From Amphiscolops sp. MND2022 (taxonomy: Eukaryota): DNA of 64,000 bases. The stretch is taken from the NCBI GenBank assembly GCA_964187785.1, contig OZ076409.1, positions 71,674,001 to 71,738,000 of the forward strand, given 5' to 3'. Positions 1-64,000 of this stretch are shown here, piece after piece. Within the stretch, counting starts at the first letter, position 1. Each line of letters starts with the position of its first letter. The notes beneath the pieces were generated by a model that ran no database searches, had not been told where the DNA came from, and saw only the letters and a program-made list of their open reading frames with translations. A program made the translations under genes and the position numbers.

Positions 1-1365
1 CATCAAAAATGGGCCAAAATTACACGAAAAAATTGACCTTAAAATATCAAAATGTCAAAAAATCATCAAAACCACAGTTTCTTGGCGTTCTATCAACTCC
101 ATATGATACCAAACCAGGTACCGCCAATCGTTTGAGTTATAATAAAAAAACGTCTTTTTTGGCAAGAATTCCATACCATAAATAATAATCATGTTCCATA
201 TAAGAAGCGAATCATTTCAGATATATACCCTGTTCATTTTTTTAATATTACCGATTATTAATTTATTAGATGTTTTGAATGTGAGCTTCCTAAAAGGTTC
301 AGGTGTGATGATACGTAAATAGAACCTTAGTTTCATCGAAATCTCAATTGAATATGTCCAATCTTAACCATCAGATAACAAGAAACACTTAAGTACATTC
401 CATCTCCCCATCGGGGGAGATGAGAATGTACTTTCGAGAAGCCAAATACGTCCAACATTCAAACTTTTGTAACTTTGTATGTAACTCCTGAAACGAAGAA
501 GGAATAAAATTGTTTCTGGTACATACATGAGTCTTTACTTCAGCTTCTATTTCTGCTGAACAAAACCATTCGACTCTTTTGCCGGAATTAGGATCAATTG
601 TATTACCCAGTGAACAAAGGCATGACTGAAAACGCTTACTAATTTGTTCATAATTTTCCGGCCTTCCGAAATGATGAAACGTCCACATAACTAAGATAGC
701 AAGTGAATGACTGCGAAATGCACCTTATTAGATGAGGTAAATAACGTGTAAGACTCTCCTTTATCCTAACATGAGGTTGAGTTATGATCATTTGAGAATA
801 GTTTGATATGTGACTACAATAGTATAAAACAAGTACATTTTATATGAATAACGCCGTGGAAAGCGTTCAGAAAGGACAGTAGGCTTGTTTGGAACATGTA
901 TGTGTGGTGTCCCTTGGTGGCGTTCGCTTAGTGTATATGTCGAGGGGTATTCGAGTTGTTATGATAGAATTTACAAACAAGTCTTTTGTTTTTTGGTTTT
1001 TTTAAAATGTCGTTAAGTACCTGCATTCTATCCCCTTCTCAGAGATGACGTGAAGTTACGTTTGCTAAATAAATGTCATCGAAAGATCACACTCCCGACG
1101 AAATTAACTATCTTAACACGTGTTTAGAATTTTAAATGAACAACCGTATAAGATTTTTATATTTCATTGAGTTTGATAAAGTCTTTTGTTCTTCTCACTA
1201 CTATTTCAACCAATACACATATCCGTTACCATATCACATGTCTCCATTAGTACAACGCCACATAGCGTTCCGACGCCCACAGTCTGTGGGCATTCCGAGG
1301 CATGCCCTTCGACGACGTATGGCAAATGGAGCCATGCCCGCCGTCTTTACGGCGGTAGCGGCTAG
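1..1365 (+). mobile_element. Class D unit, 3' part (partial)
   Basis: Nearly identical and colinear with 23941-25305 (offset 23940). Ends in hairpin CCGCCGT-CTTT-ACGGCGG plus TAGCGGCTAG. Mobility is inferred. Confidence 0.7.
391..433. other. Internal palindrome P2 (representative; in all C, D and E units)
   Basis: AAGTACATTC-CATCTCCCC-ATCG-GGGGAGATG-A-GAATGTACTT. Also at 16277-16315, 24331-24373, 35057-35099, 39827-39867, 44582-44624 and 53656-53696. Confidence 0.9.
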
Positions 1366-2906
1366 GTGGGCGGGGAAATTTCACCCCGTTTGTATTCGGC
1401 CGACGGGTAGGGTCCTGGCGGCCGACGATCCGCCTTAAGCTAGCGGTATGTAGCAGAAATTGCAAAAAAAAGACCTAAAATTTAATCTAACCATTAGAAT
1501 TTGCTCAAAATTTGCATGCGGCCCTCAAATCCTAATGCAAGACGAAGTTCCTGCTGACGCTAAGCGTTCTATAAACTTTATAAAAAGTTATGGCCAATTT
1601 TTTGTTCAAAATTTCAACATTTTTGGGAAAATTCTAATTTTTCACTTAATATCTCAAAATGTAATAATTTTTGGACTTTGACTGTGAAACAAGCTTGGAA
1701 CCTTCATTTCGTGGCTGTGGCATTGCACTGAACACAAAAGATGTAAAGTTTTTACATTTTTCGAAAATTCGAGATTTTTGAAATTTTTTTCACTACTATC
1801 AGTACCTCATATGTCAAAAACACATCAGAAAAAAATTTTTATTTGCTTTAAATTGGAAACCTTGGTATCCATGGTTACTGTCGGAACCTACTCGCAGCCA
1901 AACACCCAACAGTTTGCATCCAATGTGAAAATAAAATTTTTTTTTGGGTCATAAGCGTTTCACATGGATTTTACAACTTAGTTTCAATTTACAAATTGGT
2001 CATATTGAACACAATATTTTCATCGAAGCTTGTCAGATACCGCCCTAATGCTCACTAATGGGCCTACTCGCAACGTTGGAACCGTTTATAGTAATAGAAA
2101 GTTTTAAAAAAATATTTTCACCCGGTCTTCAGTCATTTTTCAGTCATTCGGAACTTAACTTAGAAAAATTTCGACCAAAATACCCATTTTTTGTCAGGTC
2201 GAAAAATCAAATTCAGATTTTTAAGCGAAATTATTTACTCTGACGTAACTAGTGGGCCCCATGATACTCAAAAACACGATTGGGACCGGTACCAAGGGCT
2301 CCAATTTCATATGAGCCGCGATAAGACGTTATTTTGAGCAACACGTCTCAATAGAGGTAAACATCTCGCAAGCCTGAAGTCACAGTGAAAAGTAATTTCA
2401 TCAAGAATTTACTCATTTTTGTCAATCACTATGTGCACAGAGTGCGCAGGATGAGTTTCAGCACTATAATGAGGTTTTTGATGTAATCGGCCTGCTCAAG
2501 GGTGTGTATGAGACATTTTTTTCCCATATAGCTATATTTTCCAAAATTTTTAGCCCATTATCTCAAAAACCTAACTTCGCAAAATGCTTTCAACTACTTT
2601 ATTCTAAGGTTAGAATATGAATGAACACTGTGGTTGATCAGAACCTCTCAATTTTTTTGTTTTCCGAAAAAATACCTTCGCATGGGTTACATTTATGGCA
2701 GAAGAGAAAGCAGAAGATAAAAAATACGCTATTTTGCTAAGATAGAAACGCGATGATTGTGCATAAATACCCTTTAAATACTTCTAACGCAACCTTATGG
2801 ACCCAATATGATTGGAAATACCGTTCACAGTCCTCACATGTACTCTTTCTACAATCCAGACTGCACATTTTTTGAAAATTTTACATGTAGCTTTAAACTG
2901 AATCTT

Positions 2907-2954
2907 GTGATAGCCTTTTAAGTTGACCTTGTGTCAACTTGGGAAGGCTATCAC
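2907..2954 (+). other. Internal palindrome P1 (representative; in all complete A and B units)
   Basis: GTGATAGCCTTTTAAGTTGAC-CTTGT-GTCAACTTGGGAAGGCTATCAC. The B copy is at 12854-12897. Both end about 420 nt before the unit end. Confidence 0.9.
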
Positions 2955-5389
2955 CACCAAAAACTATAAACAAAAACTACCATTTGTTAATCGGATTTCG
3001 CTGTCGATGCCTATTTTCGTGATTGTATACTACCGTTTGTATCTTCCATCATGTCAGCTGACGATAGCATGCAGAGTTTGAAAAAATACCTATGAACTCG
3101 AAGACATTTTTGTTTATTATTTGGTAAATAATTTTATTTCTAAATAATAAATAACAACTTCTAACCTTTGAATACTATCACATTTGTTTTCTCTTCCGTT
3201 ATCAGTCTTCCGTCACCCATGATGTCATGTCAGCCTATGTCATGACCCCGTGATTTCAACAACAACGCCATATACCAACATCAACGCCCACCGTCTGTGG
3301 GCATGCCGAGGCATGCCCTTCGACGACGTATGGCAAATTTATCGTTGCCCGCACTCTGGAGTGCGGTAGCAGCTAGGTGGGCGGGGGTAATTCCCCTTCA
3401 AAAAATTCGGCCGGCGGGTTGGGTCCTGCCGGACGTCAAATAGTGTGAAACATCCAGTAGGAAACGGCGACATAAATCAGCGATTTTAAAATTTAACCGT
3501 TAGATTTCGGATTTGGAGTGCATGCGGCCCCAAAATGCCCATACGAATCGAAGTTCCTGCTGACGTTAAGCGATAAAAACATTTTATAAAAAGTTATGGC
3601 CCATTTTACGTTCACCTATAAGGGTAAAATGAGGAAAATTTTTACAAAGTCGCTGATAACTCAAAATACATTATTTTTTGGACTTTGACTGTGAAACAAG
3701 CTTAGAACCTTCATTTCGTGGCTGTGGCATTGCACTGAACACAAAAGATGTAAAGTTTTTACATTTTTCGAAAATTCGACATTTTTGATTTTTTTTTCAC
3801 TACTATCAGTACACTATATGTCAAAAACACCTCTGAAAAAAATTATTATTTGCTTAAAATTGGAAACCTTGGTATCCATGGTTTCTGTCGGAACCTACTC
3901 GCTGCCAAACACCCAACAGTTTGCATCCAATGTGAATTTAAATTTTTTTTCGAGGTCATAAGGGTTTCACAAGGTTTTCATAACTTAGTATTAAACTACA
4001 AACTGGTCATTTTCAACATAATATCTTTGTCGAGGCATTTCGGATATAGTCCTATTGCTCACGAACGGTCCTACTGGCAACGTAATAACCATTTATAGAA
4101 ATGTAAAGTTATAAAAAAAATTTTTCACCCGGTCTTCAGTCATTTTTCAGTCATTCGGAACTTAACTTAGAAAAATTTCGACCAAAATATCCATTTTTTG
4201 TCAGGTCGAATAATCAAATTCAGATTTTTAAGCAAAATTATTAACTCTGACGTAACCCATGGGGCCCATGATACTCAAAACAACGATTGACACTGGTATC
4301 AATGGCTCCAATAACATATGAGTCGCGATAAGACGTTATTTTGAGCATTACGTCTCAATTGAGGTAAAGATCTCGCAAGCCAGCGATCACTGTGAAATGT
4401 GATTTCATCAAAAATTTACTCTTTTTTGTCAATCACTATGTGCACAGAATGCGTAGGGTGCGTTTCAGCACTATAATGAGGTTTTTGAAGGCATCGGGTT
4501 GCTCAAGGGGTGGTATGAGACATTTTTGTCCCATATACTACTGTATTTTCCAAAATTTTTAGCCCAATATCTGCAAATACAAACTTGACAAAATACTTTC
4601 AACTACTTTATTCAAAGATTACAATATAGATGAACACTGTGGTTGATCAGAAACTTTCATCTCTTTCGTTTTCCGAAATATTTCCCTTCGCATGTGTTAC
4701 ATTCGTAGCAGAAAAAAAATCGAAACTGAAAAATACGCAATTTTGCTAATATAGAATCGCAATGATTGTGCCTAAAAACTCTTTAAACACTTCTAACGCG
4801 ACCTTACGCACTCAAAATGATCGAAAATGCTATTCACAATGGTGACAAGTGCTCTTTCTACGATCCTGACTGGACAAGGTTTGCATATTTTTCAAGTACC
4901 TGTCAGCTAAATCTTGTGATAGCCTTTTCAGTTGGCCTTGTGTCAACTTGGGAAGGCTATCACATCAAAAAACCATCAATAAAAATAATTTTTGTTTATT
5001 GGATCTTACAGTCGAAACTTTTTTTCGTGATTCTATACTACCGTTAGTATATTTCATCAGGTCACCTTACGATTGCATTCAGTCTTTGATAAAAACCTAT
5101 GAACTCAAAGTCACATTTATATATTTTTTTGCCAAAAAAACATCAAAAATATCTAAAATATATAAAATAGAGTCTTGAACATTTTTACATTTCAAGTTTC
5201 TGCCGTTATTAGGCCAATCAACGTCCTAGAGCCACATCCTGTCATACTGTACAACGCCACATAGTGTTGCGACGTGCACAGTCTGTGGGCATGCCGAGGC
5301 ATGCCCTTCGACGACGTATGCCGAATACCGCGGGCCTACGCCCGCGCTCCCCGGCTAGGTGGGCGGGGGTAATTCCCCAACAAAAAAAT

Positions 5390-5417
5390 CGGCCGGCGGG
5401 TCGGGTCCTGCCGGCCG
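5390..5417 (+). other. 5' head hairpin with GGGTNGGGTCC apex (representative copy)
   Basis: CGGCCGGCGGG-TCGGGT-CCTGCCGGCCG. Equivalents with different stems are at 1397-1424, 11355-11378 and 15356-15377. Confidence 0.85.
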
Positions 5418-8400
5418 TCCAAAATCAAAATCCTCCTAGTAGAAAACGGCATGTCAAACGAGCTATTTTTTTATTTAACCATACGAATTTCACCATTTTT
5501 TGCATGCGGCCCTGAAATGGCCATACGAGACGAAGTTCCTGCTGACGTTTTGCGATGTAAATGTTTTATAAAAAGTTATGGCCGATTTGTCATTCACCTA
5601 GAAGGGTAAAATGAGGAAAATTTTAACAAAGTCGCTGATAACTCAAAATGTGGTAATTTTTGGACTTTGACTGTGAAACAAGCTTGGAACCTTCATTTCG
5701 TGGCTGGGGCATTGGACTGAACACAAAAGATGTAAAGTTTTTACGTTTTTTGAAAATTCGACATTTTTGAAATTTTTTTCACTACTATCAGTACCCCATA
5801 TGTCAAAAACACCTCAGAAAAATATTTTTATTTGCTTTAAATTGGAAACCTTGGTATCCATGGTTTCTGTCGGAACCTACTCGCAGCCAAACACCCAACA
5901 GTTTGCATCCAATGTGAAAATAAAAATTTTTTCGGGGTCATAAGCGTTTCACAAGGATTTCTCAACTTAGTATTAATTTACAAAATGGTCATTTTGAACA
6001 TAATATTTTCATCGAGGCTTGTCGGCTATAGCCTTAATGTTCTAGAACGGTCCCACTGGCAACGTAGCAACCATTTATAGTAATATAAAAGGTTAAAAAA
6101 TTTTTTTCACCCGGTCTTCAGTCATTTTTCAGACATTCGGAACATAACTTAGAAAATTTTCGACCCAAATACCCATTTTTTGTCAGGTCGAAAATTAAAA
6201 TTCAGCTATTAAAGCAAAATTATTTACTCTGACGTAACCAGTGGGGCCCATGATACTCAAAAACACCATTGGCACTGGTACCAATGGCTCCAATAACATA
6301 TGAGTCGCGATAAGACGTTATTTTGAGCAATACGTCTCAATTGAGGTAAAGATCTCGCAAGCCAGCGATCACTGTGAAATGTAAATTCATTAAAAATTTA
6401 CTCATTTTCGTCAATCACCATGTGCACAGAGTGCGTAGGGTGAGTTCCAGCACTATAATGAGGTTTTTGAAGGCATCGGGTTGCTCAAGGGGTGGTATGA
6501 GACATTTTTTTCCTATATACTACTGTATTTTCCAAAATTTTTAGCCCAATATCTGGAAATACAAACTTGACAAAATACTTTCAACTACTTTATTCAAAGG
6601 TTACAATATAGATGAACACTGTGGTTGATCAGAAACTTTCATCTCTTTCGTTTTCCGAAATATTTCCCTTCACATGTGTTATATTTTTAGCAGAATAAAA
6701 AATCGAAACTGAAATATACGCTATTTTGCTAATATAGAATCGCAATGATTGTGCCTAAAAACTCTTTAAACACTTCTAACGCAACCTTACGCACCCGAAA
6801 TGATCGAAAATGCTATTCACAATTGTGACATGTGCTCTTTCTACGATCCTGGCTGGACAAGGTTTGCATATTTTTCAAGTACCTGTCTGCTGAATCTTGT
6901 GATAGCCTTTTAAGTTGGCCTTGTGTCAACTTGGGAAGGCTATCACTTCAAACAACCATCAACAAAAATAATTTTTGTTTATTGGATATTACAGTTGATA
7001 CCTTTTTTCGTGATTCTATATTACCGTTAGTATATTCCATGAGGTCACCTTACGATTGCATTGAGACTTTGATAAAAACCTATGAACTCAAAGTCACATT
7101 TATATATTTTTTTGCCCAAAAAAATCATCAAAAACATCTATAATATATAAAATAGAGTCTTTAACATTTTTACGTTTCAAGTTTCTGCCGTTATTAAGCC
7201 AATCAACTTCCTACAGCCACGCTCTCTGTCATTCTGTACAACGCCACATAGTGTTGCGACGTGCACGGTCTGTGGGCATGCCGAGGCATGCCCTTCGACG
7301 ACGTATGCCGAATACCGCGGGCCTACGCCCGCGCTCCCCGGCTAGGTGGGCGGGGGTAATTCCCCAACAAAAATTACGGCCGGCGGGTTGGGTCCTGCCG
7401 GACGTTCAAATAGCGCGAAGCATCTAGTAGAAAACAAGGAGTCCTGAAACAGCGATTTTAAAATTGAACCGTTAGAATTTGGTTTTAGATTGCATGCGGC
7501 CCTAAAATCCCCATACGAATGGAAGTTCCTGCTAGCGTTAAGCGATTGAAATAATATATAAAAAGTTATGGCCTATTTTTGGGTCACCGAGAAGGTCAAA
7601 ATGAAGAAAATTTTAACTAAGTTGCTGATAACTCAAAATGTGTTAATTTTTGGACTTTGACTGTGAAACAAGCTTAGAACCTTCATTTCGTGGCTGTGGC
7701 ATTGCACTGAACACAATAGATGTAGAGTTTTTACATTTTTTGAAAATTCGACATTTTTGATTTTTTTTCACTACTATCAGTACACTATATGTCAAAAACA
7801 CCTCTGAAAAAAATTATTATTTGCTTAAAATTGGAAACCTTGGTATCCATGGTTTCTGTCGGAACCTACTCGCTGCCAAACACCCAACAGTTTGCATCCA
7901 ATGTGAATTTAAAATTTTTTTCGAGGTCATAAGGGTTTCACAAGGTTTTCATAACCTAGTATTAAACTACAAACTGGTCATTTTCAACATAATATCTTTG
8001 TCGAGGCATGTCGGATATAGTCCTATTGCTCACGAACGGTCCTACTGGCAACGTAATAACCATTTATAGAAATGTAAAGTTATAAAAAAATTTTTTCACC
8101 CGGTCTTCAGTCATTTTTCAGTCATTCGGAACTTAACTTAGAAAAATTTCGACCAAAATATCCATTTTTTGTCAGGTCGAAAAATCAAATTCAGATTTTT
8201 GAGCAAAATTATTAACTCTGACGTAACCCATGGGGCCCATGATACTCAAAACAACGATTGACACTGGTATCAATGGCTCCAATAACATATGAGTCGCGAT
8301 AAGACGTTATTTTGAACATTACGTCTCAATTGAGGTAAAGATCTCGCAAGCCAGCGATCACTGTGAAATGTGATTTCATCAAAAATTTACTCTTTTTTGT

Positions 8401-11243
8401 CAATCACTATGTGCACAGAATGCGTAGGGTGCGTTTCAGCACTATAATGAGGTTTTTGAAGGCATCGAGTTGCTCAAAGGATGGTATGAGACATTTTTGT
8501 CCCATATACTACTGTATTTTCCAAAATTTTTAGCCCAATATCTGGAAATACAAACTTAACAAAATACTTTCAACTACTTTATTCAGAGGTTACAATATAG
8601 ATGAACACTGTGGTTGATCAGAAACTTTCATCTCTTTCGTTTTCCGAAATATTTCCCTTCGCATGTGTTACATTCGTAGCAGAAAAAAAAATCGAAACTG
8701 AAAAATACGCAATTTTGCTAATATAGAATCGCACTGATTGTGCCTAAAAACTCTTTAAACACTTCTAACGCAACCTTAGGCACCGAAAATGATCGAAAAT
8801 GCTATTCACAATGGTGACATGTGCTCTTTCTACGATCCTGGCTGGACAAGGTTTGCATATTTTTCAAGTACCTGTCAGCTAAATCTTGTGATAGCCTTTT
8901 CAGTTGGCCTTGTGTCAACTTGGGAAGGCTATCACATCAAAAAACCATCAACAAAAATAATTTTTGTTTATTGGATCTTACAGTCGATACTTTTTTTCGT
9001 GATTCTATACTACCGTTAGTATATTTCATCAGGTCACCTTACGATTGCATTCAGTCTTTGATAAAAACCTATGAACTCAAAGTCACATTTATATATTTTT
9101 TGGCCAAAAAAACATCAAAAATATCTAAAATATATAAAATAGAGTCTTTAACATTTTTACGTTTCAAGTTTTTGCCGTTATTAAGCCAATCAACTTCCTA
9201 CAGCCACGCTCTCTGTCATACTGTACAACGCCACATAGTGTTGCGACGTGCACAGTCTGTGGGCATGCCGAGGCATGCCCTTCGACGACGTATGCCGAAT
9301 ACCGCGGGCCTACGCCCGCGCTCCCCGGCTAGGTGGGCGGGGGTAATTCCCCAACAAAAAAATCGGCCGGCGGGTCGGGTCCTGCCGGCCGTCCAAAATC
9401 AAAATCCTCCTAGTAGAAAACGGCATGTCAAACGAGCTATTTTTTTATTTAACCATACGAATCTCACCATTTTTTGCATGCGGCCCTGAAATGGCCATAC
9501 GAGACGAAGTTCCTGCTGACGTTTTGCAATGTAAATGTTTTATAAAAAGTTATGGCCGATTTGTCATTCACCTAGAAGGGTAAAATGAGGAAAATTTTAA
9601 CAAAGTCGCTGATAACTCAAAATGTGTTAATTTTTGGACTTTGACTGTGAAACAAGATTGGAACCTTCATTTCGTGGCTGGGGCATTGGACTGAACACAA
9701 AAGATGTAAAGTTTTTACGTTTTTTGAAAATTCGACATTTTTGAAATTTTTTTCACTACTATCAGTACCCCATATGTCAAAAACACCTCAGAAAAAAATT
9801 TTTATTTGCTTTAAATTGGAAACCTTGGTATCCATGGTTTCTGTCGGAACCTACTCGCAGCCAAACACCCAACAGTTTGCATCCAATGTGAAAATAAAAA
9901 ATTTTTCGGGGTCATAAGCGTTTCACAAGGATTTCTCAACTTAGTATTAATTTACAAAATGGTCATTTTGAACATAATATTTTCATCGAGGCTTGTCGGC
10001 TATAGCCTTAATGTTCTAGAACGGTCCCACTGGCAACGTAGCAACCATTTATAGTAATATAAAAGGTTAAAAAATTTTTTTCACCCGGTCTTCAGTCATT
10101 TTTCAGACATTCGGAACATAACTTAGAAAATTTTTGACCCAAATACCCATTTTTTGTCAGGTCGAAAATTAAAATTCAGCTATTAAAGCAAAATTATTTA
10201 CTCTGACGTAACCAGTGGGGCCCATGATACTCAAAAACACCATTGGCACTGGTACCAATGGCTCCATTAACATATGAGTCGCGATAAGACGTTATTTTGA
10301 GCAATACGTCTCAATTGAGGTAAAGATCTCGCAAGCCAGCGATCACTGTGAAATGTGATTTCATCAAAAATTTACTCATTTTTGTCAATAACTATGTGCA
10401 CAGAGTGTGTAGGGTGCGTTTCAGCACTATAATGAGGTTTTTGAAGGCATCGGGTTGCTCAAGGGGTGGTATGAGACATTTTTTTCCTATATACTACTGT
10501 GTTTTCCAAAACTTTTAGCCCATTATCAGGAAAAAATAATTTGACAAATTACTTTCAACTACTTTATTCAAAGGTTACAATATAGATGAACACTGTGGTT
10601 GATCAGAAACTTTCATCTCTTTCGTTTTCCGAAATAATTCCCTTCGAATGTGTTACATTTGTAGCCGGAAAAAAAACCGAAACTAAAAAATACGCGATTT
10701 TGCTGAGATAGAACCGGGATAATTGTGTCTAAATACTCTTTAAATACTTCTAACGCGACCTTACGGACCCAAAAGGATTAAAAATGCCACTCACAATGCT
10801 GACATGTGCTCTTTCGACGATCCTGGCTGGACAAGTTTTGCAAATATTTCAAGTACCTGTTAACTGAATTTTGTGATAGCCTTTTAAGTTGGCCTTGTGT
10901 CAACTTGGGAAGGCTATCACATCAAAAAACTTTCAACAAAAAAACTTTTTGTTTATTGGATATTGCTGTCGATACCTTTTTTAGTGATTCTATACTACCG
11001 TTAGTATATTCCATCAGGTCACCAGACGATTGTATTCAGTATTTGATGAAAATTTATGAACTCGAAGTCTCTTTCATATGTTTTTTGTTCAAAAAAATTA
11101 TCAAAAAAATTTATATTATAAACAATTGAGTCTTTAACTTTTTTATTCCCCAATTTTCCAGTGTTATTAGGCTCATCAACTTCCTACTGCCACATCCAGA
11201 CATTAGTACAACGCCACAAAGTGTTGCGACGTCCACCGTCTGT

Positions 11244-11263
11244 GGGCATGCCGAGGCATGCCC
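11244..11263. promoter_or_regulatory. 20-bp palindrome GGGCATGCCGAGGCATGCCC; candidate p53-family response element (representative copy)
   Basis: 9-bp inverted arms around GA. Read as two decamers (GGGCATGCCG, AGGCATGCCC) it matches RRRCWWGYYY x2 at 19/20 positions. The motif is certain; the function is inferred. Confidence 0.5.
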
Positions 11264-11293
11264 TTCGACGACGTATGCCAAAAATAGCGCCCT

Positions 11294-11321
11294 CCGCGGT
11301 CACTACCGCGGTAGCAGCTAG
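11294..11321 (+). terminator. Helitron-like 3' terminus: 18-nt hairpin + CTAG (representative copy)
   Basis: CCGCGGT-CACT-ACCGCGG ends 10 nt before the unit end (TAGCAGCTAG). This matches the known Helitron 3' signature of a 16-20 nt palindrome about 10-12 nt upstream of a CTRR end. Confidence 0.55.
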
Positions 11322-13316
11322 GTGCGGGGGGGAAACCCCAACAAAATTTTTGGAGGATTCGGGTAGGGTCCTGAATCCGAGTTCAGTGCTGCCAGCTTCC
11401 GTTAAGAAAATTTGGATAGGATTCGGGATCTCGTGATCTAACCATAGGATTTTAAAGTTGGAGCGGCCCCCACCAGATTTTCCGAAAATTAGCGCCCCCC
11501 ACCGGGTTCCATACCCCGGAAAATTTTTTTCTGGCCACACGGGCGACCGTTAGGGGGTCATTTTAGGGGTAAAATTCATATTGGGCCACATAACTTTTTT
11601 TCTGTTGATTTAAAACTTTGGGACCCTTCTAAAAGTTTCTTGGCCGTGTTGCAGGGGCCCCGGAGGTCCAAACCAAATTTTTCTATCTTGAAGCTATCTC
11701 CAAGTACCCCCCCGCCCAAAACGTTATTTTTCCGGAAACGCAGGTTTTTGACCCGGAAGGAGTCGTCGGAGCGCGGGGTCGTTAGGTGATGTATTGGGGA
11801 CGGCCTTGAGACGAAGCGGGGGACATGCAGTTTGCCAACCCCAGTTTACCCCCCGGACGGGAAATGACCGTTATATGAGCGGGAAAAATGCCCCCTTCCA
11901 CGTTTTACCGCTATTTCCGGTGTGAAGGAATGGGAGTAGCGCGTCGGGTGCCATATATCAAAAGTAGGTTTAGACAAGGACCTATCGGAAACATGTGGTT
12001 TGGGACCCCCTGGACCAACCCGTTAGCGGGAAATGGGGCTTCCGGCCCGTTTTTTTACTGCTAAAACCGTAAAATGGGCATTGAGGGGTAAATATCCCGT
12101 GAACGCGTGGAGCAATCGTGTCCATCACTACTACAAGGTTTCATACCCATGATATGGTGCCTTCAGGGGGGCAAACAGATTTCCGCTATCTATCACCGTT
12201 ACCGACTTGGCCCCCCAGCCTAACCGCTATGTGACCGGAAATGTCACTTTTTGAGCCCAAAGGGTCGGTCCCAGCCGGGGAACGTTAGGTAACTTATTGT
12301 AGTACTCAATGAGACGAGTTGGGGGATATAGTTTCAGTCACCCCCCGTTACCCCTTGGGACCGGAAATGACCGTTATGTGGGTAAAATTGCAATTTTTAT
12401 ACTTTTTCAAGTGTATTTAGGTGTGGAAGGAGTGGTAATAGGTGCTTGGACACTATATGATGTAATGGAGGTCGTGAGGAGAGCATTCGGAAATAACCGT
12501 TATGTTGACCCCAAAGTCCCCCTGGTACCGTTAACGACCGGAAATGGCCAAATTTTGTGTCTATTGGGTACAAATGTTTGGTATTTTATGGATAAAAGTA
12601 CCTGGAAGGTGTTTTAAAGGCCTCCAGAAGTGAACATAGTCATGAAACCTTGTGGGGGGTAACGGTATATAGCACCGGAAGTCCAAACCGTTGGTCACAG
12701 AATAGGTTTTTTGGTTTCAAAATGTCTTTAGGCATAGTTTTGTGGGTTGAATCGTCATAATATCAACTAATACGGACTTTTTTCGGAAATAAAATTTTTT
12801 CACATTAGTTTCAGGGACCTCCAATGCTTCAGTCAACATAACCGTTACATTTTGATAGCCTTTCAAGTTGACCTGGTGTCAACTTGGAAGGGCTATCCTT
12901 CTAAAATCGTTAATCAAGAGTGTTTTTAGGGTAGGTATATGTTGCATTAGTACCAATTAGAGCTTCATCAACAGTTTGCCAACGGCAAAAACGATGTCGT
13001 GATAATTCCGTTATAAAAATATTAGTTAACAAATTGTTTTCAAAGTTGATTTTTTCCATTAAAAATGTGTCCTGATGCCACCAAATTGAATAAAAGAATA
13101 AATGGTATTGACTAAAACTAAATAACAATGAAAAAGAAGATCAACATTTTTATTAGGTCTCATTATGGAAGCTGAAACCTCACGTTTTAGTTTAATTAAC
13201 GTCAACGCCACATACTTTACATCAACGCCCACCGTCTGTGGGCATGCCGAGGCATGCCCTTCGACGACGTATACCAAACAACCTCCATATCTACACCCAT
13301 CCGCGGTAGCAGCTAG
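11322..13316 (+). mobile_element. Class B unit (GC-richer, 1995 bp)
   Basis: Starts GTGCGGGGGG. Interior is not alignable by eye to class A, but it shares the head hairpin, palindrome P1 and the 3' core. Homologous to 16583-18558 and 18559-20530. Confidence 0.7.
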
Positions 13317-15306
13317 GTGGGCGGGGGTAATTCCCCAACAAAAAAATCGGCCGGCGGGTCGGGTCCTGCCGGCCGTCCAAAATCAAAATCCTCCTAGTAG
13401 AAAACGGCATGTCAAACGAGCTATTTTTTTATTTAACCATTAGAATTTCACCATTTTTTGCATGCGGCCCTGAAATGGCCATACGAGACGAAGTTCCTGC
13501 TGACGTTTTGCGATGTAAATGTTTTATAAAAAGTTATGGCCGATTTGTCATTCACCTAGAAGGGTAAAATGAGGAAAATTTTAACAAAGTCGCTGATAAC
13601 TCAAAATGTGATAATTTTTGGACTTTGACAGTGAAACAAGCTTGGAACTGTCATTTCGTGGCTGTGGCATTGCACTGAACACAAAAGATGTAAAGTTTTC
13701 ACATTTTTTGAAAATTCGACATTTTTGAAATTTTTTTCACTACTATCAGTACCCCATATGTCAAAAACACCTCAGAAAAAAATTTTTATTTGCTTTAAAT
13801 TGGAAACCTTGGTATCCATGGTTTCTGTCGGAACCTACTCGCAGCCAAACACCCAACAGTTTGCATCCAATGCGAAATAAAAAATTTTTTCGAGGTCATA
13901 AGCGTTTCACAAGGTTTTCATGATTTAGTATTAAATTACATAGTGGTCATTTTAAACATAAAATTTTGGTCCAGGCATGTCGGATATAGTCTGAATGCTC
14001 ACGAACGGTCCTACTGGCAACGTAGGAACCATTTATAGTAATAAAAAGTATTAAAAAAATTTTTTCACCCTGTCTTCAGTCATTTTTCAGACATTCGGAA
14101 CTTAACTTAGAAAATTTTCGAACCAAATACCCATTTTTTGTCAGGTCGAAAATTGAAATTCAGCTATTAAAGCAAAATTTTTTACTCTGACGTAACCAGT
14201 GGGGTCCATGATACTCAAAAATACGATTGGGACTGGTACCAATGGCTCCTATATCATATGAGCCGCGATAAGACGTTATTTTGAGCAATACGTCTCAATT
14301 GAGGTAAACATCTCGCAAGCCTGGGATCACAGTGAAAAGTAATTTCATCAAAAAATTACTCATTTTCGTCAATCACTATGTGCATAGAGTGGGTAGGGTG
14401 AGTTCCAACACTATAATGAGGTTTTTGAAGGCATCGGGTTGCTCAAGGGGTGGTATGAGTCATTACTTTCCTATATACAACTGTATTTTCAAAAACTTTT
14501 AGCCCATTATCTGGAAAAACTAACTTGACAAAATACTTTCAATTAATTTATTCAAAGGCTACAATATAGATGAACCCTGTGGTTGATCAGAAACTTTCAT
14601 CTCTGTCGTTTTCCGAAATAACTCCTTTCAAATGTGTTACATTTGTAGCAGAAAAAAAAACTGAAACTAAAAAATACGCGATTTTGCTGAGATAGAATCG
14701 CAATGGTTGCGCCTAAAATCTCTTTAAATACTTCTAACGCGACCTTACGGACCCAAACTGATTGAAAATGCCATTCACAATGCTGACATGTGCTCTTTCT
14801 ACGATCCTGGCTGGACAAGTTTTGCATTTTTTTCAAGTACCTGTTAACTGAACATTGTGATAGCCTTTCAAGTTGGCCTTGTGTCAACTTGGGAAGGCTG
14901 TCACATCAAAAAACTGTCAACAAAAATACCATTTGTTTATAAGATATTGCTGTCGATGCTTCACTTCGTGATTCGATCATGTCGTGAGTTCCTTCCATCA
15001 GGTCAGCTAACATTTGGATTCAGTGTTTGATAAGAACCTATGATTTTCATGACAATTTTTGTTTTTTTTTTGCCAACAAAAAGTACGAATAAATGATATA
15101 AAACATATTTGTAACCTTTAGGAAGTTTAACTTTACCTTTATTTACCGTTATCATCGCCACCCACCCCTACGACCTCGCAGTGTCCTCATTACAACGCCA
15201 CATAGTGTAGCGACGCCCACAGTCTGTGGGCATGCCGAGGCATGCCCTTCGACGACGTATGGCAAATATAGCGTTAGCCCGCGGTCACTACCGCGGTAGC
15301 AGCTAG
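13317..15306 (+). mobile_element. Class A unit (1990 bp)
   Basis: Colinear with the other A units, with its own variant pre-core and tail sequence. Confidence 0.7.
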
Positions 15307-16582
15307 GTGGTCGTTAGCATGGGATTTTCTTTATGAGCGTAGTCCACTTTTTTTAGGCCGGGGTAGGGTCCCGGGCCGTTACCAATTTCTTACGGAGGAA
15401 AAATGTGAAAATCTGCGAGTTTAAAAAATTGGCCCGTACGATTTGGCTGAAAATTGGCATACAGCATCGTCTTGGTAAACAAATGACTTTGTCTTAGTGA
15501 CATTTTGCCCAGGAAATTCAAAAAGTTGGTCAAATTGAAAATTTTTTGACCGTCTAAGGCAAAAATTTGACTTTTTCGCTTTTTTTGGTCAATTTCCTCA
15601 GAATTGGTTGATTTTGGTGAAGTGAGTCATAAGAGGTTATAAGGTCTGCAAATAGCCATCAATTGGCTTGCATAATCAGATTTTGTCAAAAGTGTTTAGT
15701 TTTTTCAAAATTTCACACTTTTTTTTCATTTCAATGTTTTTTGATATAATTTATTGAATTTTTTCTAAGTTCCACTAAATATTTTTAAAATGTTTTTAAA
15801 ACACCTTTTTTTGCACGTTTTTGATGTTTTTTGCTCTCCCATATAGGTTTTCGCATACGGGGAACCTGAATCTGGCAACGAAGTAACTTTATTCCGCAGT
15901 TCAACTTACGCCATTTTTAATAGTGAAAAATCACTCATTTTCAATCTAACGAGTGAAAATATCAGAATTTAAAAACCTAAAGTTGAGTTTAAGGCGACTT
16001 ACAGGTAGAAACAAATGCTCAGAAACAAACTGATTTCTTGTATTAGCTAAAGAAAGCCTTTAAAATTCTTTTTACTTTCTTTAAATCAATATTCGACACT
16101 TCATGAAATTTGTCAGTGGAAAAACTTTATCATTTTTTAAATTAAAAACTTGCTTTGTTGGTCATTTCCGTTAGTCATTAGTAGCTGTGTATAGCTCCGA
16201 AGCCTTTCAAGTTCTTTTGACCCTATTTGAAAATTTTTGATACTGCATAATCAATCCGAGAGAATGAAACAGTTGTGTACATTCCATCTCCCTCTTGGGG
16301 GAGATGAGAATGTACTTCCTAAAGTCCAGGTACTATAGATCATATTTGGTTTTATGCGACGCCCTCTATGCTAGTGCATATAAATACAAGTTGTTTGGCT
16401 GGATTTTGCTTCTGACTTGACGTATACTGTACGTTTGGTACTGACAATACCCATCATATACATAACAAACGTCAACGCCACATACCCTTACCAACGCCCA
16501 TAGTCCGTAGGCATGCCGAGGCATGCCTTTCGACGACGCGCGCCAAACACAAGCGCGCCCGCACTTTTGCGGTAGCGGCTAG
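15307..16582 (+). mobile_element. Class C unit (1276 bp, single copy)
   Basis: Starts GTGGTCG with a unique T-rich interior. Retains the GGGTAGGGTCC hairpin (15356-15377), palindrome P2 (16277-16315), a variant core and hairpin+CTAG. Confidence 0.7.
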
Positions 16583-19500
16583 GTGCGGGGGGGTAACCCC
16601 AACAAAATTTTTGGAGGATTCGGGTAGGGTCCTGAATCCGAGTTCAGTGCTGCCAGCTTTCGTTAAGAAAATTTGGATAGGATTCGGGATCTCGTGATCT
16701 AACCATAGGATTTTAAAGTTGGAGCGGCCCCCACCAGATTTTCCGAAAATTAGCGCCCCCCACCGGGTTCCATACCCCGGAAAATTTTTTTCTGGCCACA
16801 CGGGCGACCGTTAGGGGGTCATTTTAGGGGTAAAATTCATATTGGGCCACATAACTTTTTTTCTGTTGATTTAAAACTTTGGGACCCTGCTAAAAGTTTC
16901 TTGACCGTGTTGCAAGGGCTCCGGAGGTCCAAACCAAATTTTTCTATCTTGAAGCTATCTCCAAGTACCCCCCCGCCCAAAACGTTATTTTTCCGGAAAC
17001 GCAGGTTTTAGACCCGGAAGGAGTCGTCTGAGCGCGGGGTCGTTAGGTGATGTTTTGGGGACGGCCTTGAGACGAAGTGGGGGACATGTAGTTTGCCGAC
17101 CTCGGTTTACCCCTCGGACAGGAAATGACCGTTATTTGAGCGGGAAAATTGCCCCCCTCCACGTTTTACCGCTATTTCCGGTGTGAAGGAGTAGGAGTAG
17201 CGCGTCGGGTGTTATATATCAAAAGTAGGTTTAGACAAGGATCTATCGGAAACATGTGGTTTGGGACCCCCTGGACCAACCCGTTAGCAGGAAATGGGGC
17301 TTCCGGCCCGTTTTTTTACGGTTAAAAACGGAAAATGGGCATTGAGGGGTAAATATCTCGTGAACGCGTGGAGCTACGGTGTCCTTCACTACTTCAAGGT
17401 TTCATACCCATGATATGGTGCCTTCAGGGGGGCAAACAGATTTCCGCTATCTATCACCGTTACGGACTTGGCCCCCCAGCCTAACCGTTAAGTGACCGGA
17501 AATGTCATATTTTGAGCCCAAAGGGTCGGTCCCAGCCAGGGAACGTTAGGTAACTTATTGTAGTACTCAATGAGACGAGTTGGGGGACATAGTTTCAGTC
17601 ACCCCCCGTTACCCCTTGGGACCGGAAATGACCGTTATGTGGGTAAATTTGCAATTTTTATACTTTTTGAAGGGCATTTAGATGCGGAAGGAGTGGTAAT
17701 AGGTGCTTGGACACTATATGATGATAGGGAGGACGTGAGGCGAGCATTCGAATATAACCGTTATGTTGACCCCAAAGTCCCCCTGGTACCGGAAGTGACC
17801 CGTAATGGTCAAATTTCGTGTTTAAAGGTTACAAATGTTTGGTGTTTTATGGAAAACAGTGCCTATTAGGTGTTTCGACGGTCTGCAGTCGTGAACATAG
17901 TCATGAAACCTTGTGGGGGGTAACGGGTTATAGCACCGGAAGTCCAAACCGTTGGAGACAGGATAAGTTTTTTGGTTTTAAAATGTCTTTCGGCCTACTT
18001 TTGTCGACTATTATGGACTATTTTTGGAAAATAAAGTTTTTTCCATATAGTTTCAGAGACTCCGAAACCTCAACCAACATAACCGTTACCTTATGATAGC
18101 CTTTCAAGTTGGCCTGGTGTCAACTTGGAAGGGCTATCCTTCAAAAATCATTAATCCAGTGTGTTTTTGAGTATGCTTGTTTTACTTTAGAATCAATTAG
18201 AGCTTCAAGAAAAGATTGCCAACGACAAAAACTATGTCGTGATGATTCCGTTATTACAATAATAGTTACCAAAATGTTGATAAAGTTGATTTTTTACATT
18301 TCAAATATGTCCTAAATGCCAGAAAACCTCTTTACCAAACAAATGGTATTGATTGAATTGTAAATAGCAGCTAATAAAAGTTCAAATTGAATATTACGTT
18401 TCATTATGCAAGCTGAAACGTCATATTATAGTTTCATTAACGTCAACGCCACATACTTTACATCAACGCCCACCGTCTGTGGGCATGCCGAGGCATGCCC
18501 TTCGACGACGTATACCAAATTCCTCCAACACAACACCCCCGAGCGCGTTAGCAGCTAGGTGCGGGGGGGAAACCCCAACAAAATTTTTGGAGGATTCGGG
18601 TAGGGTCCTGAATCCGAGTTCAGTGCTGCCAGCTTTCGTTAAGAAAATTTGGATAGGATTCGGGATCTCGTGATCTAACCATAGGATTTTAAAGTTGGAG
18701 CGGCCCCCACCAGATTTTCCGAAAATTAGCGCCCCCCACCGGGTTCCATACCCCGGAAAATTTTTTTCTGGCCACACGGGCGACCGTTAGGGGGTCATTT
18801 TAGGGGTAAAATTCATATTGGGCCACATAACTTTTTTTCTGTTGATTTAAAACTTTGGGACCCTGCTAAAAGTTTCTTGGCCGTGTTGCAGGGGCCCCGG
18901 AGGTCCAAACCAAATTTTTCTATCTTGAAGCTATCTCCAAGTACCCCCCCGCCCAAAACGTTATTTTTCCGGAAACGCAGGTTTTTGACCCGGAAGGAGT
19001 CGTCGGAGCGCGGGGTCGTTAGGTGATGTATTGGGGACGGCCTTGAGACGAAGCGGGGGACATGCAGTTTGCCAACCCCAGTTTACCCCCCGGACGGGAA
19101 ATGACCGTTATATGAGCGGGAAAAATGCCCCCTTCCACGTTTTACCGCTATTTTCGGTGTGAAGGAGTGGAAGTAGCGCGTCGGGTGCCATATATCAAAA
19201 GTAGGTTTAGACAAGGACCTATCGGAAACATGTGGTTTGGGACCCCCTGGACCAACCCGTTAGCGGGAAATGGGGCTTCCGCCTCCTTTTTTTACTGCTA
19301 AAACAGTAAAATGGGCATTGAGGGGTAAATATCTCGTGAACGCGTGGAGCTACGGTGTCCATCACTACTACAAGGTTTCATACCCATGATATGGTGCCTT
19401 CAGGGGGGCAAACAGATTTCCGCTATCTATCACCGTTACTGACTTGGCCCCCCAGCCTAACCGCTATGTGACCGGAAATGTCACTATTTGAGCCCAAAGG

Positions 19501-20530
19501 GTCGGTCCCAGCCGGGGAACGTTAGGTAACTTATTGTAGTACTCATTGAGACGAGTTGGGGGATATAGTTTCAGTCACCCCCCGTTACCCCTCGAGACCG
19601 GAAATGACCGTTATGTGAGTAAAATTGCCATTTTTGTACTTTTTGAAGGGCATTTAGATGCGGAAGGAGTGGTAATAGGTGCTTGGACACTGTATGATGT
19701 AAGGGAGGACGTTAGGCGAGCATTCGGACATAACCGTTATGTTGACCCTAAAGTCCCCCTGGTACCGTAAACGACCGGAAATGGTCAAATTTTGTGTCTA
19801 TTGGGTACAAATGTTTAGTATTTTGTAAATAAAAGTATCTATTAGGTGTTTCGACGGTTTGCAGTAGTGAACATAGTCATCAAACCTTGTGGGGGGTAAC
19901 GGTATATAGCACCGGAAGTCCAAACCGTTGGTGACAGGATAGGTTTTTTGGTTTTAAAATGTCTTTCGGCGTACCTTTGTCGACTATTAAGGACTATTTT
20001 TTAAAAATTAAAGTTTTTCTATATAGTTTCAGAGACTCCGAAACCTCAACCAACATAACCGTTACCTTTTGATAGCCTTTCAAGTTGGCCTGGTGGCAAC
20101 TTGGAAGGGCTATCCTTCAAAAATCGTTAATCAAGAGTGTTTTTGGGTAGGTATATATTCAATTAGTACCAATTAGAGCTTCATCAACAGTGTATCAACG
20201 ACAAAAACTAAGCCGTCATGATTCCGTTGTTAGAATAGTAGTGAGCTAATTGTTGACAAAAATATTTTTTTTATACAAAATGTGTCCTAAATGCCAGGAA
20301 ATCTATTTACCTAACAAATGGTTATGATTGGAATGTATGTAACAGATTTATAAAAGTTCAAATTGAATATTACGTTTCATTATGGAAGCTGAAACGTCAT
20401 ATTTTAGTTTAATTAACGTCAACGCCACATACTTTACATCAACGCCCACCGTCTGTGGGCATGCCGAGGCATGCCCTTCGACGACATATACCAAATACAT
20501 ACCTAACGACGCCCGTACATCCCGGGCTAG
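16583..20530 (+). mobile_element. Two class B units (16583-18558, 1976 bp; 18559-20530, 1972 bp)
   Basis: Colinear with 11322-13316, with near-identical heads and different tails. Confidence 0.7.
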
Positions 20531-23500
20531 GTGGGCGGGGGTAATTCCCCAACAAAAAAATCGGCCGGCGGGTCGGGTCCTGCCGGCCGTCCAAAATCAA
20601 AATCCTCCTAGTAGAAAACGGCATGTCAAACGAGCTATTTTTTTATTTAACCATACGAATTTCACCATTTTTTGCATGCGGCCCTGAAATGGCCATACGA
20701 GACGAAGTTCCTGCTGACGTTTTGCGATGTAAATGTTTTATAAAAAGTTATGGCCGATTTGCCATTCACCTAGAAGGGTAAAATGAGGAAAATTTTAACA
20801 AAGTCGCTGATAACTCAAAATGTGTTAATTTTTGGACTTTGACTGTGAAACAAGCTTGGAACCTTCATTTCGTGGCTGGGGCATTGGACTGAACACAAAA
20901 GATGTAAAGTTTTTACGTTTTTTGAAAATTCGACATTTTTGAAATTTTTTTCACTACTATCAGTACCCCATATGTCAAAAACACCTCAGAAAAAAATTTT
21001 TATTTTCTTTAAATTGGAAACCTTGGTATCCATGGTTTCTGTCGGAACCTACTCGCAGCCAAACACTTAACAGTTTGCATCCAATGTGAAAATAAAATTT
21101 TTTTCGGGGTCATAAGCGTTTCACAAGGATTTCTCAACTTAGTATCTATTTACAAATTGGTCATTTTGAACACATGATTTTCATCGAAGCGTGTCAGATA
21201 CCACCCTAATGCTCACGAATGGGCCTACTGGCAACGTTGGAACCATTTTTAGTAATAGAAAGTATTAAAAAAATATTTTCACCCGGTCTTCAGTCATTTT
21301 TCAGACATTCGGTACTTAACTTAGAAAAATTTCGCATCAAAAACCCATATTTGGTAGGGTCGAAATTTGAAATTCAGTTTTTTATGCAAAATTATTAACT
21401 CTGACGTAACCAGTGGAGCCCATGATACTCAAAATCACGATTGGGACTGGTATCAGTGGCTCCAATAACATATGAGCCGCGATAAGACGTTATTCAGAGC
21501 AAACGCTCTAAATCGAAGTAAACATCTCTGAAGCCTGGGATCACAGTGAAATGTGATATCACCAAAAGTTTACTCTTTTTTGTCAATCACTATGTACACA
21601 GAGTGCGTAGGGTGAGTTTCAGGACTATAATGAGGTTTTTGAAGTAATCGCGCTGCTCAAGGGGTGGTATGAGACTATTTTTTCCCATATACTACTACAT
21701 TTCCATAAATTTGCAGTCCATTGTCTTGGAAAGATAACTTCACAAAAACAATTTTTGTACTCTATTCAGTTATTAGAATAAAGTTGAACACTGTGGTTGA
21801 TCAGAAATGCTCAATTCTTTTGGTTTTTAAAAAAATTCCTTCGCATTCGTTACATTTGTGGAAGGAAGGTTATCAGTAGCTCCAAAAAAAACGAAATTTA
21901 GCACGAACAGACATGCAACGATGCAAAGCAAAAACGTTTTTACAACTTTCGACGTCATTATTTTACCCAAGAAGATTGAAAATATCATTCGCAATGCTGT
22001 CATTCGCTATATATACGATCGCGGTCAATTTACAAACATTTAGATTTCATTGTTCTGCTTGAAAACCAATTTTTGTCAGGTCGAAATTTTAAATTTTGCC
22101 TGGGGAGCAAAACCCTTCACGCTGAAGTAAACAGTGGGGCCCAAGTTACTCAAAAACAAGAAAGAGACTGCTACAATATGTCCTAATAACATATGGACCA
22201 CGATAGTACACTTTTCACACAAAAAACTCTCATCCGAAGTAAATATGTTGAAAGCTTTTAATCACCGTGAGAAGTGATTTCATCAAAAAATAACTCTTTT
22301 TTGTCAATCACTATTTACACAGAATTTGTAAAGTTAGTTTGAGTCATGAAATGAGGCTTTACCGTAATATGGGTTGCTCAAGGTGTTATATAAGACAAAA
22401 ACTTCCTCTTTTCTACTAGCTTCTTCAAATATTTCAACCCTTTGTCACAATAAGTTAATATTCAAAATATCTTTGAAATGTATCTTTATGTTGGGGTGAA
22501 GTCTAAGAACAATAACTATGATCGAAGAATGCTAGTACTGGTGTTTGAACCATGTCCGGATGAACAAATCACAAAATCATCAAAAAATTGTTCCCTTTTT
22601 TGGTTATTTTGGCAGTACTAAAAATGTTAGCTGATAAATAATTTTTTCGATGGCACCATTGGATTCCTCTCAAAAAGTTGGTTATATGACCTGTGTAATA
22701 ACCCCGTATCTTTTCAATTTAAATATATTTAAAAAGCCAACTATTTTGACCAAAATCCTAAAAATCATACCATTTCCTAAAAATTTTCAAATGCACCCCA
22801 TTTGACGTATAAGATAAGCACAGAAAACTATCATTTACCGATCAACTCTACTCCCATTGTAGATTATTAGAATTCTGTTTAGAATGAATTTTGATGGATA
22901 TTAAAAAAATTTTGAACCCTCCAAAAATGGGCCAAAATTACACGAAAAAATTGACCTTAAAATACCAAAATGTCAAAAAATCATCAAAACCACGGCTTCT
23001 TGGGGTTCTATCAACTCCGCGTGGTCCACAGAGTATGCTAAAACAGGATTTACCCGTTTTTGAGCAATATGTGAAAAAGCCGACATTTTTGGGAAAGAAA
23101 AACATACCATTTCCTAAAAAAATTCAAATGCACGTAATTTGCCGTATTAGAATAGCACAGAAAACTATCACATACCAATCAACTCTACTTCCATTGCAGA
23201 TGAACAGAATTTTGTTTAGAATGAATTTTACCGGATAATAAAAAAATTTGAATCCTTCAAAAATGGGCCAAAATTACACGAAAAAATGGACCTTAAAAAT
23301 TTAAAAAGTCAAAAAATCATCAAAACAACAGCTTCTTGGGGTTCTATCAACTCCACGAGGTCCACAGAGTATGCTAAAACAGGTTTTACCCGTTTTTGAG
23401 CAATATGTGAAAAAGCCGACATTTTTGGGAGAGAAAAACATACCATTTCCTAAAAAAATTCAAATGCACGCCATTTGCCGTATGAAAATAGCACAGAAAA

Positions 23501-25305
23501 CTATCACATACCAATCAACTCTACTTTCATTGCAGATGAACAGAATTTTGTTTAGAATAAATTTTACCGGATAATAAAAAAATTAGATTCCTTCTAAAAT
23601 GGGCCAAAATTACACGAAAAAATGGACCTTAAAATTTTAAAATGTCAAAAAATCATCAAAACCACGGCTTCTTGGGGTTCTATCAACTCCACGTGGTCCA
23701 CAGAGTATGCTTTATAGAGAGAATAAAACCCGGTTTTACCCATCTTTGAGCAAAATGTGAAAATACCGACATTTTTGGAAAAGAAAAAAATACCATTTTC
23801 TAATAAATTTCAAATGCACGCCATTTGCTGTATGAGAATAACACAGAAAGCTGTCACATACCGATCAACTCTACTTCCATTGTAGATTATCAGAAGTTTG
23901 TTTAGAATAAATTTTGATGGTTAATAAAAAAAATTGAATCCATGAAAAATGGGCCAAAATTACACGAAAAAATTGACCTTAAAATATCAAAATGTCAAAA
24001 AATCATCAAAACCACAGTTTCTTGGCGTTCTATCAACTCCATATGATACCAAACCAGGTACTGCCAATCGTTTGAGTTATAATAAAAAAACGTCTTTTTT
24101 GGCAAGAATTCCATACCATAAATAATAATCATGTTCCATATAAGAAGCGAATCATTTCAGATATATACCCTGTTCATTTTTTTAATATTACCGATTATTA
24201 ATTTAATAGATGTTTTGAATGTGAGCTTCCTAAAAGGTTCAGGTGTGATGTTACGTAAATAGAACCTTAGTTTCATCGAAATCTCAATTGAATATGTCCA
24301 ATCTTAACCATCAGATAACAAGAAACACTTAAGTACATTCCATCTCCCCATCGGGGGAGATGAGAATGTACTTTCGAGAAGCCAAATACGTCCAACATTC
24401 AAACTTTTGTAACTTTGTATGTAACTCCTGAAACGAAGAAGGAATAAAATTGTTTCTGGTACATACATGAGTCTTTACTTCAGCTTCTATTTCTGCTGAA
24501 CAAAACCATTCGACTCTTTTGCCGGAGTTAAGATCGATTGTATTACCCAGTGAACAAAGGCATGACTGAAAACGTTTACTACTTTGTTCATAATTTTCCG
24601 GCCTTCCGAAATGATGAAACGTCCACATAACTAAGATAGCAAGTGAATGACTGCGAAATGCACCTTATTAGATGAGGTAAATAACGTGTAAAACTCTCCT
24701 TTATCCTAACATGAGGTTGAGTAATGATCATTTGAGAATAGTTTGATATGTGAATACAATAGTATAAAACAAGTACATTTTATATGAATAACGCCGTGGA
24801 AAGCGTTCAGAAAGGACAGTAGGCTTGTTTGGAACATGTATGTGTGGTGTCCCTTGGTGGCGTTCGCTTAGTGTATATGTCGAGGGGTATTCGAGTTGTT
24901 ATGATAGAATTTACACACAAGTCTTTTGTTTTTTGGTTTTTTTAAAATGTCGTTAAGTACCTGCATTCTATCCCCTTCTCAGAGATGACGTGAAGTTACG
25001 TTTGCTAAATAAATGTCATCGAAAGATCACACTCCCGACGAAATTAACTATCTTAACACGTGTTTAGAATTTTAAATAAACAACCGTATAGGATTTTTAT
25101 ATTTCATTGAGTTTGATGAAGTCTTTTGTTCTTCTCACTACTATTTCAACCAATACACATATCCGTTACCATATCACATGTCTCCATTAGTACAACGCCA
25201 CATAGCGTTCCGACGCCCACAGTCTGTGGGCATGCCGAGGCATGCCCTTCGACGACGTATGGCAAATGGAGCCATGCCCGCCGTCTTTACGGCGGTAGCG
25301 GCTAG
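20531..25305 (+). mobile_element. Class D unit (4775 bp)
   Basis: First ~1.3 kb is homologous to class A. It continues with a diverged internal duplication, ~338-bp subrepeats, palindrome P2 and the core. Carries a private 14-bp insertion. Confidence 0.7.
22761..24040 (+). repeat. Internal ~338-bp tandem subrepeat, about 3.7 copies (class D)
   Basis: AAAATGGGCCAAAATTACACG recurs near 22924, 23260, 23597 and 23947. Confidence 0.92.
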
Positions 25306-28300
25306 GTGGGCGGGGGTAATTCCCCTTCAAAAAATTCGGCCGGCGGGTTGGGTCCTGCCGGACGTCAAATAGTGTGAAACATCCAGTAGGAAACGGCGAC
25401 ATAAATCAGCGATTTTAAAATTTAACCGTTAGAATTCGGACTTGGAGTGCATGCGGCCCCAAAATGCCCATACGAATCGAAGTTCCTGCTGACGTTAAGC
25501 GATAAAAACATTTTATAAAAAGTTATGGCCCATTTTACGTTCACCTATAAGGGTAAAATGAGGAAAATTTTTACAAAGTCGCTGATAACTCAAAATACAT
25601 TAATTTTTGGACTTTGACTGTGAAACAAGCTTAGAACCTTCATTTCGTGGCTGTGGCATTGCACTGAACACAAAAGATGTAAAGTTTTTACATTTTTTGA
25701 AAATTCGACATTTTTGATTTTTTTTTCACTACTATCAGTACACTATATGTCAAAAACACCTCTGAAAAAAATCATTATTTGCTTAAAATTGGAAACCTTG
25801 GTATCCATGGTTTCTGTCGGAACCTACTCGCTGCCAAACACCCAACAGTTTGCATCCAATGTGAATTTAAAATTTTTTTCGAGGTCATAAGTGTTTCACA
25901 AGGTTTTCATAACTTAGTATTAAACTACAAACTGGTCATTTTCAACATAATATCTTTGTCGAGGCATGTCGGATATAGTCCTATTGCTCACGAACGGTCC
26001 TACTGGCAACGTAATAACCATTTATAGAAATGTAAAGTTATAAAAAAAATTATCACCCGGTCTTCAGTCATTTTTCAGTCATTCGGAACTTAACTTAGAA
26101 AAATTTCGACCAAAATATCCATTTTTTGTCAGGTCGAAAAATCAAATTCAGATTTTTAAGCAAAATTATTAACTCTGACGTAACGCATGGGGCCCATGAT
26201 ACTCAAAACAACGATTGACACTGGTATGAATGGCTCCAATAACATATGAGTCGCGATAAGACGTTATTTTGAGCATTACGTCTCAATTGAGGTAAAGATC
26301 TCGCAAGCCAGCGATCACTGTGAAATGTGATTTCATCAAAAATTTACTCTTTTTTGTCAATCACTATGTGCACAGAATGCGTAGGGTGCGTTTCAGCACT
26401 ATAATGAGGTTTTTGAAGGCATCGAGTTGCTCAAGGGGTGGTATGAGACATTTTTGTCCTATATACTACTGTATTTTCCAAAATTTTTAGCCCAATATCT
26501 GGAAATACAAACTTGACAAAATACTTTCAACTACTTTATTCAAAGGTTACAATATAGATGAACACTGTGGTTGATCAGAAACTTTCATCTCTTTCGTTTT
26601 CCGAAATATTTCCCTTCGCATGTGTTACATTCGTAGCAGAAAAAAAAATCGAAACTGAAAAATACGCAATTTTGCTAATATAGAATCGCAATGATTGTGC
26701 CTAAAAACTCTTTAAACACTTCTAACGCAAACTTACGCACCCAAAATGTTCGAAAATGCTATTCACAATGGTGACATGTGCTCTTTCTACGATCCTGGCT
26801 GGACAAGGTTTGCATATTTTTCAAGTACCTGTCAGCTAAATCTTGTGATAGCCTTTTCAGTTGGCCTTGTGTCAACTTGGGAAGGCTATCACATCAAAAA
26901 ACCATCAACAAAAATATTTTTTGTTTATTGGATCTTACAGTCGATACTTTTTTTCGTGATTCTATACTACCGTTAGTATATTTCATCAGGTCACCTTACG
27001 ATTGCATTCAGTCTTTGATAAAAACCTATGAACTCAAAGTCACATTTATATATTTTTTTGCCAGAAAATAACATCAAAAATATCTAAAATATATAAAATA
27101 GAGTCTTTAACATTTTTACGTTTCAAGTTTTTGCCGTTATTAGGCCAATCAACGTCCTAGAGCCACATCCTGCCACATAGTGTACAACGCCACATAGTGT
27201 TGCGACGTGCACAGTCTGTGGGCATGCCGAGGCATGCCCTTCGACGACGTATGCCGAATACCGCGGGCCTACGCCCGCGCTCCCCGGCTAGGTGGGCGGG
27301 GGTAATTCCCCAACAAAAAAATCGGCCGGCGGGTCGGGTCCTGCCGGCCGTCCAAAATCAAAATCCTCCTAGTAGAAAACGGCATGTCAAACGAGCTATT
27401 TTTTTATTTAACCATACGAATTTCACCATTTTTTGCATGCGGCCCTGAAATGGCCATACGAGACGAAGTTCCTGCTGACGTTTTGCGATGTAAATGTTTT
27501 ATAAAAAGTTATGGCCGATTTGTCATTCACCTAGAAGGGTAAAATGAGGAAAATTTTAACAAAGTCGCTGATAACTCAAAATGTGGTAATTTTTGGACTT
27601 TGACTGTGAAACAAGCTTGGAACCTTCATTTCGTGGCTGGGGCATTGGACTGAACACAAAAGATGTAAAGTTTTTACGTTTTTTGAAAATTCGACATTTT
27701 TGAAATTTTTTTCACTACTATCAGTACCCCATATGTCAAAAACACCTCAGAAAAATATTTTTATTTGCTTTAAATTGGAAACCTTGGTATCCATGGTTTC
27801 TGTCGGAACCTACTCGCAGCCAAACACCCAACAGTTTGCATCCAATGTGAAAATAAAAATTTTTTCGGGGTCATAAGCGTTTCACAAGGATTTCTCAACT
27901 TAGTATTAATTTACAAAATGGTCATTTTGAACATAATATTTTCATCGAGGCTTGTCGGCTATAGCCTTAATGTTCTAGAACGGTCCCACTGGCAACGTAG
28001 CAACCATTTATAGTAATATAAAAGGTTAAAAAATTTTTTTCACCCGGTCTTCAGTCATTTTTCAGACATTCGGAACATAACTTAGAAAATTTTCGACCCA
28101 AATACCCATTTTTTGTCAGGTCGAAAATTAAAATTCAGCTATTAAAGCAAAATTATTTACTCTGACGTAACCAGTGGGGCCCATGATACTCAAAAACACC
28201 ATTGGCACTGGTACCAATGGCTCCAATAACATATGAGTCGCGATAAGACGTTATTTTGAGCAATACGTCTCAATTGAGGTAAAGATCTCGCAAGCCAGCG

Positions 28301-31270
28301 ATCACTGTGAAATGTAAATTCATTAAAAATTTACTCATTTTCGTCAATCACCATGTGCACAGAGTGCGTAGGGTGAGTTCCAGCACTATAATGAGGTTTT
28401 TGAAGGCATCGGGTTGCTCAAGGGGTGGTATGAGACATTTTTTTCCTATATACTACTGTATTTTCCAAAATTTTTAGCCCAATATCTGGAAATACAAACT
28501 TGACAAAATACTTTCAACTACTTTATTCAAAGGTTACAATATAGATGAACACTGTGGTTGATCAGAAACTTTCATCTCTTTCGTTTTCCGAAATATTTCC
28601 CTTCACATGTGTTATATTTTTAGCAGAATAAAAAATCGAAACTGAAATATACGCTATTTTGCTAATATAGAATCGCAATGATTGTGCCTAAAAACTCTTT
28701 AAACACTTCTAACGCAACCTTACGCACCCGAAATGATCGAAAATGCTATTCACAATTGTGACATGTGCTCTTTCTACGATCCTGGCTGGACAAGGTTTGC
28801 ATATTTTTCAAGTACCTGTCTGCTGAATCTTGTGATAGCCTTTTAAGTTGGCCTTGTGTCAACTTGGGAAGGCTATCACTTCAAACAACCATCAACAAAA
28901 ATAATTTTTGTTTATTGGATATTACAGTTGATACCTTTTTTCGTGATTCTATATTACCGTTAATATATTCCATGAGGTCACCTTACGATTGCATTGAGAC
29001 TTTGATAAAAACCTATGAACTCAAAGTCACATTTATATATTTTTTTGCCCAAAAAAATCATCAAAAACATCTATAATATATAAAATAGAGTCTTTAACAT
29101 TTTTACGTTTCAAGTTTCTGCCGTTATTAAGCCAATCAACTTCCTACAGCCACGCTCTCTGTCATTCTGTACAACGCCACATAGTGTTGCGACGTGCACG
29201 GTCTGTGGGCATGCCGAGGCATGCCCTTCGACGACGTATGCCGAATACCGCGGGCCTACGCCCGCGCTCCCCGGCTAGGTGGGCGGGGGTAATTCCCCAA
29301 CAAAAAAATCGGCCGGCGGGTCGGGTCCTGCCGGCCGTCCAAAATCAAAATCCTCCTAGTAGAAAACGGCATGTCAAACGAGCTATTTTTTTATTTAACC
29401 ATACGAATTTCACCATTTTTTGCATGCGGCCCTGAAATGGCCATACGAGACGAAGTTCCTGCTGACGTTTTGCGATGTAAATGTTTTATAAAAAGTTGTG
29501 GCCGATTTGTCACTTACCAAGAAGGGCAAAATGAGGAAAATTTTTACAAAGTCGCTGATAACTCAAAATGTGTTAATTTTTGGACATTGACTGTGAAACA
29601 AGCTTGGAACCTTCATTTCGTGGCTGTGGCATTGCACTGAACACAAAAGATGTAAAGTTTTTACATTTTTTGAAAATTCGACATTTTTGATTTTTTTTTC
29701 ACTAGTATCAGTACACTATATGTCAAAAACACCTCTGAAAAAAATTTTTATTTGCTCAAATTTAGAAACCTCGGTATCCATGGTTTCCGTCAGTACCTAC
29801 TCGCTGCAAAACGCTCTACAGTTTGCATCCAATGTGGAAATAAAATTTTTTTGGAAGACTTAGGTGTTTCATAAGGATTTCTCAACTTAGTATCAATTTA
29901 CAAATTGGTCATTTTGAACACATTATTTCCATCGAAGCTTGTCGGCTATAGCCTTAATGTTCTAGAACGGTCTCACTGGCAACGTAGGAACCATTTATAG
30001 TAATAGAAAGTTTTAAAAAAATATTTTCACCCGGTCTTCAGTCATTTTTCAGTCATTCGGAACTTAACTTAGAAAAATTTCGACCAAAATACCCATTTTT
30101 TGTCAGGTCGAAAAATCAAAATCAGATTTTTAAGCAAAATTATTAACTCTGACGTAACCCATGGGGCCCATGATACTCAAAACAACGATTGACACTGGTA
30201 TCAATGGCTCCAATAACATATGAGTCGCGATAAGACGTTATTTTGAGCAATATGTCTCAATTAAGTTAAAGATCTCACCAACCAGTGATCACTGTGAAAT
30301 GTAAATTAATTAAAAATTTACTCATTTTCGTCAATCACCATGTGCACAGAGTGCGTAGGGTGAGTTCCAGCACTATAATGAGGTTTTTGAAGGCATCGGG
30401 TTGCTCAAGGGGTGGTATGAGACATTTTTTTCCTATATACTACTGTATTTTCCAAAAGTTTTAGCCCATTATCTGGAAAAACTAACTTGACAAAATACTT
30501 TCAATAACTTTATTCAAAGGTTACAATGTAGATGAACCCAGTGGTTGATCAAAAATTTTCATCTCTTTCGGTTTCCGAAATAATTCCCTTCGAATGTGTT
30601 ACATTTGTAGCAGGAAAAAAACCGAAACTAAAAAATACGCGATTTTGCTGAGATAGAATCGCAATGGTTGCCCCTAAAATCTCTTTAAATACTTCTAACG
30701 CGACCTTATGGACCCAAAATGATTGAAAATGCCATTCACAATGCTGACATGTGCTCTTTCGACGATCCTGGCTAGACAAGTTTTGCATATTTTTCAAGTA
30801 CCTGTTAACTGAATTTTGTGATAGCCTTTTAAGTTGGCCTTGTGTCAACTTGGGAAGGCTATCACATCAAAAAACTTTCATCAAAAATACTTTATGTTTA
30901 TACAATAATGTAGTCGATAGTTATTTTCGTGATTTTACACTACCGTTAGTACCTTCCGCCAGGTCAGCTGACGATTGCATGCTGTCTTTGATAAAAACGT
31001 ATGAACACCAAGAAAATTTTGTTGTATTTTTGTTGAAGAAAAGTATTAATAAATAATAAAAATATAATTCTAACCTTAAACAACTATAAATTTGCTTAAC
31101 CGTTATTAGTCCTACCACCTATCATCAGCCTATGCCATGGCCCGGTGATTAGTAGTACAACGCCACATAAAGTAGCGACGCCCACAGTCTGTGGGCATGC
31201 CGAGGCATGCCCTTCGACGACGTATGGCAATTTTAGCGTAGCCCGCGGTCACTACCGCGGTAGCAGCTAG
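25306..31270 (+). mobile_element. Three class A units (25306-27291, 27292-29278, 29279-31270)
   Basis: 1986, 1987 and 1992 bp. The first two closely match 3377-5358 and 5359-7345. Confidence 0.7.
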
Positions 31271-34200
31271 GTGGGCGGGGGTAATTCCCCTTCAAAAAAT
31301 TCGGCCGGCGGGTTGGGTCCTGCCGGACGTCAAATAGTGTGAAACATCCAGTAGGAAACGGCGACATAAATCAGCGATTTTAAAATTTAACCGTTAGAAT
31401 TCGGACTTGGAGTGCATGCCGCCCCAAAATGCCCATACGAATCGAAGTTCCTGCTGACGTTAAGCGATAAAAACATTTTATAAAAAGTTATGGCCCATTT
31501 TACGTTCACTTAGAGAGGTAAAATGAGGAAAATTTTAACAAAGTCGCTGATAACTCAAAATGTAATAATTTTTGGACTTTGACAGTGAAACAAGCTTGGA
31601 ACTGTCATTTCGTGGCTGTGGCATTGCACTGAACACAAAAGATGTTAAGTTTTCACATTTTTTGAAAATTCGACATTTTTGAATTTTTTTTCACTACTAT
31701 CAGTACACTATATGTCAAAAACGCCTCTGAAAAAAATTTTTATTTGCTTAAAATTAGAAACCTTGGTATCCATGGTTTCCGTCAGTACCTACTCGCTGCC
31801 AAACGCTCAACAGTTTGCATCCAATGTGAAAATATAATTTTTTTCGAGGTCATAGGTGTTTCACAAGGATTTCTCAACTTAGTATCTATTTACAAATTGG
31901 TCATTTTGAACACATTATTTTCATCGAAGCGTGTCAGATACCACCCTAATGCTCACGAATGGGCCTACTCGCAACGTTGGAACCATTTTTAGTAATAGAA
32001 AGTATTAAAAAAATATTTTCACCCGGTCTTCAGTCATTTTTCAGACATTCGGTACTTAACTTAGAAAAATTTCGCATCAAAAACCCATATTTGGTAGGGT
32101 CGAAATTTGAAATTCACTTTTTTATGCAAAATTATTAACTCTGACGTAACCAGTGGAGCCCATGATACTCAAAAACACGATTGGGACTGGTATCAGTGGC
32201 TCCAATAACATATGAGCCGCGATAAGACGTTATTCAGAGCAAACGCTCTAAATCGAAGTAAACATCTCTGAAGCCTGGGATCACAGTGAAATGTGATATC
32301 ACCAAAAGTTTACTCTTTTTTGTCAATCACTATGTACACAGAGTGCGTAGGGTGAGTTTCAGGACTATAATGAGGTTTTTGAAGTAATCGCGCTGCTCAA
32401 GGGGTGGTATGAGACTATTTTTTCCCATATACTACTACATTTCCATAAATTTGCAGTCCATTGTCTTGGAAAGATAACTTCACAAAAACAATTTTTCTAC
32501 TCTATTCAGTTATTAGAATAAAGTTGAACACTGTGGTTGATCAGAAATGCTCAATTCTTTTGGTTTTTAAAAAAATTCCTTCGCATTCGTTACATTTGTG
32601 GAAGGAAGGTTATCAGTAGCTCCAAAAAAAAACGAAATTTAGCACGAACAGACATGCAACGATGCAAAGCAAAAACGTTATTACAACTTCCGACGTCATT
32701 ATTTTACCCAAGAAGATTGAAAATATCATTCGCAATGCTGTCATTCGCTATATATACGATCGCGGTCAATTTACAAACATTTAGATTTCATTGTTCTGCT
32801 TGAAAACCAATTTTTGTCAGGTCGAAATTTTAAATTTTGCCTGGGGAGCAATACCCTTCACGCTGAAGTAAACAGTGGGGCCCAAGTTACTCAAAAACAA
32901 GAAAGAGACTGCTACAATATGTCCTAATAACATATGGACCACGATAGTACGTTTTTCACACAAAAAACTCTCATCCGAAGTAAATATGTTGAAAGCTTTT
33001 AATCACCGTGAGAAGTGATTTCATCAAAAAATAACTCTTTTTTGTCAATCACTATTTACACAGAATTTGTAAAGTTAGTTTGAGTCATGAAATGAGGCTT
33101 TACCGTAATATGGGTTGCTCAAGGTGTTATATAAGACAAAAACTTCCTCTTTTCTACTAGCTTCTTCAAACATTTCAACCCTTTGTCACAATAAGTTAAT
33201 ATTCAAAATCTCTTTGAAATGTATCTTTATGTTGGGGTGAAGTCTAAGAACAATACCTATGATCGAAGAATGCTAGTACTGGTGTTTGAACCATGTCCGG
33301 ATGAACAAATCACAAAATCATCAAAAAATTGTTCCCTTTTTTGGTTATTTTGGCAGTACTAAAAATGTTAGCTAATAAATAATTTTTTAGATGGCACCAT
33401 TGGATTCCTCTCAAAAAGTTGGTTATATGACCTGTGTAATAACCCCGTATCTTTTCAATTTGAATATATTTAAAAAGCCAACTATTTTGACCAAAATCCT
33501 AAAAATCATACCATTTCCTAAAAATTTTCAAATGCACCCCATTTGACGTATAAGATAAGCACAGAAAACTATCATATACCGATCAACTCTACTTCTATTG
33601 TAGATTATTAGAATTTTGTTTAGAATGAATTTTGATGGATATTAAAAAAATTTTGAACCCTCCAAAAATGGGCCAAAATTACACAAAAAAATTGACCTTA
33701 AAATACCAAAATGTCAAAAAATCATCAAAACCACGGCTTCTTGGGGTTCTATCAACTCCGCGTGGTCCACAGAGTATGCTAAAACAGGTTTTACCCGTTT
33801 TTGAGCAATATGTGAAAAAGCCGACATTTTTGGGAAAGAAAAACATACCATATCCTAAAAAAATTCAAATGCACGTCATTTGCCGTATTAGAATAGCACA
33901 GAAAACTATCACATACCAATCAACTCTACTTTCATTGCAGATGACCAGAATTTGTTTAGAATAAATTTTACCGGATAATAAAAAAATTTGAATCCTTCAA
34001 AAATGGGCCAAAATTACACGAAAAAATGGACCTTAAAAATTTAAAATGTCAAAAAATCATCAAAACAACAGCTTCTTGGGGTTCTATCAACTCCACGAGG
34101 TCCACAGAGTATGCTAAAACAGGTTTTACCCGTTTTTGAGCAATATGTGAAAAAGCCGACATTTTTGGGAAAGAAAAACATACCATTTCCTAAAAAAATT

Positions 34201-36031
34201 CAAATGCACGCCATTTGCCGTATGAAAATAGCACAGAAAACTATCACATACCAATCAACTCTACTTTTATTGCAGATGAACAGAATTTTGTTTAGAATAA
34301 ATATTACCGGATAATGAAAAAATTTGATTCCTTCTAAAATGGGCCAAAATTACACGAAAAAATGGACCTTAAAAATTTAAAATGTCAAAAAATCATCAAA
34401 ACCACGGCTTCTTGGGGTTCTATCAACTCCACGTGGTCCACAGAGTATGCTTAACCCGGTTTTACCCATCTTTGAGCAAAATGTGAAAATACCGACATTT
34501 TTGGAAAAGAAAAAAATACCATTTTCTAATAAATATCAAATGCACGCCATTTGCTGTATGAGAATAACACAGAAAGCTGTCACATACCGATCAACTCTAC
34601 TTCCATTGTAGATTATCAGAAGTTTGTTTAGAATAAATTTTGATGGATAATAAAAAAAATTGAATCCATCAAAAATGGGCCAAAATTACACGAAAAAATT
34701 GACCTTAAAATATCAAAATGTCAAAAAATCATCAAAACCACAGTTTCTTGGCGTTCTATCAACTCCATATGATACCAAACCAGGTACTGCCAATCGTTTG
34801 AGTTATAATAAAAAAACGTCTTTTTTGGCAAGAATTCCATACCATAAATAATAATCATGTTCCATATAAGAAACGAATCATTTCAGATATATACCCTGTT
34901 CATTTTTTTAATATTACCGATTATTAATTTAATAGATGTTTTGAATGTGAGCTTCCTAAAAGGTTCAGGTGTGATGATACGTAAATAGAACCTTAGTTTC
35001 ATCGAAATCTCAATTGAATATGTCCAATCTTAACCATCAGATAACAAGAAACACTTAAGTACATTCCATCTCCCCATCGGGGGAGATGAGAATGTACTTT
35101 CGAGAAGCCAAATACGTCCAAAATTCAAACTTTTGTAACTTTGTATGTAACTCCTGAAACGAAGAAGGAATAAAATTGTTTCTGGTACATACATGAGTCT
35201 TTACTTCAGCTTCTATTTCTGCTGAACAAAACCATTCGACTCTTTTGCCGGAGTTAAGATCGATTGTATTACCCAGTGAACAAAGGCATGACTGAAAACG
35301 TTTACTACTTTGTTCATAATTTTCCGGCCTTCCGAAATGATGAAACGTCCACATAACTAAGATAGCAAGTGAATGACTGCGAAATGCACCTTATTAGATG
35401 AGGTAAATAACGTGTAAAACTCTCCTTTATCCTAACATGAGGTTGAGTAATGATCATTTGAGAATAGTTTGATATGTGAATACAATAGTATAAAATAAGT
35501 ACATTTTATATGAATAACGCCGTGGAAAGCGTTCAGAAAGGACAGTAGGCTTGTTTGGAACATGTATGTGTGGTGTCCCTTGGTGGCGTTCGCTTAGTGT
35601 ATATGTCGAGGGGTATTCGAGTTGTTATGATAGAATTTACACACAAGTCTTTTGTTTTTTGGTTTTTTTAAAATGTCGTTAAGTACCTGCATTCTATCCC
35701 CTTCTCAGAGATGACGTGAAGTTACGTTTGCTAAATAAATGTCATCGAAAGATCACACTCCCGACGAAATTAACTATCTTAACACGTGTTTAGAATTTTA
35801 AATAAACAACCGTATAAGATTTTTATATTTCATTGAGTTTGATGAAGTCTTTTGTTCTTCTCACTACTATTTCAACCAATACACATATCCGTTACCATAT
35901 CACATGTCTCCATTAGTACAACGCCACATAGCGTTCCGACGCCCACAGTCTGTGGGCATGCCGAGGCATGCCCTTCGACGACGTATGGCAAATGGAGCCA
36001 TGCCCGCCGTCTTTACGGCGGTAGCGGCTAG
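31271..36031 (+). mobile_element. Class D unit (4761 bp)
   Basis: Colinear with 20531-25305 but with a different head variant. Confidence 0.7.
33501..34766 (+). repeat. Internal ~338-bp tandem subrepeat, about 3.7 copies (class D)
   Basis: Same subrepeat as 22761-24040. Confidence 0.9.
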
Positions 36032-39000
36032 GTGGGCGGGGGTAATTCCCCAACTAAAAAATCGGCCGGCGGGTAGGGTCCTGCCGGCCGTCCAAAATCA
36101 AAAATATACTAGTAGAAAACGGCCGGTCAAACGAGCTATTTTTTTATTTAACCGTTAGAATTTGGGTTTAGATTGCATGCGGCCATGAAATGGCCATACG
36201 AATCGAAGTTCCTGCTGACGTTTTGCGATTGAAACACTTTATAAAAAGTTATGGCCAATTTGTCAGTCACCTAGAAGGGCAAAATGAGGAAAATTTTAAC
36301 AAAGTCGCTGATAACTCAAAATGTGTTATTTTTTGGACTTTGACTGTGAAACAAGCTTGGAACCTTCATTTCGTGGCTGTGGCATTGCACTGAACGCAAA
36401 AGATGTAAAGTTTTTACATTTTTTGAAAATTTGACATTTTTGAAATTTTTTTCACTACTATCAGTACCATATATGTCAAAAACACCTCAGAAAAAAAATT
36501 TTATTTGCTTTAACTTGGAAACCTTGGTATCCATGGTTTCTGTCGGAACCTACTCGCAACCAAACAACCAACAGTTTGCATCCAATGTGAAAATAAAAAA
36601 TTTTTCTGGGTCATAAGCGTTTCACAAGGATTTCTCAACTTAGTATTAATTTACAAAATGGTCATTTTGAACACAATATTTTCATCGAGGCTTGTCGGCT
36701 ATAGCCTAAATGTTCTAGAACGGTCCCACTGGCAATGTAGGAACCATTTATAGTAATAGAAAGTTTAAAAAATATATTTTCACCCTGTCTTCAGTCATTT
36801 TTCAGTCATTCGGAACTTAACTTAGAAAAATTTCGACCAAAATACCCATTTTTTGACAGATCGAAAATTCAAATTCAACTTTTTAAGCAAAATTATTAAC
36901 TCTGACGTAACCAGTGGGGCTCATGATACTCAAAAACACGATTGGGACTGGTACCAATGGCTCCAATATCATATGAGCCGCGATAAGACGTTATTTTGAG
37001 CAATACGTCTCAATTGAGGGAAACATCTCGCAAGCCTGGGATCACAGTTAAAAGTGATTTCGTCAAAAATTTACTCTTTTTCGTCAATCACTATGTACAC
37101 AGAGTGCGTAGGGTGAGTTTCAGCACTATAATGCGGTTTTTGAAGGAATCGGTCTGCTCAAGGAGTGGTATGAGACATTTTTTTTGCATGTAGTACTATA
37201 TTTCTCAAAACTTTTAGCCCATTATCTCGAAAAGCTCACTTCGCAAGTTACTTTCAGTTACTCTATTCGAAGCTTAGAATATATATGAACACTGTGGTTG
37301 ATCAGAAACTCTTGACTATTTTGTTTTTGGAAAAAAACTGCCTTGCATGTGTTACATTAGTGGCAGCAAAAATACCAGTAGCTCCAAAAATCACAATTTT
37401 GGACGGACAGACCTGCAATGATGCAAAGCAAAAACGTTTCAACAACTTCTGGCGCCACTTTTTTTACCCAAGAGGTTCGAAATTACTATTAACAATGCTG
37501 ACATTCGCTATAAATAAGATCGAGGTCAATTTACCTACACTTAGGTTATACATTTATATCTTAGAAACCATTCTTTGTCAGGTCGCAATTTTAAATTTAG
37601 TTTGGGAAGCAATACTTTTCACTCTGAAGCAAACCGTTGGGCCCAAATTACTCAAAAACTACAAAAAGACTGTCACCATATGCCCTAATAGCATATGAGA
37701 TTCGACCGTATGTTTTTAACACAAAAACTCTCATCCGAAGTAAACATGTTGAAAGCCTTGAATCACCGTGAGAAATGATTTCATCAAAAAATATTCCTTT
37801 TTCGTCAATCTTTATCTACACAGAACACGTTGTGTCATTTTCAGCCGTGAAATGAGCTTCTACCGTAATATGGGTTGCTCAAGGTGTTGTATAAGACAAA
37901 AACTTCCTCTTTTCTACTATCTTCTTCAAATATTTCAACCCTTTGTCACAAGAAGTTAATATTCAAAATCTCTTTGAAATGTTTCTTTAGGTTGGTGTGA
38001 AGTGTTAGAACAATAATTATGATCGAAGAATGATAGTATTGGTGTTTGGACCATGTCCGGATGAACAAATTGCAAAATCATGAAAAATTTCTTACCATTT
38101 TTGGTCATTTTGTCAGTACTAAAAATGTTAGCTGAAAAAGAATTTTTTTGATGGCACCATTGGATTCCTCTCAAAAAGTTAGCTATATGAACTGTGTAAT
38201 AACCCCGTATCTTTTCAATTTAAATAATTTTAAAAAGCAAACTTTTTTGACTAAAATCCTAAAAATCATACCATTTCCTAAAAAATTTCAAATGCCCCCC
38301 ATTTGACGTATAAGAATAGCACAGAAAACTATCACATACCGATCGACTCTACTTCCATTGTAGATTACCAGAATTTTGTTTAGAACAATTTTTGATGGAT
38401 GCAAAAAAAATTTAAACCCTCCAAAAAAGGGCCAAAATTACACGAAAAAATTGACCTTAAAATTTTAAAATGTCGAAAAATCATCAAAACCACAGCTTCT
38501 TGGGGTTCTATCAACTCCACGTGGTCCACAGAGTATGTTAAAACAAGTTTTACCCGTATTTGAGCAATATGTGAAAAAGCCGACTTTTTTGGGATTGAAA
38601 AACATACCTTTTCCTAAAAAATTTCAAATGCCCCCCATTTGACGTATAAGAATAGCACAGAAAACTATCACATACCGATCGACTCTACTTCCATTGTAGG
38701 TTACCAGAATCTTGTTTAGAACAATTGTTGACGGATGCAAAAAAAATTAAACCCTCCAAAAATGGGCCAAAATTACACGAAAAAATTGACCTTAACTTTT
38801 TAAAATGTCAAAAAATCATCAAAACCACAGCTTCTTGGGGTTCTATCAACTCCACGTGGTCCACAGAGTATGCTAAAACAGGTTTTACCTGTTTCTGAGC
38901 TATATGTGAAAAAACCGACATTTTGGGGAAGAAAAACATACCATTTCCTAAAAAATTTCAAATGCACGCCATTTGCCGTATGAGAATAGCACAGAAAACT

Positions 39001-40793
39001 ATCACATACCGATCAACTCTACTTCTATTGTAGATTATCAGATTTTTGTTTAGAACAAATTTTTATGGATATAAAAAATTTTTAAACCCTCCAAAAATGA
39101 GCCAAAATAACACGAAAAAATGGACCCTAAATTTTTAAAATGTCAAAAAATTATCCAAACCACAGCTTCTTGGGGTTCTATCAGCTCCACGTGGTCCACA
39201 GAGTATGCTAAAACAGGTTTTGCCCGTTTTTGAGCAGTATATGAAAAAACCGACATTTTTGGGGAAGAAAAACATACCATTTCCTTAATAATTTCAAATG
39301 CAGGCAATTTGCCGTATGAGAGTAGCACAGAAAACTATCACACACCGATCAACTCTACTTCTTTTGTAGATTATCAGAATTATGTTTAGAGTAAAGTTTT
39401 ATGGATATGAAAAATTTTTATACCCTCCAAAAATGGGCCAAATTGACACGAAAAAATTGACCTCAAATTTTTAAAATGTCAAAAAATTATCCAAACCACA
39501 GCGTCTTGGCGTTCTATCAACTCCAAATGACCTTCAGAGTATACCAAACCAGGTATTGCCAATCTTTTGAGCAATATTTAAAAACACCGACTATTTGGCA
39601 AGAACACCATAATATGTTCCATATAAGAAGTGAATCATTCCACATATATACCCGGTCTAATATTTCCAAATTAGCGATAACATTTATACATGATGGTTTT
39701 TGAAAGTGAGCTTCATAAGAGGTTGAGATGTAATAATACGTAAATGGACCCTAAGTTTCATTGAAATCTCAATGGAATACGTCCAATCAACTTCAATCCT
39801 AACTATTATATAACAAAAAACACTTGAGTACATTCCATCTCCCCATCGGGGGAGATGAGAATGTACTTTTCAAAAGCCAAAAACTTCGAATTTTAAATCT
39901 TTTGTAACATTGTATGTAACTGTTGAAACGATGAACGAATAAAAATGCTTCTAGTACCTTCATCAATTTTTGCTTCAGCTCCTATTTCTGCAGAACAAAA
40001 CCAAAAGACACACTTACAGCAGTTAAGTTCGATTGTATAACTCAGTGAATAAAGGTATGACTGAGGAAGTTCACAAGTTGTTTCAAAAGTTTCCGGCCTT
40101 CCAAAATCATGAAACGTCCACACAACCAAGATAGCAAGTGAAAGAATGCTGAATGCACCTTATTAGATGAGATAAATAATGTGTGGAACTTGCCATTATC
40201 TCAAGATGACGTTGATTTATGATCTTTTAAGGATAGTTCGATATGTGACCACAATAGTGGAAAACTTATTACTATTTGAAGAACACCGTGGAAAGCGTTC
40301 AGAAAGGACAGTATATTTGTTTCGAGCATGCATGCGTGTGTTCCTTTGGTGACGTTAGCTTAGTGTACATGACGGAGGTATTCGAGAGATTATGATAGAG
40401 TTTACTCACAAGTCTTTGTTTTTTTAAACTTTCTATGCCGTTGAGTACATTCGTAAGGTACATCCATCCCCTTCTCTGGGAATGTACGTTTGCCAAATGA
40501 CTGTCATCCAAAATTCGTAATCCGGACGAGTTTAACTACATAAACATGTGATGAGCGTTTTCAATTCACAACCGAATATCATTTTTTTTCTCGAAAATGA
40601 TGATGGTTTTGATTTTGATGTCTTCTACTTTTATCATCATGCAAACGACCTTACCATGTCTCTCTTCTGTCGTCATTTGTACAACGCCACATAGCGTTCC
40701 GACGCCCACCGTCTGTGGGCATGCCGAGGCATGCCCTTCGACGACGTATGCCAAATGAGCCATACCCGCACTCTGGAGTGCGGTAGCGGCTAG
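36032..40793 (+). mobile_element. Class E unit (4762 bp; diverged relative of D)
   Basis: Same architecture as D with many substitutions and small indels. Close match to 49525-54605. Confidence 0.7.
38261..39523 (+). repeat. Internal ~338-bp tandem subrepeat, about 3.7 copies (class E)
   Basis: Same subrepeat family with E-specific variants. Confidence 0.9.
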
Positions 40794-43700
40794 GTGGGCG
40801 GGGGTAATTCCCCAACAAAAATTTCGGCCGGCGGGTCGGGTCCTGCCGGCCGTCCAAAATCAAAATCCTCCTAGTAGAAAACGGCATGTCAAACGAGCTA
40901 TTTTTTTATTTAACCATACGAATTTCACCATTTTTTGCATGCGGCCCTGAAATGGCCATACAAGACGAAGTTCCTGCTGACGTTTTGCGATGTAAATGTT
41001 TTATAAAAAGTTATGGCCGATTTGTCATTCACCTAGAAGGGTAAAATGAGGAAAATTTTAACAAAGTCGCTGATAACTCAAAATGTGTTAATTTTTGGAC
41101 TTTGACTGTGAAACAAGCTTGGAACCTTCATTTCGTGGCTGGGGCATTGGACTGAACACAAAAGATGTAAAGTTTTTACGTTTTTTGAAAATTCGACATT
41201 TTTGAAATTTTTTTTACTACTATCAGTACCCCATATGTCAAAAACACCTCAGAAAAAAATTTTTATTTGCTTTAAATTGGAAACCTTGGTATCCATGGTT
41301 TCTGTCGGAACCTACTCGCAGCCAAACACCCAACAGTTTGCATCCAATGTGAAAATATAATTTTTTTCGAGGTCATAGGTGTTTCACAAGGATTTCTCAA
41401 CTTAGTATCTATTTACAAATTGGTCATTTTGAACACATTATTTTCATCGAAGCGTGTCAGATACCACCCTAATGCTCACAAATGGGCCTACTGGCAACGT
41501 TGGAACCATTTTTAGTAATAAAAAGTATTAAAAAAATATTTTCACCCGGTCTTCAGTCATTTTTCAGACATTCGGTACTTAACTTAGAAAAATTTCGCAT
41601 CAAAAACCCATATTTGGTAGGGTCGAAATTTGAAATTCAGTTTTTTATGCAAAATTATTAACTCTGACGTAACCAGTGGAGCCCATGATACTCAAAAACA
41701 CGATTGGGACTGGTATCAGTGGCTCCAATAACATATGAGCCGCGATAAGACGTTATTCAGAGCAAACGCTCTAAATCGAAGTAAACATCTCTGAAGCCTG
41801 GGATCACAGTGAAATGTGATATCACCAAAAGTTTACTCTTTTTTGTCAATCACTATGTACACAGAGTGCGTAGGGTGAGTTTCAGGACTATAATGAGGTT
41901 TTTGAAGTAATCGCGCTGCTCAAGGGGTGGTATGAGACTATTCTTTCCCATATACTACTACATTTCCATAAAGTTGCAGTCCATTGTCTTGGAAAGATAA
42001 CTTCACAAAAACAATTTTTCTACTCTATTCAGTTATTAGAATAAAGTTGAACACTGTGGTTGATCAGAAATGCTCAATTCTTTTGGTTTTTTAAAAAATT
42101 CCTTCGCATTCGTTACATTTGTGGAAGGAAGGTTATCAGTAGCTCCAAAAAAAAACGAAATTTAGCACGAACAGACATGCAACGATGCAAAGCAAAAACG
42201 TTTTTACCACTTCCGACGTCATTATTTTACCCAAGAAGTTCGAAAATATCATTCGCAATGCTGTCATTCGCTATATATACGATCGCGGTCAATTTACAAA
42301 CATTTAGATTTCATTGTTCTGCTTGAAAACCAATTTTTGTCAGGTCGAAATTTTAAATTTTGCCTGGGGAGCAATACCCTTCACGCTGAAGTAAACAGTG
42401 GGGCCCAAGTTACTCAAAAACAAGAAAGAGACTGCTACAATATGTCCTAATAACATATGGACCACGATAGTACGTTTTTCACACAAAAAACTCTCATCCG
42501 AAGTAAATATGTTGAAAGCTTTTAATCACCGTGAGAAGTGATTTCATCAAAAAATAACTCTTTTTTGTCAATCACTACTTACACAGAATTTGTAAAGTTA
42601 GTTTGAGTCATGAAATGAGGCTTTACCGTAATATGGGTTGCTCAAGGTGTTATATAAGACAAAAACTTCCTCTTTACTACTAGCTTCTTCAAATATTTCA
42701 ACCCTTTGTCACAATAAGTTAATATTCAAAATCTCTTTGAAATGTATCTTTATGTTGGGGGGTGAAGTCTAAGAACAATAACTATGATCGAAGAATGATA
42801 GTAATGGTGTTTGAACCATGTCCGGATGAACAAATCACAAAATCATCAAAAAATTGTTCCCCTTTTTGGTTATTTTGGCAGTACTAAAAATGTTAGCTGA
42901 TAAATAATTTTTTCGATGGCACCATTGGATTCCTCTCAAAAAGTTGGTTATATGACTTGTGTAATAACCCCGTATCTTTTCAATTTAAATATATTTAAAA
43001 AGCCAACTATTTTGACCAAAATCCTAAAAATCATACCATTTCCTAAAAATTTTCAAATGCACCCCATTTGACGTATAAGATAAGCACAGAAAACTATCAT
43101 ATACCGATCAACTCTACTCCCATTGTAGAATATTAGAATTTTGTTTAGAATGAATTTTGATGGATATTAAAAAAATTTTGAACCCTCCAAAAATGGGCCA
43201 AAATTACACGAAAAAATTGACCTTAAAATACCAAAATGTCAAAAAATCATCAAAACCACGGCTTCTTGGGGTTCTATTAACTCCGCGTGGTCCACAGAGT
43301 ATGCTAAAACAGGTTTTACCCGTTTTTGAGCAATATGTGAAAAAGCCGACATTTTTGGGAAAGAAAAACATACCATTTCCTAAAAAAATTCAAATGCACG
43401 TCATTTGCCGTATTAGAAAAGCACAGAAAACTATCACATACCAATCAACTCTACTTTCATTGCAGATGAACAGAATTTTGTTTAGAATAAATTTTACCGG
43501 ATAATAAAAAAATTTGAATCCTTCAAAAATGGGCCAAAATTACACGAAAAAATGGACATTAAAAATTTAAAATGTCAAAAAATCATCAAAACAACAGCTT
43601 CTTGGGGTTCTATCAACTCCACGAGGTCCACAGAGTATGCTAAAACAAGTTTTACCCGTTTTTGAGCAATATGTGAAAAAGCCGACATTTTTGGGAAAGA

Positions 43701-45557
43701 AAAACATACCATTTCCTAAAAAAATTCAAATGCACGCCATTTGCCGTATGAAAATAGCACAGAAAACTATCACATACCAATCAACTCTACTTTCATTGCA
43801 GATGAACAGAATTTTGTTTAGAATAAATTTTACCGGATAAAAAAAAATTTGATTCCTTCTAAAATGGGCCAAAATTACACGGAAAAATGGACCTTAAAAT
43901 TTTAAAATGTCAAAAAATCATCAAAACCACGGCTTCTTGGGGTTCTATCAACTCCACGTGGTCCACAGAGTATGCTTAACCCGGTTTTACCCATCTTTGA
44001 GCAAAATGTGAAAATACCGACATTTTTGGAAAAGAAAAACATGCCATTTTCTAATAAATTTCAAATGCACGCCATTTGCTGTATGAGAATAACACAGAAA
44101 GCTGTCACATACCGATCAACTCTACTTCCATTGTAGATTATCAGAAGTTTGTTTAGAATAAATTTTGATGGATAATAAAAAAAATTGAATCCATCAAAAA
44201 TGGGCCAAAATTACACGAAAAAATTGACCTTAAAATATCAAAATGTCAAAAAATCATCAAAACCACAGTTTCTTGGCGTTCTATCAACTCCATATGATAC
44301 CAAACCAGGTACTGCCAATCGTTTGAGTTATAATAAAAAAACGTCTTTTTTGGCAAGAATTCCATACCATAAATAATAATCATGTTCCATATAAGAAACG
44401 AATCATTTCAGATATATACCCTGTTCATTTTTTTAATATTACCGATTATTAATTTAATAGATGTTTTGAATGTGAGCTTCCTAAAAGGTTCAGGTGTGAT
44501 GATACGTAAATAGAACCTTAGTTTCATCGAAATCTCAATTGAATATGTCCAATCTTAACCATCAGATAACAAGAAACACTTAAGTACATTCCATCTCCCC
44601 ATCGGGGGAGATGAGAATGTACTTTCGAGAAGCCAAATACGTCCAACATTCAAACTTTTGTAACTTTGTATGTAACTCCTGAAACGAAGAAGGAATAAAA
44701 TTGTTTCTGGTACATACATGAGTCTTTACTTCAGCTTCTATTTCTGCTGAACAAAACCATTCGACTCTTTTGCCGGAGTTAAGATCGATTGTATTACCCA
44801 GTGAACAAAGGCATGACTGAAAACGTTTACTAATTTGTTCATAATTTTCCGGCCTTCCGAAATGATGAAACGTCCACATAACGAAGATAGCAAGTGAATG
44901 ACTGCGAAATGCACCTTATTAGATGAGGTAAATAACGTGTAAAACTCTCCTTTATCCTAACATGAGGTTGAGTAATGATCATTTGAGAATAGTTTGATAT
45001 GTGAATACAATAGTATAAAACCAGTACATTTTATATGAATAACGCCGTGGAAAGCGTTCAGAAAGGACAGTAGGCTTGTTTGGAACATGTATGTGTGGTG
45101 TCCCTTGGTGGCGTTCGCTTAGTGTATATGTCGAGGGGTATTCGAGTTGTTATGATAGAATTTACACACAAGTCTTTTGTTTTTTGGTTTTTTTAAAAAT
45201 GTCGTTAAGTACCTGCATTCTATCCCCTTCTCAGAGATGACGTGAAGTTACGTTTGCTAAATAAATGTCATCGAAAGATCACACTCCCGACGAAATTAAC
45301 TATCTTAACACGTGTTTAGAATTTTAAATAAACATCCGTATAAGATTTTTATATTTCATTGAGTTTGATGGAGTCTTTTGTTCTTCTCACTACTATTTCA
45401 ACCAATACACATATCCGTTACCATATCACATGTCTCCATTAGTACAACGCCACATAGCGTTCCGACGCCCACAGTCTGTGGGCATGCCGAGGCATGCCCT
45501 TCGACGACGTATGGCAAATGGAGCCATGCCCGCCGTCTTTACGGCGGTAGCGGCTAG
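40794..45557 (+). mobile_element. Class D unit (4764 bp)
   Basis: Colinear with the other D units. Confidence 0.7.
43027..44291 (+). repeat. Internal ~338-bp tandem subrepeat, about 3.7 copies (class D)
   Basis: Same subrepeat as 22761-24040. Confidence 0.9.
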
Positions 45558-48500
45558 GTGGGCGGGGGTAATTCCCCAACAAAAATTACGGCCGGCGGGT
45601 TGGGTCCTGCCGGACGTCAAATAGCAGAAAATACCTATTAGGAATCGGCGACACAAAATCGCGTTTTTAAAATCTAACCACAATTTTTCGGACTTGGAGT
45701 GCATGCGGCCCTGAAATGCCCATACGAATCGAAGTTCCTGCTGACGTTAAGCGATTGAAATAATATATAAAAAGTTATGGCCCATTTTTCACTCACATAG
45801 AAGGGTAAAATGAGGAAATTTTTAACAAAGTCGCTGATAACTCAAAATGTGTTAATTTTTGGACATTGACTGTGAAACAAGCTTGGAACCTTCATTTCGT
45901 GGCTGTGGCATTGCACTGAACACAAAAGATGTAAAGTTTTTACATTTTTTGAAAATTCGAAATTTTTGAATTTTTTTTCACTACTATCAGTACCCCATAT
46001 GTCAAAAACGCCTCAGAAAAAATTTTTTATTTGCTTTAAATTGGAAACCTTGGTATCCATGGTTTCTGTCGGATCCTACTCGCAGTCAAACACCCAACAG
46101 TTTGCATCCAATGTGGAAATAAAAATTTTTTCGGGGTCATAAGCGTTTCACAAGGATTTCTCAACTTAGTTTCAATTTACAAATTGGTCACATTGAACAC
46201 ATTATTTTCATCGAAGCGCGTCAGATACCGCCCTAAAGCTCACGAACGGTCCTACTGGCAACGTAGCAACCATTTATAGTAATATAAAAGATTAAAAAAA
46301 TTTTTTCACCCGGTCTTCAGTCATTTTTCAGTCATTCGGAACTTAACTTAGAAAAATTTCGACCAAAATACCCATTTTTTGTCAGGTCGAAAAATCAAAT
46401 TCAGATTTTTAAGCAAAATTATTAACTCTGGCGTAACTCATGGGGCCCATGATACTCAAAACAACGATTGACACTGGTATCAATGGCTCCAATAACATAT
46501 GAGTCGCGATCGGACGTTATTTTGAGCAATACGTCTCAATTGAGGTAAAGATCTCGCAAGCCAGCGATCACTGTCAAATGTGATTTCATCAAAAATTTAC
46601 TAATTTTTGTCAATCATTATGTGCACAGAATGCGTAGGGTGCGTTTCAGCACTATAATGAGATTTTTGAATGCATCGAGTTGCTCAAGGGGTGGTACGAG
46701 GCATTTTTGTCCCATATACTACTGTATTTTCCAAAATTTTTAGCCCAATATCTGGAAATACAAACTTGACAAAATACTTTCAACTACTTTATTCAAAAGT
46801 TACAATATAGATGAACACTGTGGTTGATCAGAAACTTTCATCTCTTTCGTTTTCCGAAATATTTTCCTTCGCATGTGTTATATTTGTATCAGAAAAAAAA
46901 TCGAAACTGAAAAAAACGCTATTTTGGTGATATAGAATCGCAATGATTGTGCCTAAAAACTCTTTAAACACTTCTAACGCGACCTTACGCACCCAAAATG
47001 ATCGAAAATGCTATTCACAATGGTGACATGTGCTCTTTCAACGATCCTGGCTGGACAAGGTTTGCATATTTTTCAAGTACCTGTCAGCTGAATCTTGTGA
47101 TAGCCTTTTAAGTTGGCCTTGTGTCAACTTGGGAAGGCTATCACATCAAACAACCATCAACAAAAATAATTTTTGTTTATTGGATATTACAGTTGATACC
47201 TTATTTCGTGATTCTATACTACCGTTAGTATATTCCATGAGGTCACCTTACGATTGCATTCAGACTTTGATGAAAACCTATGAACTCAAAGTCACATTTA
47301 TATATTTTTTGCCCAAAAAAATCATCAAAAACATCTAATATATAAAATTGAGTCTTTAACTTTTTTACGTTTCAAGTTTCTGCCGTTATTAGGCCAATCA
47401 ACTTCCTACAGCCACGCTCTCTGTCATACTGTACAACGCCACATAGTGTTGCGACGTGCACGGTCTGTGGGCATGCCGAGGCATGCCCTTCGACGACGTA
47501 TGCCGAATACCGCGGGCCTACGCCCGCGCTCCCCGGCTAGGTGGGCGGGGGTAATTCCCCAACAAAAATTACGGCCGGCGGGTTGGGTCCTGCCGGACGT
47601 CAAATAGCAGAAAATACCTATTAGGAAACGGCGACACAAAACGGCGATTTTTAAATCTAACCACAATTTTTTGGACTTGGAGTGCATGCGGCCCTGAAAT
47701 GCCCATACGAATCGAAGTTCCTGCTGACGTTAAGCGATTGAAATAATATATAAAAAGTTATGGCCCATTTTTGGGTCACCGAGAAGGGCAAAATGAGGAA
47801 AATTTTAACTAAGTCGCTGATAACTCAAAATGTGTTAATTTTTGGACATTGACTGTGAAACAAGCTTGGAACCTTCATTTCGTGGCTGTGGCATTGCACT
47901 GAACACAAAAGATGTAAAGTTTTTACATTTTTTGAAAATTCGACATTTTTGAATTTTTTTTCACTAGTATCAGCACCCCATTTGTCAAAAACGCCTCAGA
48001 AAAAAACTTTTATTTGCTTTAAATTGGAAACCTTGGTATCCATGGTTTCTGTCGGAACCTACTCGCAGCCAAACACCCAACAGTTTGCATCCAATGTGAA
48101 AATAAAAATTTTTTCTGGGTCATAAGCGTTTCACAAGGATTTCTCAACTTAGTATTAATTTACAAAATGGTCATTTTGAACACAAAATTTTCATCGAGGC
48201 TTGTCGGCTATAGGCCTAATGTTCTAGAACGGTCCCACTGGCAACGTAGGAACCATTTATAGTGATTGAAAGTTATAAAATAATTTTTTTCACCCGTTCT
48301 TCAGTCATTTTTCAGACATTCGGAACTTATCTTAGAAAAATTTCGTCTCAAACACCCATTTTTTGACAGGTCGAAAAATCAAATTAGGATTTTTAAGCAC
48401 AATTATTAACTCTGACGTAACCCATGGGGCCCATGATACTCAAAACAACGATTGACACTGGTATCAATGGCTCCAATAACATATGAGTCGCGATAAGACG

Positions 48501-49524
48501 TTATTTTGAGCAATACGTCTCAATTGAGGTAAACATCTCGCAAGCCTGGGATCACAGTGGATTGTAAATTCATCAAAAGTTTACTCGTTTTTGTCAATCA
48601 CTATGTGCACAGAGTGCGTAGGGTGAGTTCCAGCACTATAATGAGGTTTTTGAAGGCATCGGGTTGCTCAAGGGGTGGTATGAGACATTTTTTTTCTATA
48701 TACTACTGTATTTTCCAAAATGTTTAGCCCATTATCTGGAAAAACTAACTTGACAAAATACTTTCAATGATTTTATTCAAAGGCTACAATGTAGATGAAC
48801 CCAGTGGTTGATAAGAAACTTTCATCTCTTTCGTTTTCCGAAATATTTCCCTTCGCATGTGTTACATTTGTAGCAGAAAAAAAATCGAAACTGAAAAATA
48901 CGATATTTTGCTAATATAGAATCGCAATGATTGTGCCTAAAAACTCTTTAAACACTTCTAACGCGACCTTACGCACCCAAAATGATCAAAAATGCTTTTC
49001 ACAATGGTGACATGTGCTCTTTCAACGATCCTGACTGAACAATTTTCGCAAATTATTCAAGTACCTGTTAACTGAATCTCGTGATAGCCTTTTAAGTTGG
49101 CCTTGTGTCAACTTGGGAAGGCTATCACATCAAAAAATTTTCAACAAAAATACATTTTGTTCATTGGAAATGACAGTCGATATATAATTTCGTGATTCTA
49201 TACTACCGTTAGTACCTTCCATTAAGTCACCTGACGATTGCTTTCAGTCTTTGATAAATACCTATGAACTCGAAGTCTTATTTATAAATTTTGTGCTAAA
49301 AATAAACATCAAAACTATCCAAATTATTTAAAATTGAGTCTTTACCGTTTTTGTTTTTCTTTTTCTACTGTTATTAGGCTCATCAACTTCCTACAGCCAC
49401 GCTCTCTGTCATTAGTACAACGCCACATAGTGTTGCGACGTGCACGGTCTGTGGGCATGCCGAGGCATGCCCTTCGACGACGTATGCCGAATGCACTGCG
49501 GCGACGCCCGCAGTCCAAGGCTAG
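45558..49524 (+). mobile_element. Two class A units (45558-47540, 47541-49524)
   Basis: 1983 and 1984 bp. The second has a unique terminal hairpin ACTGCGG-CGACGC-CCGCAGT. Confidence 0.7.
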
Positions 49525-52500
49525 GTGGGCGGGGGTAATTCCCCAACAAAAAAATCGGCCGGCGGGTCGGGTCCTGCCGGCCGTCCAAAATCAAAATCCT
49601 CCTAGTAGAAAACGGCATGTCAAACGAGCTATTTTTTTATTTAACCATTAGAATTTCACCATTTTTTGCATGCGGCCCTGAAATGGCCATACGAGACGAA
49701 GTTCCTGCTGACGTTTTGCGATGTAAATGTTTTATAAAAAGTTATGGCCGATTTGTCATTCACCTAGAAGGGTAAAATGAGGAAAATTTTAACAAAGTCG
49801 CTGATAACTCAAAATGTGTTAATTTTTGGACTTTGACTGTGAAACAAGCTTGGAACCTTCATTTCGTGGCTGTGGCATTGCACTGAACGCAAAAGATGTA
49901 AAGTTTTTACATTTTTTGAAAATTTGACATTTTTGAAATTTCTTTCACTACTATCAGTATCATATATGTCAAAAACACCTCAGAAAAAAAATTTTATTTG
50001 CTTTAACTTGGAAACCTTGGTATCCATGGTTTCTGTCGGAACCTACTCGCAACCAAACAACCAACAGTTTGCATCCAATGTGAAAATAAAAACTTTTTCT
50101 GGGTCATAAGCGTTTCACAAGGATTTCTCAACTTAGTATTAATTTACAAAATGGTCATTTTGAACACAATATTTTCATCGAGGCTTGTCGGCTATAGCCT
50201 TAATGTTCTAGAACGGTCCCACTGGCAACGTAGGAACCATTTATAGTAATAGAAAGTTTAAAAAAATATATTTTCACCCTGTCTTCAGTCATTTTTCAGT
50301 CATTCGGAACTTAACTTAGAAAAATTTCGACCAAAATACCCATTTTTTGACAGATCGAAAATTCAAATTCAACTTTTTAAGCAAAATTATTAACTCTGAC
50401 GTAACCAGTGGGGCTCATGATACTCAAAAACACGATTGGGACTGGTACCAATGGCTCCAATATCATATGAGCCGCGATAAGACGTTATTTTGAGCAATAC
50501 GTCTCAATTGAGGGAAACATCTCGCAAGCCTGGGATCACAGTTAAAAGTGATTTCGTCAAAAATTTACTCTTTTTCGTCTATCACTATGTACACAGAGTG
50601 CGTAGGGTGAGTTTCAGCACTATAATGCGGTTTTTGAAGGAATCGGTCTGCTCAAGGGGTGGTATGAGACATTTTTTTTGCATGTAGTACTATATTTCCT
50701 AAAACTTTTAGCCCATTATCTCGAAAAGCTCACTTCGCAAATTACTTTCAGTTACTCTATTCGAAGCTTAGAATATATATGAACACTGTGGTTGATCAGA
50801 AACTCTTGACTATTTTGTTTTTGGAAAAAAACTGCCTTGCATGTGTTACATTAGTGGCAGGAAAAATACCAGTAGCTCCAAAAATCACAATTTTGGACGG
50901 ACAGACCTGCAATGATGCAAAGCAAAAACGTTTCAACAACTTCTGGCGCCACTTTTTTTACCCAAGAGGTTCGAAATTACTATTAACAATGCTGACATTC
51001 GCTATAAATAAGATCGAGGACAATTTACTAACACTTAGGTTATACATTTATATCTGAGAAACCATTCTTTGTCAGGTCGCAATTTTAAATTTAGTTTGGG
51101 AAGCAATACTTTTCACTCTGAAGCAAACCGTTGGGCCCAAATTACTCAAAAACTACAAAAAGACTGTCACCAAATGCCCTAATAGCATATGAGATTCGAC
51201 CGTATGTTTTTAACACAAAAACTCTCATCCGAAGTAAACATGTTGAAAGCCTTGAATCACCGTGAGAAATGATTTCATCAAAAATATCCCTTTTTCGTCA
51301 ATCTTTATCTACACAGAACACGTTGTGTCATTTTCAGCCGTGAAATGAGCTTCTACCGTAATATGGGTTGCTCAAGGTGTTGTATAAGACAAAAACTTCC
51401 TCTTTTCTACTATCTTCTTCAAATATTTCAACCCTTTGTCACAAGAAGTTAATATTCAAAATCTCTTTGAAATGTTTCTTTAGGTTGGTGTGAAGTGTTA
51501 GAACAATAATTAAGATCGAAGAATGATAGTATTGGTGTTTGGACCATATCCGGATGAACAAATTGCAAAATCATGAAAAATTTCTTACCATTTTTGGTCA
51601 TTTTGTCAGTACTAAAAATGTTAGCTGAAAAAGAATTTTTTTGATGGCACCATTGGATTCCTCTCAAAAAGTTAGCTATATGAACTGTGTAATAACCCCG
51701 TATCTTTTCAATTTAAATAATTTTAAAAAGCAAACTTTTTTGACTAAAATCCTAAAAATCATACCATTTCCTAAAAAATTTCAAATGCCCCCCATTCGAC
51801 GTATAAGAATAGCACAGAAAACTATCACATACCGATCGACTCTACTTCCATTGTAGATTACCAGAATTTTGTTTAGAACAATTTTTGACGGATGCAAAAA
51901 AATTTAAACCCTCCAAAAAAGGGCCAAAATTACACGAAAAAATTGACCTTAAAATTTTAAAATGTCGAAAAATCATCAAAACCACAGCTTCTTGGGGTTC
52001 TATCAACTCCACGTGGTCCACAGAGTATGTTAAAACAAGTTTTACCCGTATTTGAGCAATATGTGAAAAAGCCGACTTTTTTGGGAATGAAAAACATACC
52101 ATTTCCTAAAAAATTTCAAACGCACCCCATTTGACGTATAAGAATAGCACAGAAAACTATCACATACCGATCGACTCTACTTCCATTGTAGGTTACCAGA
52201 ATCTTGTTTAGAACATTTGTTGACGGATGCAAAAAAAAATAAAACCCTCCAAAAATGGGCCAAAATTACACGAAAAAATTGACCTTAAATTTTTAAAATG
52301 TCAAAAAATCATCAAAACCACAGCTTCTTGGGGTTCTATCAACTCCACGTGGTCCACAGAGTATGTTAAAACAAGTTTTACCCGTATTTGAGCAATATGT
52401 GAAAAAGCCGACTTTTTTGGGAATGAAAAACATACCATTTCCTAAAAAATTTCAAACGCACCCCATTTGACGTATAAGAATAGCACAGAAAACTATCACA

Positions 52501-54605
52501 TACCGATCGACTCTACTTCCATTGTAGGTTACCAGAATCTTGTTTAGAACATTTGTTGACGGATGCAAAAAAAAATAAAACCCTCCAAAAATGGGCCAAA
52601 ATTACACGAAAAAATTGACCTTAAATTTTTAAAATGTCAAAAAATCATCAAAACCACAGCTTCTTGGGGTTCTATCAACTCCACGTGGTCCACAGAGTAT
52701 GCTAAAACAGGTTTTACCTGTTTCTGAGCTATATGTGAAAAAACCGACATTTTGGGGAAGAAAAACATACCATTTCCTAAAAAATTTCAAATGCACGCCA
52801 TTTGCCGTATGAGAATAGCACAGAAAACTATCACATACCGATCAACTCTACTTCTATTGTAGATTATCAGATTTTTGTTTAGAACAAATTTTTATGGATA
52901 TAAAAAATTTTTAAACCCTCCAAAAATGAGCCAAAATAACACGAAAAAATGGACCCTAAATTTTTAAAATGTCAAAAAATTATCCAAACCACAGCTTCTT
53001 GGGGTTCTATCAGCTCCACGTGGTCCACAGAGTATGCTAAAACAGGTTTTGCCCGTTTTTGAGCAGTATATGAAAAAGCCGACATTTTTGGGGAAGAAAA
53101 ACATACCATTTCCTAAATAATTTCAAATGCAGGCAATTTGCCGTATGAGAGTAGCACAGAAAACTATCACACACCGATCAACTCTACTTCTTTTGTAGAT
53201 TATCAGAATTATGTTTAGAGTAAAGTTTTATGGATATGAAAAATTTTTATACCCTCCAAAAATGGGCCAAAATGACACGAAAAAATTGACCTCAAATTTT
53301 TAAAATGTCAAAAAATTATCCAAACCACAGCGTCTTGGCGTTCTATCAACTCCAAATGACCTTCAGAGTATACCAAACCAGGTATTGCCAATCTTTTGAG
53401 CAATATTTAAAAACACCGACTATTTGGCAAGAACACCATAATATGTTCCATATAAGAAGTGAATCATTCCACATATATACCCGGTCTAATATTTTCAAAT
53501 TAGCGATAACATTAATACATGATGTTTTTTGAAAGTGAGCTTCATAAGAGGTTGAGATGTAATAATACGTAAATGGACCCTAAGTTTCATTGAAATCTCA
53601 ATGGAATACGTCCAATCAACTTCAATCCTAACTATTATATAACAAGAAACACTTGAGTACATTCCATCTCCCCATCGGGGGAGATGAGAATGTACTTTTC
53701 AAAAGCCAAAATTTTCGAATTTTAAATCTTTTGTAACATTGTATGTAACTGTTGAAACGATGAACGAATAAAAATGCTTCTAGTACCTTCATCAATTTTT
53801 GCTTCAGCTCCTATTTCTGCAGAACAAAACCAAAAGACACACTTACAGCAGTTAAGTTCGATTGTATAACTCAGTGAATAAAGGTATGACTGAGGAAGTT
53901 CACAAGTTGTTTCAAAAGTTTCCGGCCTTCCAAAATCATGAAACGTCCACACAACCAAGATAGCAAGTGAAAGAATGCTGAATGCACCTTATTAGATGAG
54001 ATAAATAACGTGTGGAACTTGCCATTATCTTAAGATGACGTTGATTTATGATCTTTTAAGGATAGTTCGATATGTGACCACAATAGTGGAAAACTTATTA
54101 CTATTTGAAGAACACCGTGGAAAGCGTTCAGAAAGGACAGTATATTTGTTTCGAGCATGCATGCGTGTGTTCCTTTGGTGACGTTAGCTTAGTGTACATG
54201 ACGGAGGTATTCGAGAGATTATGATAGAGTTTACTCACAAGTCTTTGTTTTTTAAAACTTTCTATGCCGTTGAGTACATTCGTAAGGTACATCCATCCCC
54301 TTCTCTGGGAATGTACGTTTGCCAAATGACTGTCATCCAAAATTCGTAATCCGGACGAGTTTAACTACATAAACATGTGATGAGCGTTTTCTATTCAAAA
54401 CCGAATAACTTTTTTTTTCTCGAAAATGATGATGGTTTTGATTTTGATGTCTTCTACTTTTATCATCATGCAAACGACCTTACCATGTCTCTCTTCTGTC
54501 GTCATTTGTACAACGCCACATAGCGTTCCGACGCCCACCGTCTGTGGGCATGCCGAGGCATGCCCTTCGACGACGTATGCCAAATGAGCCATACCCGCAC
54601 TCTGG
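49525..54605 (+). mobile_element. Class E unit (5081 bp), one extra subrepeat, 3'-truncated
   Basis: Matches 36032-40793 plus one additional ~338-bp subrepeat, and lacks the last 17 nt including CTAG. Confidence 0.7.
51754..53353 (+). repeat. Internal ~338-bp tandem subrepeat, about 4.7 copies (class E)
   Basis: One extra, nearly identical copy (starts near 52025 and 52361) relative to 38261-39523. Confidence 0.9.
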
Positions 54606-57600
54606 GTGGGCGGGGGTAATTCCCCAACAAAAAAATCGGCCGGCGGGTCGGGTCCTGCCGGCCGTCCAAAATCAAAATCCTCCTAGTAGAAAACGGCATG
54701 TCAAACGAGCTATTTTTTTATTTAACCATTAGAATTTCACCATTTTTTGCATGCGGCCCTGAAATGGCCATACGAGACGAAGTTCCTGCTGACGTTTTGC
54801 GATGTAAATGTTTTATAAAAAGTTATGGCCGATTTGTCATTCACCTAGAAGGGTAAAATGAGGAAAATTTTAACAAAGTCGCTGATAACTCAAAATGTGT
54901 TAATTTTTGGACTTTGACTGTGAAACAAGCTTGGAACCTTCATTTCGTGGCTGTGGCATTGCACTGAACGCAAAAGATGTAAAGTTTTTACATTTTTTGA
55001 AAATTTGACATTTTTGAAATTTCTTTCACTACTATCAGTATCATATATGTCAAAAACACCTCAGAAAAAAAATTTTATTTGCTTTAACTTGGAAACCTTG
55101 GTATCCATGGTTTCTGTCGGAACCTACTCGCAACCAAACACCCAACAGTTTGCATCCAGTGTGAATTTAAAAATTTTTTCGAGGTCTTAGGTGTTTCACA
55201 AGGATTTCTCAACTTAGTATCAAATTACAAATTGGTCATTTTAAACACATTATTTTCATCGAAGCGTGTCAGATACCGCCCTAATGCTCACGAACGGGCC
55301 TACTGGCAACGTTGGAACAATTTATCGTGATAGAAAGTTTTAAAAAAATTTTTTCACCCGGTCTTCAGTCATTTTTCACACATTCGGAACTTAACTTAGA
55401 AAAATTTCAACCGAAAAACCCATTTTTTGTCAGGTCGAAAATTCAAAGTCAGCTTTTTAAGCAAAATTATCAACTCTGACGTAAACAGTGGGGCCCATGA
55501 TACTCAAAACAACGATTGGGGTTGGTACCAATGGCTCCAATAACATATGAGTCGCGATAAGACGTTATTTTGAGCAATATGTCTCAATTGAGTTAAAGAT
55601 CTCGCCAACCAGTGATCACTGTGAAATGTAAATTCATTAAAAATTTACTCATTTTCGTCTATCACCATGTGCACAGAGTGCGTAGGGTGAGTTCCAGCAC
55701 TATAATGAGGTTTTTGAAGGCATCGGGTTGCTCAAGGGGTGGTATGAGACATTTTTTTCCTATATACTACTGTGTTTTCCAAAACTTTTAGCCCATTATC
55801 AGGAAAAAATAATTTGACAAAATACTTTCAACTACTTTATTCAAAGGTTACAATATAGATGAACACTGTGGTTGATCAGAAACTTTCATCTCTTTCGTTT
55901 TCCGAAATAATTCCCTTCGAATGTGTTACATTTGTAGCCGGAAAAAAAACCGAAACTAAAAAATACGCGATTTTGCTGAGATAGAACCGGGATAATTGTG
56001 TCTAAATACTCTTTAAATACTTCTAACGCGACCTTACGGACCCAAAAGGATTAAAAATGCCACTCACAATGCTGACATGTGCTCTTTCGACGATCCTGGC
56101 TGGACAAGTTTTGCAAATTTTTCAAGTACCTGTTAACTGAATTTTGTGATAGCCTTTTAAGTTGGCCTTGTGTCAACTTGGGAAGGCTATCACATCAAAA
56201 AACTTTCAACAAAAATACTTTTTGTTTATTGTATATTGCTGTCGATACCTTTTTTTGTGATTCTATACTACCGTTAGTATATTCCATCAGGTCACCAGAC
56301 GATTGTATTCAGTATTTGATAAAAACTTATGAACTCGAAGTCTTTTTCATATGTTTTTTGTTCAAAAAAATTATCAAAAAAAATTATATTATAAACAATT
56401 GAGTCTTTAATTTTTTTATTTCCCAATTTTCCAGTGTTATTAGGCTCATCAACTTCCTACTGCCACATCCAGACATTAGTACAACGCCACAAAGTGTTGC
56501 GACGTCCACCGTCTGTGGGCATGCCGAGGCATGCCCTTCGACGACGTATGCCAAAAATAGCGCCCTCCGCGGTCACTACCGCGGTAGCAGCTAGGTGGGC
56601 GGGGGTAATTCCCCAACAAAAATTACGGCCGGCGGGTTGGGTCCTGCCGGACGTCAAATAGCAAAGAATATCTAGTAGGAAACGGCGACACAGAATCGCG
56701 ATTTTTAAATCTAACCACAATTTTTTGGACTTGGAGTGCATGCGGCCCTAAAATGCCCATACGAATCGAAGTTCCTGCTGACGTTAAGCGATTGAAATAA
56801 TATATAAAAAGTTATGGCCCATTTTTCACTCACAAAGAAGGGTAAAATGAGGAAATTTTTAACAAAGTCGCTGATAACTCAAAATGTGTTAATTTTTGGA
56901 CATTGACTGTGAAACAAGCTTGGAACCTTCATTCCGTGGCTGTGGCATTGCACTGAACACAAAAGATGTAAAGTTTTTAGATTTTTTGAAAATTCGAAAT
57001 TTTTGAAATTTTTTTCACTACTATCAGTACCCCATATGTCAAAAACGCCTCAGAAAAATTTTTTTATTTTCTTTAAATTGGAAACCTTGGTATCCATGGT
57101 TTCTGTTGGATCCTACTCGCAGTCAAACACCCAACAGTTTGCATCCAATGTGGAAATAAAATTTTTTTCGGGGTCATAAGCGTTTCACAAAGATTTCTCA
57201 ACTTAGTTTCAATTTACAAATTGGTCACATTGAACACATTATTTTCATCGAAGCGCGTCAGATACCGCCCTAAAGCTCACGAACGGTCCTACTGGCAACG
57301 TAGCAACCATTTATAGTAATATAAAAGATTAAAAAATTTTTTTCACCCGGTCTTCAGTCATTTTTCAGTCATTCGGAACTTAACTTAGAAAAATTTCGAC
57401 CAAAATACCCATTTTTTGTCAGGTCGAAAAATCAAATTCAGATTTTTAAGCAAAATTATTAACTCTGACGTAACTCATGGGGCCCATGATACTCAAAACA
57501 ACGATTGACACTGGTATCAATGGCTCCAATAACATATGAGTCGCGATCGGACGTTATTTTGAGCAATACGTCTCAATTGAGGTAAAGATCTCGCAAGCCA

Positions 57601-60600
57601 GCGATCACTGTCAAATGTGATTTCATCAAAAATTTGTTCATTTTTGTCAATCATTATGTGCACAGAATGCGTAGGGTGCGTTTCAGCACTATAATGAGGT
57701 TTTTGAATGCATCGAGTTGCTCAAGGGGTGGTACGAGACATTTTTGTTCATATACTACTGTATTTTCCAAAATTTTTAGCCCAATATCTGGAAATACAAA
57801 CTTGACAAAATACTTTCAACTACTTTTTTCAAAGGTTACAATATAGATGAACACTGTGGTTGATCAGAAACTTTCATCTCTTTCGTTTTCCGAAATATTT
57901 TCCTTCGCATGTGTTATATTTGTATCAGAAAAAAAATCGAAACTGAAAAATACGCTATTTTGCTAATATAGAATCGCAATGATTGTGCCTAAAAACTCTT
58001 TAAACACTTCTAACGCGACCTTACGCACCCAAAATGATCGAAAATGCTATTCACAATGGTGACATGTGCTCTTTCAACGATCCTGGCTGGACAAGGTTTG
58101 CATTTTTTTCAAGTACCTGTCAGCTGAATCTTGTGATAGCCTTTTAAGTTGGCCTTGTGTCAACTTGGGAAGGCTATCACATCAAACAACCATCAACAAA
58201 AATAATTTTTGTTTATTGGATATTACAGTTGATACCTTATTTCGTGATTCTATACTACCGTTAGTATTTTCCATGAGGTCACCTGACGATTGCATTCAGT
58301 CTTTGATAAATACCTATGAACTCGAAGTCATATTTATAAATTTTGTGCTAAAAATAAACATCAAAATTATCCAAATAATTTAAAATTGAGTCTTTACCGT
58401 TTTTGTTTTTCTTTTTCTACTGTTATTAGGCCCATCAACTTCCTACAGCCACGCTCTCTGTCATTAGTACAACGCCACATAGTGTTGCGACGTCCACCGT
58501 CTGTGGGCATGCCGAGGCATGCCCTTCGACGACGTATGCCAAAAATAGCGCCCTCCGCGGTCACTACCGCGGTAGCAACTAGGTGGGCGGGGGTAATTCC
58601 CCAACAAAAAAATCGGCCGGCGGGTCGGGTCCTGCCGGCCGTCCAAAATCAAAATCCTCCTAGTAGAAAACGGCATGTCAAACGAGCTATTTTTTTATTT
58701 AACCATACGAATTTCACCATTTTTTGCATGCGGCCCTGAAATGGCCATACGAGACGAAGTTCCTGCTGACGTTTTGCGATGTAAATGTTTTATAAAAAGT
58801 TATGGCCGATTTGTCATTCACCTAGAAGGGTAAAATGAGGAAAATTTTAACAAAGTCGCTGATAACTCAAAATGTGTTAATTTTTGGACTTTGACTGTGA
58901 AACAAGCTTGGAACCTTCATTTCGTGGCTGGGGCATTGGACTGAACACAAAAGATGTAAAGTTTTTACGTTTTTTGAAAATTCGACATTTTTGAAATTTT
59001 TTTCACTACTATCAGTACCCCATATGTCAAAAACACCTCAGAAAAAAATTTTTATTTGCTTTAAATGGGAAACCTTGGTATCCATGGTTTCTGTCGGAAC
59101 CTACTCGCAGCCAAACACCCAACAGTTTGCATCCAATGTGAAAATAAAAATTTTTTCGGGGTCATAAGCGTTTCACAAGGATTTCTCAACTTAGTATTAA
59201 TTTACAAAATGGTCATTTTGAACATAATATTTTCATCGAGGCTTGTCGGCTATAGCCTTAATGTTCTAGAACGGTCCCACTGGCAACGTAGCAACCATTT
59301 ATAGTAATATAAAAGGTTAAAAAATTTTTTTCACCCGGTCTTCAGTCATTTTTCAGACATTCGGAACATAACTTAGAAAATTTTCGACCCAAATACCCAT
59401 TTTTTGTCAGGTCGAAAATTAAAAATCAGCTATTGAAGCGAAATTATTTACTCTGACGTAACCAGTGGGGCCCATGATACTCAAAAACACCATTGGCACT
59501 GGTACCAATGGCTCCAATAACATATGAGTCGCGATAAGACGTTATTTTGAGCAATACGTCTTAATTGAGGTAAAGATCTCGCAAGCCAGCGATCACTGTG
59601 AAATGTGATTTCATCAAAATTTTACTCATTTTTGTCAATAACTATGTGCACAGAGTGTGTAGGGTGAGTTCCAGCACTATAATGAGGTTTTTGAAGGCAT
59701 CGGGTTGCTCAAGGGGTGGTATGAGACATTTTTTTCCTATATACTACTGTGTTTTCCAAAACTTTTAGCCCATTATCAGGAAAAAATAATTTGACAAAAT
59801 ACTTTCAACTACTTTATTCAAAGGTTACAATATAGATGAACACTGTGGTTGATCAGAAACTTTCATCTCTTTCGTTTTCCGAAATAATTCCCTTCGAATG
59901 TGTTACATTTATAGCCGGAAAAAAACCGAAACTAAAAAGTACGCGATTTTGCTGAGATAGAACCGAGATAATTGTGTCTAAATACTCTTTAAATACTTCT
60001 AACGCGACCTTACGGACCCAAAAGGATTAAAAATGCCACTCACAATGCTGACATGTGCTCTTTCGACGATCCTGGCTGGACAAGTTTTGCAAATTTTTCA
60101 AGTACCTGTTAACTGAATTTTGTGATAGCCTTTTAAGTTGGCCTTGTGTCAACTTGGGAAGGCTATCACATCAAAAAACTTTCAACAAAAATACTTTTTG
60201 TTTATTGGATATTGCGGTCGATACCTTTTTTTGTGATTCTATACTACCGTTAGTATATTCCATCAGGTCACCAGACGATTGTATTCAGTATTTGATAAAA
60301 ACTTATGAACTCGAAGTCTTTTTCATATGTTTCTTGTTCAATAAAATTATCTAAAAAATTTATATTATAAACAATTGAGTCTTTAACTTTTTTATTTCCC
60401 AATTTTCCAGTGTTATTAGGCTCATCAACTTCCTACTGCCACATCCAGACATTAGTACAACGCCACAAAGTGTTGCGACGTCCACCGTCTGTGGGCATGC
60501 CGAGGCATGCCCTTCGACGACGTATGCCAAAAATAGCGCCCTCCGCGGTCACTACCGCGGTAGCAGCTAGGTGGGCGGGGGTAATTCCCCAACAAAAATT

Positions 60601-63600
60601 ACGGCCGGCGGGTTGGGTCCTGCCGGACGTCAAATAGCAAAGAATATCTAGTAGGAAACGGCGACACAGAATCGCGATTTTTAAATCTAACCACAATTTT
60701 TTGGACTTGGAGTGCATGCGGCCCTAAAATGCCCATACGAATCGAAGTTCCTGCTGACGTTAAGCGATTGAAATAATATATAAAAAGTTATGGCCCATTT
60801 TTCACTCACAAAGAAGGGTAAAATGAGGAAATTTTTAACAAAGTCGCTGATAACTCAAAATGTGTTAATTTTTGGACATTGACTGTGAAACAAGCTTGGA
60901 ACCTTCATTTCGTGGCTGTGGCATTGCACTGAACACAAAAGATGTAAAGTTTTTAGATTTTTTGAAAATTCGAAATTTTTGAAATTTTTTTCACTACTAT
61001 CAGTACCCCATATGTCAAAAACGCCTCAGAAAAATTTTTTTATTTGCTTTAAATTGGAAACCTTGGTATCCATGGTTTCTGTCGCATCCTACTCGCAGTC
61101 AAACACCCAACAGTTTGCATCCAATGTGGAAATAAAAATTTTTTCGGGGTCATAAGCGTTTCACAAGGATTTCTCAACTTAATTTCAAGTTACAAATTGG
61201 TCACATTGAACACATTATTTTCATCGAAGCGCGTCAGATACCGCCCTAAAGCTCACGAACGGTCCTACTGGCAACGTAGCAACCATTTATAGAAATGTAA
61301 AGTTATAAAAAAAATTTTTCACCCGGTCTTCAGTCATTTTTCAGTCATTCGGAACTTAACTTAGAAAAATTTCGACCAAAATATCCATTTTTTGTCAGGT
61401 CGAAAAATCAAATTCAGATTTTTAAGCAAAATTATTAACTCTGACGTAACCCATGGGGCCCATGATACTCAAAACAACGATTGACACTGGTATCAATGGC
61501 TCCAATAACATATGAGTCGCGATAAGACGTTATTTTGAGCATTACGTCTCAATTGAGGTAAAGATCTCGCAAGCCAGCGATCACTGTGAAATGTAATTTC
61601 ATCAAAAATTTACTCATTTTTGTCAATCATTATGTGCACAGAATGCGTAGGGTGCGTTTCAGCACTATAATGAGGTTTTTGAATGCATCGAGTTGCTCAA
61701 GGGGTGGTACGAGACATTTTTGTCCCATGTACTACTGTATTTTCCAAAATTTTTAGCCCAATATCTGGAAATACAAACTTGACAAAATACTTTCAACTAC
61801 TTTATTCAAAGGTTACAATATAGATGAACACTGTGGTTGATCAGAAACTTTCATCTCTTTCGTTTTCCGAAATATTTTCCTTCGCATGTGTTATATTTGT
61901 ATCAGAAAAAAAATCGAAACTGAAAAATACGCTATTTTGCTAATATAGAATCGCAATGATTGTGCCTAAAAACTCTTTAAACACTTCTAACGCGACCTTA
62001 CGCACCCAATATGATCGAAAATGCTATTCACAATGGTGACATGTGCTCTTTCAACGATCCTGGCTGGACAAGGTTTGCATATTTTTCAAGTACCTGTCAG
62101 CTGAATCTTGTGATAGCCTTTTAAGTTGGCCTTGTGTCAACTTGGGAAGGCTATCACATCAAACAACCATCAACAAAAATAATTTTTGTTTATTGGATAT
62201 TACAGTTGATACCTTATTTCGTGATTCTATACTACCGTTAGTATATTCCATGAGGTCACCTTACGATTGCATTCAGACTTTGATGAAAACCTATGAACTC
62301 AAAGTCACATTTATATATTTTTTGCCCAAAAAAATCATCAAAAACATCTAATATATATAAAATTGAGTCTTTAACTTTTTTACGTTTCAAGTTTCTGCCG
62401 TTATTAAGCCAATCAACTTCCTACAGCCACGCTCTCTGTCATACTGTACAACGCCACATAGTGTTGCGACGTGCACGGTCTGTGGGCATGCCGAGGCATG
62501 CCCTTCGACGACGTATGCCGAATACCGCGGGCCTACGCCCGCGCTCCCCGGCTAGGTGGGCGGGGGTAATTCCCCAACAAAAATTACGGCCGGCGGGTTG
62601 GGTCCTGCCGGACGTCAAATAGCAAAGAATATCTAGTAGGAAACGGCGACACAGAATCGCGATTTTTAAATCTAACCACAATTTTTTGGACTTGGAGTGC
62701 ATGCGGCCCTGAAATGCTCATACGAATCGAAGTTCCTGCTGACGTTAAGCGATTGAAATAATATATAAAAAGTTATGGCCCATTTTCCACTCACATAGAA
62801 GGGTAAAATGAGGAAATTTTTAACAAAGTCGCTGATAACTCAAAATGTGTTAATTTTTGGACATTGACTGTGAAACAAACTTGGAACCTTCATTTCGTGG
62901 CTGTGACATTGCACTGAACAGAAAAGATGTAGAGTTTTTACATTTTTTGAAAATTCGACATTTTTGAAATTTTTTTCACTACTATCAGTACACCATATGT
63001 CAAAAACGCCTCAGAAAAAAATTTTTCTTTGCTTTAAATTGGAAACTTTGGTATCCATGGTTTCTGTCGGAACCTACTCGCAGCCAAACACCCAACAGTT
63101 TGCATCCAATGTGAAAATAAAAATTTTTTCTGGGTCATAAGCGTTTCACAAGGATTTCTCAACTTAGTATTAATTTACAAAATAGTCAATTTGAACACAA
63201 TATTTTCATCGAGGCTTGTCGGCTATAGCCCTAATGTTCTAGAACGGTCCCAATGGCAACGTAGGAACCATTTATAGTAATAGAAAGTTAAAAAAAATAT
63301 TTTCACCCGGTCTTCAGTCATTTTTCAGTCATTCGGAACTTAACTTAGAAAAATTTCGACCAAAATACCCATTTTTTGTCAGGTCGAAAAATCAAATTCA
63401 GATTTTTAAGCAAAATTATTAACTCTGACGTGACTCATGGGGCCCATGATACTCAAAACAACGATTGACACTGGTATCAATGGCTCCAATAACATATGAG
63501 TCGCGATCGGACGTTATTTTGAGCAATATGTCTCAATTGAGGTAAAGATCTCGCAAGCCAGCGATCACTGTCAAATGTGATTTCATCAAAATTTTACTCA

Positions 63601-64000
63601 TTTTTGTCAATCATTATGTGCACAGAATGCGTAGGGTGCGTTTCAGCACTATAATGAGGTTTTTGAATGCATCGAGTTGCTCAAGGGGTGGTATGAGACA
63701 TTTTTGTCCCATATACTACTGTATTTTCCAAAATTTTTAGCCCAATATCTGGAAATACAAACTTGACAAAACACTTTCAACTACTTTATTCAAAGGTTAC
63801 GATATAGATCAACACTGTGGTTGATCAGAAACTTTCATCTCTTTCGTTTTCCGAAATATTTTCCTTCGCATGTGTTATATTTGTATCAGAAAAAAAATCG
63901 AAACTGAAAAATACGCTATTTTGCTAAAATAGAATCGCAATGATTGTGCCTAAAAACTCTTTAAACACTTCTAACGCGACCTTACGCACCCAAAATGATC
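54606..64000 (+). mobile_element. Four class A units (54606-56594, 56595-58582, 58583-60570, 60571-62555) and a partial unit with an A-type 5' part (62556-64000)
   Basis: 1989, 1988, 1988 and 1985 bp. Several are mosaics of other units. Confidence 0.7.

Follow-up and report, generated by a model that had tools for sequence, protein, structure and literature searches.

How can units with unrelated interiors come to lie head to tail, in irregular order, on either side of one precisely repeated junction? This question is raised by the window analysed here, a stretch of 64,000 nucleotides from Amphiscolops sp. which is filled from end to end (1..64000, plus strand) by 26 non-autonomous units of mixed class, arranged head to tail. 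Our analyses make it likely that the window is one section of an array formed by non-autonomous copies from a divergent Helitron-like rolling-circle group, which apparently targets its own ends.

When cut at every CT(A/G)G|GTG, the window falls into 26 units separated by 25 junctions, and the units follow precisely the order d-AAAAA-B-A-C-BB-D-AAA-D-E-D-AA-E-AAAA-a that a first-pass annotation had read from the letters. All features lie on the plus strand. The 3' part of a D unit (1..1365) is followed by five A units of about 2 kb each (1366..11321), a B unit (11322..13316), an A unit (13317..15306), a C unit of 1,276 bp (15307..16582), two B units (16583..20530), a D unit (20531..25305), three A units (25306..31270), D, E and D units (31271..45557), two A units (45558..49524), an E unit longer by one 336-bp repeat (49525..54605), and four A units with the start of a fifth (54606..64000). 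A units measure 1,982-2,011 bp, B units 1,972-1,995 bp, the C unit 1,276 bp, and D and E units 4,761-5,081 bp. The example junction, CTAG|GTG at 1362..1368 with its boundary between 1365 and 1366, is a putative nick, termination and target site, and the remaining junctions end at 3376, 5358, 7345, 9332, 11321, 13316, 15306, 16582, 18558, 20530, 25305, 27291, 29278, 31270, 36031, 40793, 45557, 47540, 49524, 54605, 56594, 58582, 60570 and 62555. CTAG|GTG accounts for 24 of the 25; the other (54,602-54,608) is CTGG|GTG, where the E unit ends early at a CTGG in its tail-hairpin loop. As the annotation had claimed, units abut without spacer at all 25 junctions and are all co-oriented, since self-BLAST of the window returned no minus-strand row among 821 (nor any inverted match at E 1e-10, a search that very short repeats would escape).

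The claim that A, B and C interiors are unrelated also holds: beyond the terminal modules and the palindrome, sensitive blastn finds only dispersed weak matches of at most 50 bp. The proposed five independent classes do not hold, as D and E, which are 83% identical over their full length, form one class by sequence and have their first ~1.5 kb in common with A. The D unit at 20531..25305, for example, combines this A-like start with a 336-bp tandem repeat (22761-24041) and an internal palindrome (24330-24371). Pairwise identity among the complete A units of the window is 81-98%; A units are built as mosaics of subtypes, which makes recombination within the class probable.

The head module (1366..1560 in the example), which forms the left end and is the putative origin, opens with GTG and a short hairpin, continues with a covarying stem and has conserved boxes to about +190. 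The stem encloses a conserved GG(T/G)AGGG(T/C)CC loop (at 1405 in the example head), and over 46 head types its own arms fold at -7.9 kcal/mol, versus -5.98 +/- 0.21 kcal/mol for permuted arms. Among 232 pattern-found heads 231 start with GTG and one with GCG, and the GTG start was also found by a scan with the junction left out of the model. The tail module (1252..1365) contains a GC-rich palindromic core (1252-1316) and then a unit-specific part of ~45-50 nt leading to CTAG; this part often forms a hairpin (-12 to -13 kcal/mol in some tails, near zero in others) and ends in CTAG or CTGG. In the window the loop is present in 25/25 heads and the core in 25/25 tails; several tail types lack the core, and only 7 bp are common to all junctions. 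One internal bulged palindrome occurs in each of the 24 complete units and in the 5' partial unit. Thus, head hairpin, core and one palindrome per unit are shared as first described, but the palindrome is of two unrelated sequence kinds, one in A and B (2905..2952; -15.8 to -17.3 kcal/mol in three 70-nt windows folded) and the other in C, D and E (16274-16315 in the C unit, and that of the D unit above). A genome search akin to the one suggested by the annotation recovered the junction-plus-loop pattern 3,653 times, versus 0 for a reversed control. A tandem array of small-RNA genes is ruled out for window bases 1-26,000, shared core included, by the absence of Rfam matches at E <= 1.

There are no convincing ORFs in the window, and the partner proteins described below have no tblastn match to it. 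The supposed lack of coding cargo is therefore true of the window and not of the array as a whole, which contains coding units. The nearest is an autonomous unit of 14,083 bp (C1:71,601,601-71,615,683), outside the window, 58-72 kb upstream in the same array; its head, core and junctions are those of the window units. It encodes a 2,526-aa Rep-helicase (RepHel) with HUH, two tyrosines, Pif1 and a C-terminal GIY-YIG; it is the longer, same-ended unit that the annotation had advised looking for, and it supports the HUH/Rep-helicase of the two kinds of mobiliser offered there, the other being a tyrosine recombinase. No Pfam tyrosine recombinase matches the RepHel and ORF2 proteins scanned, and ORF2 itself has no match in a profile search of solved structures. 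RepHel proteins of the group range from 2,200 to 2,850 aa; in related autonomous units a gene for an RPA-like OB-fold protein accompanies that for RepHel, and 7/7 RepHel loci examined lie among array junctions. PF14214 (Helitron_like_N) and PF05970 (PIF1) score above cut-off, and the GIY-YIG of the nearest copy below it (19.2 vs 22.6 bits). H1317/H1319, Y1489/Y1493 and Walker A are invariant in a 24-sequence alignment, and dN/dS is 0.07 and 0.11 for the two computable pairs of four, dS being saturated in the other two. Between two autonomous copies from different contigs, identity is 99.57% along 14,093 bp, a match that begins and stops at junction motifs, beyond which the neighbours differ. 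Units A-E have only termini in common with the autonomous families, and a fuzzy search of six autonomous units did not find the internal palindrome.

In our tree, whose HLE1-like side consists of only two proteins, both from this genome, the transposase forms a branch apart from the HLE1-like and HLE2-like proteins of the same genome (bootstrap 100, stem 1.31). Its Rep motifs align with both, its match to this genome's HLE1-like proteins is in the helicase only (best E 2e-10), and DUF6570 occurs in 0/15 of its relatives versus 3/3 HLE2-like controls of this genome. Many unnamed relatives exist. One metagenome contig, which encodes a RepHel 28% identical, starts inside the same head (E 3e-34). 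Viral contigs gave no relatives by protein or head pattern.

Copies outside arrays reveal how single units insert. Where a solo A unit sits in a tRNA-like repeat, 14/14 paralogues of that repeat are uninterrupted, and within the DNA examined an empty paralogue exists for 2/8 solos; these two further empty sites agree with the 14 that there is no target-site duplication, as the annotation had stated. The left flank in non-element DNA is CTNG in 11/12 cases and GTCC in the remaining one (solo left flanks include CTTG, CTCG and GTCC), and the right flank (n=30) is AT in 22, TT in 6, AC in 1 and AG in 1. Units run from GTG to CTRG, insert 3' of CTNG without duplication, and move singly. Insertion therefore restores the target from the element's own terminus, which is also how IS91 behaves. 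One tail type, present in 1,454 copies, is followed by GTG 1,419 times, by A/T 35 times, and never by C or by G plus non-T, which puts solos in other DNA at ~2.4% of this tail type, so insertion is not exclusive to unit ends. At three loci an intact solo has no second unit. A search for the empty site of the array at 29.5 Mb found a match to the left flank at 0/11 other loci, the right flank being a common repeat, and at 11/20 array-end loci a real head is absent within ~5.5 kb.

Order and growth were assessed on the array read continuously over C1:71,594,001-71,858,000 (about 262-264 kb; 96 units, 95 junctions). Over the 95 junctions, sequences on the two sides of the shared core are strongly linked (z 21.5), as are those inside the head (z 30), but linkage is absent from one side of the junction to the other (z 1.1), the break lying in the 7-bp junction motif. 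The strict higher-order period that the annotation had set against its own reading is not seen, with neither periodicity at lags 1-39 nor any repeated trimer among the 96 units. Unit pairs of at least 99% identity (n=30) are adjacent in 0/30 cases, and match in their successor in 0/28 and in their predecessor in 2/~28; adjacent A pairs are no more alike than random ones (both 88.3%). Identity to the closest relative runs from 92.9% to 99.8% (10th to 90th percentile), and units of such differing relatedness are interleaved. None of 129 units lacks a tail, and the 96 units contain 247 internal CTAG and 40 internal CT(A/G)G(A/G/T)T sites, with no unit interrupted at an internal CTAG. The linkage break, the non-adjacency of near-identical units and the absence of interrupted units support growth unit by unit at junctions, as judged from sequence, rather than by unequal crossover or over-replication. 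They also uphold the annotation's proposal of end-specific insertion, with the qualification that the solos show it not to be exclusive. The order departs somewhat from randomness: class-to-class adjacency gives z 2.4 (p 0.014), the test of tail against downstream class gives p 0.03, and there are 5 repeated subclass dimers versus 2.5 +/- 1.4 expected (p 0.08). Near-identical units show no significant spatial clustering (p 0.06-0.73). Array regions vary in composition, a feature for which equal self-targeting offers no explanation.

An ordinary complex satellite, shaped by unequal crossover or gene conversion at the core, or by over-replication of one Helitron, could draw on the mosaic A units and on tandem Helitron arrays already reported (PMC5876387, PMC12001565, PMC11934779). 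Crossover at the core should, however, unlink the sequences before and after it, and it is there that linkage persists; given also the aperiodic, trimer-free order and the equal likeness of adjacent and random A units, such a process is refuted as the main source of order for blocks up to 264 kb, and we regard this account of the array as very improbable. Stitching of separate repeats or circles at a shared motif during assembly seems more improbable still: the array is known here from assembled sequence, but outside this array single units and short arrays are delimited by identical ends and have matching empty sites, several large contigs carry arrays, and all junctions have no more than 7 bp in common, several tail types being coreless.

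Recognition of a short CTNG alone, with arrays reflecting a chromatin hotspot or purging elsewhere, would fit the solos' use of bare CTNG^(A/T)T, as well as the impression by eye that dispersed transposase matches are broken more often than array ones, which suggests turnover outside arrays. Over the 262-kb stretch, however, 40 to 200 fitting internal sites are unused and 95 junctions used, which largely refutes this reading and leaves it only a slim chance. The most serious competitor, which we nevertheless consider unlikely, is that, with the same element and enzyme, mixed multimers form extrachromosomally, by joining of circles at their junctions or by template switching at origins in the course of rolling-circle synthesis, and integrate as blocks at bare CTNG, the junction not being a preferred target. 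It too predicts precise junctions and no interrupted units, and undisturbed solos exist, as does an 8-unit array between a host CTAG and host DNA in which one two-unit head/tail combination is repeated. Yet array sizes extend from one unit to at least 264 kb, transposase matches lie on the plus strand in 35/35 cases over ~6 Mb (C1:70.5-76.5 Mb, counted by eye), and stepwise growth accounts better than a few blocks for the interleaving of close and distant relatives.

Returning to self-targeted growth, we infer from sequence that the transposase itself targets the junction. CTRG|GTG with the downstream head hairpin would be the origin that it binds and nicks. Each array unit would then be flanked by two complete origins, so that nicking at one and termination at the next could release a unit-length single-stranded circle, and a rare insertion at bare CTNG^(A/T)T would found a new array. 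Arrays would grow by single units, each placed precisely at the boundary of two older ones. If any unit bearing a head is a substrate, dozens of unrelated families could come together in one array. More speculatively, the SLX1-like GIY-YIG may resolve a branched intermediate, and the internal palindromes may aid second-strand synthesis. On balance, and with some reserve, we favour the broader view of an unnamed but widespread clade combining RepHel, SLX1-like GIY-YIG and an RPA-like protein, whose transposase acts as a sequence-specific integrase for its own origin; megabase integron-like cassette arrays of dozens of unrelated autonomous and non-autonomous families would serve as a safe harbour, and may act as centromeric or subtelomeric DNA.

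If this is true, megabase repeat arrays would have a route of origin besides unequal crossover and over-replication, and Helitron-like elements would include a lineage carrying ends of the bacterial IS91 type. Because the enzymes at hand are intact and young and the candidate target is short (CTAG|GTG plus hairpin), target choice by a eukaryotic HUH enzyme becomes directly testable, and a eukaryotic enzyme placing units of 1-17 kb at a defined site without duplication would interest genome engineering. Tools built for TC...CTRR or T^T ends would overlook such elements.

A search of mostly open-access literature brought up no description of a RepHel clade with GIY-YIG or of Helitron arrays that are both mixed and self-targeted. 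Canonical Helitrons combine a Y2-HUH Rep with Pif1, end 3' in CTRR, often after a hairpin, cause no duplication and have non-autonomous partners (PMC11417382, PMC5876387), and an RPA-like accessory gene is known among those of plants (PMC4683698). The present elements resemble HLE1/Helraiser in their fused Y2-HUH and Pif1, lack of target duplication and CTRR-type 3' end. They differ in a 5' GTG rather than TC, a CTNG^ rather than A^T target, a conserved structure at the 5' end with a variable or missing 3' hairpin, a C-terminal GIY-YIG, and arrays that mix unrelated families.

Similarities to HLE2 (Helentron, Helitron2, proto-Helentron) are a large RepHel and a hairpin near the 5' end. Non-autonomous HLE2 copies contain internal tandem repeats, as do units here. 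By contrast, our elements show no T^T target, terminal inverted repeats or APE endonuclease, lack the DUF6570 marker and occupy a separate branch. HLE2 RepHel proteins sometimes carry an OTU domain, and proto-Helentrons also end in CTAG, according to PMC11417382. The HELIANO text names GIY-YIG once, for one Sphagnum HLE2 family, and the unclassified clusters of HELIANO could contain the present group. A Paramecium clade, compared by description, has a RepHel outside HLE1/HLE2, is strictly oriented and has been proposed to insert at a specific target, and its right ends, CCAA, agree with the telomere repeat at the insertion site (bioRxiv 10.1101/2025.11.06.686955); that target is a host telomere repeat and not the element's own junction, and neither GIY nor CTAG appears in the paper's main text. 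Replitrons, which are also eukaryotic HUH elements, insert in a specific orientation 3' of a short target (PMC10288648), but their Rep is Y1 and has no helicase, their direct terminal repeats lie within the element and their architecture is unrelated.

Tandem Helitron arrays in plant centromeres, bats, Xenopus and Hydractinia are likewise head-to-tail and co-oriented. The Drosophila HeT-A/TART/TAHRE arrays have an irregular order. These too consist of head-to-tail, co-oriented mobile elements, but of retroelements added at chromosome ends. They mix three elements (PMC10088271). For the tandem Helitron arrays, the explanation given is that a single element was over-replicated (PMC11934779, PMC5876387; Xiong et al. 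2016).

A model for origin-to-origin insertion is provided by the two-tyrosine relaxase TrwC, which integrates incoming DNA into another oriT nick-and-bind site (PMC3264647), although it is a conjugative plasmid enzyme, with neither transposon nor arrays. The IS91 family (IS91, IS801, IS1294) comprises Y2-HUH rolling-circle elements with origin palindromes, circular intermediates and no duplication, which insert with CTTG, GTTC, GTCC or CTCG beside the origin end and have a related tetranucleotide at the termination end (PMC13181058). The IS91 literature available to us describes no self-targeted arrays (PMC13181058, PMC10288648), and the family is bacterial and without a helicase (PMC10288648), whereas the proteins here are RepHel of the size given above. 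The likeness in ends and target consists of a tetranucleotide target at the origin end, a matching tetranucleotide at the far end, and insertion without duplication.

Divided at 25 CT(A/G)G|GTG junctions, the window (C1:71,674,001-71,738,000 in the 1.07-Gb assembly) yields 26 units, all co-oriented, in exactly the order read by the first-pass annotation: d-AAAAA-B-A-C-BB-D-AAA-D-E-D-AA-E-AAAA-a (capitals denote unit classes, lower case partial units). The modules described there as shared are indeed present, with a conserved-loop hairpin in all heads (the left-end modules), a GC-rich core in all tails, and one internal palindrome per complete unit, although the palindromes are of two unrelated kinds rather than one. 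Similarly, alignment confirms that the A, B and C interiors are mutually unalignable, but D and E, listed as separate among five classes, form a single class (83% identical), of which ~1.5 kb is common to A. The genome holds 3,653 instances of the junction-plus-loop pattern and none of its reversed control. We found no Rfam match in the first 26 kb of the window, and no partner-protein coding sequence, in whole or part, within it. D/E units also contain 3.8-4.8 copies of a 336-bp tandem repeat (window 22761-24041, 33502-34767, 38262-39596, 43027-44292 and 51755-53354), and a second, diverged (68-70%) copy of A positions 815-1195 at about 1536-1916. At window 54575-54608 an E unit ends at CTGG in the tail-hairpin loop, ~17 nt before the usual CTAG, and joins cleanly to GTG, an apparent early termination.

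For one common tail, the bases that come next are GTG in 1,419 cases and A or T in 35; among the followers searched (GTG, A/T, C, and G plus non-T), C was never found (control 2), nor was G plus non-T. At 30 of the 35 A/T-followed loci the dinucleotide just after the tail is AT (22), TT (6), AC (1) or AG (1), and fuzzy matching places the GC-rich core in 20 of these 30. Left flanks in non-element DNA (n=12) are CTAG (6), CTGG (2), CTTG (2), CTCG (1) and GTCC (1), while for a solo A unit lying in a tRNA-like repeat the site is uninterrupted, with nothing duplicated, in 14/14 paralogues (the best-scoring of 666 candidates). Flanks, tail fate and empty sites together therefore define the unit as GTG...CTRG, inserted 3' of CTNG, and establish its ends, its target and the lack of duplication. 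A head model free of the junction recovered 238 looped heads, with CTNG before 214 by score and before 21 of the other 24 by eye, leaving one deletion, one GTCC and one CTGT. Head stem arms pair with their own partner at -7.9 kcal/mol, versus -5.98 +/- 0.21 with other partners (46 of 48 head types, two being without an anchor), whereas the 3' hairpin is variable. Two CTAG sites lie in the loop region of the tRNA-like dispersed repeat (L099, L081 and L137-L151, L-numbers being stretches of this genome that we examined), which seems to have taken two independent hits at neighbouring positions. A head variant (L018 near 4413; also L019, L027 and L133-L136) keeps the GTG start, downstream boxes and normal junctions without the conserved loop. 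In L115, CTGG precedes another head 12 nt beyond the CTAG that closes a B unit, an insertion beside the junction and not at it.

A Rep-domain search of the genome detected long ORFs with weak Helitron Rep domain scores, clustered and co-oriented with the arrays, and 7/7 such loci retrieved sit among array junctions. The longer unit with the same termini and an HUH Rep/helicase that the first-pass annotation had anticipated exists, intact: the one closest to the window lies 58-72 kb upstream (C1:71,601,601-71,615,683) and measures 14,083 bp, with the same head and core and a CTGG end. Its 2,526-aa protein is a RepHel (fused HUH Rep and Pif1 helicase transposase) in which Helitron_like_N and PIF1 are joined by a weak GIY-YIG at the C-terminus; 24 relatives show no variation in the HUH histidines, in Walker A or in a tyrosine pair spaced four residues apart. 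Compared by profile, the family resembles SLX1 nucleases at the C-terminus (E 2.5e-13) and Helraiser in the helicase only (E 4e-16). The seven loci hold three transposase families, about 30% identical, with dN/dS of 0.07 and 0.11 for those pairs where it was computable. All three have homologues of a second ORF, whose product, folded from 13 sequences (pLDDT 81), is predicted to resemble RPA-type OB folds (Foldseek E 1e-5 to 5e-4; VIA Z 8.0-9.2, rmsd 3.1-3.8 over 103-116 residues). Among 150 transposase matches listed, C1:70.5-76.5 Mb holds 35, every one on the + strand; an open frame of at least 2,100 aa is present in 28 of the 35 (both counted by eye). A small ORF before the RepHel of the nearest unit (L011:8908-9411) has a weak GDSL/SGNH hydrolase match far below cut-off (E 0.037). 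The N-terminal region of a 2,603-aa RepHel at C5:22.67-22.69 Mb (L022/L021) matches the OTU-containing part of an HLE2-like (Helentron/Helitron2 group) protein, and PF02338 occurs in several database relatives. At C1:24,014,000-24,017,100 (L039), a 3-kb unit whose head and tail type are those of the 14-kb autonomous unit is likely an internal-deletion derivative of it.

Arrays were read over 264 continuous kb of C1:70.5-76.5 Mb and over 60 kb elsewhere, at two locations, and order statistics cover the 96 units of the 264 kb. Linkage is strong across the shared core (z 21.5) and within the head (z 30), whereas it vanishes between a tail and the head that follows (z 1.1, p 0.13), indicating exchange at the 7-bp junction and not through core homology. 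The higher-order period named by the first-pass annotation as contrary evidence is absent from these 96 units, as is any repeated trimer. Among 30 unit pairs at least 99% identical, none are adjacent, 0/28 have matching successors and 2 have matching predecessors; neighbouring A units are no closer to each other than random A pairs. Two 14-kb autonomous copies (99.57% identical) have common sequence only from junction to junction, and 0/129 units end without a tail; inside the 96 units lie 247 CTAG, and between 40 and 200 sites that fit the solo target. Movement by whole units and joining solely at junctions are established. The order is not purely random: unit classes show weak non-random adjacency (p 0.014), dimers are slightly in excess (p 0.08), one pair recurs in a small array, and unit sets differ by region (L133-L136 and L129-L132 compared with the window), 1.3-kb units dominating C1:74.0 Mb, 1.0- and 4.7-4.9-kb units C3:3.2 Mb, and A/D/B the surroundings of the window.

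We propose that the junction and head hairpin would act as an origin, that copying from each origin as far as the following one would release a monomer circle, and that the enzyme would transfer this circle into another origin. The main rival, in which mixed multimers are assembled outside the chromosome, is compatible with the junction data, yet fits the array size range and the interleaved unit ages less well than does transfer of monomer circles.

At C1:23.978 Mb (L038:2270-4650) two truncated A units face each other, a strand switch within an array, and transposase matches switch strand inside clusters at C2:102.6-102.8 Mb and C3:2.55-2.72 Mb. The C2 array extends to ~20 kb from the contig end. 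The C1:3.49-Mb array breaks off within its final unit, ~90 nt past the head and at or close to an internal CTAG, where host repeat follows (L031 near 7300), and one array's left end lies ~100 nt from an exon-like stretch on the other strand (L039 near 7700-8000), possibly an RNA-recognition-motif exon.

In our tree, 23 transposase members form a branch apart from HLE1-like (canonical Helitron) and HLE2-like proteins (bootstrap 100, stem 1.31), relative to a small outgroup of two HLE1-like and three HLE2-like proteins from the same genome, with 20 hand-picked database proteins and without the Paramecium clade or HELIANO's unclassified clusters. GIY-YIG occurs in 14/15 relatives (one under cut-off), and the HLE2 marker DUF6570 in 0/15, versus 3/3 HLE2-like controls. 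The Rep region retrieves 171 clusters at E <= 1e-30 (50%-identity representatives). A JGI contig with a 28% identical RepHel matches the head profile (E 3e-34) with the same loop and a different stem; it starts inside the head, the junction lying outside its sequence.

Tandem Helitron arrays were reportedly attributed to over-replication by Xiong et al. in 2016. Other accounts likewise treat such arrays as known and invoke over-replication (PMC11934779, PMC12001565, PMC5148889). In Meloidogyne, Helitrons lie between arrays of centromeric repeats (PMC13404089), and they are also widespread among the satellites of centromeres (10.64898/2026.09.17.752431); for Paramecium, a third, target-specific Helitron clade has been proposed (10.1101/2025.11.06.686955). 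The literature searched, as distinct from Repbase, Dfam and supplements, yielded no account of this RepHel clade or of mixed self-targeted arrays. Replitrons differ in architecture (PMC10288648), and the ends and target seen here are unlike those given for HLE1 (TC...CTRR at A^T) and HLE2 (T^T) (PMC11417382). They follow instead the logic of IS91, whose targets include CTTG, GTCC and CTCG and whose termination end closes with CTCG (PMC13181058). The element is Helitron-like, IS91-like at its ends, and apparently self-targeting.

Follow-up and report, generated by a model that had tools for sequence, protein, structure and literature searches.

Evidence for joint-specific shuffling in a mixed-family array of non-coding units

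A head-to-tail array with shared unit ends

The window, by which we mean the whole stretch of 64,000 nt that was analysed, is self-similar throughout, on one strand. Units were delimited by cutting after CTRG at every joint, and joint cutting together with self-similarity resolves the whole window into a head-to-tail non-coding array of 26 units and 25 joints, with every unit on the + strand. A scan of the window for head loops returned 25 on the + strand and 0 on the - strand. Unit length ranges from 1 to 5 kb across the array and several different families are intermixed: 15 complete 2-kb units of the main family (including the unit that we call A), one 2-kb unit cut at the end, five complete long units (4.76-5.08 kb), a further long unit cut by the window start, three units of family E and a single F unit. 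In the long units a main-family body comes first, and they carry within them 3.8-4.8 copies of a 336-bp tandem repeat; the bodies of E and F are barely related to the main family. All units have their ends in common, even in barely related families, with a tail of ~110 nt and a head of ~70 nt (Table 1). G+C along the window varies between 32 and 46%. The DNA appears to come from a eukaryote. The copy number of the 336-bp repeat is unequal between the sister units at 36032 and 49525.

The longest open reading frame beginning with ATG, GTG or TTG is 222 aa, and 22 reach at least 100 aa. Twelve frames searched against Pfam gave nothing at cut-off (best E 0.011), and no gene for RepHel, a recombinase or any other enzyme was found in the 64-kb window. 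Rfam searches of the window and of a related metagenome contig, L002, gave 0 matches at the gathering score; the best, with E-values of 0.053 at the joint and 0.28 in L002, were treated as chance. No tRNA was found in the window.

Table 1. Positions of the array, its units, joints and hairpins within the window
Feature	Position	Strand	Remarks
Whole array	1..64000	+	First and last units cut by window ends
D unit	1..1365	+	3′ part of a long unit; outlier among four D copies
Unit A	1366..3376	+	2011 bp; divergent 2-kb subfamily, single copy in window, both ends intact
Unit B	3377..5358	+	Sister of 25306-27291 (98.5%)
Unit C'	5359..7345	+	Near-identical to 27292-29278 (1 difference)
E family unit	11322..13316	+	45% G+C; body barely related to main family
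F family unit	15307..16582	+	1276 bp; body largely different, ends common with other units
Further E units	16583-18558 and 18559-20530	+	
Long D unit	20531..25305	+	4775 bp; internal 336-bp tandem repeat
Second B and C' units	25306..29278	+	
336-bp tandem repeat in long units	22761-24041, 33502-34767, 38262-39596, 43027-44292, 51755-53354		
Joint CTAG|GTG	1362..1368	+	D tail to A head
Joint CTAG|GTG	3373..3379	+	A tail to B head
15-nt window at D-B joint	25301..25315	+	Proposed 'empty site'
Variant joint CTGG|GTG	54602..54608	+	Tail ends 17 nt early in terminal-hairpin loop at another CTRR; head intact
Head hairpin of A	1397..1424	+	Variable stem, conserved loop region GGGT[A/C/T]GGGTCC
Internal hairpin of A	2907..2954	+	~45 nt, GATAGCC class; z=-7.5
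Core tail hairpin	3292..3325	+	Around GGCATGCC-GA-GGCATGCC; in 25/25 tails and L002
Terminal hairpin of A	3349..3366	+	7-bp stem, 4-nt loop, ends 10 nt before unit end (Helitron1-type 3′ signal)

The joint reads CTAG|GTG, the bar marking the border between two units, at 24/25 positions. A perfect 7-bp terminal stem ending 10 or 12 nt from the unit end was found in 20 of the 25 tails, with five different sequences among these stems; that of the F unit is 5 bp long, at 10 nt. The terminal hairpin is absent from the three E tails and from the truncated tail of the variant joint. In F and L002 the core tail hairpin has a compensated change from G-C to A-T. Heads carry a short G/C hairpin and a second, compensated hairpin with a variable stem. 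Over the heads of A, the main family, E, F and L002 the stems of this head hairpin covary, with 56 Watson-Crick and 6 G.T pairs among 70 cells and 0 C.A, and the G.T pairs fall on the + strand. Such compensated stems suggest that the ends are maintained. Three joint regions folded as DNA gave z=-3.5 to -4.9. Moreover, each of the 25 units that reach the 3′ end contains exactly one internal hairpin. Two classes of it occur (in 18 and 7 units), and their distribution does not follow the families. These bulged hairpins (e.g. 2907-2954 and 391-436, and 565-607 in L002) lie 300-970 nt before the unit end and are kept across differing bodies.

None of the 25 tails ends in poly(A) and none of the 25 heads is cut. 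The longest inverted match between head and tail in the six units tested was 4-7 nt and was not common between families. The 17-nt tail piece missing from the variant joint has no orphan copy elsewhere in the window; this single case could reflect a cut after CTRR, with imperfect microhomology as an alternative. The three E tails (13277-13316, 18519-18558 and 20491-20530) are strongly divergent over their last 40 nt, and one of them has its final 16 nt in common with a main-family tail.

Outside the window, a metagenome scan returned three matches, of which L001 and L003 match only the 23-24-nt palindrome and L002, a contig of 1172 bp, is a true relative. It contains the core tail, an internal hairpin of the second class and a head resembling that of E (local score 136 vs a shuffled maximum of 44), and its positions 885-1172 can be aligned over ~285 nt with the E unit at 11322. 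The joint of L002, CGAG|GTG, connects an F/D-like tail to an E-like head, and therefore a mixed joint is present in a distant relative, as judged from one contig. L002 has no strong terminal hairpin. Viral contigs were scanned three times with 0, 0 and 0 matches. Prokaryote genomes gave 0 and then 16 single matches to a looser pattern, which we regard as chance since none has the head loop, and plasmids and phages gave no match.

Unit A and the two matched blocks

An earlier note on this DNA had described two paralogous blocks, only the first of which contains A, and its block coordinates proved right. In global alignments 1-1365 and 23941-25305 are 98.75% identical (17 substitutions), 3377-5358 and 25306-27291 98.49% (30 substitutions, 6 gap columns), and 5359-7345 and 27292-29278 99.95% (1 substitution). 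The units further on, 7346-9332 and 29279-31270, are just 87% alike, so the block match ends at a joint. A is indeed restricted to the first block: it is 78-80% identical to the 14 other complete 2-kb units, and no near copy of it exists in the window. Identity between the two D tails is complete over their last 60 nt, as is that between the heads at 3377 and 25306 over their first 120 nt. Five nt are shared by the D and A tails and ten by the A and B heads, which confines the breakpoint to GCTAG|GTGGGCGGGG, a window of exactly the ~15 nt that had been proposed and one whose left edge depends on a single diagnostic base.

The same note had read the blocks as a clean pair of empty and filled sites flanked by sister units, and this reading held in part. 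Sister pairs were recovered for 3377/25306 (at 100/100) and for 5359/27292 (at 100/99). For the upstream D units sister status was rejected: among the four D copies, compared over their shared 1365 nt, the unit at 1-1365 is the outlier with 13 private differences, and just one site unites it with the unit whose end is at 25305. The anchors are also of unequal age. The D and B pairs agree (p=0.56), whereas the C' pair is far younger than the B pair (1 vs 30 substitutions, p=3e-8). Therefore the blocks did not arise in one step, and a single block duplication is ruled out. Other look-alike pairs of the array likewise diverge by 1.2-2%, and the four D tails lead into four different heads.

When the unit order was shuffled 20,000 times, the pattern X-a-Y-Z / X-Y-Z (or X-Y-a-Z) was obtained with P=0.018, a post hoc value for a pattern chosen after seeing the sequence; the corresponding values were P=0.27 for one repeated adjacency and P=0.39 for X-a-Y / X-Y. 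From the aligned sequences an empty site for A is plausible, not proven. An old D-B duplication followed by gain or loss of A and by recent copying of C' is one possible history, and independent assembly is another. On its own the pair fits insertion and loss of A alike, and a single 15-nt event taken alone could reflect microhomology repair too. What does stand is that the exchange is tied to the joint, which the whole array shows far better than this one breakpoint. Each copy of the C' pair (5359-7345 and 27292-29278) is bounded by end regions and preceded by a member of the older B pair; the pair may represent a recent unit-sized copy or conversion.

Linkage across the joint

Linkage was followed along the joint region at 24/25 joints, the truncated joint being left out, by dividing it into 13 anchored segments and comparing their distance matrices (Mantel). 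Across CTAG|GTG, between the terminal hairpin and the next head, r was -0.05 (p=0.78); the remaining 11/12 adjacent segment pairs gave r=0.45-0.93, with p=0.0005 each. The pair across the joint gave r=0.09 (p=0.12) for the 18 main/long joints. Tail-head combinations numbered 18 vs 18.5 expected at random, and body-tail combinations 13 vs 21.0. At 13 main-family joints the site-pair r2 was 0.05-0.14 across the joint (null about 0.08) and 0.25-0.49 on one side. These statistics draw on the 25 joints of the window only. Seven family switches could be mapped, to 15, 24, 19, 19, 9, 9 and 9 nt, in windows based on few copies (one only for A and for F).

Were homology the driver, linkage would break first in the longer invariant core block. 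There it persists (r=0.45, and 0.67 in the main/long subset), and the variable hairpin upstream stays with its own body, which counts against homology. Taken together, these data make it very probable that a joint-specific process exists, and the D-A-B pair is one sample of array-wide joint-specific shuffling. We judged an assembly chimera unlikely, as an assembler would not switch within 9-15 nt yet keep the tail linked upstream. A shallow contig from run X1 (window 3372-3548) starts exactly at the joint GCTAG, as expected of a branch off varying upstream tails, and one from run X2 has a loose end before 3280, its tail being joined to an unknown body; both are too low in depth to be evidence.

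Exchange is not restricted to the joint. Of the 19 switches that donor painting located over 1.4 kb, 4 lie no more than about 25 nt from the joint and the other 15 lie elsewhere. Counted per base, the joint nevertheless shows strong enrichment, and its switches are underestimated by painting because tail-head combinations recur. The nearest neighbours of units change along their bodies. Moreover, the long units at 31271-31800 and 36032-36280 combine near-identical bodies with differing main-family heads; exchange of heads thus occurs inside units too. Since bodies are mosaic, long units swap heads and 15/19 switches lie off the joint, host recombination or conversion is also active.

Could host recombination be all there is? 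Unequal crossing-over, single-strand annealing or microhomology repair would then have built the array, with the GC-rich hairpins as a break hotspot and the unit ends as relics. Mosaic bodies and heads are what such a history would leave; two main-family units that have one head type in common are identical over a long stretch from the joint on, and one 15-nt event fits microhomology repair. We nevertheless consider this explanation unlikely, because linkage is kept across identity tracts of 42-65 nt and lost at the joint, three of the mapped switches, between barely related families, fall within 9 nt, and no joint is ragged bar one, itself ending in CTRR. Compensated stems point to maintained ends, and adjacent units of one type were seen 0 times vs 0.84 expected, a weak difference in the same direction.

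A rolling-circle reading and related systems

We think it fairly probable that the units are non-autonomous rolling-circle (Helitron-like) elements and that the joint serves an HUH enzyme as origin and target alike. Each joint would constitute a complete tail-plus-head origin. A putative HUH enzyme, encoded elsewhere, would nick after CTAG, one strand would be peeled off as far as the next CTAG, the resulting unit circle would be closed with a perfect joint, and this circle would be joined into another joint of an array. Since every array joint is an end-to-end junction, such an enzyme could initiate at one joint, terminate at the following one and insert the circle at any further joint. We infer the role of the joint as target; it would leave no footprint, give all units one orientation and make their neighbours random. 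The unit bodies would in addition be reworked by unequal exchange and gene conversion.

A at 1366 would most likely represent one such insertion between D and B units, and by analogy with known elements we favour insertion over precise loss from the other block. As described in the available text of PMC5876387, Helraiser makes circles with exact end-to-end junctions and left no empty donor sites, and its purified transposase forms end-to-end junctions and cleaves them precisely in vitro. Loss of A is still allowed, since Helitrons have been reported to undergo footprint-free somatic excision in maize (PMC10095026).

Helitron1 elements are recognised by 5′ TC, a 3′ hairpin 10-12 nt from CTRR and insertion at A|T (PMC5148889, PMC11417382). 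The CTRR end is present in the array, with CTAG in 24/25 tails and CTGG in one (L002 has CGAG), as is the hairpin 10-12 nt from the end in 21/25 tails (20 with 7 bp, one with 5 bp). The 5′ TC is absent, as 25/25 heads start with GTG after CTRG, and the joints between units are G|G vs the A|T target. Because the 3′ half of the rule is found and the 5′ half is not, we do not file the units as Helitron1. With no array end or solo copy in the window, the true termini and the target are deduced from the joints. Hallmarks of Helitron2/Helentron (HLE2) elements, namely terminal inverted repeats of 11-18 nt and T|T insertion, were not found (4-7 nt, joints G|G). Against a Helitron-like reading stand the three E tails and L002 without a strong terminal hairpin, the CGAG of L002, the absence of RepHel from the window, the lack of empty donor sites reported for Helraiser and the mosaic bodies.

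A bolder proposal, which we put forward only tentatively, is that these are eukaryotic single-strand DNA elements of a self-targeting class, marked by an end signature of its own (CTAG|GTG, four joint hairpins and one internal hairpin per unit). Its members would insert into, and maybe excise from, their own joints, building integron-like cassette arrays common to several families in more than one organism (L002).

The same arrangement could be the work of a site-specific recombinase that swaps strands in a 7-nt core, CTAGGTG, and moves units in and out as circles in the manner of integron cassettes, which we regard as decidedly unlikely. Tyrosine recombinases usually have an overlap of 7 nt, the length of the invariant core, which is found at 24/25 joints. 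Reversible exchange would explain clean gain and loss equally, and the one bulged internal hairpin per unit may recall folded attC-type sites. However, tail CCCGC and head GCGGG are spaced differently in different tail types, unlike fixed binding arms, which were not seen, and the core is broken in the CTGG|GTG joint and in the CGAG|GTG of L002. The Helitron-type 3′ hairpin would moreover have to be coincidence, and no recombinase gene lies in the window.

Target-primed retrotransposition, by SINE-like or telomeric retroelements aimed at their own joint as in HeT-A/TART/TAHRE, would give one orientation (26/26 units) and mixed families, and the + strand hairpins could fold as RNA. It is improbable nonetheless, as the hallmarks of non-LTR elements and SINEs (a poly(A) or simple-repeat tail, 5′ truncation, a tRNA or known-RNA head) were not found: 0/25 tails have poly(A), 25/25 heads are intact, no Rfam family reached the gathering score and no tRNA was found in the window. 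Most improbable of all are cut-and-paste elements with a CTAG target that repeatedly insert into the previous target duplication, the double insertion described for elements making target duplications (McGurk and Barbash, 10.1101/158386), since one CTAG does lie between neighbours at 24/25 joints but the TIR (DDE) hallmarks are missing, with inverted matches of at most 4-7 nt unshared between families (6 units) and no insertion in either orientation (26/26 units point one way though CTAG is palindromic).

Returning to the preferred rolling-circle reading, if the joint is the target then the array would be a safe harbour that the elements build for themselves, and a route from transposon to long-period satellite. 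It would hint as well at a site-specific nuclease or recombinase that is so far undescribed. The usual view takes tandem Helitron arrays as concatemers of one circle and attributes long-period satellites to unequal crossing-over. Neither account predicts random neighbours from several families with exact joints. The self-targeting class, if true, would amount to a eukaryotic integrator of 1-5 kb cargo that is site-specific and footprint-free. The linkage test can be applied to any long-read assembly for finding such arrays.

Integron cassette arrays and the HeT-A/TART/TAHRE telomere arrays of Drosophila likewise consist of mixed units that face one way and change their order at a defined joint. 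Unlike the former, the units described here have no genes, attC boxes or integrase, and unlike the latter they have neither poly(A) nor 5′ truncation. Within the literature covered, with most subscription papers and Repbase outside its scope, we found no description of arrays that mix families, have GTG heads and are randomised at an exact joint. Replitrons, as far as the available text of PMC10288648 describes them, are alike in being HUH elements, as is proposed for the array units, in orientation-specific integration on the 3′ side of a short target sequence (for Replitron-1, RG) and in a right-end hairpin; that text mentions no mixed arrays. They are defined by a Y1 Rep and short direct terminal repeats, whereas in the array there is no Rep in the window and the shared CTAG or GTG is assignable to either end.

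Helitron1/HLE1 elements and Helraiser (PMC11417382, PMC5148889 and PMC5876387, in the portions available) are alike in the 3′ hairpin 10-12 nt from CTRR, the absence of terminal inverted repeats, the internal tandem repeats of long units and the exact end-to-end joints. Compared with Helitron1/HLE1, the array units have 5′ GTG rather than TC, other elements as neighbours rather than host A|T, and long conserved multi-hairpin ends on both sides, and there is no RepHel in the window. Self-insertion of Helitrons has been proposed in Fusarium, Paramecium Helitrons have been proposed to target telomeric repeats in one orientation (PMC13085455), and transposon-mosaic arrays have been described at centromeres (10.64898/2026.09.17.752431).

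According to citing papers, tandem (head-to-tail) Helitron arrays in plants, bats and cnidarians were read as concatemers of one element or subfamily (Xiong et al. 2016). The Hydractinia array HSymSHlR, in the available text of PMC11934779, is likewise a head-to-tail rolling-circle array with varied unit lengths and an internal repeat (372 bp); three end motifs of our array had no match in the text-form supplementary sequences of that paper. The array described here differs from tandem Helitron arrays in that its neighbours are random draws from several families.

Follow-up and report, generated by a model that had tools for sequence, protein, structure and literature searches.

A p53-like palindrome within the right-end signal of non-coding elements stacked head to tail, a putative binding site of the elements' own transposase

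Does a palindrome that closely resembles a p53 response element serve a host p53-family protein or the DNA element that carries it? This question was raised by positions 11244..11263 (+ strand) of the window, the whole 64-kb stretch of DNA analysed here. The sequence, GGGCATGCCGAGGCATGCCC, consists of 9-bp arms around a GA centre, with an 8-bp palindrome (GGCATGCC) nested in each arm, and agrees with the p53 consensus at 19 of 20 positions. Animals generally possess p53-family genes.

A scan of both strands with up to five mismatches allowed revealed 25 copies of the palindrome in the window, all on the + strand. Apart from the copy at 11244, they start at 1288, 3299, 5287, 7274, 9261, 13240, 15228, 16509, 18481, 20457, 25228, 27220, 29207, 31193, 35954, 40717, 45480, 47469, 49453, 54546, 56517, 58505, 60493 and 62484. 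A sequence-only reading of this DNA had counted 23 identical copies and one G>T change at 1294, and this was borne out. The change is carried by the copy at 1288, where it disrupts stem and core alike and provides no discrimination between p53 and an enzyme of the elements as the reader of the site. That reading had also assigned a variant to a "class C". The variant, with A…T as the outer pair, does exist, but in the single copy at 16509, located at the right end of a 1,276-bp element (here class D), whereas three GC-richer elements of ~1.98 kb (here class C) carry the common form of the palindrome.

The scanning of metagenome contigs with the 18-base core returned 77 loci, one of which, L055, was a true relative, whereas 76 lacked the flanks of the palindrome. 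Over the 25 copies and L055, 17 of 20 palindrome positions were invariant and the only recurrent change concerned positions 1 and 20, which changed as a pair. The central bases G10 and A11 were fixed in 26/26 sequences even though G10 does not conform to the p53 consensus, and L055 retained both this mismatch and all C/G core positions. Relatives that keep the palindrome and lose the core, which would have spoken against the sequence-only reading, were not seen, L055 being the one outside relative with full sequence. A metagenome scan using the flanks only, meant for relatives without the core, gave 0 matches with a query strict enough to miss L055 too.

Invariance was not confined to the palindrome. 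In the alignment of 15 class-A elements, in which invariant columns made up 59%, the longest invariant run was 40 bp (11238..11277, +; GTCTGT, the palindrome and TTCGACGACGTATG; 15/15 elements), the runner-up having 23 bp. The nine bases just 3' of the palindrome and 11 of the 17 bases 5' of it were also invariant across the 25 copies and L055. The palindrome, described before as the most conserved stretch of the array, is hence the centre of that stretch and not the whole of it. The block is placed 45-85 bp inside the 3' end of the element. Three direct repeats of the C(A/G)ACG type surround the palindrome: the first (11209..11217, +; CAACGCCAC) at -35 to -37 from it in 25/25 copies and as GGACGCCTA at -35 in L055, the second (11227..11235, +; C[A/G]ACG…CA) at -17 in 26/26 and the third (11266..11274, +; CGACGAC..) at +22 in 26/26. 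Their spacing of 18-20 and 39 bp ruled out helical phasing.

The whole window (1..64000, +) proved to be an array of 24 complete non-coding elements of 1.3–5.1 kb, stacked head to tail in one orientation with 25 junctions and belonging to four classes. No host flank or dispersed copy was found within the 64 kb. The flagged palindrome is part of the right (3') end of a class A element of 1,989 bp (9333..11321, +), one of 15 complete elements of this class (1,982-2,011 bp, 81-100% alike). The following element (11322..13316, +; 1,995 bp, 45% GC) has a body unrelated to A and represents class C, with two further members at 16583-18558 and 18559-20530 (+; 1,972-1,995 bp for the three), and class D is the single element at 15307..16582 (+; 1,276 bp). 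Class B comprises five complete elements of 4,761-5,081 bp, the 4,775-bp one at 20531..25305 (+) having an A-like first ~1.3-1.5 kb, a 336-bp internal tandem repeat and a right part of its own; the others start at 31271, 36032, 40794 and 49525, and a partial one ends at 1365 (all +). The bodies of A, C and D are unrelated except for short end and hairpin blocks.

The 336-bp repeat of class B is present in 3.8-4.8 copies at 22761-24041, 33502-34767, 38262-39596, 43027-44292 and 51755-53354, and the class also contains a second copy, ~70% alike, of A positions ~890-1270. Despite their unrelated bodies, A and C elements are near-equal in length (1,972-2,011 bp), which may indicate a size constraint on a mobile form.

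None of 32 stop-to-stop frames of at least 70 aa, taken from five representative elements, reached the Pfam cut-off and two gave weak matches below it; no transposase or autonomous copy was found in the window. Rfam covering 9000-26000, with at least one element of each class, gave one match (E 0.85) under the gathering score, and ARAGORN detected 0 tRNA genes in the window, so ribozyme, spliced-leader and snRNA-array readings were dropped; a U-rich stretch present at the left ends of C does not recur in A. A Fanzor/omega-RNA system was discarded as no nuclease gene was seen and a guide from the next element would be expected to cut every junction, and an intron-like GT…AG reading as only the dinucleotides, with no further splice consensus, were present.

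The boundary between units was located at CTAG↓GTG (11318..11324, +; the arrow marks the boundary), the element that starts at 9333 ending at 11321 and the next one starting with GTG at 11322. Junctions sit 72–79 bp after the palindrome start and read CTAG↓GTG in 24 of 25 window cases and CTGG↓GTG in one; with L055 included, C..G↓GTG was invariant in 26/26. On the + strand of the window, CTAGGTG occurs at junctions only. Among 42 junction pairs identical over at least 100 bp downstream, 34 diverged within six bases upstream of GTG. An A-type end was identical over 173 bp upstream, yet the C start found there has only GTG in common. The segment between palindrome and CTAG correlated with the unit upstream of it (Mantel r 0.32, p 0.001) but not with the unit downstream (Mantel r -0.08, p 0.81), which places the unit boundary elsewhere than at the palindrome. 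An origin of the palindrome from two elements whose terminal inverted repeats abut was likewise ruled out, the boundary lying 52-59 bp further on. The array is thus built of discrete non-coding elements with a precise C..G↓GTG boundary, unrelated bodies and common end signals.

Hairpins were found at both ends of the elements. The 3'-subterminal one at 11294..11311 (+) has a 7-bp stem and a 4-nt loop and ends 10 nt before the element end. A hairpin of this kind, with a stem of 5-8 bp, occurs at 21 of 25 junctions, where it stops 10-12 nt short of the element end, six stem sequences being in use; it is missing in the three class-C ends, the shortened end and L055. The left-end hairpin, at 11355..11378 (+) in the element starting at 11322, combines a fixed GGGT-N-GGGTCC top with a covarying stem, in which two-sided changes affected 4 of 11 pairs in eight sequences. 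The covariation of this stem was 0.412 against 0.150 after shuffling (0/500 shuffles), a figure inflated by the kinship of the eight related sequences. Separately, the 35-40 nt from the block to CTAG were very different among the three C elements (13274-13312, 18515-18554 and 20491-20526), which are 89-92% alike elsewhere.

All complete elements additionally contain an internal hairpin of 39-44 bp, of one type in A/C (10875..10918, +; 44 bp; 18/18 complete A and C elements, 441-468 bp from the end) and of an unrelated type in B/D (16277..16315, +; 39 bp; common to B, D and L055). Further examples lie at 12854-12897, 24333-24371 and L055 566-605. The two internal hairpins tested had z-scores of -7.4 and -6.4, the A/C type has 14-bp arms around a 5-nt centre, and two B elements carry a second, degenerate internal hairpin ~340 bp from the end (40445, 54274). 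In folding, the + strand was the more stable one in 11/26 cases as RNA and in 20/26 as DNA, with no clear strand preference. Hairpins at both ends are kept by covariation, and the 40-bp block inside the 3' end is fixed in sequence. As the palindrome is fixed while other hairpins vary, a protein probably reads it as sequence.

The relative L055 possesses the B/D-type internal hairpin, the direct repeats and the A…T variant of the palindrome. Its left end is C-like, with the same hairpin top on a new stem. The junction of L055, CGAG↓GTG, follows 72 bp on and does not fit CTRR, so CTRR is not absolute; it joins different bodies, so the head-to-tail arrangement recurs with bodies other than those of the window. 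The element family was also carried by contigs of runs X1 and X2, coded as two organisms, in which right-end variants adjoin the block; among the differences listed for X2 were a right end of B type and, directly against the block, a new right-end variant. X1 shows further variants between block and CTAG, and one of its contigs joins places of window 11859-11918, where CCGGAAATGACC-like motifs recur in class C, on opposite strands, as an inversion or fold-back inside class C.

Pattern scans of viral contigs gave 0 matches; in prokaryote genomes, two scans gave 5 and 19 chance matches, none of which contained the palindrome, and two more gave 0; plasmids and phages yielded no blastn match. Judging from these negative results and from the array itself, the host is probably a eukaryote. 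The 18-base core or its complement was not found in the literature covered, and the family may already be catalogued in repeat collections such as Repbase or Dfam. No description of these end sequences was found in the sections of the literature compared.

The explanation we favour, with moderate confidence, is that the palindrome lies at the middle of a subterminal signal to which the elements' own putative transposase would bind, the elements being non-canonical rolling-circle elements that insert at their own junction. An autonomous partner elsewhere in the genome would bind the block (palindrome and C(A/G)ACG repeats), in the manner of a replication-origin binding site beside a nick. Its enzyme, presumably of the HUH type, would nick at the junction and peel off one strand, and strand transfer would stop at the hairpin and CTAG. 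The copy or circle would then be pasted where these end signals are already present, at an existing junction; such junction-targeted pasting would build mixed head-to-tail arrays, whose ends and bodies homologous exchange between neighbours would subsequently shuffle. The fit to p53 would be incidental or secondary.

Several observations are consistent with this explanation. The flanks are as fixed as the palindrome and G10 and A11 never vary, as expected for a site of the elements' own enzyme. All 25 window ends fit CTRR, the shortened CTGG end included, the element order is mixed, neither terminal inverted repeats (TIR) nor coding capacity were found, and L055 displays the same anatomy with other bodies. 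In Helraiser, a palindrome 11 nt upstream of CTAG-3' acts as a stop signal and circles have exact head-to-tail junctions (PMC4778049). At the shortened junction (54600..54608, +), the element starting at 49525 is without its last 17 nt (window 54590-54606) and ends at an internal CTGG, and the following element keeps a normal GTG start; early termination would give this structure, and a 17-nt slippage deletion can equally do so. Element 1366-3376 looks as if one unit had been added cleanly where a B end meets an A start, the two being direct neighbours at 25306. In seven near-identical element pairs, the upstream neighbour's end was common (>95%) in one and the downstream neighbour's end in two. 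As the window contains no dispersed copy or host flank, the target rule derives solely from the array.

Other features disagree with a rolling-circle origin. The 5' end is GTG and not TC or T, the junction is G↓G and not A↓T or T↓T, and L055 (CGAG, no 3' hairpin) as well as the three class-C ends without a 3' hairpin deviate from a Helitron-type end. Against an enzyme of the elements stands the self-palindromic nature of the arms, which a hairpin does not need, together with a p53 fit that is better than chance.

Comparison with described rolling-circle groups gave partial likeness in each case. Helitron1/HLE1 elements share the lack of TIR, a 3' hairpin 10-12 nt before CTAG or CTRR and precise head-to-tail junctions (PMC4778049, PMC11417382), as well as left ends more diverse than right ones and non-coding units of ~2 kb. 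Unlike them, the array elements start with GTG (26/26) instead of TC and have G↓G instead of A↓T at all junctions, a fixed 40-bp inner block that surpasses the terminal hairpin in conservation, arrays of mixed families, CGAG in L055 and no RepHel found in five elements. In canonical Helitrons the last hairpin together with CTAG makes up the 3' signal, and a more conserved inner block is absent from the portions of the descriptions compared. With HLE2 (Helitron2/Helentron/HINE/DINE-1), the elements have in common hairpins at both ends (PMC3627910) and, in class B, internal tandem repeats like those of non-autonomous Helentron derivatives (PMC4067079), but they have no 11-17-bp asymmetric terminal inverted repeat (best 8-10/14 vs the last 130 bp, with no covariation with class), no T↓T junction and no T-rich termini. 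As the elements lack the 5'-TC and A↓T that define HLE1 (PMC11417382) and fall outside the definition of HLE2 (PMC3627910) as well, we claim only that they may work like Helitron-type elements, which the shared architecture suggests, and not that they are such elements.

Replitrons are also HUH-type, with oriented insertion right after RG and a right-end hairpin (PMC10288648), and the RG rule is satisfied by 26/26 junctions (AG in 25, GG in 1). Unlike in Replitrons, no 6-bp direct repeat was present inside both ends, where only the (A)GGTG core could be read as a shared repeat, and no fuzzy ends, duplications or Rep gene were seen. In Paramecium, target-specific Helitrons have non-canonical ends (CCAA) and covarying 3' stem-loops (bioRxiv 2025.11.06.686955). 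A Hydractinia Helitron subfamily forms tandem arrays of varied unit length (bioRxiv 2024.11.21.624632), with telomeric repeats between units that the window does not have, and tandem transposon arrays as such are already known (PMC5932611; Hydractinia preprint). Judged by sequence, the elements would represent a new variant of the rolling-circle-like non-autonomous type with junction-specific stacking and predicted mobility.

A tentative alternative, which we consider possible though doubtful, is that the palindrome is a working p53/p63/p73-family element through which a host protein might open or transcribe the junction in the germ line or after DNA damage. This would be compatible with either mobility mechanism discussed here, and a p53 site and a site of the elements' own enzyme could both hold. 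The p53 consensus is RRRCWWGYYY twice with a spacer of 0-13 (PMC3485254). An exact match was found in 0 of the 25 copies, but 24 of 25 fit at 19/20 with spacer 0 and two intact CATG cores, as does L055, so the near-perfect p53 element that had been claimed for every unit is present in all copies but one. The fit at 19/20 would arise by chance in 1.5-3.7 x 10^-4 of random perfect palindromes with a 9-bp stem and a 2-nt loop (GC 37-80%; uncorrected for the number of hairpins scanned). The nested symmetry of the palindrome, and the contrast between adjacent hairpins that vary with compensation and a palindrome fixed in sequence, which points to reading as sequence by a protein, also agree with p53 binding. 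An origin of the CATG cores by CpG deamination was unsupported (CpG observed/expected 1.0).

There is a precedent for transposons that carry p53 sites, as the sequence-only reading had stated. The non-autonomous zebrafish transposon EnSpm-N6_DR, like the L1, Alu and LTR cases cited with it, contains the two-decamer consensus, in the form of active p53 elements (PMC3485254). The sites of EnSpm-N6_DR occur in a single family and are missing from its sister families (PMC3485254), whereas here an invariant site at a fixed distance from the end is common to four unrelated bodies and a second organism. In the best 15 of 519 literature matches on Helitron or rolling-circle elements, a p53 binding site is not mentioned. 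The p53-like site lies 59-78 bp upstream of the start of the next element. The "dense binding platform" proposed earlier was overstated, with one site per element of 1.3-5.1 kb.

In natural p53 sites the R/Y/W positions change independently of one another, and p53 tolerates such changes. Such independent degenerate variation was not seen here: the inner R/Y/W positions are invariant, the outer pair changes together and the G10 mismatch is fixed in 26/26. Binding by p53 also leaves unexplained the invariant flanks (TTCGACGAC, GTC.GT and the three repeats). Four B elements of one subtype have a second site with one mismatch and a 1-bp spacer, ~400 bp upstream of the palindrome (881, 24821, 35547 and 45072), which would favour p53, but in two B elements of the other subtype it is degenerate and the match gone. 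The same 19/20 sequence was found within a bacterial DNA polymerase III alpha gene (Pfam, L034, 2501-2518; L018, L019 and L027 are similar loci), and 28 of the 77 matches, in unrelated loci, reach 19/20, which documents occurrence and not rate as these loci were found via the core. Of the two readers offered by the sequence-only reading, the p53 fit is thus real, and conservation favours its alternative, the element's own enzyme, since the block is 40 bp long and asymmetric, G10 and A11 are fixed in 26/26 and the pair 1/20 is the only recurrent change. The machinery by which the elements are copied is a likelier user of the palindrome than host p53.

It is unlikely that a site-specific recombinase moves the elements as cassettes, in the form of double-stranded circles, with the block and direct repeats as its loading site. 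Such an enzyme might be a tyrosine recombinase (Crypton-like, with crossover in the shared (A)GGTG) or a serine recombinase (IS607-like, with crossover at GG), and its need for core identity would make junctions the preferred target. G↓GTG, invariant in 26/26 junctions where CTAG is not, and the lack of TIR and duplications fit this mode of movement. Cryptons end in direct repeats of 4-6 bp and pass through circular intermediates (PMC3212892), and the shared GGTG or AGGTG is compatible with such repeats, the host flank being absent from the window; IS607-type ends cross over at the GG dinucleotide, matching G↓G in 26/26, and carry direct repeats at a subterminal position, 20-60 bp away from the terminus (PMC6188088, PMC10711439). 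However, no 11-13-bp inverted arms surround the junction (best 5-8 of 12 in six junctions), as they do the 6-8-bp core in Cryptons, and the 9-bp repeats are not helically phased, being 18-20 and 39 bp apart instead of the ~10 bp described for IS1535. No recombinase gene, tyrosine or serine, was present among 32 frames of five elements, and the covariation-kept hairpins at both ends, a further difference from Cryptons, point to a single-stranded intermediate.

Still less probable is an immobile array, an old complex satellite (e.g. at subtelomeres or centromeres) in which unequal exchange and gene conversion drive turnover and the block is either homogenised or maintained by a host protein that binds chromosomes. 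A and B ends and bodies are mosaic, with many exchanges inside A/B bodies and near the block, so homologous exchange contributes, and homologous recombination alone accounts for part of the mosaic. A two-unit block is duplicated (3377-7345 vs 25306-29278; 35 and 1 differences), tandem transposon dimers can grow into satellites (PMC5932611) and subtelomeres in Hydractinia are filled by Helitron tandem arrays (bioRxiv 2024.11.21.624632). Against a satellite, breakpoints between unrelated classes fall at the 4-nt G↓GTG and not in the 40-bp block of longest homology, units are 81-100% alike without a gradient and with mostly unrelated neighbours, and the same ends occur with other bodies in L055, X1 and X2. 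Least probable is the combination of undescribed eukaryotic elements that use their own end-to-start junction as the sole integration site, accumulate unrelated cargo bodies as an ordered cassette array between GTG…CTAG ends and have their movement timed to the germ line or DNA damage by a host p53-family protein at the palindrome.

The ends described here match no described rolling-circle group in full, yet they are sharply defined. Being common to four unrelated bodies and to the DNA of at least one other organism, they provide a handle for finding a new junction-targeting transposase. The palindrome is real, and its p53-family function is hypothetical. Should a p53-family protein bind it, the p53 site would belong to a conserved mobility signal instead of merely riding along, and the array would allow a direct test of how p53 is linked to transposon movement; otherwise, the array would advise caution, as strong matches to the p53 consensus can be transposon end signals.

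What the first reader, a model, noticed from the sequence alone, without database searches (positions are those of the whole stretch)
11322..13316. Length constraint: sequence-unrelated A and B units are both about 1.98 kb
Seen: A units are 1982-1992 bp (one is 2011) and B units 1972-1995 bp, although interiors and base composition differ completely. P1 ends 422 nt (A, 2954) and 419 nt (B, 12897) before the junction. The GGGTNGGGT motif starts 39 nt after the junction in both. Inference: selection acts on size and geometry rather than sequence, as expected for circles that must be packaged, replicated or chromatinised at a fixed size (analogy only: multipartite ssDNA virus components, minicircles).
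Basis: partly seen in the sequence, partly recalled or inferred. Interest (0 to 1): 0.72.

Follow-up and report, generated by a model that had tools for sequence, protein, structure and literature searches.

The report
Self-stacking rolling-circle transposon arrays
The two ~2-kb units are gene-less, shortened relatives of two different large rolling-circle jumping genes of an apparently undescribed Helitron-like group, which likely insert one at a time into the joints between earlier copies and so build megabase mixed arrays; their equal length is more likely shared ends plus chance than a fixed packaging size.

Summary
Lengths are as reported (A 1982-2011, B 1972-1995), but A and B are not unrelated: they share the first ~0.3 kb and last ~0.45 kb; only ~1.2 kb inside is non-homologous. 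Each has its own full-length relative in the genome (27.2 kb for A, 20.2 kb for B) encoding a RepHel transposase, so they are non-autonomous Helitron-like elements. These transposases (about 2,200-2,800 aa, mostly with a C-terminal GIY-YIG-like domain) group apart from this genome's HLE1-like and HLE2-like Helitrons. Units run GTG...CTAG and insert without duplication at CTNG^DT (two empty sites). About 96% of one 3'-end type abut another unit, yet near-identical copies never share neighbours (0 of 115), pointing to serial insertion of monomers at junctions. No fixed size exists: families measure 0.7, 1.05, 1.28, 1.39, 2.0, 2.3, 2.8, 3.1 and 4.8 kb, and one match within 1% among 13 size classes is expected by chance (P 0.58). 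A modest length-stasis signal remains in the 1.28-kb lineage (P 0.01-0.03), so size selection stays possible (~35%). No earlier scan note described this; the papers searched did not either.

The parts
11322..13316 (+). B unit, 1995 bp: non-autonomous Helitron-like element (5' ~1.46 kb related to the 20.2-kb autonomous element at G000:C1:70548465-70568671; 3' ~0.47 kb of the A-type right end)
   Evidence: solo B copies of 1994 and 1966 bp elsewhere
11322..11385 (+). Left end: starts GTG; stem-loop whose loop GG(G/T)NGGG(T/C/G)CC is conserved while the stem covaries across families
   Evidence: 53 distinct stems, mean 6.1 pairs vs 4.6 (max 5.1 of 500) when arms are swapped between variants
11626..12547 (+). 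Two diverged copies of a ~503-bp internal repeat (the parent has 3.1 copies)
12854..12897 (+). P1 palindrome, part of the 3' module shared with A and with A's 27-kb parent
13240..13316 (+). Right end: conserved hairpin (13240-13259), variable second hairpin, terminal CTAG
   Evidence: 4239 exact copies of the hairpin block genome-wide
13313..13318 (+). Junction CTAG^GT, identical in form to the host target CTNG^DT
9333..11321 (+). A unit, 1989 bp: internal-deletion relative of the 27.2-kb autonomous element at G000:C3:3624385-3651627
   Evidence: 1-1517 at 82.6%, 1419-1989 at 62%
13317..15306 (+). A unit, 1990 bp
15307..16582 (+). D unit, 1276 bp: divergent member of the 1.28-kb lineage
16583..20530 (+). 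Two B units (1976, 1972 bp)
20531..25305 (+). C unit, 4775 bp (four more in the window, 4761-5081 bp): first ~3.2-3.5 kb of A's parent, including 336-bp repeats, joined to the 3' part of the 1.28-kb lineage
1366..62555 (+). Head-to-tail mixed array of 24 complete units (15 A, 3 B, 5 C, 1 D); part of an array region on C1 with matches from about 70.46 to 76.46 Mb

Best explanation
A and B are gene-less, shortened relatives of two different autonomous RepHel-encoding (Helitron-like) elements, which likely transpose as circles with helper transposase and likely insert one monomer at a time at the CTAG^GT joints between resident copies, and their equal length likely comes from shared ends plus chance rather than a required size. 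Shown: cognate 27-kb and 20-kb parents; solo copies; precise insertion at CTNG^DT without duplication; arrays whose neighbour order is not inherited. Inferred: nicking at the GTG left end, termination at the 3' hairpin and CTAG, a circle whose junction equals the array junction, and recognition of the resident left-end stem-loop (or right end) as the preferred landing site. Inferred: B acquired A's right-end module by recombination. The role of the GIY-YIG-like, OB-fold and SGNH-like products is untested.
For: Parents: A 1-1517 matches the 5' end (82.6%) and A 1419-1989 the 3' end (62%) of a 27,243-bp unit; B 3-1113 and 305-1431 match the 5' region of a 20,207-bp unit (75%, 71%); both units carry Helitron_like_N and PIF1; a second copy of each start was seen. 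Other families have their own parents too. Empty sites: 11 of 11 other copies of a host repeat lack a 1256-bp unit at CTTG^GT; 9 of 11 paralogous loci (2 gave no anchor match) continue directly into the first ~6-12 bases that follow a 15,933-bp, 8-unit array. Base after the 3' CTAG at non-junction ends is [AT]T in 25 of 26 or GT in 20 (by design); left flank is C[TC]NG in 16 of 20 array or solo edges read. 1544 such 3' ends are followed by GTG[GC], although the hexamer target occurs about 4 times per kb in flanking DNA. Of units with a >=98.5% identical copy, 0 of 56 (other region) and 0 of 59 (same region) share the next neighbour; 4 of 281 adjacent pairs are >=99% identical. Sizes: many classes; P 0.58 for at least one pair within 1% among 13 classes.
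Against: Same-family neighbours are enriched (138 vs 87 +/- 6 on within-region shuffles), so insertion is not random among junctions and some local copying may occur; at >=97% identity 2 of 116 and 7 of 106 units do share a neighbour. 4 of 20 edges lack the C[TC]NG flank. Only one clean filled/empty junction pair was found inside an array. At the second empty site only ~12 bp of the right flank match the paralogues. Against pure chance in length: interiors of 1235 and 1210 bp from different parents; 7 families of the 1.28-kb lineage have medians with SD 7.0 bp vs 15-18 simulated (P 0.008-0.034); length differences plateau at 10-18 bp as divergence rises. No circles, nicking or expression were observed.
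Confidence: 0.72

Rival explanations
1. Same elements and targeting, but selection favours particular total lengths (about 1.28 and 1.98 kb), for example through circle formation, nucleosome occupancy or a particle, so A and B converged in size.
For: Non-homologous interiors of 1235 vs 1210 bp; B kept about 2 of its parent's 3.1 503-bp repeats and the 2.8-kb form was rare (36 vs 1 among 312 units); length stasis in the 1.28-kb lineage; 10-11 bp AA/TT periodicity in A (P 0.01), B (0.03), C and D (0.01), 8 of 14 families at P<=0.05; internal repeats of 336 and 503 bp are multiples of 168.
Against: Mobile forms at 0.71, 1.75, 2.33, 2.8, 3.07, 4.76 and 12-27 kb; 2 pairs within 1% among 13 classes, P 0.18; no nucleosome-multiple fit, P 0.14. 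The 1.28-kb families are colinear homologues and share ~0.8 kb with their parents' 5' ends, so in-register recombination or sequence-level constraint can hold their length. The stasis test assumes a star tree and was chosen after seeing the data. The accessory proteins tested resemble RPA and SGNH hydrolases, not capsids.
Confidence: 0.35
2. The arrays arise mainly by rolling-circle concatemers or by unequal crossing-over and segmental duplication, like ordinary satellite DNA; junction targeting is not needed.
For: Same-family neighbour excess; two 100%-identical A copies 22 kb apart in the window; long self-alignments across the window; Helitron tandem arrays by rolling-circle amplification are described (PMC12628747 passages on Xiong et al. 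2016).
Against: Identical adjacent copies are rare (4 of 281) and neighbours are not co-inherited (0 of 115 at >=98.5%); small dispersed arrays mix several families at one host site; units are full-length with both ends.
Confidence: 0.15
3. Insertion is hexamer-specific but otherwise region-guided (chromatin domain, local hopping) or dispersed copies are purged, with no recognition of the resident element end.
For: Solo copies exist at ordinary CTNG^DT sites; large arrays are confined to a few regions.
Against: Units contain internal CTNG^DT-like sites, yet sampled arrays are almost all clean end-to-end joints on one strand; other repeats are dispersed in hundreds of copies in this genome.
Confidence: 0.15
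4. The units are integrated components of a multipartite ssDNA virus or programmed minicircles of fixed size.
For: Shared stem-loop ends around unrelated interiors; HUH-type Rep in the parents.
Against: Parents are 12-27 kb RepHel elements with a PIF1 helicase; A and B have no ORF of 125 aa or more; sizes vary 7-fold; no capsid-like match among the proteins tested.
Confidence: 0.03

Closest known systems
Canonical Helitrons, HLE1 (Helraiser; PMC4778049 and PMC11417382, passages read)
   Same: RepHel with HUH and two tyrosines, PIF1 helicase, 3' hairpin and CTRR end, no target duplication, RPA-like gene downstream, non-autonomous derivatives sharing the ends
   Different: 5' end GTG not TC; target CTNG^DT not A^T; conserved 5' stem-loop; C-terminal GIY-YIG-like domain and SGNH-like gene; 17-20% identity to the HLE1-like protein of the same genome; ~96% of one end type sits in head-to-tail arrays
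HLE2 (Helitron2/Helentron; PMC3627910 and PMC11417382, passages read)
   Same: Hairpins at both ends, internal satellite-like repeats, long transposases with added protease-like domains; one moss HLE2 family carries a captured GIY-YIG (PMC11417382)
   Different: No DUF6570 or AP-endonuclease hit, target not T^T, 3' CTAG, separate branch in the tree
Paramecium third-clade Helitrons (PMC13085455, passages, section 14 and first part of section 18 read)
   Same: A clade outside HLE1/HLE2, sequence-specific and orientation-fixed insertion, long ORFs, satellites between ORF and ends
   Different: They end in CCAA and insert in telomeric repeats; GIY is not mentioned in the main text; whether the two clades are the same could not be tested (no sequences on hand)
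Tandem Helitron arrays of plant centromeres (Xiong et al. 2016) and TE dimers by insertion-site preference (McGurk and Barbash), both seen only as described in PMC12628747 passages; Fusarium self-insertion (PMC5148889 passages)
   Same: Head-to-tail Helitron copies; insertion next to or into another copy
   Different: Those are truncated single-family concatemers, dimers or rare events; here full-length units of many families and intact autonomous elements interleave over megabases with no inherited order
IS91-family and AAV Rep integration at origin-like targets (recalled, no call)
   Same: HUH enzyme inserting without duplication at a short target that resembles the element's own end
   Different: Bacterial or viral; do not build mixed arrays; analogy for mechanism only

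Membership tests
Helitron-like elements (superfamily) | RepHel: HUH Rep plus PIF1/SF1 helicase in the autonomous partner | tested here: met
   Pfam Helitron_like_N and PIF1 in both parents and in Auto1; HUH and YxxxY motifs in Auto1-4
Helitron-like elements (superfamily) | Insertion without target-site duplication | tested here: met
   Two empty sites; the shared CTNG makes the boundary ambiguous by one base
Helitron-like elements (superfamily) | Circular intermediate | not testable with these tools
   A circle junction is identical to an array junction; only contigs were available
HLE1 (canonical Helitron) | 3' hairpin and CTRR end | tested here: met
   CTAG 323, CTGG 19, CTTG 4 of 346 junctions (the detection pattern favours these); hairpins fold in A, B, D; the F1 family shows none
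HLE1 (canonical Helitron) | 5' TC end | tested here: not met
   Units start GT(G)
HLE1 (canonical Helitron) | Insertion between A and T | tested here: not met
   Target CTNG^DT
HLE1 (canonical Helitron) | Transposase within the HLE1 clade | tested here: not met
   Separated by a branch of UFBoot 100; only one HLE1-like reference, from this genome
HLE2 (Helitron2/Helentron) | DUF6570 marker or AP endonuclease | tested here: not met
   No hit in Auto1, Auto2 (N-terminal 1793 aa), Auto3, both parents and 8 database homologues, while 4 of 4 control elements hit DUF6570
HLE2 (Helitron2/Helentron) | Insertion at T^T | tested here: not met
HLE2 (Helitron2/Helentron) | Asymmetric terminal inverted repeats | not tested
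   No dedicated search run
Paramecium third HLE clade | Transposase clade membership | not testable with these tools
   No Paramecium sequences fetched; supplements not read
Paramecium third HLE clade | CCAA end and telomere-repeat target | tested here: not met
   Ends CTAG/CTGG/CTTG; flanks are not telomeric
Multipartite ssDNA virus components | Uniform component size with a shared origin | tested here: not met
   Shared ends yes, sizes 0.7-4.8 kb and parents 12-27 kb
Multipartite ssDNA virus components | Capsid gene | tested here: inconclusive
   Proteins tested match RPA/OB, SGNH and, weakly, USP fold; several smaller ORFs of the parents were not folded

The most novel reading that the evidence does not exclude
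A third lineage of eukaryotic rolling-circle transposons, marked by a C-terminal GIY-YIG-like domain and present in several unrelated organisms, integrates its circles by origin-to-origin strand exchange into the joints of resident copies, so that more than a dozen autonomous and passenger families share self-made megabase safe havens, and passengers are additionally selected to a few lengths (about 1.28 and 1.98 kb) regardless of interior sequence.
Probability: 0.3. Interest if true: 0.87.

Novelty: new variant of a known kind. Interest (0 to 1): 0.68.

Why it matters
It shows a route to megabase satellite-like arrays that is neither concatemer amplification nor unequal crossing-over, and a transposon community that avoids genes by landing on itself. 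Dozens of intact, identical or near-identical transposase ORFs suggest recent activity, so the system is testable. A HUH transposase that strongly prefers a definable junction would make Helitron target choice experimentally accessible and could serve as a landing-pad integrase. Whether non-autonomous elements have optimal lengths becomes directly testable here, because many families share one set of ends.

Tried and rejected
Rfam scan of the window: no match. ORFs in A/B region: none of 125 aa or more. Nucleosome-multiple fit of 13 size classes: best period 184.5 bp, P 0.14, rejected. A 4772-bp B-start interval first looked like convergence on C's size; it is a B unit plus a 2.8-kb B variant with a missed junction. 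Other apparent length-preserving replacements (D vs the 1.28-kb families, the 1.04-1.07-kb families, F1's 3' end, F24's middle) proved homologous or ambiguous (z -0.2 to 5.2), so only A/B counts as clean. Three of the four filled/empty triples are artefacts of tandem same-family pairs. Metagenome relatives (11 loci) lack the 5' loop motif and their contigs are too short to show ends. Sequencing runs: no RNA holder listed; two contig sets hold pieces of A and B at low depth and say nothing on circles or expression. PDB profile search with the OB-protein alignment: none. The N-terminal model is low confidence (pLDDT 53). First tree lacked the HLE1-like reference and was redone. Paper searches without a description of this system: 'tandem Helitrons' (0 papers). 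Repbase, subscription journals and supplements were not searched, so a prior entry there cannot be excluded. Earlier scan notes: none on this system.

Full report
OBSERVATION. The window is G000:C1:71674001-71738000 of a 1.07-Gb eukaryote assembly. It is a head-to-tail array of 24 complete units, each running GTG...CTAG (one ends CTGG): 15 A (14 of 1982-1992 bp, one 2011), 3 B (1972, 1976, 1995), 5 C (4761-5081) and 1 D (1276). 'Unrelated' is not: A 1539-1989 and B 1529-1995 align at 61% (E 1e-23), the first 175-300 bp are homologous, and only about 1.2 kb inside lacks detectable homology (z 0.5). The P1 distance quoted for A is that of the single outlier; 14 of 15 A units have 397-407 nt against 416-420 in B, and P1 lies at other distances in the 1.39-kb families.

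WHAT THE UNITS ARE. The 3' hairpin block has 4239 exact copies genome-wide. A Helitron_like_N search gave 152 matches, many inside these arrays; a search with one array Rep domain gave 117 matches from 116 scored of 511 candidates, most without stops. Autonomous units with the same ends are 12-27 kb and encode RepHel proteins of about 2200-2800 aa with HUH and two-tyrosine motifs and a PIF1 helicase. A GIY-YIG-like C-terminal domain is below the Pfam cut-off in Auto1 (E 4e-4) and in B's parent (E 2e-4, separate frame), above it in 7 of 8 database homologues scanned, looks degenerate in Auto3/Auto4 by eye, and was not scanned in A's parent. Accessory products resemble RPA (predicted model pLDDT 71, Foldseek E 7e-5; atlas) and SGNH hydrolases. 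A's relative is a 27,243-bp unit at C3:3624385-3651627 (A 1-1517 at 82.6%, A 1419-1989 at 62%; C 1-3205 at 95%); B's is a 20,207-bp unit at C1:70548465-70568671 (B 3-1113 at 75%, B 305-1431 at 71%), which lacks B's P1 segment, so B's right module is of the A type. Solo A (1977-1978 bp) and solo B (1966, 1994 bp) copies are dispersed in the genome. A and B are therefore non-autonomous Helitron-like elements.

PLACEMENT. In a Rep+helicase tree of 18 proteins (503 columns) the array transposases and their environmental homologues are separated from one HLE1-like and four DUF6570-bearing Helitrons of the same genome by a branch with UFBoot 100, at 17-21% identity. The references are few, come from this genome and were labelled by Pfam; Paramecium and Repbase sequences were not included. 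Against Helraiser only the helicase matches (E 2e-6). Termini and target fit neither HLE1 (5' TC, A^T) nor HLE2 (T^T) as defined in PMC11417382 (passages read).

TARGET AND ARRAY GROWTH. Empty sites show insertion without duplication at CTTG^GT (11 of 11 other copies) and CTAG^TT (9 of 11 paralogues; 2 gave no anchor; right flank shared for only ~6-12 bp). After one common 3' end, 1544 copies continue GTG[GC], 26 continue with a non-G (25 of 26 with T second) and 20 with GT plus non-G; the last two patterns undercount by roughly a quarter to a third and G followed by non-T was not searched, so about 96% abut another unit. Left flanks are C[TC]NG in 16 of 20 edges. The hexamer occurs 3.95 times per kb in 360 kb of flanking DNA, so it cannot alone explain the clustering. 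Among 312 units under 5.2 kb from about 0.86 Mb sampled (regions chosen around known arrays and ORFs, not at random), near-identical copies do not share neighbours (0 of 56 across regions, 0 of 59 within, at >=98.5%; 2 of 116 and 7 of 106 at >=97%), and 4 of 281 adjacent pairs are >=99% identical. Same-family neighbours are nevertheless enriched (138 vs 87 +/- 6). The left end carries a conserved loop in a covarying stem. Inference: circles, as shown for Helraiser (PMC4778049 passages), are integrated one at a time at resident joints, which are the same sequence as the circle joint and are regenerated by each insertion.

IS LENGTH CONSTRAINED? Size classes found: ~0.71, 1.04-1.07, 1.25-1.32, 1.39, 1.75, 1.92-2.01, 2.33, 2.8, 3.07, 4.76 kb (histogram of 355 intervals, which includes compound intervals and a few counted twice). 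Most same-size families are homologous by profile comparison, so descent explains them. Across 13 classes, one pair within 1% has P 0.58 and the two observed P 0.18; a nucleosome-multiple fit has P 0.14. In favour of constraint: A and B interiors (1235, 1210 bp) come from different parents; length differences in the 1.28-kb lineage plateau at 10-18 bp rms from 10% to 45% divergence; seven family medians have SD 7.0 bp against 15-18 in a neutral indel simulation (P 0.008-0.034, star tree, post hoc); A and B both show 10-11 bp AA/TT periodicity. In-register recombination within the conserved ~0.8-kb 5' region could give the same stasis. I put size selection at about 35%, a packaging-type fixed size at under 5%.

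LITERATURE. Passages read: PMC11417382, PMC12001565, PMC13404089, PMC3627910, PMC6431247, PMC12628747, PMC5148889, PMC4778049; PMC13085455 passages plus section 14 and the first part of 18; PMC11934779 first of six parts. Xiong et al. 2016 and McGurk and Barbash were seen only as cited there. IS91 target choice and AAV Rep integration are recalled. Nine searches found tandem Helitron concatemers, rare self-insertions, telomere-targeting Paramecium Helitrons and one captured GIY-YIG in a moss HLE2, but no multi-family junction-targeted arrays. Repbase, subscription journals and supplements were not seen and may bear on novelty. An earlier scan note calls the host an acoel worm (untested here).

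VERDICT. The length claim is half right and probably not the main point; the real feature is an apparently undescribed, recently active lineage of self-stacking Helitron-like elements. New variant of a known kind; interest 0.68.

Noticed in passing
G000:C1:71601601-71615683 (L062-L063): 14,083-bp autonomous element with a 2545-aa RepHel, an SGNH-like ORF upstream and the same 3' hairpin as A and B; parent of a 3.07-kb family; 58 kb from the window.
   Followed up: partly
L019:47-7168, residues ~70-790: Conserved Cys-rich N-terminal region of the transposases without Pfam match; a low-confidence model matches USP-type deubiquitinase folds.
   Followed up: partly
L018:7359-8027 and L018:5220-6389: Accessory SGNH-hydrolase-like and RPA-like OB-fold proteins carried by several autonomous families.
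   Followed up: partly
First ~770-900 bp of autonomous elements and of the 1.28-kb units: Non-coding 5' region is alignable among families whose transposases are only 35-40% identical; may hold a promoter or structured RNA.
   Followed up: no
Last 20 nt of units: The same terminal hairpin types occur in different families (A and C, B and the 1.28-kb family), suggesting frequent end swapping.
   Followed up: partly
L025:6615-7870: The solo unit's last ~12 bases resemble the host sequence just upstream of the insertion and differ from the family's usual end.
   Followed up: no
window 54546-54606: One C unit ends early inside the second hairpin at CTGG, followed directly by the next unit's GTG.
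   Followed up: no
G000:C1:74856916-74869726: Chimera of B 1-1181 fused in frame to a truncated Auto1 transposase (2231-aa open frame).
   Followed up: no
G000:C1:23975300-23978672 and C1:72444500: Local inversions of array segments, with an inverted joint.
   Followed up: no
P0046-P0051, L214-L216: Related ~2500-aa RepHel plus GIY-YIG proteins in unrelated environmental sequences (20-33% identity in the Rep region).
   Followed up: partly
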